Shown here: in pieces, positions 1 to 32,000 of the stretch | Layout: every line of letters starts with the position of its first letter | Numbering within the stretch: position 1 is the first letter of the stretch | Origin: Saccharothrix sp. | Lineage (GTDB): Bacteria > Actinomycetota > Actinomycetes > Mycobacteriales > Pseudonocardiaceae | Direction: 5' to 3' | Assembly: GCF_031180885.1 (NCBI RefSeq) | Contig: NZ_JAPSLK010000007.1 | Location: 114,455-146,454, forward strand | Length of the DNA: 32,000 nucleotides | Notes under the pieces: generated by a model | What the model was told of the DNA's origin: nothing | Databases searched by the model: none | Seen by the model: only the letters and a program-made list of their open reading frames with translations | Translations under genes and position numbers: made by a program

Positions 1-848
1 GGCCCGTGGCCTTCGGCGATCGCGCGCTTGCCCAGCGCCGTGATGAGCGCCGGCCACTCGGTGTTGACGCCCAGTTCCCGGCTCTCGTCGAGCAGGTGGT
101 CCATCGCGTCGACGTGCGTGTCGATGGTGGAGTCCTCGGCGGGCCAGTCACCCGCGTCGATCTGCGCGGCGTAGGCCTCGATGAAGCCCAGCGTCATCTC
201 GGCGAGCGCCTTCGCCAGCGGCAGGTACTCGGTGGCCTTCACGCCCGCGGTGCCCAGCAGCGCCACACCGTGCAGGAAGCTGTTCTCGACGCCCCACATC
301 ATGGTCAGCAGCGAGACGTCGTGCAGCGCGGCGAGACCGTGGTCCTCGCCCAGGTACGTGGTCCCCGCGGGGGCCACCGCCTTGAGGGTCTCCACGTGCT
401 CGTCGAACGCCGACTTCGGACCGCAGTGCAGCAGGATCGCCTCGTCGGTGGCGATCCCCGGCGGGATGGCCATGATCGCGCTGTCGATGTACGCGCCGAC
501 GTTGTGCTCCGCCGCCCACTTCGCCATGCCCCGCGACTGCGACGAGCTGGCGCTGGTCATGTTGACCAGGGTGCGGCCCTCGAACGAACCCACCACCGGG
601 TCCAGCAGGTCGTGGACCGCGTCGTAGTCCGAGACGCAGATGACGACCAGCGGGCTCGCCTCGACGGCGTCCTTGACCGACGGCGCCAGGACCGCGCCCT
701 TGGCGACGAGTTCGTCGGCCTTGCTCGCCGACCGGTTCCACACGGTGGTCGGGTGCCCGTTCCCGAGGAACGCGGCGGCCAATGCCTGACCCATCAGGCC
801 CAGGCCGATCACGGTGACCGGCGCCTGGGCGGCATTGGGGTTGGACAT
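1..848 (-). CDS. Imine reductase (IRED)-like NAD(P)H oxidoreductase with a beta-hydroxyacid / 6-phosphogluconate dehydrogenase fold. The C-terminus lies beyond the window edge.
   Basis: Absent from the supplied ORF track because no stop codon falls inside the window. Minus-strand ATG at 848-846, with AGGAG (plus-strand ctcct, 857-861) 8 nt upstream. My translation: MSNPNAAQAPVTVIGLGLMGQALAAAFLGNGHPTTVWNRSASKADELVAKGAVLAPSVKDAVEASPLVVICVSDYDAVHDLL...YLGEDHGLAALHDVSLLTMMWGVENSFLHGVALLGTAGV... It has a GxGxxG Rossmann motif, and the xLxDxxLLxxMW region resembles Asp-type IREDs. GC3 bias is strong in this frame. The listed ORFs 6..953(+) and 148..981(-) are Arg/Gly/Pro-rich shadows. Confidence 0.7.
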   Translation of the reverse strand, partial: MSNPNAAQAPVTVIGLGLMGQALAAAFLGNGHPTTVWNRSASKADELVAKGAVLAPSVKDAVEASPLVVICVSDYDAVHDLLDPVVGSFEGRTLVNMTSASSSQSRGMAKWAAEHNVGAYIDSAIMAIPPGIATDEAILLHCGPKSAFDEHVETLKAVAPAGTTYLGEDHGLAALHDVSLLTMMWGVENSFLHGVALLGTAGVKATEYLPLAKALAEMTLGFIEAYAAQIDAGDWPAEDSTIDTHVDAMDHLLDESRELGVNTEWPALITALGKRAIAEGHG

Positions 849-976
849 CACATTCACTCCTGTTCAGCCCGCGCCGGTTCACCCGGCGCGGCGTGTTGTC
901 GGCGTCCTGCAACGGTTTCACCGCCCTCGCGACCGGACCAGCGGCGAACGTGACCTTCTTCGAACGTTTCCTGCCG

Positions 977-982
977 TACACT
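977..982 (+). promoter_or_regulatory. Possible -10 hexamer (TACACT, TAnnnT class) 7 nt upstream of the ATG at 990, which would imply a leaderless or near-leaderless transcript for the regulator gene
   Basis: TACACT at 977-982 and ATG at 990. There is no Shine-Dalgarno sequence between them and no convincing -35 element. This arrangement is common in actinomycetes but is a weak signal on its own. Confidence 0.2.
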
Positions 983-989
983 CGCGACC

Positions 990-2087
990 ATGGGGCCGGG
1001 TGTCGTCGCGATCGCTGTGCTCAACGGAACCGACATGCAGGTCTGCGAGGTGTACGAGACCGCCATCGCGAACGCGGTCTTCGGTGATCCGCAACCGGAT
1101 CTGGCCGATCCCTGGTACGAGGTGAAGCTCTGCACGGGATCGCGGGACGAGCCCACGCCGCACGGTTTCTCCTTGCGCAGCAAGCACGGGCTCGACGACC
1201 TGGTGGTCGCCGACACCGTCATAGTCCCGTCGGTCCCGGACGACGTGCTCCAGGGCCGCGCTCCGCTGGCGCCGGAGTTCGTGGCGGCGCTGCGCGACGC
1301 GGCCGCGGCGGGCGCGCGCATGGTGTCGTTGTGCAGCGGGGCGTTCGCCCTCGCCGAGGCGGGCCTGCTCGACGGCCGCCGGGCCACCACGCACTGGATG
1401 CACACCGCCGACCTCGCCAAGCGCTACCCGCGGGTCCAGGTCGAGGACGCGGTGCTCTACGTCGACGACGGCGACGTCCTCACCAGCGCGGGCATGACCG
1501 CGGGCCTGGACCTGTGCCTGCACCTGGTGCGCCGCGACCTGGGCGCCCACGTCGCCGGCCAGCTGGCCCGCCGGATGGTCGTGGCGGGGCACCGCCCCGG
1601 CGGGCAGGCGCAGTTCGTCGACCTGTCCGTGCCCGAGGACGACGACGACACCCTGGCCATGGCGATGGACTGGGCCTCGGGCAACCTCGACCAGCCGCTC
1701 ACCGTGGACGCGATGGCCAAGCGGGCCGGCATGAGCCCCCGCACGTTCTTCCGCAAGTTCCAGGCGACCACCGGGCTCACCCCGTTGAAGTGGCTGCTCA
1801 ACCAGCGCCTGTCCCGCGCGCAGAGCCTGCTGGAGACCACCGACCTGCCGATCGAGCGGATCAGCGAGGCCAGCGGGATGGGCACCGCGACCAACCTGCG
1901 CCGGCACTTCACCGCGCAGGTCGGCGTGACGCCCACCGACTACCGGCACGCGCTCGGCTTCCGCGCCCGCCGGGCGGCCGAGCGGGGCGCCGACCCGGTC
2001 ACGCGGTGGTCGGCGCCCGCGCCCCGTCAGGGCTTCGGCGGCACCGGGAAAGAGCTCTCCGCCGGCCAAGGGCCGTTGCCCGCGTAG
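990..2087 (+). CDS. GlxA-family transcriptional regulator (N-terminal DJ-1/PfpI class I amidotransferase-like domain plus C-terminal AraC-type HTH)
   Basis: 365-aa ORF. The N-terminal half carries the nucleophile-elbow Cys (MVSLCSGAFALAEAGLLDGRRATTHW). The C-terminal half has the AraC double HTH (LTVDAMAKRAGMSPRTFFRKFQATTGLTPLKWLLNQRLSRAQSLLETTDLPIERISEASGMGTATNLRRHFTAQVGVTPTDYR). It is divergent from the IRED-like gene, and its low-complexity tail overlaps the convergent 2027..2461 gene by 61 nt. Confidence 0.85.
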   Translation: MGPGVVAIAVLNGTDMQVCEVYETAIANAVFGDPQPDLADPWYEVKLCTGSRDEPTPHGFSLRSKHGLDDLVVADTVIVPSVPDDVLQGRAPLAPEFVAALRDAAAAGARMVSLCSGAFALAEAGLLDGRRATTHWMHTADLAKRYPRVQVEDAVLYVDDGDVLTSAGMTAGLDLCLHLVRRDLGAHVAGQLARRMVVAGHRPGGQAQFVDLSVPEDDDDTLAMAMDWASGNLDQPLTVDAMAKRAGMSPRTFFRKFQATTGLTPLKWLLNQRLSRAQSLLETTDLPIERISEASGMGTATNLRRHFTAQVGVTPTDYRHALGFRARRAAERGADPVTRWSAPAPRQGFGGTGKELSAGQGPLPA

Positions 2088-2461
2088 GCGTTGTCGATCA
2101 CGTAGCGCCAGCCGCCGTCCTCGCCGCGCTGGAGCACGTCGACCGCCAGGCCGCTGAGCTTCTCCGGCTTGCCGTCCCGGGTGGTGTCCATCTCCCACTC
2201 GACCACCACCATGGCGGTGTCGCCGTTGACCATCTGCTGGAGCACGGTCGCCTCGACGGTCGCGTTGCGGGTCTTGATGAAGTGCTCGACGTAGTCCCGG
2301 CGCGCCTGGCCCTGGACCGGCTTGCCGGGTTCCCACATGCCCACGGCGTCGTCGACGTACAGGGCGTTGACCGCGTCCACGTCGCCCGCGTTGAACGCCA
2401 CGTTGAACATTTCCTGGTGCGTGTCGATGTCGGTGGCCAGGTGGTCTTTTTTGGAGGCCAT
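2027..2461 (-). CDS. NTF2-like (SnoaL / DUF4440-type) small protein
   Basis: 144-aa ORF: MASKKDHLATDIDTHQEMFNVAFNAGDVDAVNALYVDDAVGMWEPGKPVQGQARRDYVEHFIK...VVVEWEMDTT...GGWRYVIDNAY. The size and the N-terminal pattern (F..AFNAGD.DA...LY.DDAV) are typical of NTF2-fold SnoaL-like proteins. ATG at 2461 is preceded by GGGAGTGGG. It lies directly downstream of the PKS genes on the same strand. Confidence 0.7.
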   Translation of the reverse strand: MASKKDHLATDIDTHQEMFNVAFNAGDVDAVNALYVDDAVGMWEPGKPVQGQARRDYVEHFIKTRNATVEATVLQQMVNGDTAMVVVEWEMDTTRDGKPEKLSGLAVDVLQRGEDGGWRYVIDNAYAGNGPWPAESSFPVPPKP

Positions 2462-2564
2462 GGTCAGCCCACTCCCGTTCTCGGTTCTCGTTCGTCGGAT
2501 CGTGCTCGGCGTGACGTTCGGGCAACGCCGAGATGGACGCTACCGGCGGTCGAACGCATTCCGA

Positions 2565-2638
2565 CCGCAGTCGGGTAATCGCCGCCGCAGTCGGGTAATC
2601 GCCGCCGCGACGGCGTGGCGACCGGCGGCGATTACCCG
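2565..2638. repeat. Intergenic repeat cluster: two perfect tandem 20-bp copies plus an inverted 16-bp copy
   Basis: CCGCAGTCGGGTAATCGCCG occurs at 2565-2584 and again at 2585-2604. CGGGTAATCGCCGCCG (2592-2607) is the perfect reverse complement of CGGCGGCGATTACCCG (2623-2638), with a 15-nt spacer. The cluster lies between the PKS stop/terminator and the start of the NTF2-like gene. Confidence 0.9.
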
Positions 2639-2654
2639 GTTGACACCAATTGGA

Positions 2655-2682
2655 GATCCGGCCGGCGCTTTCCGGCCGGATC
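2655..2682 (-). terminator. GC-rich hairpin 5 nt after the PKS stop codon (putative intrinsic terminator, no U-tract)
   Basis: GATCCGGCCGG (2655-2665), loop CGCTTT (2666-2671), CCGGCCGGATC (2672-2682). This is a perfect 11-bp stem. The PKS stop codon is at 2688-2690. Confidence 0.5.
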
Positions 2683-2687
2683 AGCGG

Positions 2688-9098
<6,411 letters not shown>

Positions 9099-9127
9099 GG
9101 TTTCCCCCAGGCTCTCGTCGGGACGGC

Positions 9128-12100
9128 TCAGCTGTCGGCTCGGCCGAGTTGGTTGTCGATGAACGCCAGCAGCTCCGCGGTGGACGCCTCCTCGATGGCC
9201 GCGTCCGGCGTGCCGGCGGTGATCCCGGAGCCGTGCCAGGTCTCCATCCAGCGGGAGAGGATCGTCTGGAGGCGGACGGTGATCGTGTCCCGGCTCCGGT
9301 CGTCCTCCCCGATGCCGGACAGGACGTCCTCCAGCTTGTCCAGCTCCGCCAGCACCGGTGACGCGGTCGGCGCGGCGCTCTCCGGGGCGATCTCCCGGAG
9401 CAGGAACGCGGTCAGGGCGGCCGGGGTCGGGTAGTCGAACACCAGCGTGGCGGCCAGTTTCACGCCCACCGCCGCGCCGAGCCGGTTGCGCAGCTCGACC
9501 GCGGTCAGCGAGTCGAAGCCCAGCTCCTGGAAGGGCCGCTCGGGGTCGACGGCGTCCGCGTCGCGGAGACCGAGCACCGCCGCCACCTGGCCCGCGACCA
9601 GCCGCAGGACGGTCGCCTCGTGCTGGTCGGCGGGCAGCTCGGCGAGCCGTTGCGCCAGGGGCAGGCCGTCGTCTTCGGTGGGCCGCGTGGCGGGCGGGAC
9701 CAGACCGCGCAGCAGCGGGTTGACCTCGCCGCCGGCGCGCGCGGCGTCCAGGTCGAGCGGGGTCGCGGTCAGCGCGGCGTCGGGCAGGCCGAGCGCGGCG
9801 TCGAGCACGGCCAGGCCGTGGGCCACGCCGACCTGGGCGAACCCGTCGCGGCGCAACCGGGCCAGGGCGGCGTCGGTCGCGCCGGCGCCGATGCCGCCGT
9901 CGACCTCCCACAGGCCCCAGCCCAGCGCGGTCGCGGGCAGGCCGCGGGACGCCCGGTGCCGGGCCAGTCCGTCCAGGAACGCGTTGGCCGCGGCGTAGTT
10001 GGCCTGCCCCGGACCACCGGTGACGCCCGGCAGCGCGGAGAACAGGACGAACGCCGACAGCGCCACGCCCTCGGTCAGCTCGTGCAGGTGCCACGCGCCG
10101 TCGACCTTGGCCCGCAGCACGCGCTCCAGCTGCGCGGGCTCCAGCTCGGTCACCGGGTTGCCGTCGAGCACGCCGGCCGCGTGCACCACGGCGGTCAGCG
10201 GGTGCTCGGCCGGGACGCCGGCCAGCAGCGCGGCCACCGCGTCGCGGTCCGCGACGTCGCACGCGGCGATCTCCACCGACGCGCCGTGCTCGGCCAGCTC
10301 CCGCCGCAGCGGCTCGGCGCGCTCGGCGTCCGCACCGGACCGGTTCACCAGCAGCAGGCGCCGCACGCCGTGCGCGGTCACGAGGTGGCGGGCGACCTCC
10401 GCGCCCAACGCCCCGGTGCCCCCGGTGATCAGGACCGTGCCCGAGGTGGGCCAGCCGCCCGGCCCGGCGTCCGGGACGGAGTCGCCGACCCGGCCGAGCC
10501 GGGGCGCCAAGACCTCTCCGCCGCGCACGGCGGCGGCGGGCTCGTCGGTGTCGAGCAGCGCGGCGAGCAGCGCCAGGTCGACGGTGTCGGTGTCGACCAG
10601 GACGATCCGGCCCGGGTTCTCCAGTTGCGCCGAGCGGACCAGACCCCACAGCGCGGCGGCGGCCGGGTCGCACACGTCGGTCTCGGCGGCGACCACGGCG
10701 CCCCTGGTGAGCACCACCAGCCGGGTCTCGGCCAACCGCTGGTCGGCCAGCCACGCGCGCAGTGACGCCAGCACGCCCGAGGTGGCCGTGCGGGTTCGCG
10801 CCGCGGCGTCGTCGCCGGGCTCGACGTCGGCGTTCAGCAGCAGCACCTCGGCGGCCTCGGTGACGGCGGTGACGTCGTCGAACACCGGCAGGTCGGTCCG
10901 CGTGCCGCCGATCGCGGCCCAGCGGGCCGGCGGCGTGCCCGGGGTCAGCGGCAGCGCCGTCCACTCCAGCCGGTGCAGCGACCGGGTGGGGCCGGGGCCG
11001 CCGACCACGTCGGCCGGGGTCCGGTCGCGCCAGGTGACCGAGTCCACGGTGGCGACCAGGCCGCCGTCCGCGTCGGTCAGCAGCACCGACGCGGTGTTCT
11101 CGCCGGTCGGCGTGACCAGCGCCCGCACCGCCGAGACGCCGGTGGCGTGCAGCCGCAGCCCGCGCCACCCCTCGGCCAGGTGGCCGCGGGTGACGCCCGC
11201 GAGCGCCAGGGCCTCGCGCAGCAGGGTCGGGTGCAGGCCGAACCCGGCCGCGTCCCGGGTGTGCCCGTCGCCGAGCCGCAGGTCGACCGCGGTCCCGTCG
11301 CCACGTCGTGCCGGGGTCGTGGTCTCGGCGGTCAGCACGCCGGTGGCCACCCGGACCCACTCGCCCTCGGCGACCTCGGCGTGCACGGACACCGCACGCC
11401 GACCGCTCTCGTCCGCCTCGCCGACGCGGGCCTGCACGGACGTGGCACCCGACTCCGGCACGGCCGGCTCGGCCGCCACCGCCAGCTCGGCCACGACCGG
11501 GCAGCCGACCTCGCGGCCGGCCCAGGCGGCCGCCTCGGCCAGCGCCGACGCGGGCAGCACCACGGTGTCGGACACGGTGTGCTCGGCCAGCCACGGGTGC
11601 GCGGCCTGCGACGCCAGGCCGGTGAACAACGCCTCGTCGGTGTCGGCCAACCGCACCGTCCCGCCCAGCACCGGGTGGTCACCCGGCTTCGGGCCGAACG
11701 CCACCGGCACGCCCGGCGACTCCAGCCAGTACCGCTCGCGCTGGAACGGGTACGGGGGCAGGTCGACGACCTCCGCCCCGGTGCCGGCGAAGAACGCCGC
11801 CCAGTCCACCGGCACGCCCCTGGTGTGCAGCAGGCCCAGCGCACCGACCAGGGTGCGCGGCTCGTCCTGGCCGTTGCGCATGGCCGGGATCGGCACCGCG
11901 CGCTCCACGCAGGCCGCGGCCATCGCCGACAGCACCCCGTCCGGGCCCAGCTCCAGCATCGTGGCGACGCCCTGCGCCTCCAGCTCGCGGACGCCGTCGA
12001 CGAACCGGACGGGCAGGCGCACGTGGTCCACCCAGTAGTCCGGGGTGGTCCACCGGTCGCCGGACTCGACCTCGCCGGTCACCGTCGACACCACCCTGAT

Positions 12101-15100
12101 CTTCGGCCGGTGGAAGGTCAGCCCTTCCGCGACCGCCCGGAACTCCTCCAGCATCGGCTCCATCCGAGGCGAGTGCGACGCGACGCTGACGGCCAGGCGC
12201 CTGGTCCGGCGCCCGCGTTCCTTCCAGAGCGCGGCGACGGCCTCCGCCGCGTCGGTGTCGCCGGAGACGACGACCGACCGCGGGCCGTTGATGGTGCCGA
12301 TGACCACCCGGCCGGACGCCGGCAGCGTCTCCAGGACCTCCTGCTCGGTCGCCTCGATCGCGATCATCGCGCCGCCGTCGGGCAGCCCGTTCATCAGCTG
12401 GCCGCGCGCGGTGACCAGCGTGGCCGCGTCCGGCAGGGACAGCACCCCGGCGACGTGCGCGGCGATCAGCTCGCCGGTCGAGTGGCCGATGAGGAAGTCC
12501 GGGTGCACGCCCCACGCGGCGAGCTGGCGGAACAGCGCGACCCCCACCGCGAACAGCCCGGCCAGCAGGTTGTCGATCCGGTCCAGGTCCTCGCCGGTGT
12601 CGATGACCTCCCGCAGCGGTCGCGGCAGGCCCTTGTCCAGTTCGTCGGCCACCTCGTGGAAGGCGTCCCGGAACACCGGGAACGCTTCGCACAGCTGCTT
12701 GGCCATGCCCACGCGCTGCGCGCCGCCACCGGTGAACATGAACGCGGTCAGGCCCTCGGTGCGCACGCCGCGCACGGCTTCGGGGCCGTCGGCGGCCAGC
12801 TCGGACAGGCCGCGCAGCAGCTCGTCGCGGTCGGCGGCCACGACCACGCCGCGGTGCGCGAGCGCGGACCTCGTGGTGGCCAGGGACAGGGCGACGTCGA
12901 GCCGGTCCACATCGCCCTCGGCCAGCAGCTCGCCGATCCGGGCCGCGTGGGCGCGCAGGCCCGCGACCGAGCTGCCGGAGAGCAGCCACGGCACCACCGG
13001 AAGCTCAGCGGTGACGGGGGTGTCGGTCTCGGCCGGGGCCTCGGGCGCCTCCTCGATGATCACGTGCGCGTTGGTGCCGCTGATGCCGAACGACGACACC
13101 GCGGCCCGCCGGGGCTCGCTCCCCCGGTCCCACGGTTGTTCCCCGGTCAGCAGCGCCAGCCCGCCGGACGACCAGTCCACGTGCGGCGACGGCGTCTCCG
13201 CGTGCAGGGTGCGGGGCAGCGTCCGGTGCCGGATCGCCTCGACCATCTTGATGACGCCGCCGACCCCGGCCGCCGCCTGGGAGTGGCCGATGTTGGACTT
13301 CAGCGAGCCCAGCCACAGCGGCCGATCGGCGTCGTGCGCGGCGCCGTAGGTGGCCAGCAGCGCCTGCGCCTCGATCGGGTCGCCCAACGGGGTGCCGGTG
13401 CCGTGCGCCTCGACGACGTCCACGTCGGCCGGGCTCAGGCCCGCGTTCGCCAGCGCCTGCCGGATCACGCGCTCCTGCGACGGCCCGTTGGGCGCGGTGA
13501 GCCCGTTGGACGCGCCGTCCTGGTTGATCGCGGAGCCGCGCAGCACCGCCAGCACCCGGTGCCCGTTGCGCCGGGCGTCGGACAGCCGTTCCAGCAGCAG
13601 CAGGCCGACGCCCTCGCTCCACACCGTGCCGTCGGCGTCGGCGGAGAACGACTTGCAGCGGCCGGACGGCGACAGCCCGCGCTGCCTGCTGAACTCGATG
13701 AACGAGCCGGGGCCGGCCATCACGGTCACCCCGCCCGCCAGCACCAGGTCCGACTCGCCCGACCGCAGGGCCTGCCCGGCCAGGTGCAGGGCCACCAGCG
13801 AGGACGAGCACGCCGTGTCGACGGTGACCGCGGGCCCCTCCAGCCCGTAGGTGTAGGCCAGGCGCCCGGAGATCACGCTGGAGGTGTTGCCCACCAGCAG
13901 GAACCCCTCGAACTCCGGCGGCACGGACTTCAGGTGCGCGGCGTAGTCGTCGTACATCGCCCCGACGAACACGCCGGTGTTGCTGCCGCGCAGGGTGGCC
14001 GGGTCGATCGCGGCGCTCTCGAAGGTGTGCCACGCCGTCTCCAGCAGCAGCCGCTGCTGCGGGTCGGTCGCGGTGGCCTCGCGCGGGGAGATGCCGAAGA
14101 AGTCCCGGTCGAACAGGTCGGCGTCGTGCAGGAAGCCGCCCTCCCTGATGTAGGAGGTGCCGATGGCCTCCGGGTCGGGGTCGTAGAGCCCGTCGAGGTC
14201 CCAGCCCCGGTTGGTCGGGAACCCGCTGATGGCGTCGCCGCCTTCGGCGACCAGCCGCCACAGGTCCTCCGGCGAGCGGACACCGCCCGGGTAGCGGCAG
14301 GCCATGCCGATGATCGCGATCGGCTCGTCGTCGGCGACGGTGGCCTTGACCGCGGCGCCGGCGGCGGCCTCGCCACCCAGCCTGCCCAGCAGGTACGCGG
14401 CCAGCGCCCGCGGGCTCGGGTGGTCGAACACCACCGTGGACGGCAGTGTCAGCCCCGTCGTGGCGCCGAGCTGGTTGCGCAGCTCGACCGAGGTCAGCGA
14501 GTCGAAGCCCTGGTCCTTGAACGCCCGGGCGGGCTCCACGGCCGCGCCGGAGGTGTGGCCCAGCGCGAGTGCCGCCGTGTTGCGCACCAGCTCCAGCACG
14601 GCGGGCTCGCGCTCGGCCTCGGGCAGCGCGCTGATCCGCGCGGCCCAGCCGTCCGGGACCGCCCGGCGTTCGGCCCGCCGGGGCCGGACCAGGCCGTGCC
14701 ACAGCCTCGGGCGCTCGCCGCCGGCCGCCAGGTCCAGCGCGGCGGGCACGAGCAGCGGGTGGCCCGAGCCGAGCGCCTCGTCGAACATCGCCAGGCCCTG
14801 CGCCGGGGTCAGCGGGGTCACGCCGGCGCGGGACCAGCGCCGCACGTCCGCCTCGGACAGGGTCGCGCCCATGCCCTCGGCTTCCGCGCCCCACAGGCCC
14901 CACGCCAGCGAGGTCGCGGCCAGTCCTTGGGCGGCGCGGTGGGCGGCCAGCGCGTCGAGGTAGGTGTTCGCCGCGGCGTAGTTGGCCTGCCCGGCCGTGC
15001 CCAGGATGCCGGAGACCGACGAGAACAGCACGAACGCGGCGAGGTCGTCGTCGGCGGTCAGGGCGTGCAGGTGCCACGCGCCGTCGACCTTGGGCCGCAG

Positions 15101-18100
15101 CACGGTGGCGACCTGGTCGGCGGTCAGCGCCGTGATGGTCGCGTCGGCCAGGACGCCCGCGGTGTGCACGGCCGCGGTCAACGGGTGCTCGGCGGGGACC
15201 AGCGCCAGGGCGGCGGCGAGCGCGTCCCGGTCGGCGACGTCGGCCGCGGCGACCAGGACCTGCGCGCCCGCCGCCGTCAGGTCGTCGACCAGCGCGGCGC
15301 AGCCGGGGCTGTCCGCCCCGCGCCGGCTGACCAGCAGCAGGTGCCGCACGCCGTGCGCGGCGACCAGGTGCCGGGCCACCACGGCGCCCAGGCCGCCGGT
15401 GCCGCCGGTGATCACGACGGTGCCGTCGGGGTCGATCGCCCGACCGGTCGGCTCGGGCGCGGACCGGGCCAGGCGGGCGGCGTGCAGCCGGCCCGAGCGG
15501 ATGGCGACCTGCGGTTCCCCGCTCGCGGCGGCCGCGAGGACCAGGGTGTCGTCCGAGCCGTCCGTGTCGACCAGCACCAGGCGACCGGGGTGCTCGGCCT
15601 GCGCCACCCGGACCAGGCCCCACACGGGCGCGTGCGCCAGGTCGTCGACCCGGTCGCCGGGCAGGGCGGCGACCGCGCCGCTGGTGACCAGGACCAGGGT
15701 GGCGTCGGCGAACCGCTGGTCGGTCAGCCACTCCCGCACCAGCGCGAGGGCCGAAGCGGTGGCCTCGTGCGCGTCGGCGGGTGAGTCGCCGCCGCCGGTC
15801 AGCGTGGCCACCACGACGTCGGCGCGTTCGGTGTCGGCCAGGGTGGCGGCCAGGTCGGCCCGGGTCAGCGCCCCGGTGCCGGGGGTCGCGATCGGGGGCC
15901 AGGTGACGGCGAACAGCGAGCTGCCCTGGCCCGCCTTGCCGATCACGGCGCGGGGGACGCCGCGCAGGGTCAGCGACTCGACGGTGAGCACCGGCGCGCC
16001 GGTGGTGTCGGTCAGCTCCAGCCGGACCGCGTCCCGCCCGGTCGGCGACACTCGCACCCGCGCGGCCGTCGCTCCCCTGGTGTGCAGGGTGACGCCCTCC
16101 CAGGCGAACGGCAGCCGGATCTCGTCGCGGTCGCGTGCCGCGTCGGGCAGCAGCGGGTGCAGGGCCGCGTCGAACAGCGCGGGGTGCAGTCCGAACCGGT
16201 CGTCGTGGTCGGCGTCCGGCAGCGCGATCTCGGCCAGGACGTCCGAACCCGCCCGCCACACCGACCGCAGCCCCTGGAACACCGGGCCGTAGTCGTAGCC
16301 GAGCCCGGCCAGCGCCGGGTAGGCGTCGTCGACCGGCTCGGCCACCGCGCCCGCCGGCGGCCACGGGGTCACCGCCGCGGCGGGGCGTTCCCCGGCGGGG
16401 CCCAGCAGGCCCGCGGCGTGCTCGGTCCACGCGGCGGCCGGGTCGTCGGCGGCCGGCCTGGAGTGGACGGTGAACCGGCGCGCGCCGGAGTCGTCCGCGG
16501 CGGCCACCCTGACCTGCACCCGCACCGACTCCCCGGCGGGCAGCGGCAGCGGGGCCTGGAGCGTCAGCTCCGCCACCCGCTCGGCGCCCGTGTGCTCGCC
16601 GGCGGCGAACGCCAGTTCCAGGAACGCGGTGGCGGGCAGGAGCGCCACGCCTTCGATGACGTGGTCGGCCAGCCACGGGTGCGTCCTGGTCGACAGCACG
16701 CCGGTCAGCACCGCGCTCCCGTCGTCGGCCACGTCGACCACGCCGCCCAGCAGCGGGTGCCCGGCCGGTTCGACGCCGAGGCCGCGCGCGTCGGGACGGG
16801 AGCTTGCGGTCAGCCAGAAGTGCTCGCGCTGGAAGGCGTACGTCGGCAGGTCGGCGGGGACGGCGTCCGGGAAGAACGGCCTGAGGTCGACCTCGGCGCC
16901 GGCCGCGTGCGCGGCCGCCAAGCCGGCCACGAAGGTGTCGACCTCCGGCCGGTCCGCGCGGGCCAGCGGCACGGCGGTCGCGGTCGCGCCGGCCGCCTCC
17001 ACGGTCCCCCGCGCCTGTGCGGTCAGGACCGCGTCCGGGCCGATCTCCACGAGCACCGTCGCGCCCAGGCCGGTCGCGGTCACCACGGCGTCGTGGAACC
17101 GGACCGCCGAGCGGATCTGGTCGACCCAGTAGTCGGCGGTGGTGATCCGCTCCGGGGCCACGACCGCGCCGGTGACGGTGGAGACGACCGGGATGACCGG
17201 CGCGTGGAAGGTCAGCCCTGCGGCGACCGCGCGGAACTCGTCGAGGATGTCGTCCATGTGCGGCGAGTGGAACGCGTGGCTGACGCGCAGCGCCCGCACC
17301 CGGTGGCCCTTGTCCTTCCACTGCTGTGCCACGCGGTGCGCGACCTCCGCGTCACCCGCGATCACCACCGCCCGCGGGCCGTTCACGGCGGCGATGTCGA
17401 CCAGCCCGGCGTGCTCGGCGATCGAGGCGGCGACGGCGTCGGGCTCGGCCTCGATCGCGACCATCGCGCCGTCCGACCGCGCGGCCTGCATCAGCCTGCC
17501 GCGGGCGGCGACCAGCGTCGCGGCGTCCTCGGCGGAGAGCACCCCGGCCACGTGCGCGGCGGCCAGTTCGCCGATCGAGTGCCCGGCCACCAGGTCCGGC
17601 GTCACGCCGTGGTGCGCGGCCAGGCGGTGCAGCGCCACCTCGACGGCGAACAGCGCGGGCTGGGTGTACCGGGTCTGGTCGAGGTCCTGCCCGCTCTCGA
17701 CGACCTCGCGCAGCGGTCGGTCCAGGTGCGGGTCGAGGTGCGCGGCGATCTCGTCGAACGCCTCGGCGAACACCGGGAACTCGGCGTGCAGCGCCATGCC
17801 CATGCCGACCCGCTGCGCGCCCTGCCCGGTGAACATCAGCAGGGTCTTGCCGGTCGACGCCGTCCCGCGCACCACGGTCGGGGAGGCGTCGCCGGCCGCG
17901 AGCGCGGCCAGCCCGTCGAGCCGGTCCTGCGCGGTCGAGCCGAGCACCACCGCGCGGTGGGCGAACGGGGTGCGGGTGGTCGCCAGGGCGAGGCCGATGT
18001 CGGCCGGGTGCGCGTCCGCGCGGGCGAGCACGAACTCGCGCAGCCGCGCGGCCTGGGCGCGCAGGCCGTCGCCGGTCGGCGCGGACAGCACCCACGGCGC

Positions 18101-21100
18101 CCGCGCCGGGTCACCGCCGCCGGACCGCTCCGGCTGCGGCTCCACCTCGATGACGGCGTGGGCGTTGGTGCCGCTGATCCCGAACGACGACACGGCCGCG
18201 CGGCGCGGCCGCCCGGTCTCCGGCCACGCGCGGTTCTCGGTGACCAGCGAGACCGCGCCCGAGGCCCAGTCCACGTGCGGCGTCGGCTCGTCCACGTGCA
18301 GGGTGGCCGGGACGACCCCGTGGCGCATCGCCTGCACCAGCTTGATCACGCCACCGACCCCGGCCGCGGCCTGGGCGTGGCCGATGTTGGACTTGAGCGA
18401 CCCGAGCAGCACCGGCTCCCGGTCGCCCCGGTCGGCGCCGTAGGTGGACAGCAGCGCCGTCGCCTCGATCGGGTCGCCCAGGCTGGTGCCGGTGCCGTGC
18501 GCCTCGACCACGTCGACGTCGGCGCCGGTGAGCCCGGCGTCGGCGAGGGCCTGGCGGATCACCCGCCGCTGCGCCAGGCCGCTCGGCGCGGTCAGGCCGT
18601 TGGACGCGCCGTCGGAGTTGACCGCCGAGCCCCGCACCACGGCCAGCACCGGGTGCCCGTTGCGGCGGGCGTCGGACAGCCGCTCGACCACGAGCAGGCC
18701 CACGCCCTCGGCCCACGCGGTGCCGTCGGCGGCGGCGGCGAAGGACTTGCAGCGGGCGTCGGGGGCGAGGCCCTGCTGGCGGGAGAACTCCAGGAACATG
18801 CCCGGCGTCGACATCACCGCCACGCCGCCCGCGATCGCCAGCGACGTCTCGCCCCGGCGCAGCGACTGGACGGCCAGGTGCAGCGCCACCAGGGACGACG
18901 AGCACGCGGTGTCGACGGTGAGGGCGGGGCCGAGCAGGCCCAGCTGGTAGGCGATGCGGCCGGACATGACGCTGGCCGTGCCGCCGGTGAGCAGGTGCCC
19001 CTCGACGTTCGCCGGCGCGTCGTGCATCCGCGGTCCGTAGTCGAACGTCGTGGCGCCGATGAAGACACCGGTGCGGGAGCCGCGCAGGTCGCGGGGGACG
19101 AGACCGGCCCGTTCCAGCGCCTCCCACGTGGTCTCCAGCAGCAGCCGCTGCTGCGGGTCCATCGCCTGCGCCTCGCGCGGGGAGATCCCGAAGAAGCCGG
19201 CGTCGAAGCGGCCCGCGTCGTGCAGGAAACCGCCCTCGCGCACCGAACTGCGGCCGGACGCGCCGGGATCGGGGTCGAACAGGTCCTCGGGCCAGCCGCG
19301 GTCGGCGGGGAACCCGGAGATGGCGTCGCCGTTGCCCGCGACCAGCGCCCACAGGTCCTCCGGCGAGGCGACCCCGCCGGGGTAGCGGCACGCCATCCCG
19401 ATGATGGCGATGGGCTCGTCGTCCGCCACCGCGGCGACCTCGTCGACGTCGTCGGCACCGCCGCCGAGCCGGGCGTCGAGGTGCGCGGCCAGCGCGGCCG
19501 GCGTGGGGTGGTCGTAGAGGGTGCTCGACGGCAGGTCCAGCCCGGTGGCCGCGGCGAGGGCGTCACCGAGTTCCACGGTCATCAGCGAGGTGAAGCCCAG
19601 CTCGCGGAACGGCAGGTCGACCTCGACCGCCTTGCCGGGTGCCAGGCCGAGGACGGCGGCGACGTGCGCGTTCACCAGGTCGGCGGCGCGGGCGGGTCGG
19701 CCGGTGGTGACCGGGCGCGGCGCGGGTGCGGGGGTGGCGCGCGGCGCGGGTGCGGGCTCGGCCGGGCCTTCGGTGACCCAGAAGCGCTCGCGCTGGAAGG
19801 CGTAGGTCGGCAGGTCGACGCGGCGCGCGCCGGTGCCCGCGAACACCTGGCTCCACTCCAGCTCGACGCCGGACACGACCAGCCGGGCCACCGCCGTCAT
19901 CGCGGTGCGGGGCTCCGGCTTGTCCTTGCGCAGCACCGATTCCGCGCGCACCGCGGACCGGTCGACGACGCTTTCGGCGACCATGGCCGAGCACACGCCG
20001 TCCGGGCCGAACTCGACGACCGTGCGCACCCCCGCCGCCTCCACGGCACGCGCGGCGTCGGCGAAGCGGACGGTCGCGCGGACCTGCTCCACCCAGTACT
20101 CCGGGGACGCCAGGAGTTCGGGGGCGGCGACCTGTCCGGTCACCGTGGAGACCACCCTGATCCGCGGCGGGTGGAACTCCAGACCGGACACGACGGCGCG
20201 GAAGTCGTCGAGCATGGGCTCCATGCGGTGGGAGTGGAACGCGTGGCTCACCGCGAGCCGCTTGGTCTTGTGCCCGGCCTCCTTCAGCCGCGCGGCGGCG
20301 TCGAGCACGGCGTCCTCGTCACCGGAGAGCACCACCGCTTCGGGGCCGTTGACGGCGGCGATGGCCACGGTGTCGGACAAGTACTCGGCGACCTGTGCCT
20401 CCGTCGCGCCGACGGCCACCATGGCGCCGCCCTCGGGCAGCGCCTGCATCAGGCGTCCCCGTGCGGCGACGAGCGCGACGGCGTCGGGCAGGGACAGCAC
20501 GCCCGCGACGTGCGCGGCGGCGACCTCGCCGATGGAGTGGCCCAGCACGAAGTCCGGTCGCAGGCCCCACGACTCGAACAGCCGGAACAACGCCACCTCG
20601 ACCGCGAACAGCGCGGGCTGGGTGTACCCGGTCTGGTCGAGGTCTTCCCCGCTCTCGACCACCTCGCGCAAGGGCCGGTCCAGGAGCGGGTCGAGCAGCG
20701 CCACGACCTGGTCGAAAGACCGCGCGTAGACCGGGAACTCGGCGTGCAGCGCCATGCCCATGCCGACCCGCTGCGCGCCCTGGCCGGTGAACACGGCCGC
20801 GGTCGCGCCCGCCGACGCGACGCCGGTGACGAGCCCGGCGGCCGGGGCGCCCGCGGCCAGCGCGCGCAGGCCGGCGACCAGTTCGGCGCGGTCCGCGGCG
20901 ACGACGGCGGCGCGGTGGGGGAACCGGGTGCGCGTGGTCAGCGCGGACCAGCCCACGGACGCGATGTCGGCGTCACCCGCCTCGACCGCGTCCGAGAGCC
21001 GCTCGGCCTGCGCGCGCAGCGCTTCCGGGCTCCGGCCGGTGACGACCACCGGCAGCGGTGCCGTGACGTCGGGCTGTCGGGCGCCGGTGGGCTCGGCGCG

Positions 21101-22426
21101 CCGCGCGGTCGGCGCGGGCTGCGCGGTCGGCGCTTCCGCGACGACGACGTGGCAGTTGGTGCCGCCCATGCCGAAGGAGCTGACGCCCGCGACGAGCCGG
21201 CGGTCCGGGTGCGGCCACGGCGAGCGGCTGGTGACCACGGAGAGGTTCAGCTCGTCGAACGGGATGGCCGGGTTCGGCGTCTCGAAGTTGAGGCTCGCGG
21301 GCAGTTCGCGGTGGGCGACCGCCAGCACGGTCTTCACCAGGCCGGTGATGCCGGCGGCGGCCTCCAGGTGGCCGATGTTGGTCTTCACCGAGCCGACGAC
21401 CAGGGGGTCGCCGGACCGCTTGAGCGTGCCGATCGACGCGCCCAGCGCCGCGGCCTCGATCGGGTCGCCCACCGGGGTGCCGGTCCCGTGCAGCTCGACG
21501 TACTGCACGTCGTCCGGCGACACGCCCGCCCGGCGGTGCGCCGTCCGCACCACCTGCTCCTGCGCGAACGCGCTGGGCACCGTGAGCCCGGAGGTCGCGC
21601 CGTCGTTGTTGACCGCGCTGCCCAGCAGCACGCCGTGCACCCGGTCACCGTCGGCGAGGGCGGCCCGCAGCGGCTTGAGCACGACCACGGCGGCGCCCTC
21701 GCCGCGCGCGTAGCCGTTGGCGCGGGCGTCGAAGGTGTGGCAGCGGCCGTCGGGGGACAGCCCGCCGAACCGCTCGGCGCCCAGCACGGTCTCGGCGAGG
21801 ATGTTGAGGTTCACGCCCGCGGCCAGCGCCAGCGCGGAGTCGCCCGAGCGCAGCGACTCGCACGCCAGGTGCACCGCGACCAGCGACGACGACTGGCTGG
21901 TGTCGACGGTGAGGCTGGCGCCGCGCAGGCCCAGGGCGTAGGAGACGCGGTTGGCGATGACGCCGCGGTGCACGCCCGCGTTGGTGTGCTGGGTGATCGC
22001 GGCCGAGCCCTGCCGGTAGACCAGGCCCGCGTAGTCCTCGCGCGCGGTGCCGACGAAGACCGAGGTCGGGCTGCCCTCCAGGTCGGCGGCGACGATCCCG
22101 GCGTCCTCCAGCGCGGACCAGGCCAGCTCCAGCAGCAGGCGCTGCTGCGGGTCCATCACCCGCGCCTCGCGCGGCGAGATGCCGAAGAAGGCGGCGTCGA
22201 AGTCGGCTATCGAGTCCAGGAAACCGCCTCGGCGCACCGGATCGCCCGGGTCGGCGGAGATCGGTTCCCAGCGGTGCGCGGGCATGTCGGTCAGCGCCTC
22301 GCGCCCGGACCGCAGCAGGTCCCAGAACGCGGCCACGTCCGGCGCGCCGGGCAGCAGGCAGGACATCCCGATGACCGCGATCGCGTCCTCGTGCTGGGTG
22401 CCGTGGAAATGCTGACTGCTCGACAT
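9128..22426 (-). CDS. Modular type I PKS with a loading module and two extension modules: KSQ-AT-ACP / KS-AT-DH-KR-ACP / KS-AT-DH-KR-ACP-dock (about 4432 aa)
   Basis: The ORF is 9128..22504. The preferred start is ATG 22426 ([23 protein letters not shown]...), preceded by GAAGGG; the 26 codons upstream are basic and atypical. KS active sites are DTSQSSS (Gln codon 21893-21895), DTACSSS (Cys 18902-18904) and DTACSSS (Cys 13808-13810). AT active-site Ser codons are 20534-20536, 17576-17578 and 12479-12481. ACP Ser codons are 19586-19588, 14498-14500 and 9509-9511. DH catalytic His codons are 16661-16663 and 11579-11581. KR TGGTG motifs lie at ~15381-15422 and ~10401-10427. The C-terminal ~80 aa look like a docking domain. 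Confidence 0.95.
9440..14330 (-). other. Extension module 2: KS-AT(atypical, VASH)-DH(HxxxD)-KR(LDG)-ACP
   Basis: KS DTACSSS. The AT has [25 protein letters not shown] and VASH (12173-12184). The DH has HPVLGG... and [10 protein letters not shown]. The KR has [18 protein letters not shown] and [21 protein letters not shown]. Confidence 0.8.
14420..19415 (-). other. Extension module 1: KS-AT(HAFH)-DH-KR-ACP
   Basis: [13 protein letters not shown]...DTACSSS; GHSIGE with HAFH (17267-17278); DH HPLLGG... and [45 protein letters not shown]. No ER motif is present. Confidence 0.85.
19510..22395 (-). other. Loading module KSQ-AT-ACP (decarboxylative priming; the AT motifs are malonyl-type)
   Basis: The KS has [13 protein letters not shown], with Gln in place of the active-site Cys, and retains [12 protein letters not shown] and [10 protein letters not shown]. 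The AT has GHSIGE and HAFH (20234-20245). The ACP has [13 protein letters not shown]. Confidence 0.85.
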
Positions 22427-22667
22427 GAGGTGTCTGCCCTTCGCTTGCCGCCGGAAACCGTGATGGGTTTTCCCAGACCGAAACCACTTCGACCCTAGGC
22501 ACAACGCCCCGGCAGTTGATCCACCGGCGGTCTCCGACCGGTAAAACCGCGCGATCGACCACCCGGTTACCGGATTTCTTCCGATTTGAGCGCGGTAAAA
22601 ATCCGGGAAGGATCACCGAATCGCCGCCCGCCGCGCGCCATTACCGGGGCTAGACCGGAGGTAGACG
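22427..22667. promoter_or_regulatory. Divergent promoter/operator region between the PKS operon (minus) and the aminotransferase gene (plus)
   Basis: 241-bp non-coding gap, locally AT-enriched. It contains the inverted repeat CCGGATTT (22571-22578) / AAATCCGG (22599-22606), the palindrome CCGGTTACCGG (22563-22573), GGTAAAA twice (22540-22546 and 22594-22600), and ATTACCGGGG (22640-22649). I could not place a confident -35/-10 pair. Confidence 0.55.
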
Positions 22668-24278
22668 GTGATTCACCCGGCGTTGGCTACGGTCGGCCCC
22701 GCCAGCACCCGACGTGGAATGGGGAAGAAGATGAACCCAGTGGTCGACAAGCCCGAACTGGCCGAGCCGTACATGTTCGCCTGGCTGGCCGCCAACGGGC
22801 TCGGGGTCGAGTACACCAGGTCGAAGAAGGACTCCCTGTTCTACCGCGACGCCGACGGCGCCGAGGTCGAGGTGCTCGACCTCGTCGGCGGCTACGGGTC
22901 GACCATCCACGGGCACAACAACCCGGAGCTCGTCGAGTACGCGAAATCGCTCCTGGACGCCGGCACCCCGATCCACGCCCAGTTCTCCCGGCACCCCTAC
23001 GCGAACGACCTCGCCTGGACGCTGAACACCATCGTGCGCCGCGAGCTGGGCACCGACGAGCACTACCAGGTGATCTTCGCCAACAGCGGCGCCGAGGCCA
23101 ACGAGGTCGCCATCAAGCACGCCGAGATGGACCGCGTGCTCAAGATCGGCGAGGCGCTCGCCGAGGTGGAGGCCCACATCGAGGCCGCCATCGCAGCGGC
23201 GGCGGCCGGCGCCACGGTGGACGCGTCACCCCTGCCGGGCTCGACCCTCGACGAGGTCGTCGCCGCCCTGCGCGCGGCCAACACCGAGCGCGCCGCCACG
23301 CCGCCGGTCTACCTCGCCCCCAACGGTTCCTTCCACGGCAAGCTCGCGGGCAGCATCCAGCTCACCCACAACGTCAGCTACCGCACGCCGTTCAGCGCGA
23401 TGGCCGCGCAGTGCCGGTTCCTGCCGCTGGAGCCCGACGCCGTCGCCGACGCGATCGCCGCGGAGAGCCGGACCCTGCTCGACCTCGCCGTGGACGGCGA
23501 CGTCATCCGGGTGGTCGAGCGCCCGCTGCCGGTGATCAGCGCGTTCGTCCTGGAGCCCATCCAGGGCGAGGCGGGCATCCGGATCCTGGACGCCGACGCC
23601 CTCGCCCGCGTGCGCGAAGTCCTCGACGCCGCCGGCATCCGCGTCATCGTGGACGAGGTGCAGAGCGGCATGGGCCGCTCGGGCGCGTTCTTCGCCGCGT
23701 CGCACCTGGGGCTGCGCGGCGACTACATCACCCTGGCCAAGAGCCTGGGCGGCGGCATCGCCAAGGCGGCGGTCACGCTGATCCGGTCGTCGATCTACCG
23801 CACCGACTTCGAGCTGCTGCACACCTCCACCTACGCCAAGGACAGCTTCTCCACCCTCATCGCCGCGCGCGCCGTGGACATGCTGGAGGCCGACGACGGC
23901 GCGGCGTACCGGAAGGCGGCCGAGCGGGGCGACAAGCTGCTCGCCATGCTGAACTCGCTGCGCGAGGAGTTCGGCGACGTCGTCAAGGACGTGCGCGGCA
24001 AGGGTTTGATGACCGGTCTGGAGTTCCACGACCTGTCCGACTCGGAGTCCGACATCCTCGCCGAGCAGGCCCGGGGCGGCCTGATCGGGTACATGTTCTC
24101 GGGCTACCTGCTGCGCGAGCACAACATGCGGGTCTTCCCGACCGCCAGCGCCACCAGCACCCTGCGCTTCGAACCGTCCATCCACATCACCGACGAGGAG
24201 ATCGCCCGCGCCGAGGTGGGTCTGCGCGCGCTCATCGGCCACATCCGGGCCGAGGACGGCAAGGCCCTGCTCGGCTGA
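22668..24278 (+). CDS. Class III (omega-type) PLP-dependent aminotransferase
   Basis: 536-aa ORF. GTG 22668 lies 6 nt after GGAGG (22657-22661); alternative ATG starts are at 22719 and 22731. Motifs: VIFANSGAEANEVAIKHA, FHGK, EPIQGEAGI, VDEVQSGMGRSG, and TLAKSLGGG with the putative Schiff-base Lys codon at 23739-23741. Confidence 0.9.
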   Translation: MIHPALATVGPASTRRGMGKKMNPVVDKPELAEPYMFAWLAANGLGVEYTRSKKDSLFYRDADGAEVEVLDLVGGYGSTIHGHNNPELVEYAKSLLDAGTPIHAQFSRHPYANDLAWTLNTIVRRELGTDEHYQVIFANSGAEANEVAIKHAEMDRVLKIGEALAEVEAHIEAAIAAAAAGATVDASPLPGSTLDEVVAALRAANTERAATPPVYLAPNGSFHGKLAGSIQLTHNVSYRTPFSAMAAQCRFLPLEPDAVADAIAAESRTLLDLAVDGDVIRVVERPLPVISAFVLEPIQGEAGIRILDADALARVREVLDAAGIRVIVDEVQSGMGRSGAFFAASHLGLRGDYITLAKSLGGGIAKAAVTLIRSSIYRTDFELLHTSTYAKDSFSTLIAARAVDMLEADDGAAYRKAAERGDKLLAMLNSLREEFGDVVKDVRGKGLMTGLEFHDLSDSESDILAEQARGGLIGYMFSGYLLREHNMRVFPTASATSTLRFEPSIHITDEEIARAEVGLRALIGHIRAEDGKALLG

Positions 24279-24306
24279 GCCGTGCCCCTTGATGTCGGTG
24301 GGGCGA

Positions 24307-24348
24307 GGCCGCGGGAAAGGACCACGTGCACGGTCCTTCCCCGCGGCC
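24307..24348. terminator. Strong hairpin between convergent genes (putative bidirectional terminator)
   Basis: GGCCGCGGGAAAGGACC (24307-24323), loop ACGTGCAC (24324-24331), GGTCCTTCCCCGCGGCC (24332-24348). The stem pairs at 16 of 17 positions. Confidence 0.6.
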
Positions 24349-24375
24349 GGCGCGGTCGTCGCCGCGCCGACCGGC

Positions 24376-24807
24376 TCAGTTGAGCTTCTCGCCGTAGACG
24401 CGCTCGACCTTGAGCGAGATGAGGACGCGCCGCTCGGCCACCATGACCGCCCGGTACTCGTCCCAGTCCGGGTGCTCGCCCGCGCCGAAGCGGTAGTAGT
24501 CGACTAACGCCTCGACCTCGGGCCCGTTGGGGTCGGTCCCCGGGCCGGTCAGGGTGACGGTGCCCTCGGCGGTCGCCCACGACCACCCGTCGGCGCTGGT
24601 GACCTCCAGCGCCGCGCGCGGGTCCCGGCGCAGGTTCGTGGTCTTGGCGTAGCCTTCGTTCGTCGACACCAAGATGACACCGGCGTCCCGGTCGTAGAAG
24701 TGATACACGGGGGACAGATGCGGGAAGCCGTTCCGCTTGAGTGTCGCGAGAACACCGATATTGCTTTTCGCGATCAGTTCGTGCGCGTTGAATGACGAAG
24801 CAGTCAT
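24376..24807 (-). CDS. PPOX-class (pyridoxamine 5'-phosphate oxidase-like split-barrel) oxidoreductase, probably F420- or flavin-dependent
   Basis: The ORF-track entry 24376..25026 begins with a 73-codon Arg/Pro/Gly-rich extension that overlaps the ROK gene's 3' end. The likely start is ATG 24807: MTASSFNAHELIAKSNIGVLATLKRNGFPHLSPVYHFYDRDAGVILVSTNEGYAKTTNLRRDPRAALEV...GTVTLTG (143 aa). This pattern is typical of the small actinobacterial PPOX/F420 family. The RBS is weak. Confidence 0.65.
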   Translation of the reverse strand: MTASSFNAHELIAKSNIGVLATLKRNGFPHLSPVYHFYDRDAGVILVSTNEGYAKTTNLRRDPRAALEVTSADGWSWATAEGTVTLTGPGTDPNGPEVEALVDYYRFGAGEHPDWDEYRAVMVAERRVLISLKVERVYGEKLN

Positions 24808-24881
24808 GCCCGGATTATTGCGCTTCGCGGGGGCGTGACGATCTCGGGGTGGTCTCCGTCCCGTCTTGACCGGTCGAAGGA

Positions 24882-26036
24882 TCACAGGCCTTTCTCCACC
24901 GCTTCGTTCACCCGTTCGGGAGCGAGCAGGTGTTCGAGCATGAGGTGTGCCCCGCCGGTCACGCCCGCCAGGTGCTTCGCCCTGGTGACGCGGACCTGGA
25001 GGTGTTCGGTGGCCATCGCCAGGCACCGTTCGTACACCGTGGCGCGCACGCTGGCCACGAACGCCTCCGCGCCGCTGAGCCGGCCGCCGATCACCAGGGC
25101 GTCGGGGTTGAAGAAGTTCACCACCGTCGCGAGGACCTCGCCCGTCGCCCGGCCCGCCTCGCGCAGCACGCGGGTCACCGTGGGGTCCCCGTCACCGGCC
25201 AGCGCCACCACGTCGGCGGGGTCCTCGACCGGCACACCGGCGGCGGTGAGGTCGCGGATCAAGGCCGCGCCGCTCGCCACCGCGTCCAGACAACCGTTGC
25301 GGCCACAGGAGCACTGGACGTGTTCCTTGCCCACCACGGGAAGGTGGCTGATGTCGCCGGCCGCGCCGACCGAGCCGCGATGGGGCCGGCCGGAGGCGAT
25401 CACGCCGCACCCGATGCCGGTGCCCGCCTTCACGAACACCAAGTGCTCGACCGGGTCGACGGTGTGCTCGCCGATCGCCATCAGGTTGGCGTCGTTGTCC
25501 ACGAGCACGGGAAGCGGGGTCATCCGCGCCATCTCGGCCCGCACGTCCGCGTTGTGCCAACCCGGCATCCGCGACGGTGACACCACCCGGCCGGTCCGCG
25601 CGTCCACCGGCCCCGGCACCCCGACCGTGATGCCCCGCAGCCGGTCCGTCGGGCCCGACTCGCGCGTGATGTCCGCATGAACCCGCCGCAGCACCGACTC
25701 CGGGCCGTCCGCGATCCGCAACGGCCGGGACCGCGTGCGCAGCAGCGTGCCGCCCATGTCGAACAACGCCACCGAGCAGTGCCGGCTGCCGAGGTCGATC
25801 GCGGCCACCACGCCGAAGTCCGGGCGCAGCGCGAGCCGCCGCGGGCGCCGACCGCCCTGCGACTGCCCGGCCCCCACCTCGTGCAGGTAGCCGTGGTCGA
25901 TCAGCGACTGGACGCGCAGCCCGGCGGTCGACGCGGACACCCCGATGCTCTTGGCCACGTCCGACCGCGACGCCGCCACACCGGCCCGGATGAGCTGGAG
26001 CACGGCCCCCGGTGAATCGGGAGCGACACCTGCCAT
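24882..26036 (-). CDS. ROK-family transcriptional regulator (wHTH plus ROK sugar-kinase-like domain)
   Basis: N-terminal wHTH (VLQLIRAGVAASRSDVAKSIGVSASTAGLRVQSLIDHGYL), ROK glycine-rich motif (VKAGTGIGCGVIASG) and Zn motif (CSCGRNGCLD). The preferred start is ATG 26036; the ORF extends to 26108. Confidence 0.85.
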   Translation of the reverse strand: MAGVAPDSPGAVLQLIRAGVAASRSDVAKSIGVSASTAGLRVQSLIDHGYLHEVGAGQSQGGRRPRRLALRPDFGVVAAIDLGSRHCSVALFDMGGTLLRTRSRPLRIADGPESVLRRVHADITRESGPTDRLRGITVGVPGPVDARTGRVVSPSRMPGWHNADVRAEMARMTPLPVLVDNDANLMAIGEHTVDPVEHLVFVKAGTGIGCGVIASGRPHRGSVGAAGDISHLPVVGKEHVQCSCGRNGCLDAVASGAALIRDLTAAGVPVEDPADVVALAGDGDPTVTRVLREAGRATGEVLATVVNFFNPDALVIGGRLSGAEAFVASVRATVYERCLAMATEHLQVRVTRAKHLAGVTGGAHLMLEHLLAPERVNEAVEKGL

Positions 26037-26061
26037 GGCACCTACTTGCTGCGACCGAACC

Positions 26062-26091
26062 TTGACTTGCTTCGATTTTCGCACATACCGT
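26062..26091 (+). promoter_or_regulatory. Candidate sigma-70-type promoter for the ABC-importer operon
   Basis: TTGACT (26062-26067), an 18-nt spacer, then TACCGT (26086-26091). GGGAGGG precedes the ATG at 26121. The 9-bp inverted repeat CTTGCTGCG (26045-26053) / CGCAGCAAG (26101-26109) brackets this element. Confidence 0.35.
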
Positions 26092-26120
26092 GCTGATCGA
26101 CGCAGCAAGCGGGAGGGACC

Positions 26121-27032
26121 ATGAACCTTCGCACGGTGCTTGTAGTCAGCGGCCTGCTCGCCACGGCGCTCGCCGGGTGCGGCGGCGGAGGCGGGTCCGC
26201 CGTACCGCCTGCGGCCACCAGCCCCGACCTCTTAACGGGCGCGCCCATCGCGGACGCAGCCGCGATCCCGCCCGGCTCGACGATGGAGCGGATCAAGAAG
26301 CGGGGCAAGCTGATCGTCGCCGAGGCCCTCGACGCGCCACTGCTGTCCCAGCAGAACCCGACCAATCCCGACGAGGTCACCGGGTTCGACGCCGACCTGG
26401 CCAAGCTGCTCGCCGTGTACATCCTCGGCAAGCCCGAGGTCGAGATCGTCCCCCCGGCCACCGAGACCCGCGAGGCCCTGCTCGCCAACGGCACGGTGGA
26501 CGTCGTGTTCAACACCTACACGATCACGCCGGAACGGTCCGAGCAAGTCACCTTCGCCGGCCCCTACTTCCTGTCCGGCCTCGCCGTGGCCGTCAAGACC
26601 GGCACCACGGGGATCAAGGGCATCGACGACCTCGCCGGCAAGAAGGTCATCGTGGGCGCGAACACCCCGGCGGTCACCGAAGTGCCCAAGCGGCAACCCA
26701 CCGCCGCCGTGATCTCCTTCGGCACCGACCCGCAAGCCGTCACCGCGCTGCTGCAGGGCCGGGGCGACGCGTACGTCCAGGACCTCACCCTGCTGGCGAG
26801 CAACGCCAAGGCCAACCCGCAACTGACCGTCGTCGGCAACCCGTTCACCACCGAGCCCTACGGCATCGGGCTCAAGCACGGCGACACCGACTTCAAGCAG
26901 TTCGTCAACGACTGGCTCAAGAAGATCCAGGACAACGGCCAGTGGGCCGCCGCGTGGCGCAACTCGCTGGGCACGGTCGTGGACGCCGACCCACCGACCC
27001 CACCGGCCATCGGGTCGGTGCCCGGCTCCTGA
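26121..27032 (+). CDS. Amino-acid (glutamate-type) ABC transporter substrate-binding lipoprotein, family 3 SBP
   Basis: Signal peptide with lipobox LAGC (MNLRTVLVVSGLLATALAGCGGGGG). The SBP body reads KLIVAEALDAPLLSQQN...GFDADLAKLLA...VDVVFNTYTITPERSEQVTFAGPYF...YGIGLKHGD. Its stop overlaps the next start (TGATG at 27030-27034). Confidence 0.85.
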   Translation: MNLRTVLVVSGLLATALAGCGGGGGSAVPPAATSPDLLTGAPIADAAAIPPGSTMERIKKRGKLIVAEALDAPLLSQQNPTNPDEVTGFDADLAKLLAVYILGKPEVEIVPPATETREALLANGTVDVVFNTYTITPERSEQVTFAGPYFLSGLAVAVKTGTTGIKGIDDLAGKKVIVGANTPAVTEVPKRQPTAAVISFGTDPQAVTALLQGRGDAYVQDLTLLASNAKANPQLTVVGNPFTTEPYGIGLKHGDTDFKQFVNDWLKKIQDNGQWAAAWRNSLGTVVDADPPTPPAIGSVPGS

Positions 27033-27676
27033 TGGCGGCCCTGCTCGACAACCTCGCGCCGCTGCTGCACGGCCTGCTGACCACGCTGTGGATGGCGGCG
27101 CTGTCGGCGGCGGGCGCGCTGGTGCTGGGCGTCGTGGTGACGGCCATGCGGGTCAGCCCGGTGCCGGTGCTGCGGGGTGTGGCGTTCGGGTACGTGCAGC
27201 TGTTCCTGAACGTGCCGCTGCTGGCGTTGCTGGTGCTGTTCGTGTTCGCGTTGCCGGACGCGGGCGTGCTGATGCCGTTGCCCGCCACCGCCGTGGTCGT
27301 GCTGGTGGTCTACGAGGCCGCGTACGTCGCCGAGGCCGTGCGCAGCGGCGTGAACACCGTCGTGCTGGGGCAAGCGGAGGCGGCCCGCGCGTTGGGCCTG
27401 ACCTTCCGCCAGGCGCTGGGCTCGGTGATCCTGCCGCAGGCGCTGCGGGCCGTGGTGCAACCGCTCGGCAACGTCATGATCGCGTTGGTGATGAACACGT
27501 CGTTGTTCGCGGCGGTGGGCATCGTCGAACTCACCGCGGCGGCCAACAAGACCAACCTCGTGCACGCCCAACCGATCCCGATCTTCGTGGGCGCGGGGCT
27601 GACGTACATGGGTCTGGCGCTGCTGATCGGTCTGGGCACCGGCTGGGTCGAGCGGCGGGTGGCGATCCTGCGATGA
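27032..27676 (+). CDS. Amino-acid ABC transporter permease (GluC-like)
   Basis: 214-aa hydrophobic protein carrying the EAA-type loop (EAAYVAEAVRSGVNTVVLGQAEAARALGLTFRQALGSVILPQALR). It sits in the tail of the fused track ORF 26090..27676. Its start is coupled to the upstream stop, and its stop overlaps the next start (ATGA at 27673-27676). Confidence 0.85.
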   Translation: MAALLDNLAPLLHGLLTTLWMAALSAAGALVLGVVVTAMRVSPVPVLRGVAFGYVQLFLNVPLLALLVLFVFALPDAGVLMPLPATAVVVLVVYEAAYVAEAVRSGVNTVVLGQAEAARALGLTFRQALGSVILPQALRAVVQPLGNVMIALVMNTSLFAAVGIVELTAAANKTNLVHAQPIPIFVGAGLTYMGLALLIGLGTGWVERRVAILR

Positions 27677-28449
27677 CCCTCCTCCACGACACCCCGGGGC
27701 CGCGCGCCCGGCGCCGGATCTTCGTCTGGTCGGTGGTCAGCGGGCTGGTGTTCGCCGGGCTGCTGGGGCTCGCGGTCGCGCGGTTCGCCGCCCACGGGCA
27801 GCTCGACGCGGCCCGGTGGGCGCCGTTCGCGCAGTGGCCGATCTGGCAGTACCTGCTCGTCGGCCTGCTCGGCACGCTGGAGGCGGCGGCGCACGTGGCC
27901 GTGCTGAGCGCGGTGGCCGGGGTGTTCCTCGCGTTGGGCCGGCTTTCGCGCGTTCGGGTGGTGCGGTGGCTCGCCACCGGCTACATCGAGGTCGCGCGGA
28001 CGGTGCCGGTGCTGCTGATGATCTACGTGACGCTGTTCGCGCTGCCCGGCGTCGGGGTGAACCTGCCGCTGCTGTGGAAACTGGTGCTGCCGTTGACGGT
28101 CGCGAACTCGGCGGCGTTCGCGGAGATCTTCCGCGCCGGCGTGCTGAGCCTGCCCAGCGGGCAACCGGAAGCCGCGCTGTCGCTGGGGTTGACCCGGGCG
28201 CAGACCATGCGGTTCGTGGTGCTGCCGCAGGCGGTCCGGCACGTGACGCCGTCGTTGGTGAGCCAGTTGGTGAGCCTGGTGAAGGACACCTCCCTCGGCT
28301 ACGTCGTGGCCTTCACCGAACTGCTGCACCGCGCGCAGGTGCTGTCGGCCTACAACCACCTGCTGGTGCAGACGTTCCTCGTCGTCACGGTGATCTACTT
28401 GGTGTGCAACGGCTCCCTGTCGTTCGTGGCCCACCGGCTCCGGCGGTGA
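27673..28449 (+). CDS. Amino-acid ABC transporter permease (GluD-like)
   Basis: 258 aa: MTLLHDTPGPRARRRIFVWSVVSGLVFAGLL... It has the EAA-type loop (NSAAFAEIFRAGVLSLPSGQPEAALSLGLTRAQTMRFVVLPQAVR). It is translationally coupled to the preceding permease. Confidence 0.85.
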   Translation: MTLLHDTPGPRARRRIFVWSVVSGLVFAGLLGLAVARFAAHGQLDAARWAPFAQWPIWQYLLVGLLGTLEAAAHVAVLSAVAGVFLALGRLSRVRVVRWLATGYIEVARTVPVLLMIYVTLFALPGVGVNLPLLWKLVLPLTVANSAAFAEIFRAGVLSLPSGQPEAALSLGLTRAQTMRFVVLPQAVRHVTPSLVSQLVSLVKDTSLGYVVAFTELLHRAQVLSAYNHLLVQTFLVVTVIYLVCNGSLSFVAHRLRR

Positions 28450-28454
28450 ACCGG

Positions 28455-28985
28455 TCACTCCCAGGTCACCTGGAGCAGGTCGGAGGTGAGTTGGGTCAGG
28501 CCGTTCACCGCGCAGTCCGCGTTGGTGTGCAACACGATCGGGTAGGCGTTCGCGGTGTCGCCCACCAGCGGGCCACTGGTGAAGTAGGCGCTGATCGTCA
28601 GGCGCCCGGAGGACGGGTCGGTGTTGACGGTGATCCGGAACTTGCTCTTCTCCCCCGTGTTCCAGGTCAACACCGCGCCTTCGAGGATCGTCATGACCGG
28701 CGCGCACGGCGCCGTGCCCAACGGCCTGCTCACCGTGCCGACCCCGGTCCGCACACCCGACTTCAGGCGCGTGTACCGACCGTTGGGCGACACGCAATCC
28801 ACAAGCCCACCGCCCACGTCGGCCGTCGCCGTGGTGTTGGTGGCGGTCAACGGCGGGTCGAAGTTGAACTGGAAGTTCCCGGTGCACGTCAGATCCCCGG
28901 TCGCCGCCCGCGCCACCGCACCGGGGATGAGCGCCGTCACCAGGGCGATGACGAGCACGGCAACCGCACGGGGCGAACGCTTCAT
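28455..28985 (-). CDS. Small secreted protein of unknown function (176 aa)
   Basis: The track ORF 28455..29624 is over-extended. ATG 28985 is preceded by GGGAGG. The signal peptide is MKRSPRAVAVLVIALVTALIPGAVARA/ATGDL. The mature part is Thr/Gly/Val-rich with 4 Cys. I do not recognise a family. Confidence 0.65.
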   Translation of the reverse strand: MKRSPRAVAVLVIALVTALIPGAVARAATGDLTCTGNFQFNFDPPLTATNTTATADVGGGLVDCVSPNGRYTRLKSGVRTGVGTVSRPLGTAPCAPVMTILEGAVLTWNTGEKSKFRITVNTDPSSGRLTISAYFTSGPLVGDTANAYPIVLHTNADCAVNGLTQLTSDLLQVTWE

Positions 28986-29279
28986 GAGTGCCTCCCGGAA
29001 GCGAGCCGAACCGGACAAATCCCACCGAAATCCTCCGGTCGCCGCACGACACCTGCCAAGCCGCCATTGGAGTAGAAGACTCCGCCGACCGGCGCAGCGA
29101 AAAACGGATTCATCGGACTTGGACATTCGGCGCGGTAACGCTCGCGCCAATGTGCGCCGGAAACCTTGGAATCCATCCGGTTGTCGCGCACGGCGGTCGA
29201 GAAGTCCCCGAAGAACTTCGACCAACGCATCGGCCGCCGGGCGGCCGGGTACCCGGAGGCGGACAGTGGAGGTGTGGCG

Positions 29280-29684
29280 ATGAGGACGTTCGAGGGTTCC
29301 GTGGACGTGGCCGCGTCGGCGGACGTCGCCTACGGGTTGTGGCTGGAATGGGTCGCCGAACCCGGTGCCGAGATCACCGGACAGCGACCGCACGAGTTCA
29401 TCGCCTGGCGGGCACCGGCGGCGCCGCTGCGGATCGGTACGGCGTTCTTCCGCCCGCTCGACGGCGGCACCACGAGGCTGGACGTGCGGGTGGTCGTCGA
29501 GCCGCACGGGATCTACGAGGAGGCCCTCGCCGCGAGCGACCTGACCACCCCCGGCACCGACCTCGCGGGCTTCAAGGACTTCGCCGACCACCACCACGCG
29601 GCCACCCCGCCGGACACCCGCCACCGAACGCCACCCGCTCCGACCAGGATGCCCGGCATCGGCAGGGCCATGGGCAAACCCTGA
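29280..29684 (+). CDS. SRPBCC (cyclase/dehydrase-like) family protein, apparently shortened
   Basis: ATG 29280 lies 7 nt after GGAGG (29268-29272). The sequence MRTFEGSVDVAASADVAYGLWLEW...EFIAWRAP...GTAFFRPLDGGTTRLDVRVVVEP...DLAGFKDFAD follows the SRPBCC pattern, but about 30-35 residues appear to be missing from the middle. The tail is Pro/His-rich. Confidence 0.45.
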   Translation: MRTFEGSVDVAASADVAYGLWLEWVAEPGAEITGQRPHEFIAWRAPAAPLRIGTAFFRPLDGGTTRLDVRVVVEPHGIYEEALAASDLTTPGTDLAGFKDFADHHHAATPPDTRHRTPPAPTRMPGIGRAMGKP

Positions 29685-29689
29685 ACCGC

Positions 29690-29727
29690 GGCTGCCCGGG
29701 TCCCGCGCTCGCAGGACCCGGGCAGCC
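29690..29727. terminator. Perfect 14-bp-stem hairpin between convergent genes (putative bidirectional terminator)
   Basis: GGCTGCCCGGGTCC (29690-29703), loop CGCGCTCGCA (29704-29713), GGACCCGGGCAGCC (29714-29727). It lies between the stop codons at 29684 and 29731. Confidence 0.6.
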
Positions 29728-29730
29728 GGC

Positions 29731-31332
<1,602 letters not shown>

Positions 31333-31417
31333 GAGGGGAATGCCTCCGACAAGAGGTGATGCGCGGAAAGGACGAGTCCGGCACCGCGGTCCGCGGCACC
31401 GGTGGAGGCGTCGTCCC

Positions 31418-31441
31418 TCAGAGGAACAGCAGTTGCTGCAT
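31418..31441 (-). other. Candidate 7-codon leader uORF (MQQLLFL*) upstream of the ABC-F gene
   Basis: Minus-strand sequence ATG CAG CAA CTG CTG TTC CTC TGA (31441-31418), with GGTGGA 4 nt upstream of the ATG. A 10-bp GC-rich hairpin (31402-31378) lies 15 nt downstream. This could be a chance ORF. Confidence 0.25.
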
Positions 31442-31477
31442 CACGTCCACCACGGTAGCCGAGCCCGGAGTCGGAGA

Positions 31478-31613
31478 CACCCGGATTCCGGCGTCGGTCA
31501 CACCACGACGGCACCCGGGTTCCGGTGTGGGTCACACCACGACGGCACCCGGATTCCGGCGCGGGCCGCACCAGGGCGGCATCCGGATTCCGGCGCGGGT
31601 CGCACAAGGGCGG
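31478..31613. repeat. Four imperfect tandem copies of a 34-bp unit, each with a CCGGAWTCCGG-type dyad
   Basis: The copies are at 31478-31511, 31512-31545, 31546-31579 and 31580-31613. The approximate consensus is CACCCGGATTCCGGCGYGGGTCRCACCAXGRCGG. They lie in the 420-bp gap between the divergent ABC-F and lipoprotein genes. Confidence 0.9.
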
Positions 31614-31752
31614 CGGTGTGTCGGACCGCAACAGCCGGCCCCGGCGATCTTGGACAACTCCTTACTCTCTGCTGTCACTTTCCTGGCCTGTTCCTGGCTG
31701 ACGTACCTCCAAAGTGGAGGGTGTCACCCGAACAGGACCAAGGAGTTTGACG

Positions 31753-32000
31753 ATGAGCAACAGGTTGCGTGTCCGGGTCACGGCGGCGGCCGGCGCGGTC
31801 ATCGCGGTGGCCGCGCTCGCGGGGTGCGGCAGCGGGACCGCCGCGGCGGGCGGCGGCACGGCGGCGACCGGCAGCAGCACGGCGGCGGGCGGCGCGCAGG
31901 CGGCCCGGCCCACCACCCAGGAGGTGCAGGCGCTGTTCGACGAGTGGAACCGGGCCCTCGCGACGCTCGACCCGGCCAAGGTCGCCGACCGCTACACGAC
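31753..32000 (+). CDS. Lipoprotein with an NTF2-like (DUF4440/SnoaL-type) domain, 3'-truncated by the window edge
   Basis: Not in the ORF track because there is no stop codon in the window. ATG 31753 lies 7 nt after AAGGAG (31740-31745). The sequence is MSNRLRVRVTAAAGAVIAVAALAGCGSG (lipobox LAGC), then an Ala/Gly-rich linker, then TTQEVQALFDEWNRALATLDPAKVADRYT. Confidence 0.65.
   Translation, partial: MSNRLRVRVTAAAGAVIAVAALAGCGSGTAAAGGGTAATGSSTAAGGAQAARPTTQEVQALFDEWNRALATLDPAKVADRYT

Follow-up and report, generated by a model that had tools for sequence, protein, structure and literature searches.

A probable polyketide-alkaloid gene cluster in Saccharothrix sp. with predicted reductive chain release, a CrmG/CpkG-type aminotransferase and an imine reductase

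Caerulomycin biosynthesis includes an aldehyde that is aminated by CrmG to an amine and then oxidised to an oxime, and the coelimycin pathway is said to use secreted flavoenzymes for its late oxidation steps. The combination of a terminal reductase (TR) domain with a CpkG-type transaminase is an established route to actinobacterial polyketide alkaloids (Awodi et al. 2016, PMC5365063). The TR domains of these polyketide synthases (PKSs) stop at the aldehyde, which is trapped by the cognate transaminase. In argimycin P, the last two modules have an odd KR4 and dead DH4 and DH5, so that the chain keeps a keto group and cyclises spontaneously after transamination (PMC5300972), and ArpDHII of the same pathway is a proven imine reductase (PMC5820336). 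Chemical precedent is provided by Streptomyces FORM5, with a pentaketide amine passing through a hydroxypiperideine to a piperidine or pyridine, and with a tetraketide-derived 2-propylpyridine also present (PMC4077424).

As read from the sequence in its domain order, active-site states, family assignments, synteny and purifying selection, the locus described here is a real and intact polyketide-alkaloid gene cluster, and one of an already well-described kind. The window (the whole 32-kb stretch of DNA that was analysed), mapped by GC3 frame analysis and Pfam profile search, is likely to cover most of a ~33-kb actinobacterial cluster of the “thioester reduction plus aldehyde transamination” class. 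Every component listed in a first-pass annotation of this DNA can be found in the sequence: KSQ loading, three modules, R domain, transaminase, imine reductase (IRED), NTF2-like protein, PPOX-class protein and GlxA regulator. The annotation went too far, however, in regarding this gene set as unlike any characterised cluster, since argimycin P has a comparable aminotransferase, IRED, ArpO, NTF2-like proteins, ArpK and SARP; the logic itself has been in print as “universal” since 2016 (PMC5365063).

From the domain composition, chain release is predicted to be reductive, with an R domain in the last PKS module where a thioesterase would otherwise stand. PKS2 (2688–9098, minus strand; 2136 aa), assigned by Pfam, motif scan and domain alignment, forms extension module 3 in the order docking-KS-AT(HAFH)-DH-KR(LDD)-ACP-R, and Pfam finds no thioesterase domain in it, the protein ending ACP-NAD_binding_4. 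The R/TR domain at its terminus (2691–3881, minus strand; NAD_binding_4 2.5e-65, residues 1778–2014) has its best PDB match in 8v1x at 7.2e-145, followed by MxaA at 5.5e-75; 8v1x is the CpkC TR (bioRxiv 10.1101/2024.10.29.620908). The R-domain alignment shows conservation of [11 protein letters not shown] and of GYLQSKW; the counterparts of [15 protein letters not shown] and GYLQSKW in CpkC TR and MxaA line up with them. The domain retains TGATGFLG, the Thr of VST and the Tyr/Lys of GYLQSKW; at the level of motifs, both the nucleotide-binding motif and the catalytic Thr/Tyr/Lys are thus present, with the Tyr/Lys pair intact in the CpkC TR alignment. The two arginines that bind the NADPH 2′-phosphate (VRGAD and RRLR, their roles taken from the CpkC TR literature) are also conserved.

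The class III (omega) aminotransferase of CrmG/CpkG type (22731–24278, plus strand; Pfam Aminotran_3 3.8e-62) diverges from PKS1 across a 304-bp intergenic region (22427–22730), the shared promoter region already pointed out in the first-pass annotation, and hence lies within 35 kb of a TR-PKS. Its start is most likely the ATG at 22731, giving 515 aa, and less likely the GTG at 22668; a 515-aa protein on deposit from Saccharothrix sp. is 100% identical to it. CrmG (PDB 5dds) is the closest solved structure, matched at 1.6e-147 over the full length and including the family-specific insertion, and it is on this match that the label “CpkG-type” rests. Putrescine aminotransferase, ArgD and GabT match residues ~190–490 only, at 1e-38 to 1e-20; these partial, weaker matches, together with the position of the gene beside the PKS in 5/5 relatives examined, argue against a primary-metabolism ArgD/GabT/PatA identity. 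TLAKSLGGG, with the presumed PLP-binding Lys, and DEVQSGMGRSG, which we take to be class III aminotransferase motifs, are preserved in the CrmG alignment. The protein belongs to a very large actinobacterial family (>3500 hits), in which it is no outlier. The likeness of the R domain to CpkC TR and of the aminotransferase to CrmG supports, at sequence level, the route proposed earlier from reductive release through an aldehyde and its transamination to a nitrogen-containing polyketide.

Three exact copies of the box CCGGTAA/TTACCGG (22538, 22567 and 22641) are found in the window against 0.68 expected, all of them in the PKS1/aminotransferase intergenic region, and one box is invariant among five orthologous promoters. 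Beyond the aminotransferase, and just outside the range covered by the first-pass annotation, a PNPOx-fold protein (24376–24807, minus strand; Pfam PNPOx_N 3.6e-12) matches Rv1155 in the PDB at 2.5e-37 and is probably an F420-dependent reductase, an accessory member of the cluster. In Saccharothrix S26 and S. viridochromogenes, 143-aa orthologues are encoded directly beside the aminotransferase; Herbidospora has the gene at the opposite end of the cluster, and in N. longicatena and A. iranica the aminotransferase lacks this neighbour.

Six further genomes (L005–L009 and L011) show synteny for PKS2, the SnoaL-like gene, the regulator and the IRED, orthologous genes being of equal length in at least six, and syntenic IRED orthologues of 76–93% identity are found in seven; an Umezawaea metagenome-assembled genome (L010), the seventh, has the SnoaL and IRED DNA in common, and its downstream genes follow a pattern that is similar in part. 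From the orthologous loci, the cluster extends to the left of the window: in the four that reach far enough (L005–L008), the IRED is followed by a pair of NicA2-like amine oxidases with Tat signals, a P450 and a SARP. The orthologous aminotransferase and a neighbouring PKS1-sized gene are on the same contigs as the IRED in S26 and N. longicatena, and no further PKS genes flank the orthologous loci on either side. Between members of two actinomycete orders the DNA of the whole cluster is still ~87–91% identical, a sign of horizontal transfer, and dN/dS values of 0.18–0.38, measured for the aminotransferase and the IRED, indicate that these genes are maintained by purifying selection.

This pattern of inheritance bears on an alternative that we consider unlikely, namely that the real end product lacks nitrogen, the aldehyde being converted to an alcohol or diol as in venediol and lavendiol, while the aminotransferase and IRED are inactive, act elsewhere or serve a minor branch. 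The reported products of the venediol and lavendiol clusters, which are related TR-PKS clusters with type I PKSs, are indeed nitrogen-free diols, seen upon activation or heterologous expression, in the case of lavendiol from a cryptic S. lavendulae cluster expressed in a heterologous host; in the venediol PKS the first module generates acetate and the TR shares 63% identity with CpkC TR, and similarity to the lavendiol cluster has been described for a PKS cluster of Saccharothrix espanaensis. These diols may, however, be shunt products, and neither the aminotransferase nor the IRED nor the amine oxidases are disrupted, all being co-inherited with the PKS across genera, with purifying selection on the two that were measured, and with a type of TR that stops at the aldehyde for a cognate transaminase to trap. 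The aminotransferase of the window shares 61% identity with one from S. lavendulae, whose membership of the lavendiol cluster is only possible; this relative, the one that could be traced to a deposited sequence record, sits in a differently built locus, flanked on either side by PKS genes of much greater size and with no IRED visible within 10 kb. Among the clusters compared here, no non-nitrogenous one matches the window.

For a nitrogen-containing product, the role of the IRED has to be considered. Its gene (1–848, minus strand; NAD_binding_2 2.7e-22 and RedAm-like_C 1.4e-36), with ~15 C-terminal codons beyond the window edge, starts (848–863) ~1.8 kb from the PKS2 stop at 2688, the distance given previously. 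With a Rossmann domain and the IRED-specific C-terminal domain, the protein is by sequence typical of the IRED family as defined by experiment, and its best PDB matches are the biocatalytic IREDs 8j44 and 7osn (1e-105) and the S. kanamyceticus R-selective IRED 3zgy (1.6e-93). The Asp of its LHDVSLL motif presumably occupies the position of the catalytic Asp of R-type IREDs. Two roles had been put forward for this enzyme, and of these the reduction of a cyclic imine fits, while a reductive aminase is unnecessary because a dedicated transaminase is present. It is true that the C-terminal domain carries the Pfam name “RedAm-like_C” and that nearly all IREDs, among them ArpDHII, are reported to be promiscuous enough to carry out reductive amination (PMC7244260). 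A reductive aminase coupling the released aldehyde or the C5 ketone to an external amine nevertheless seems quite improbable to us, given the dedicated CrmG/CpkG-type transaminase encoded with the PKS, the cyclic-imine reductases (3zgy) that are the closest characterised relatives, and the fact that a piperideine is what is reduced by the only IRED whose role in pathways of this class has been proven genetically (PMC5820336).

Two smaller genes lie between the IRED and PKS2. The GlxA-type regulator, with a DJ-1/PfpI domain and an AraC HTH (990–2087, plus strand; Pfam HTH_18 4.7e-21, DJ-1_PfpI 2e-13), has a counterpart of equal size, strand and position in the DNA-conserved block of the six loci L005–L009 and L011. 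The SnoaL/NTF2-like small protein (2027–2461, minus strand; Pfam DUF4440 2e-12, SnoaL_2 9e-12) is a candidate cyclase or isomerase, for which a PDB search found no close solved structure; exact copies occur on short metagenome contigs, and a gene of its size and position is present in the conserved block of most orthologous loci.

The assembly line itself is best understood from PKS1 (9128–22426, minus strand; 4432 aa), whose ATG start at 22426 is kept in orthologues and whose three modules, assigned by Pfam on overlapping slices, motifs and alignments, have the order KSQ-AT(HAFH)-ACP, KS-AT(HAFH)-DH-KR-ACP (module 1) and KS-AT(VASH)-DH*-KR*-ACP-docking (module 2). The loading KS reads DTSQSSS in the motif scan, with a Gln codon (21893–21895, minus strand; PKS1 residue 178) at the position of the active-site Cys, which makes it a KSQ. 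Module 2 is unusual. Its AT (11792–12751, minus strand) has, in an alignment of the four AT domains, the non-malonyl signature VASH, GHSTG, and RIDNLLAG where QTxYTQPA is expected; the same alignment shows GQG changed to GGG and YTQP to NLLA, i.e., the loss of two Gln that we take to be conserved. ATs with VASH tend to use methyl-, ethyl- or methoxymalonyl extenders (PMC7327777), and on these residues the substrate of AT2, and even its activity, is uncertain.

The reductive domains of module 2 are likewise altered, so that the penultimate module has a defective DH and KR as in argimycin-type clusters. In the DH (10847–11686, minus strand), of which Pfam finds the PKS_DH_N half only, the domain alignment shows a 41-residue deletion that takes out GYxYGPxF, a His motif of HxxxD versus HxxxG, and Arg for the catalytic Asp (HPTLLREAL); DH2 is predicted to be inactive. 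The KR (9872–10456, minus strand) has LDG versus LDD, no A-type Trp and Ala at the position of the catalytic Ser, aberrations common to Lentzea alba and Saccharothrix S26, while Saccharothrix Mg75 has the Ser but LDS. KR2 is probably inactive or impaired; since Tyr, Lys, Asn and the NADPH motif are retained and the Ser-to-Ala change is not universal, C5 may instead be a hydroxyl that needs separate oxidation. For module 3, the five orthologues in which all motifs were found (L005, L006, L008, L009 and L011) retain the catalytic His and Asp, with GFALGPxF replacing GYxYGPxF, and the window copy has VVVEW where LPFxW is expected. Because the catalytic residues are kept, a 2E double bond is possible, which would block direct cyclisation unless it were isomerised or reduced. 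The deleted DH motif, the KR Ser-to-Ala and the unusual AT residues of module 2 might be taken for decay, but that the locus is a silent or decaying remnant without a product is very hard to believe, with PKS frames of 13.3 and 6.4 kb both unbroken at GC3 0.95–0.97, orthologues maintained as described above, and matching “dead” domains setting the keto group for ring closure in the functional argimycin PKS.

For the extender identity, the C3 and C5 oxidation states, the cyclisation, all tailoring steps and the final structure, we infer the following pathway. Malonyl-ACP would be decarboxylated by the KSQ to an acetyl starter, which module 1, with a malonyl extender and intact KR and DH, would convert to a crotonyl chain. 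Module 2 would add a branched extender (methyl- or ethylmalonyl, by the VASH AT) and, with DH2 dead and KR2 aberrant, leave the β-carbon as a ketone, or at most a hydroxyl; module 3 would add malonyl and reduce the ketone, perhaps with dehydration. The C8 chain plus branch would be released as an aldehyde by the CpkC-like R domain with NADPH, and C1 converted to a primary amine by the CrmG/CpkG-like aminotransferase. Given the state of DH2 and KR2, a C5 carbonyl is predicted, onto which the amine would close to a six-membered cyclic imine, a 2-(prop-1-enyl)-3-alkyl-1-piperideine that may also bear a 4-OH. The IRED would reduce this piperideine to a piperidine, and the two Tat-exported NicA2-like flavin amine oxidases, the P450, and the SnoaL-like and F420-type proteins would tailor the ring, for example by dehydrogenation toward a pyridine or by hydroxylation, with the SARP and the GlxA-type regulator controlling expression.

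The product is thus probably a small piperidine or pyridine alkaloid, not yet characterised. More tentatively, the locus may be the shortest in the polyketide-alkaloid class: a tetraketide cluster, compact and mobile by horizontal transfer, for a branched, coniine-like 2-propenyl-3-alkyl-piperidine or -pyridine. If so, it would offer a natural substrate for a classical R-type IRED and for a pair of secreted NicA2-like cyclic-amine oxidases, and would pair intracellular imine reduction with extracellular re-oxidation of the amine, be it activation, aromatisation or stereo-editing, across several genera of rare actinomycetes.

Among known systems, CrmG belongs to a hybrid PKS/NRPS bipyridine pathway that has nothing else in common with this locus. 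Coelimycin (cpk, Streptomyces coelicolor) shares the CpkC TR-type R domain and aldehyde release followed by omega-transamination, but its PKS is hexamodular and uses malonate only, it has no IRED, and its bis-epoxide-derived adduct is made with another tailoring set (CpkD/E/H/I, ScF). The streptopyridines and 2-pentadienylpiperidines of FORM5, coniine of plants and the koreenceines of Pseudomonas are functional analogues, in which a reduced short polyketide aldehyde is transaminated to a 2-alkyl-piperideine and then reduced to a piperidine or oxidised to a pyridine; these bacterial compounds, however, are unbranched, mostly pentaketides, and without a link to this gene set. For coniine and the koreenceines, the chains are made by type III or type II-like systems.

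The comparison with argimycin P (arp, Streptomyces argillaceus) and streptazone E (stz), drawn from published descriptions of the arp genes, is the closest. At the level of protein families, these have, like the locus here, a KSQ-primed modular PKS ending in a TR, a CpkG-type aminotransferase (ArpN), an IRED (ArpDHII), an amine-oxidase-like flavoprotein (ArpO/StzK), NTF2/SnoaL-like proteins (ArpHI/HII), a small flavin-reductase-like protein (ArpK) and a SARP activator; in arp, too, KR and DH are defective in the last two PKS modules (ArpP M4/M5), leaving the C5 carbonyl for the piperideine. Of the arp accessory set, the IRED, oxidases, one NTF2-like protein, F420/PNPOx-fold protein and SARP are present here, while an ArpDHI-like acyl-CoA dehydrogenase and a second NTF2-like gene were not found in the window and orthologous loci, arp having two NTF2-like genes. 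The hexamodular, all-malonate PKS leading to C12 that typifies argimycin is absent, the five extension modules of arp and its malonate-only chain standing against loading plus three extension modules here, with one branched extender (VASH AT) and a C8 chain plus branch. Also different from arp are the two Tat-signal NicA2-like oxidases, the P450 and the GlxA-type regulator found here.

Genes in the window were called by third-position GC, because its DNA is high-GC actinobacterial DNA (G+C 68-78%), and were annotated with Pfam. Two collinear polyketide synthase genes, both on the minus strand, form the core: PKS1 (9128-22426, 4432 aa), with the domain order KSQ-AT-ACP, KS-AT-DH-KR-ACP, KS-AT-DH-KR-ACP and a docking tail, and PKS2 (2688-9098, 2136 aa), with docking-KS-AT-DH-KR-ACP followed by an NAD_binding_4 domain (E 2.5e-65) and, by Pfam, no thioesterase. 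Divergent from PKS1, across an intergenic gap of 304 bp, a class III aminotransferase gene runs on the plus strand from a probable ATG at 22731; the 515-aa protein with this start is 100% identical to a deposited Saccharothrix sp. protein. On the 3' side of PKS2 are a SnoaL/NTF2-like gene (2027-2461, minus strand) and a GlxA-type regulator of the DJ-1/AraC kind (990-2087, plus strand), and at the window edge lies an imine reductase (IRED) gene (1-848, minus strand; NAD_binding_2 and RedAm-like_C), the final ~15 codons of which fall beyond the edge. A PNPOx-fold gene (24376-24807, minus strand) follows the aminotransferase, and tRNA genes are absent from the window. All of the elements listed in the first-pass annotation were recovered in place by the gene calls and Pfam.

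Among solved structures, the terminal reductase (R) domain of PKS2 most resembles the thioester reductase (TR) of the coelimycin protein CpkC (crystal structure 8v1x, E 7e-145; bioRxiv 10.1101/2024.10.29.620908), with the myxalamid reductase MxaA next (5.5e-75). NRPS and CAR reductases score much lower, and an NRPS-type four-electron reductase is ruled out, the domain being far closer to the CpkC TR than to NRPS R domains. In the alignment it keeps TGATGFLG, the threonine of VST, and the Tyr and Lys of GYLQSKW, so the catalytic pair on which the proposed reductive release depended is present; two arginines are also kept in the region corresponding to the NADPH 2'-phosphate binding of CpkC TR.

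The alignment of the aminotransferase with CrmG (5dds; E 1.6e-147) spans the whole protein, including an insertion of ~50 residues, and it is because of this insertion that the protein looks "divergent" against the Pfam model. Two motifs are preserved in the alignment: TLAKSLGGG, which we take to hold the PLP-binding lysine, and DEVQSGMGRSG. An identity as ArgD or GabT, from primary metabolism, is ruled out: these and putrescine aminotransferase align with no more than a portion of it, with E-values from 1e-38 to 1e-20. The family is large (more than 3500 matches), and the best 120 matches are all from actinomycetes, with identity of at least 52%; a modular PKS adjoins the aminotransferase gene in every relative examined. 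With the R domain close to CpkC TR, the aminotransferase close to CrmG and an IRED present, the gene content supports the initial reading of the locus as one for a nitrogen-containing polyketide.

The state of each PKS domain bears on what that polyketide would be. The loading KS of PKS1 has Gln in place of the active-site Cys (DTSQSSS), and in the AT alignment the signature of AT-L, AT1 and AT3 is HAFH, typical of malonyl ATs. AT2 has VASH and GHSTG, its upstream motif is not of the malonyl kind, and it is unusual in features other than VASH. VASH has been reported in methyl-, ethyl- and methoxymalonyl ATs (PMC7327777). Since AT2 has this signature and no CCR or methoxymalonate genes were seen, the branch it introduces is most likely methyl or ethyl. 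DH1 has four of four DH motifs. DH2, of which Pfam detects the N-terminal half only, has a 41-residue deletion that takes out GYxYGPxF, HxxxD for HxxxG, and Arg for the catalytic Asp. In the window, in Lentzea alba and in Saccharothrix S26, KR2 (window 9872-10456) shows LDG for LDD, is without the A-type Trp and has its catalytic Ser replaced by Ala; in Saccharothrix Mg75 the Ser is kept (FSS) and the motif is LDS rather than LDG, and the state of KR2 may differ among otherwise orthologous clusters. DH3 keeps His and Asp and has lost two structural motifs: GYxYGPxF is changed in all six orthologues (the catalytic His motif is found in five of the six), while the LPFxW change refers to the window copy, the one checked for it.

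This pattern of defective KR and DH domains is shared with the argimycin PKS, in which an odd KR4 and dead DH4 and DH5 in the last two modules lead to a keto group and a hydroxyl, and in which the PKS and the aminotransferase ArpN suffice for the piperideine ring, by spontaneous cyclisation (PMC5300972). By analogy with that logic, the released chain would be a C8 aldehyde bearing a 4-alkyl group, a 5-oxo (or 5-hydroxy) group, a 6,7-double bond, and either a 3-OH or a 2,3-double bond. Transamination of the aldehyde would put the C1 amine and the C5 carbonyl in position for a six-membered cyclic imine, predicted to be a 2-propenyl-3-alkyl-1-piperideine. The domain states are read from the sequence; the extender, oxidation states, cyclisation and IRED substrate we infer. 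KR2 may be partly active, or DH3 active, and residual activity of either would imply another order of cyclisation and a need for oxidation, or isomerisation or reduction, for which the F420-type or the SnoaL-like protein would be candidates.

Also within the PKS genes, two plus-strand stretches (7977-8051 and 13298-13372) match the Rfam family ASpks above its gathering score, at 68 bits each. ASpks is an sRNA of mycobacteria that lies antisense to pks genes. We rejected the matches as an sRNA: they lie on the strand opposite conserved DNA that codes for the KS domains of modules 3 and 2, and most likely reflect conservation of the KS coding sequence.

The window IRED is near other IREDs used in biocatalysis and the R-selective enzyme from S. 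kanamyceticus (1.6e-93). Cyclic imines of the kind predicted here are the substrate type by which IREDs were defined; the family is heavily used in biocatalysis and, to our knowledge, its physiological roles are mostly unknown. Genetic work on argimycin biosynthesis has shown that its IRED, ArpDHII, reduces the piperideine nigrifactin (PMC5820336). The present cluster, if expressed, would make its IRED the second to be assigned a natural substrate.

A scan of the genome collection with the window IRED returned eight loci. Seven share parts of the cluster with the window: those of Saccharothrix S26 and Saccharothrix Mg75, Lentzea alba, Streptosporangium sp., Herbidospora cretacea, Nonomuraea longicatena and an Umezawaea MAG. 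The remaining locus, in Nonomuraea roseola, is not syntenic. In S26 the full cluster is covered by about 54.8-99.3 kb of contig JAJUWT010000021.1. In the four loci that extend far enough past the IRED (L005-L008), a tandem pair of paralogous flavin amine oxidases comes next, then a P450 and a large regulator of the SARP type, after which conservation ends; the corresponding position is left of the window edge. In L008 the oxidases are at 11387-13006 and 13353-15080 (82-84% DNA identity to each other), followed by the P450 at 15223-16446 and the BTAD-AAA SARP regulator at 16406-18829 (minus strand). Both oxidases are closest to enzymes of cyclic amines (the nicotine oxidoreductase NicA2, MAO-N and 6-hydroxynicotine oxidase), and the cluster is likely a natural context for a classical IRED and NicA2-like oxidases. 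Because both also bear a twin-arginine export signal, LPRRSVLKAG... (LPRRSVLKAGVAGG...), the late oxidation steps are probably extracellular. The interval 1-24278 first assigned to the cluster covers its core, but, judging from the orthologous loci, the cluster runs off the left edge.

To the right, the last conserved gene is the aminotransferase gene or the PNPOx-fold gene; the PNPOx-fold protein is closest to the F420-binding Rv1155. This gene is beside the aminotransferase in S26 and S. viridochromogenes, was not found beside it in N. longicatena or A. iranica, and in Herbidospora cretacea a gene of this PNPOx/F420 type is at the SARP end of the cluster (L007 19671-20139); because of this relocation, and its absence beside the aminotransferase elsewhere, we regard it as a movable accessory gene. 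Further right in the window are a ROK-family regulator (24882-26108, minus strand), a polar amino-acid ABC binding protein (26121-27032, plus strand), ABC permeases, apparently two, back-to-back in different frames (~27040-27676 and 27680-28449, plus strand), and a two-domain ABC ATPase (29731-31332, minus strand), with no confident gene call from 28.45 to 29.7 kb. The ROK and ABC-transporter genes (24.9-31.3 kb) are ruled out as cluster members, as they are not conserved next to it in relatives.

Two variants of the layout were seen. In the Streptosporangiales copies (L005, L007, L009) the SnoaL-like gene is separated from the PKS2 stop by ~1 kb of additional DNA, absent from the window and the other Pseudonocardiales copies; in L005 this DNA (7201-8217) codes for an NAD(P)-binding protein of the NmrA-like kind, and the L007 counterpart has stop codons in the one frame tried. 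The locus of S. viridochromogenes DSM 40736 (GG657757.1 4886172-4907800) is a more distant version, with a 66% identical aminotransferase adjoining the PNPOx-fold gene and a SARP nearby; its PKS, broken into several gene calls in the draft assembly, is collinear with PKS1 at least through the loading module, module 1 and KS2.

Window 1-24866 was compared with eight loci (L005-L009, L011, L016 and L017) from Saccharothrix, Lentzea, Streptosporangium, Herbidospora and Nonomuraea. Over the shared length, DNA identity of the window to Pseudonocardiales and Streptosporangiales members is 87-91%, and the flanking genes differ genome by genome and are unrelated. For PKS2, the IRED and the aminotransferase, dS is 0.16-0.25 and dN/dS 0.18-0.38. 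A dS this low across two actinomycete orders indicates that the whole cluster has passed between them horizontally and recently, and the ~90% DNA identity makes it a clear case of such transfer. Decay is unlikely, given dN/dS below 0.4 and uninterrupted reading frames of 13.3 kb and 6.4 kb.

The 304-bp promoter region between PKS1 and the aminotransferase (22427-22730) contains all three exact CCGGTAA/TTACCGG heptamers of the 32-kb window, at 22538-22544 (plus), 22567-22573 (minus) and 22641-22647 (minus), against 0.68 copies expected window-wide; a near-copy, GCGGTAA, is at ~22592. Of these boxes, one is unchanged across the orthologous promoters of S26, N. longicatena, A. iranica and S. viridochromogenes. 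The boxes are a candidate operator, at which either the SARP or the GlxA-type regulator might act.

In the literature searched, mostly outside subscription journals, we found no description of the window cluster or its product, no characterised tetraketide TR/TA/IRED cluster (TA, transaminase) and no polyketide alkaloids of Saccharothrix, Lentzea, Nonomuraea, Streptosporangium or Herbidospora; the Herbidospora PKS survey and the akazaoxime paper say nothing on the window cluster. The nearest candidate found for a match to a non-nitrogenous cluster is the S. lavendulae aminotransferase BBA84069 (61% identity), which may belong to the lavendiol cluster. Its locus is built differently, the aminotransferase gene being flanked left and right by much larger PKS genes. 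Venediols and lavendiol are nitrogen-free diols obtained from TR-PKS clusters on activation, so a shunt to alcohols is possible.

In coelimycin biosynthesis, release by the TR followed by a CpkG-type transaminase has been shown biochemically, and this pair has been proposed as the universal actinobacterial route to polyketide alkaloids, with 22 further clusters mined, nine of them with unknown skeletons (PMC5365063). Streptomyces FORM5 makes 2-pentadienyl-piperideines, -piperidines and -pyridines and a trace of the tetraketide 2-propylpyridine (PMC4077424), a chemical precedent for the products predicted here. If expressed, the cluster would probably yield a new small piperidine or pyridine alkaloid, and its compact three-module TR-PKS with cognate transaminase is a possible part for engineered amine production (cf. 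PKS-TR/TA platform work).

The closest likeness is to the argimycin P (arp) and streptazone (stz) clusters, the accessory set being matched by function against published descriptions: the aminotransferase corresponds to ArpN, the IRED to ArpDHII, the amine-oxidase-like flavoprotein to ArpO/StzK, the NTF2-like protein to ArpHI/HII, the small flavin/F420 protein to ArpK and the SARP to ArpRI. Unlike arp, the cluster has three extension modules rather than five, one branched extender, one NTF2-like gene rather than two, a duplicated secreted oxidase, a P450 and a GlxA-type regulator, and no acyl-CoA-dehydrogenase-like gene was found in it. It belongs to the broad TR/TA class but not to the arp/stz type, which is defined by a C12 all-malonate chain. 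As judged by its genes, the locus works like arp, stz and the coelimycin (cpk) cluster; it is a well-described kind of pathway with no new biosynthetic principle, and the most compact version of TR/TA pathway logic met in this analysis.

Follow-up and report, generated by a model that had tools for sequence, protein, structure and literature searches.

An imine reductase gene in a compact thioester-reductase polyketide synthase cluster in Saccharothrix, and its probable role in polyketide-alkaloid biosynthesis

Imine reductases (IREDs) are much used in chiral-amine synthesis, and native substrates have been established for very few of them. Many industrial biocatalysts are drawn from the canonical D187 IRED clade. 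In the plant coniine pathway, polyketide-derived 5-keto-octanal undergoes alanine-dependent transamination and spontaneous cyclisation to gamma-coniceine, which is then reduced by an NADPH-dependent gamma-coniceine reductase; the plant enzymes, a type III polyketide synthase (PKS) and different reductases, are unrelated to bacterial ones.

Among bacterial systems, the argimycin P (arp) cluster, which encodes a PKS with a thioester reductase (TR) and a transaminase, contains the IRED homolog ArpDHII, whose reduction of the nigrifactin imine was demonstrated in knock-out, feeding and complementation experiments (PMC5820336, PMC5300972). The SnoaL-like proteins ArpHI and ArpHII are the proposed cyclases of that cluster (PMC5300972). 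For coelimycin, TR release followed by transamination has been demonstrated biochemically (PMC5365063). Here we describe an IRED gene at the edge of a 32,000-nucleotide stretch of Saccharothrix sp. DNA (the window), where a compact, probably C8, polyketide-alkaloid pathway offers a testable context for a native IRED role.

The reading frame at the window edge and its family

Translation of the reverse strand from the ATG at 848-846 gives a frame that is open throughout to base 3, with 282 codons and no stop (1..848, minus strand). A Shine-Dalgarno-like AGGAG lies at 857..861 on the same strand, 8 nt from the ATG, and an in-frame GTG occurs just upstream, at 851-849. The original prediction had pointed to an unlisted minus-strand frame starting at 848, with its AGGAG and with no stop in the window; all of these are present, and the two peptides that it quoted, VTVIGLGLMGQALAAAFLGNGHPTTVWNRSASKADELVAKGAVLAPSV and GEDHGLAALHDVSLLTMMWG, occur exactly in the translation. 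In an alignment of loci the block GAACAGGAGTGAATGTG, in the AGGAG region, is unchanged between the window and the orthologous loci L001-L006. The frame is absent from the list of open reading frames because the lister reports an ORF only where its stop codon falls within the window; when run-off ORFs are omitted in this way, a gene that defines a pathway can stay hidden at the edge.

A long open frame in DNA of 74% G+C has no significance by itself, and this one is regarded as more than chance because of its homology (Pfam matches at 1.4e-36 and 2.6e-22, crystal structures at E = 1e-105). Its GC1, GC2 and GC3 values of 0.68, 0.46 and 0.95 are typical for a real actinomycete gene, as had been claimed from codon bias. 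GC3 alone, however, is not distinctive, since it is 0.96 in both this frame and the plus-strand frame that uses the third codon position of the IRED, and it cannot tell the two apart; the GC1>GC2 pattern and homology decide between them. The ORF at 6..953 on the plus strand, an antisense frame with the third codon position of the IRED, and the ORF at 148..981 on the minus strand have no Pfam match and were rejected as genes.

Because orthologs are 297-298 aa long (seven genomes; the exceptions are L007, with 306 aa, and L006, which runs off its contig) and 282 codons lie in the window, about 16 C-terminal codons should lie beyond its edge, for a predicted full length of about 298 aa. The five closest orthologs terminate in AEGHG[P/L]ASYAAMVEVFRKPSA before the stop codon, and the C terminus predicted from the orthologs for the window IRED is GHGPASYAAMVEVFRKPSA, again followed by the stop. 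The closest IRED in the protein collection is 93% identical, with no 100% match there, and the nearest DNA to the window is that of Saccharothrix sp. S26 (~91%). An exact-protein look-up of the neighbouring AraC/DJ-1 regulator gave no match; the exact SnoaL-like protein and the exact aminotransferase match public contigs that are 1.6-3.7 kb long and end short of the IRED.

Sequence comparison confirms the frame as a real imine reductase gene, encoding an IRED-family enzyme. Pfam places NAD_binding_2 (PF03446) at residues 11-167 (2.6e-22; 80 bits against a cut-off of 21) and RedAm-like_C (PF21761) at residues 169-282 (1.4e-36; 126 bits against a cut-off of 27), the latter profile being covered from position 1 to position 114 of its 127, since the gene runs past the edge of the window. 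Crystallised IREDs were matched in a PDB search at E = 1e-105 to 1e-93, among them 8J44 (1e-105; 60% identity), IR361/7OSN (1.5e-103; 58% identity), IR-G02/7XE8 (7e-95), the S. roseum IRED 5OCM (4.2e-94) and the S. kanamyceticus R-IRED Q1EQE0/3ZGY (8.6e-93). Two motifs define IREDs, the active-site motif being Gx[DE]x[GDA]x[APS]x3{K}x[ASL]x[LMVIAG] (PMC10107726). The first is present as GLGLMGQALAAAFLGNGHPTTVWNRSASK (residues 15-43) and the second as GEDHGLAALHDVSLL (residues 167-181). The resemblance to bacterial IREDs noted in the original prediction is thus borne out by both domains, by the crystal structures (down to 1e-105) and by both motifs.

At standard position 187 IREDs have no Lys but Asp, Tyr, Glu or Asn, and Asn191 is a mark of beta-hydroxyacid dehydrogenases (PMC10107726). 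In the window enzyme the {K} position, which corresponds to standard position 187, the proton-donor position and the site of Lys in beta-hydroxyacid dehydrogenases, is occupied by Asp177; 8J44 and IR361 also carry Asp in alignment with it. Standard position 191 is Leu181, not Asn. The enzyme is predicted to belong to the D187 ('R-type') IRED clade and to depend on NADPH, and its end-to-end alignment to IRED crystal structures makes a domain-swapped homodimer with an interface active site likely. The residue had been described as the Asp of the (R)-selective type. It does stand at the proton-donor position as in Q1EQE0/3ZGY, but selectivity cannot be read from Asp alone; the link between this Asp and (R)-selectivity is 'not fully understood' (PMC10107726).

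Automatic annotation of homologs points instead to an ordinary beta-hydroxyacid dehydrogenase of the 3-hydroxyisobutyrate, tartronate-semialdehyde or 6-phosphogluconate dehydrogenase type. Databases name the homologs '3-hydroxyisobutyrate dehydrogenase-like beta-hydroxyacid dehydrogenase' and '6-phosphogluconate dehydrogenase NAD-binding protein', and the N-terminal Rossmann domain does match such models weakly. However, these matches cover residues 11-168 only, and the NCBIfam equivalog scores of 57.7, 49.1 and 33.4 bits compare with cut-offs of 340.75, 397 and 291.6 (57.7 against 340.75 for TIGR01505 and 33.4 against 291.6 for TIGR01692). Asp177 stands at the position of the catalytic Lys, which had been proposed as the distinguishing residue and is not present, and position 191 is Leu rather than Asn. 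What is more, the C-terminal domain is RedAm-like_C, and the best structural relatives are characterised IREDs. We give this identity practically no credence, and it is already refuted at the sequence level.

The gene neighbourhood and its conservation

Head-to-head with the IRED lies a gene (990..2087, plus strand) for an AraC-family regulator with an N-terminal DJ-1/PfpI domain, FtrA/GlxA-like (HTH_18, 4.7e-21; DJ-1_PfpI, 2e-13; FtrA model, 9.5e-100, below its cut-off). The same pair occurs in L001-L006, L008, L016, L017, L019 and L022. In an alignment of eight loci, the 141-bp divergent intergenic region (849..989) shows a mean column identity of 73%, with a conserved block of ~30 bp (consensus TGTACGGCAGGAATCGTTCGAAGA[A/T]GGTCA) ~10 nt upstream of the regulator ATG that is recognisable even in Micromonospora (L008). 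Presumably this region houses both promoters and an operator. Convergent with the regulator gene, and overlapping its 3' end by 61 bp, is the gene for a SnoaL-like/NTF2-fold protein of 144 aa (2027..2461, minus strand; DUF4440, 2.1e-12; SnoaL_2, 9.4e-12), a candidate cyclase or isomerase. A 535-aa ORF at 918..2525 on the minus strand was dropped in favour of these two convergent genes. Since the oppositely oriented regulator gene stands between them, co-transcription of the IRED with the PKS is impossible; from a putative promoter of its own, head-to-head with the regulator, the IRED would therefore be regulated apart from the PKS operon.

Pfam matches and motif inspection resolve the PKS into four modules, a KSQ loading module and three extension modules, with a thioester reductase at the end. 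PKS1 (9128..22426, minus strand; 4432 aa) comprises, by domain matches and motifs, the loading module, KSQ-AT(HAFH)-ACP with DTSQSS in the first KS; module 1, KS-AT(HAFH)-DH-KR-ACP; and module 2, KS-AT(VASH, atypical)-degenerate DH-KR-ACP. It contains 3 KS, 3 AT, 3 ACP, 2 KR and 2 PKS_DH_N matches and only 1 PS-DH; in the module 2 DH, GYxYGP is missing and Arg replaces the catalytic Asp. The AT signatures of the cluster are HAFH in three cases and VASH in one, and the unusual signature of the module 2 AT leaves its extender unit uncertain. PKS2 (2688..9098, minus strand, with the start ATG at 9098; 2136 aa) is docking-KS-AT(HAFH)-DH-KR(LDD)-ACP-TR, with intact DH motifs. Its PP-binding match (residues 1700-1766) is followed by NAD_binding_4 (1812-2048; 2.6e-65), and the TR domain, at about 2691-3764, carries TGATGFLG and YLQSK (catalytic YxxxK).

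A class-III (omega) aminotransferase of 536 aa (22668..24278, plus strand; Aminotran_3, 3.8e-62) diverges from PKS1, 241 bp from its start; putrescine aminotransferase (4.1e-56) and prodigiosin PigE (2.8e-53) are the models closest to it, and all of these matches stay below cut-off. An F420-dependent PPOX-class oxidoreductase of 143 aa (24376..24807, minus strand, ATG 24807; TIGR03618, 7.4e-38, 129.6 bits against a cut-off of 79) is a likely member of the cluster and a candidate C=C reductase or second C=N reductase. Genes for its homologs lie beyond the SARP gene in L003 and overlap the IRED stop codon in L007 and L023. The IRED occupies the middle of the cluster, and directly past it the orthologous loci encode a pair of flavin amine oxidases, a P450 and a SARP regulator. 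The same genes are predicted to follow the IRED over about 9 kb here, for a cluster of roughly 35 kb. Neither the window nor the next 10 kb in the orthologs revealed an acyl-CoA dehydrogenase.

The TR that ends the last module is the mark by which Awodi et al. recognise polyketide-alkaloid clusters, together with a CpkG-like omega-transaminase within 35 kb of the TR-PKS (PMC5365063); the aminotransferase, an omega-transaminase by its class-III family assignment, lies within that distance. The TR at the PKS end and the aminotransferase nearby also agree with the aldehyde- and amine-generating PKS of the original prediction. A literature search found no characterised product of this four-module cluster, and for polyketide alkaloids from Saccharothrix, Lentzea, Nonomuraea, Streptosporangium and Herbidospora it returned nothing specific.

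Six genomes from five genera and two actinomycete orders share the collinear order IRED-AraC-SnoaL-PKS at 85-90% DNA identity, and DNA similarity across these loci ends after the SARP gene. Cultured carriers of a near-identical cluster are Saccharothrix sp. S26, Lentzea alba NEAU-D13, Herbidospora cretacea NBRC 15474 and Nonomuraea longicatena JCM 11136. Synteny had been suggested as a check on the association, and the PKS is kept at every locus in the group of at least 70% identity (L001-L006, L016); the Actinokineospora IRED (70% identity) is likewise PKS-linked. At 59-62% identity, IREDs adjoin modular PKSs in Micromonospora, S. cyaneofuscatus and Saccharothrix espanaensis. In the last two the PKS ends in a TR, with SnoaL, amine oxidase and P450 neighbours as here. 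For Micromonospora we infer a TR from 73% DNA identity over the TR-containing PKS2 of the window; the neighbours there comprise an NmrA-like and a SnoaL-sized protein and a BTAD regulator.

Of nine homologs sampled at 57-64% identity, six lack a PKS within 10 kb and have their own regulator adjacent. The notion that all close IRED homologs are PKS-linked was therefore rejected, and family membership alone implies no polyketide substrate. The Streptosporangium homolog P0020 (64% identity), which may be closely related to the S. roseum IRED of 5OCM, has an AraC/DJ-1 partner and no PKS nearby.

The proposed pathway and alternative roles

We consider it probable that this ~298-aa, NADPH-dependent D187-clade IRED is a tailoring enzyme of a compact polyketide-alkaloid cluster. 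Judging from the gene content and the ArpDHII precedent, its most likely role would be the NADPH reduction of a cyclic imine formed after aldehyde release and transamination. From the PKS domain motifs, the backbone is predicted to be C8, built from acetate and three extender units, one of them probably branched, with an oxygen left at C5 by the degenerate module 2 DH. The TR would free the chain as an enal, predicted to be 5-hydroxy-4-alkyl-octa-2,6-dienal. The aminotransferase could then convert C1 to a primary amine, C5 would become a ketone, probably through an amine-oxidase-like flavoprotein, and C2=C3 would be isomerised or reduced, for which the SnoaL-like protein and the F420 reductase are candidates. 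Condensation of the amine with C5 would close a six-membered ring to form the cyclic imine, either a 1-piperideine or a dihydropyridine. NADPH would be the source of the hydride that the IRED adds to the C=N carbon, while Asp177 would protonate or position the iminium, and the resulting 2,3-disubstituted piperidine or tetrahydropyridine would be further modified by the oxidases and the P450. Against this proposal count the C2=C3 bond, which is predicted to be E-configured by the LDD-type KR and would need isomerisation or reduction before a six-membered ring could close, and the separate transcription unit of the IRED.

That separation is one of several observations that would suit an autonomous, ligand-inducible module of IRED and divergent AraC/DJ-1 regulator, residing in or captured by the cluster without being a required step of the biosynthesis, which might for example detoxify or salvage reactive cyclic imines or aldehyde-amine adducts, or serve self-protection. 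The window IRED has its own putative promoter region, and the opposed regulator gene insulates it from the PKS operon. Head-to-head pairs with no PKS within 10 kb occur in Streptosporangium (L017, L018) and S. lusitanus (L022), and stand-alone homologs come with regulators of their own: a divergent MerR in L023 and L024, a TetR divergent from the SnoaL gene adjoining the IRED homolog in L020, and an MmyB-like regulator ~1.1 kb upstream in L007. On the other hand, every locus of at least 70% identity embeds the pair between SnoaL/PKS and amine oxidase/P450/SARP genes, and these have moved together between orders. In Saccharothrix espanaensis a SnoaL-IRED-amine oxidase-P450 cassette stands beside a TR-PKS with the AraC gene absent, and the link between IRED and cluster is therefore independent of the regulator. 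ArpDHII, moreover, shows that true pathway enzymes do occur among such IREDs, and we regard the autonomous module as unlikely.

It is improbable, too, that the enzyme acts as an intermolecular reductive aminase, joining a PKS-derived aldehyde, or a ketone, to a free amine to give a secondary amine with no pre-formed cyclic imine. Its C-terminal domain does fall in a Pfam family named after reductive aminases, and close structural relatives such as IR-G02/7XE8 (7e-95) carry out reductive aminations (PMC9814587). Yet a dedicated class-III aminotransferase lies beside the PKS, as in coelimycin and argimycin, where nitrogen enters via transamination; the predicted C5 oxygen is well placed for intramolecular imine formation; and no gene for a second amine substrate was identified in the window and orthologous loci.

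Imine reduction within the pathway, the reading that we prefer, would give a well-supported natural context to an enzyme that shares ~60% identity with IR361, the S. roseum IRED and the S. kanamyceticus R-IRED. A broader and more tentative possibility is that the canonical D187 clade has a native home in a family of widespread, horizontally mobile small TR-PKS alkaloid clusters with a recurring SnoaL-IRED-amine oxidase-P450 cassette, that the C8 version makes an undescribed coniine-like 2,3-disubstituted piperidine or tetrahydropyridine, and that IRED and AraC/DJ-1 regulator were recruited as a ligand-sensing unit.

Comparison with characterised systems

ArpDHII of Streptomyces argillaceus was compared with the window IRED by published description, and in these terms the two are alike in length (~293-298 aa), NAD_binding_2 fold and significant similarity to 3ZGY. 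The proven role of ArpDHII, reduction of a piperideine C=N, is the one proposed here. Both clusters combine a modular PKS that ends in a thioester reductase with a class-III aminotransferase, and each also encodes SnoaL-like proteins, an amine-oxidase-like flavoprotein, a small reductase of the flavin/deazaflavin type and a large SARP regulator. However, the arp PKS is hexamodular and makes a C12 chain leading to nigrifactin-type products, whereas loading and three extension modules here predict a C8 backbone. The acyl-CoA-dehydrogenase-like ArpDHI and TetR regulation are found only in arp, while the present cluster differs in its P450, its two paralogous amine oxidases and the pairing of its IRED with an AraC/DJ-1 regulator. 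With only four KS/AT/ACP sets and no acyl-CoA dehydrogenase, assignment to the argimycin P/streptazone type was rejected. Piperideine reduction by an IRED encoded in a TR-PKS/transaminase cluster is a concept established since 2017-2018. The novelty of the physiological context was thus overstated in the original prediction, ArpDHII having already been shown genetically to act in this way (PMC5300972, PMC5820336), and the present case is a good annotation catch.

The coelimycin (cpk) and other clusters of Awodi et al. 2016 (PMC5365063) resemble this one in their TR-ended modular PKS, their omega-transaminase within 35 kb and their later flavoprotein oxidases. The cpk product is a hexaketide, and the same paper describes the cpk pathway with no step by an IRED; in chain length and gene set the present cluster fits none of the product skeletons named in that paper. 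The coniine pathway shows the step order predicted here on a C8 polyketide (aldehyde, amine, cyclic imine, NADPH-reduced piperidine), a resemblance of logic only. Finally, the biocatalytic D187-type IREDs (Q1EQE0 3ZGY/3ZHB, 5OCM, 7OSN, 7XE8 and 8J44) share ~58-60% identity over the full length with the window enzyme, as well as the cofactor and active-site motifs and the Asp. Their use is as catalysts, with a native substrate absent from the cited papers, whereas the conserved biosynthetic surroundings of the window IRED suggest a class of substrate.

The imine reductase frame and its family

The minus-strand frame at the left edge of the window starts with an ATG at 848-846 and, as originally predicted, stays open to that edge, over 282 codons (reverse complement of 1-848), preceded by an AGGAG at 861-857 and an in-frame GTG at 851-849. 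Both peptides quoted in the original prediction were found verbatim in its translation. Because the frame runs off the window edge, it is absent from the ORF listing, which leaves out ORFs running off a sequence end; the ORFs listed over this region, 6..953(+) and 148..981(-), gave no match in a Pfam search. Positional G+C of the frame is 0.68/0.46/0.95 (codon positions 1/2/3). The claim that no other frame has proper codon bias holds for the GC1>GC2 pattern but not for GC3, which fits a plus-strand frame with the same third codon position equally well and alone fails to tell the two apart. Judged by GC1>GC2 and homology, which settle the choice, the minus-strand frame is the coding one. Orthologs taken from genomes are 297-298 aa long, and the five closest end in ...AEGHG[P/L]ASYAAMVEVFRKPSA*; the window therefore holds all of the gene except about 16 codons.

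The assignment to the imine reductases (IREDs) was borne out by Pfam matches to NAD_binding_2 (residues 11-167, 2.6e-22) and RedAm-like_C (residues 169-282, 1.4e-36) and by the best matches among PDB sequences, which run end to end: 8J44 (E = 1e-105, ~60% identity), IR361/7OSN (1.5e-103, ~58%), IR-G02/7XE8 (7e-95), the Streptosporangium roseum IRED 5OCM (4.2e-94) and the S. kanamyceticus R-IRED 3ZGY (8.6e-93). The protein has both of the motifs by which PMC10107726 defines IREDs: residues 15-43 form the cofactor motif, and residues 167-181, GEDHGLAALHDVSLL, the active-site motif. The Asp expected at the proton-donor position is Asp177 (standard position 187, where Lys is disallowed). On these matches and motifs, the window protein belongs to the D187-type IREDs. 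Asp at this position is also that of the R-type IREDs such as 3ZGY, but stereoselectivity cannot be read from the Asp alone (PMC10107726).

A beta-hydroxyacid dehydrogenase is excluded at the sequence level. The NCBIfam equivalogs for tartronate-semialdehyde reductase, HIBADH and 6PGDH match the Rossmann half only, at 33-58 bits against cut-offs of ~270-450; the catalytic Lys, looked for as a refuting feature, is replaced by Asp177; and standard position 191, where Asn marks these dehydrogenases (PMC10107726), is Leu181.

Gene neighborhood and distribution

Genes were called from codon-position analysis and Pfam/NCBIfam scans. Beyond the IRED lie an AraC-family regulator with a DJ-1/PfpI domain (FtrA-like; 990-2087, +), a SnoaL-like protein (2027-2461, -), the polyketide synthase (PKS) genes PKS2 (2688-9098, -) and PKS1 (9128-22426, -), a class-III aminotransferase (22668-24278, +) and a TIGR03618 F420-dependent PPOX-class oxidoreductase (24376-24807, -). 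The ROK-family regulator, family-3 solute-binding protein, ABC permease and double ABC ATPase at 24882-31332, to the right, are probably ordinary flanking genes outside the cluster. The convergent AraC and SnoaL-like genes have 61 bp in common at their 3' ends (2027-2087), an overlap called identically in six short public contigs (L009-L014).

The IRED and AraC/DJ-1 genes share a conserved 141-bp divergent region, presumably their control region. Co-transcription of IRED and PKS, a suggested check, is ruled out by gene anatomy, because the oppositely oriented AraC gene stands between them. The head-to-head arrangement occurs in cluster-borne copies (window 849-2087; L016, L019) and in the PKS-less loci of Streptosporangium (L017/L018) and S. 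lusitanus (L022); elsewhere, IRED homologs that stand alone have a MerR, TetR or MmyB-like regulator as their neighbor.

Screening genomes, one per species, turned up eight loci, six of which (Streptosporangium sp., Lentzea alba, Herbidospora cretacea, Saccharothrix sp. S26, Nonomuraea longicatena and Saccharothrix sp. Mg75) carry an IRED 75-93% identical in amino acids to that of the window, with IRED, AraC, SnoaL and PKS collinear with the window at 87-91% DNA identity. Beyond the window, 3' of the IRED, these loci have a pair of paralogous flavin amine oxidases together with a P450 and a SARP regulator of 800-930 aa, and similarity between genera stops directly past the SARP gene. The IRED is therefore interior to a cluster of ~35 kb and does not border it. 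Over window 1-22426 the DNA identity is 85-91% between genera of two orders, Pseudonocardiales (Saccharothrix, Lentzea) and Streptosporangiales (Streptosporangium, Herbidospora, Nonomuraea), which suggests that the cluster was transferred horizontally, recently and as one block.

The Actinokineospora iranica IRED (70% identity) is also PKS-linked. Among homologs at 57-64% identity, three adjoin a modular PKS: those of Micromonospora (L008; 73% DNA identity across PKS2) and of S. cyaneofuscatus (L019) and Saccharothrix espanaensis (L021), whose PKSs end in ACP-TR (TR, thioester reductase domain) with SnoaL, amine oxidase and P450 neighbors. The other six (L007, L017, L020, L022, L023, L024) have no PKS within 10 kb, and each adjoins its own regulator gene (AraC/DJ-1, MerR, TetR or MmyB-like).

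The tandem amine-oxidase genes (L004 11462-12991 and 13377-15065; equivalents in L001-L003) are ~82-83% DNA-identical to one another, so the duplication is recent; S. cyaneofuscatus and S. espanaensis have a single copy. Window 2462-2687 was compared with L001 7172-8217, L003, L005, L008 and L019. Between the TR-PKS and SnoaL genes, where the window, Saccharothrix and Lentzea versions have a short spacer, those of Streptosporangiales, Micromonospora and S. cyaneofuscatus include one more gene, for an NmrA-like NAD(P)-binding protein (~280-325 aa). In L008 and L019 the NmrA-like gene is preceded by another of ~450 aa, whose L008 copy matches FAD-dependent oxidoreductases.

Polyketide chain, proposed route and alternatives

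Motif inspection gave the domain order KSQ (DTSQSS)-AT(HAFH)-ACP for the loading module, KS-AT(HAFH)-DH-KR-ACP for module 1, KS-AT(GHSTG/VASH, atypical)-DH remnant-KR-ACP for module 2 and KS-AT(HAFH)-DH-KR(LDD)-ACP-TR for module 3. The TR has TGATGFLG and YLQSK (NAD_binding_4, 2.6e-65); with the aminotransferase encoded alongside, it agrees with the predicted aldehyde- and amine-generating PKS neighborhood. In module 2 the AT has the unusual GHSTG and VASH signature (PKS1 residues ~3270-3420, window ~11500-12500), with RIDNLLAG replacing the usual (Q)TxYTQPALF or RVDVVQ stretch, and the DH remnant (window ~10900-11600) is truncated, lacks GYxYGP and has Arg instead of the catalytic Asp; extender unit and C5 oxidation state are therefore uncertain. 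From this order we infer a 5-hydroxy-4-alkyl-octa-2,6-dienal as the released product.

Enzyme family, active-site residue, PKS domain set including the terminal TR, and conserved linkage are established by sequence for the cluster, which also encodes an aminotransferase, oxidases, a P450 and an F420 reductase. In another system, coelimycin, it is already established that a TR releases the chain as an aldehyde and that a CpkG-type enzyme transaminates it (PMC5365063). Here, once C1 had been transaminated and the C5 hydroxyl oxidized, the amine would condense with C5 to a six-membered cyclic imine, which the IRED would reduce with NADPH. Isomerization or reduction of C2=C3 would be needed first, with the SnoaL-like protein and the F420-dependent reductase as candidates. 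In two PKS-less Nonomuraea loci the start of the TIGR03618 gene (gene at L007 10918-11349 and L023 10897-11328) overlaps the IRED stop codon, which implies translational coupling. This overlap suggests that the IRED and the TIGR03618 reductase share one substrate, for example a conjugated imine in which they would reduce C=N and C=C.

The IRED and its dedicated regulator look like a recurrent inducible unit, and it is plausible, given the stand-alone AraC-IRED pairs (L017/L018, L022), that this module is autonomous and merely resides in the cluster. We disfavor this, since the IRED is embedded in the cluster and co-transferred with it, and S. espanaensis has the same cassette without AraC. Intermolecular reductive amination, feasible for the IRED family, is a possible role, but one that the dedicated aminotransferase makes unnecessary. 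Cyclic imine reduction is our preferred reading. A bolder reading, which we consider less likely than not, would place the native role of this IRED clade in a mobile family of small TR-PKS alkaloid clusters, with a coniine-like C8 alkaloid as the product and with AraC/DJ-1-IRED recruited as a unit.

Comparison with known systems

A search of a literature library for the window cluster or its product found no description. The analysis provides a useful annotation rescue of the IRED and a testable substrate hypothesis, for which cultured strains exist, although an IRED in a TR-PKS alkaloid cluster will not surprise specialists. The idea that the neighboring PKS gives the IRED a physiological context is supported as an interpretation, but a proven example was already known: the IRED homolog ArpDHII of the argimycin P (arp) cluster reduces the piperideine imine of nigrifactin, as demonstrated by knock-out, feeding and complementation (PMC5820336). 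The window cluster has the TR and transaminase that define actinobacterial polyketide-alkaloid clusters. It is none of the arp, streptazone (stz) and coelimycin (cpk) clusters, having four modules, not six, no ArpDHI and different regulators. ArpDHII is its nearest precedent in function; in sequence, biocatalytic IREDs are the nearest relatives of the window IRED among those with structures.
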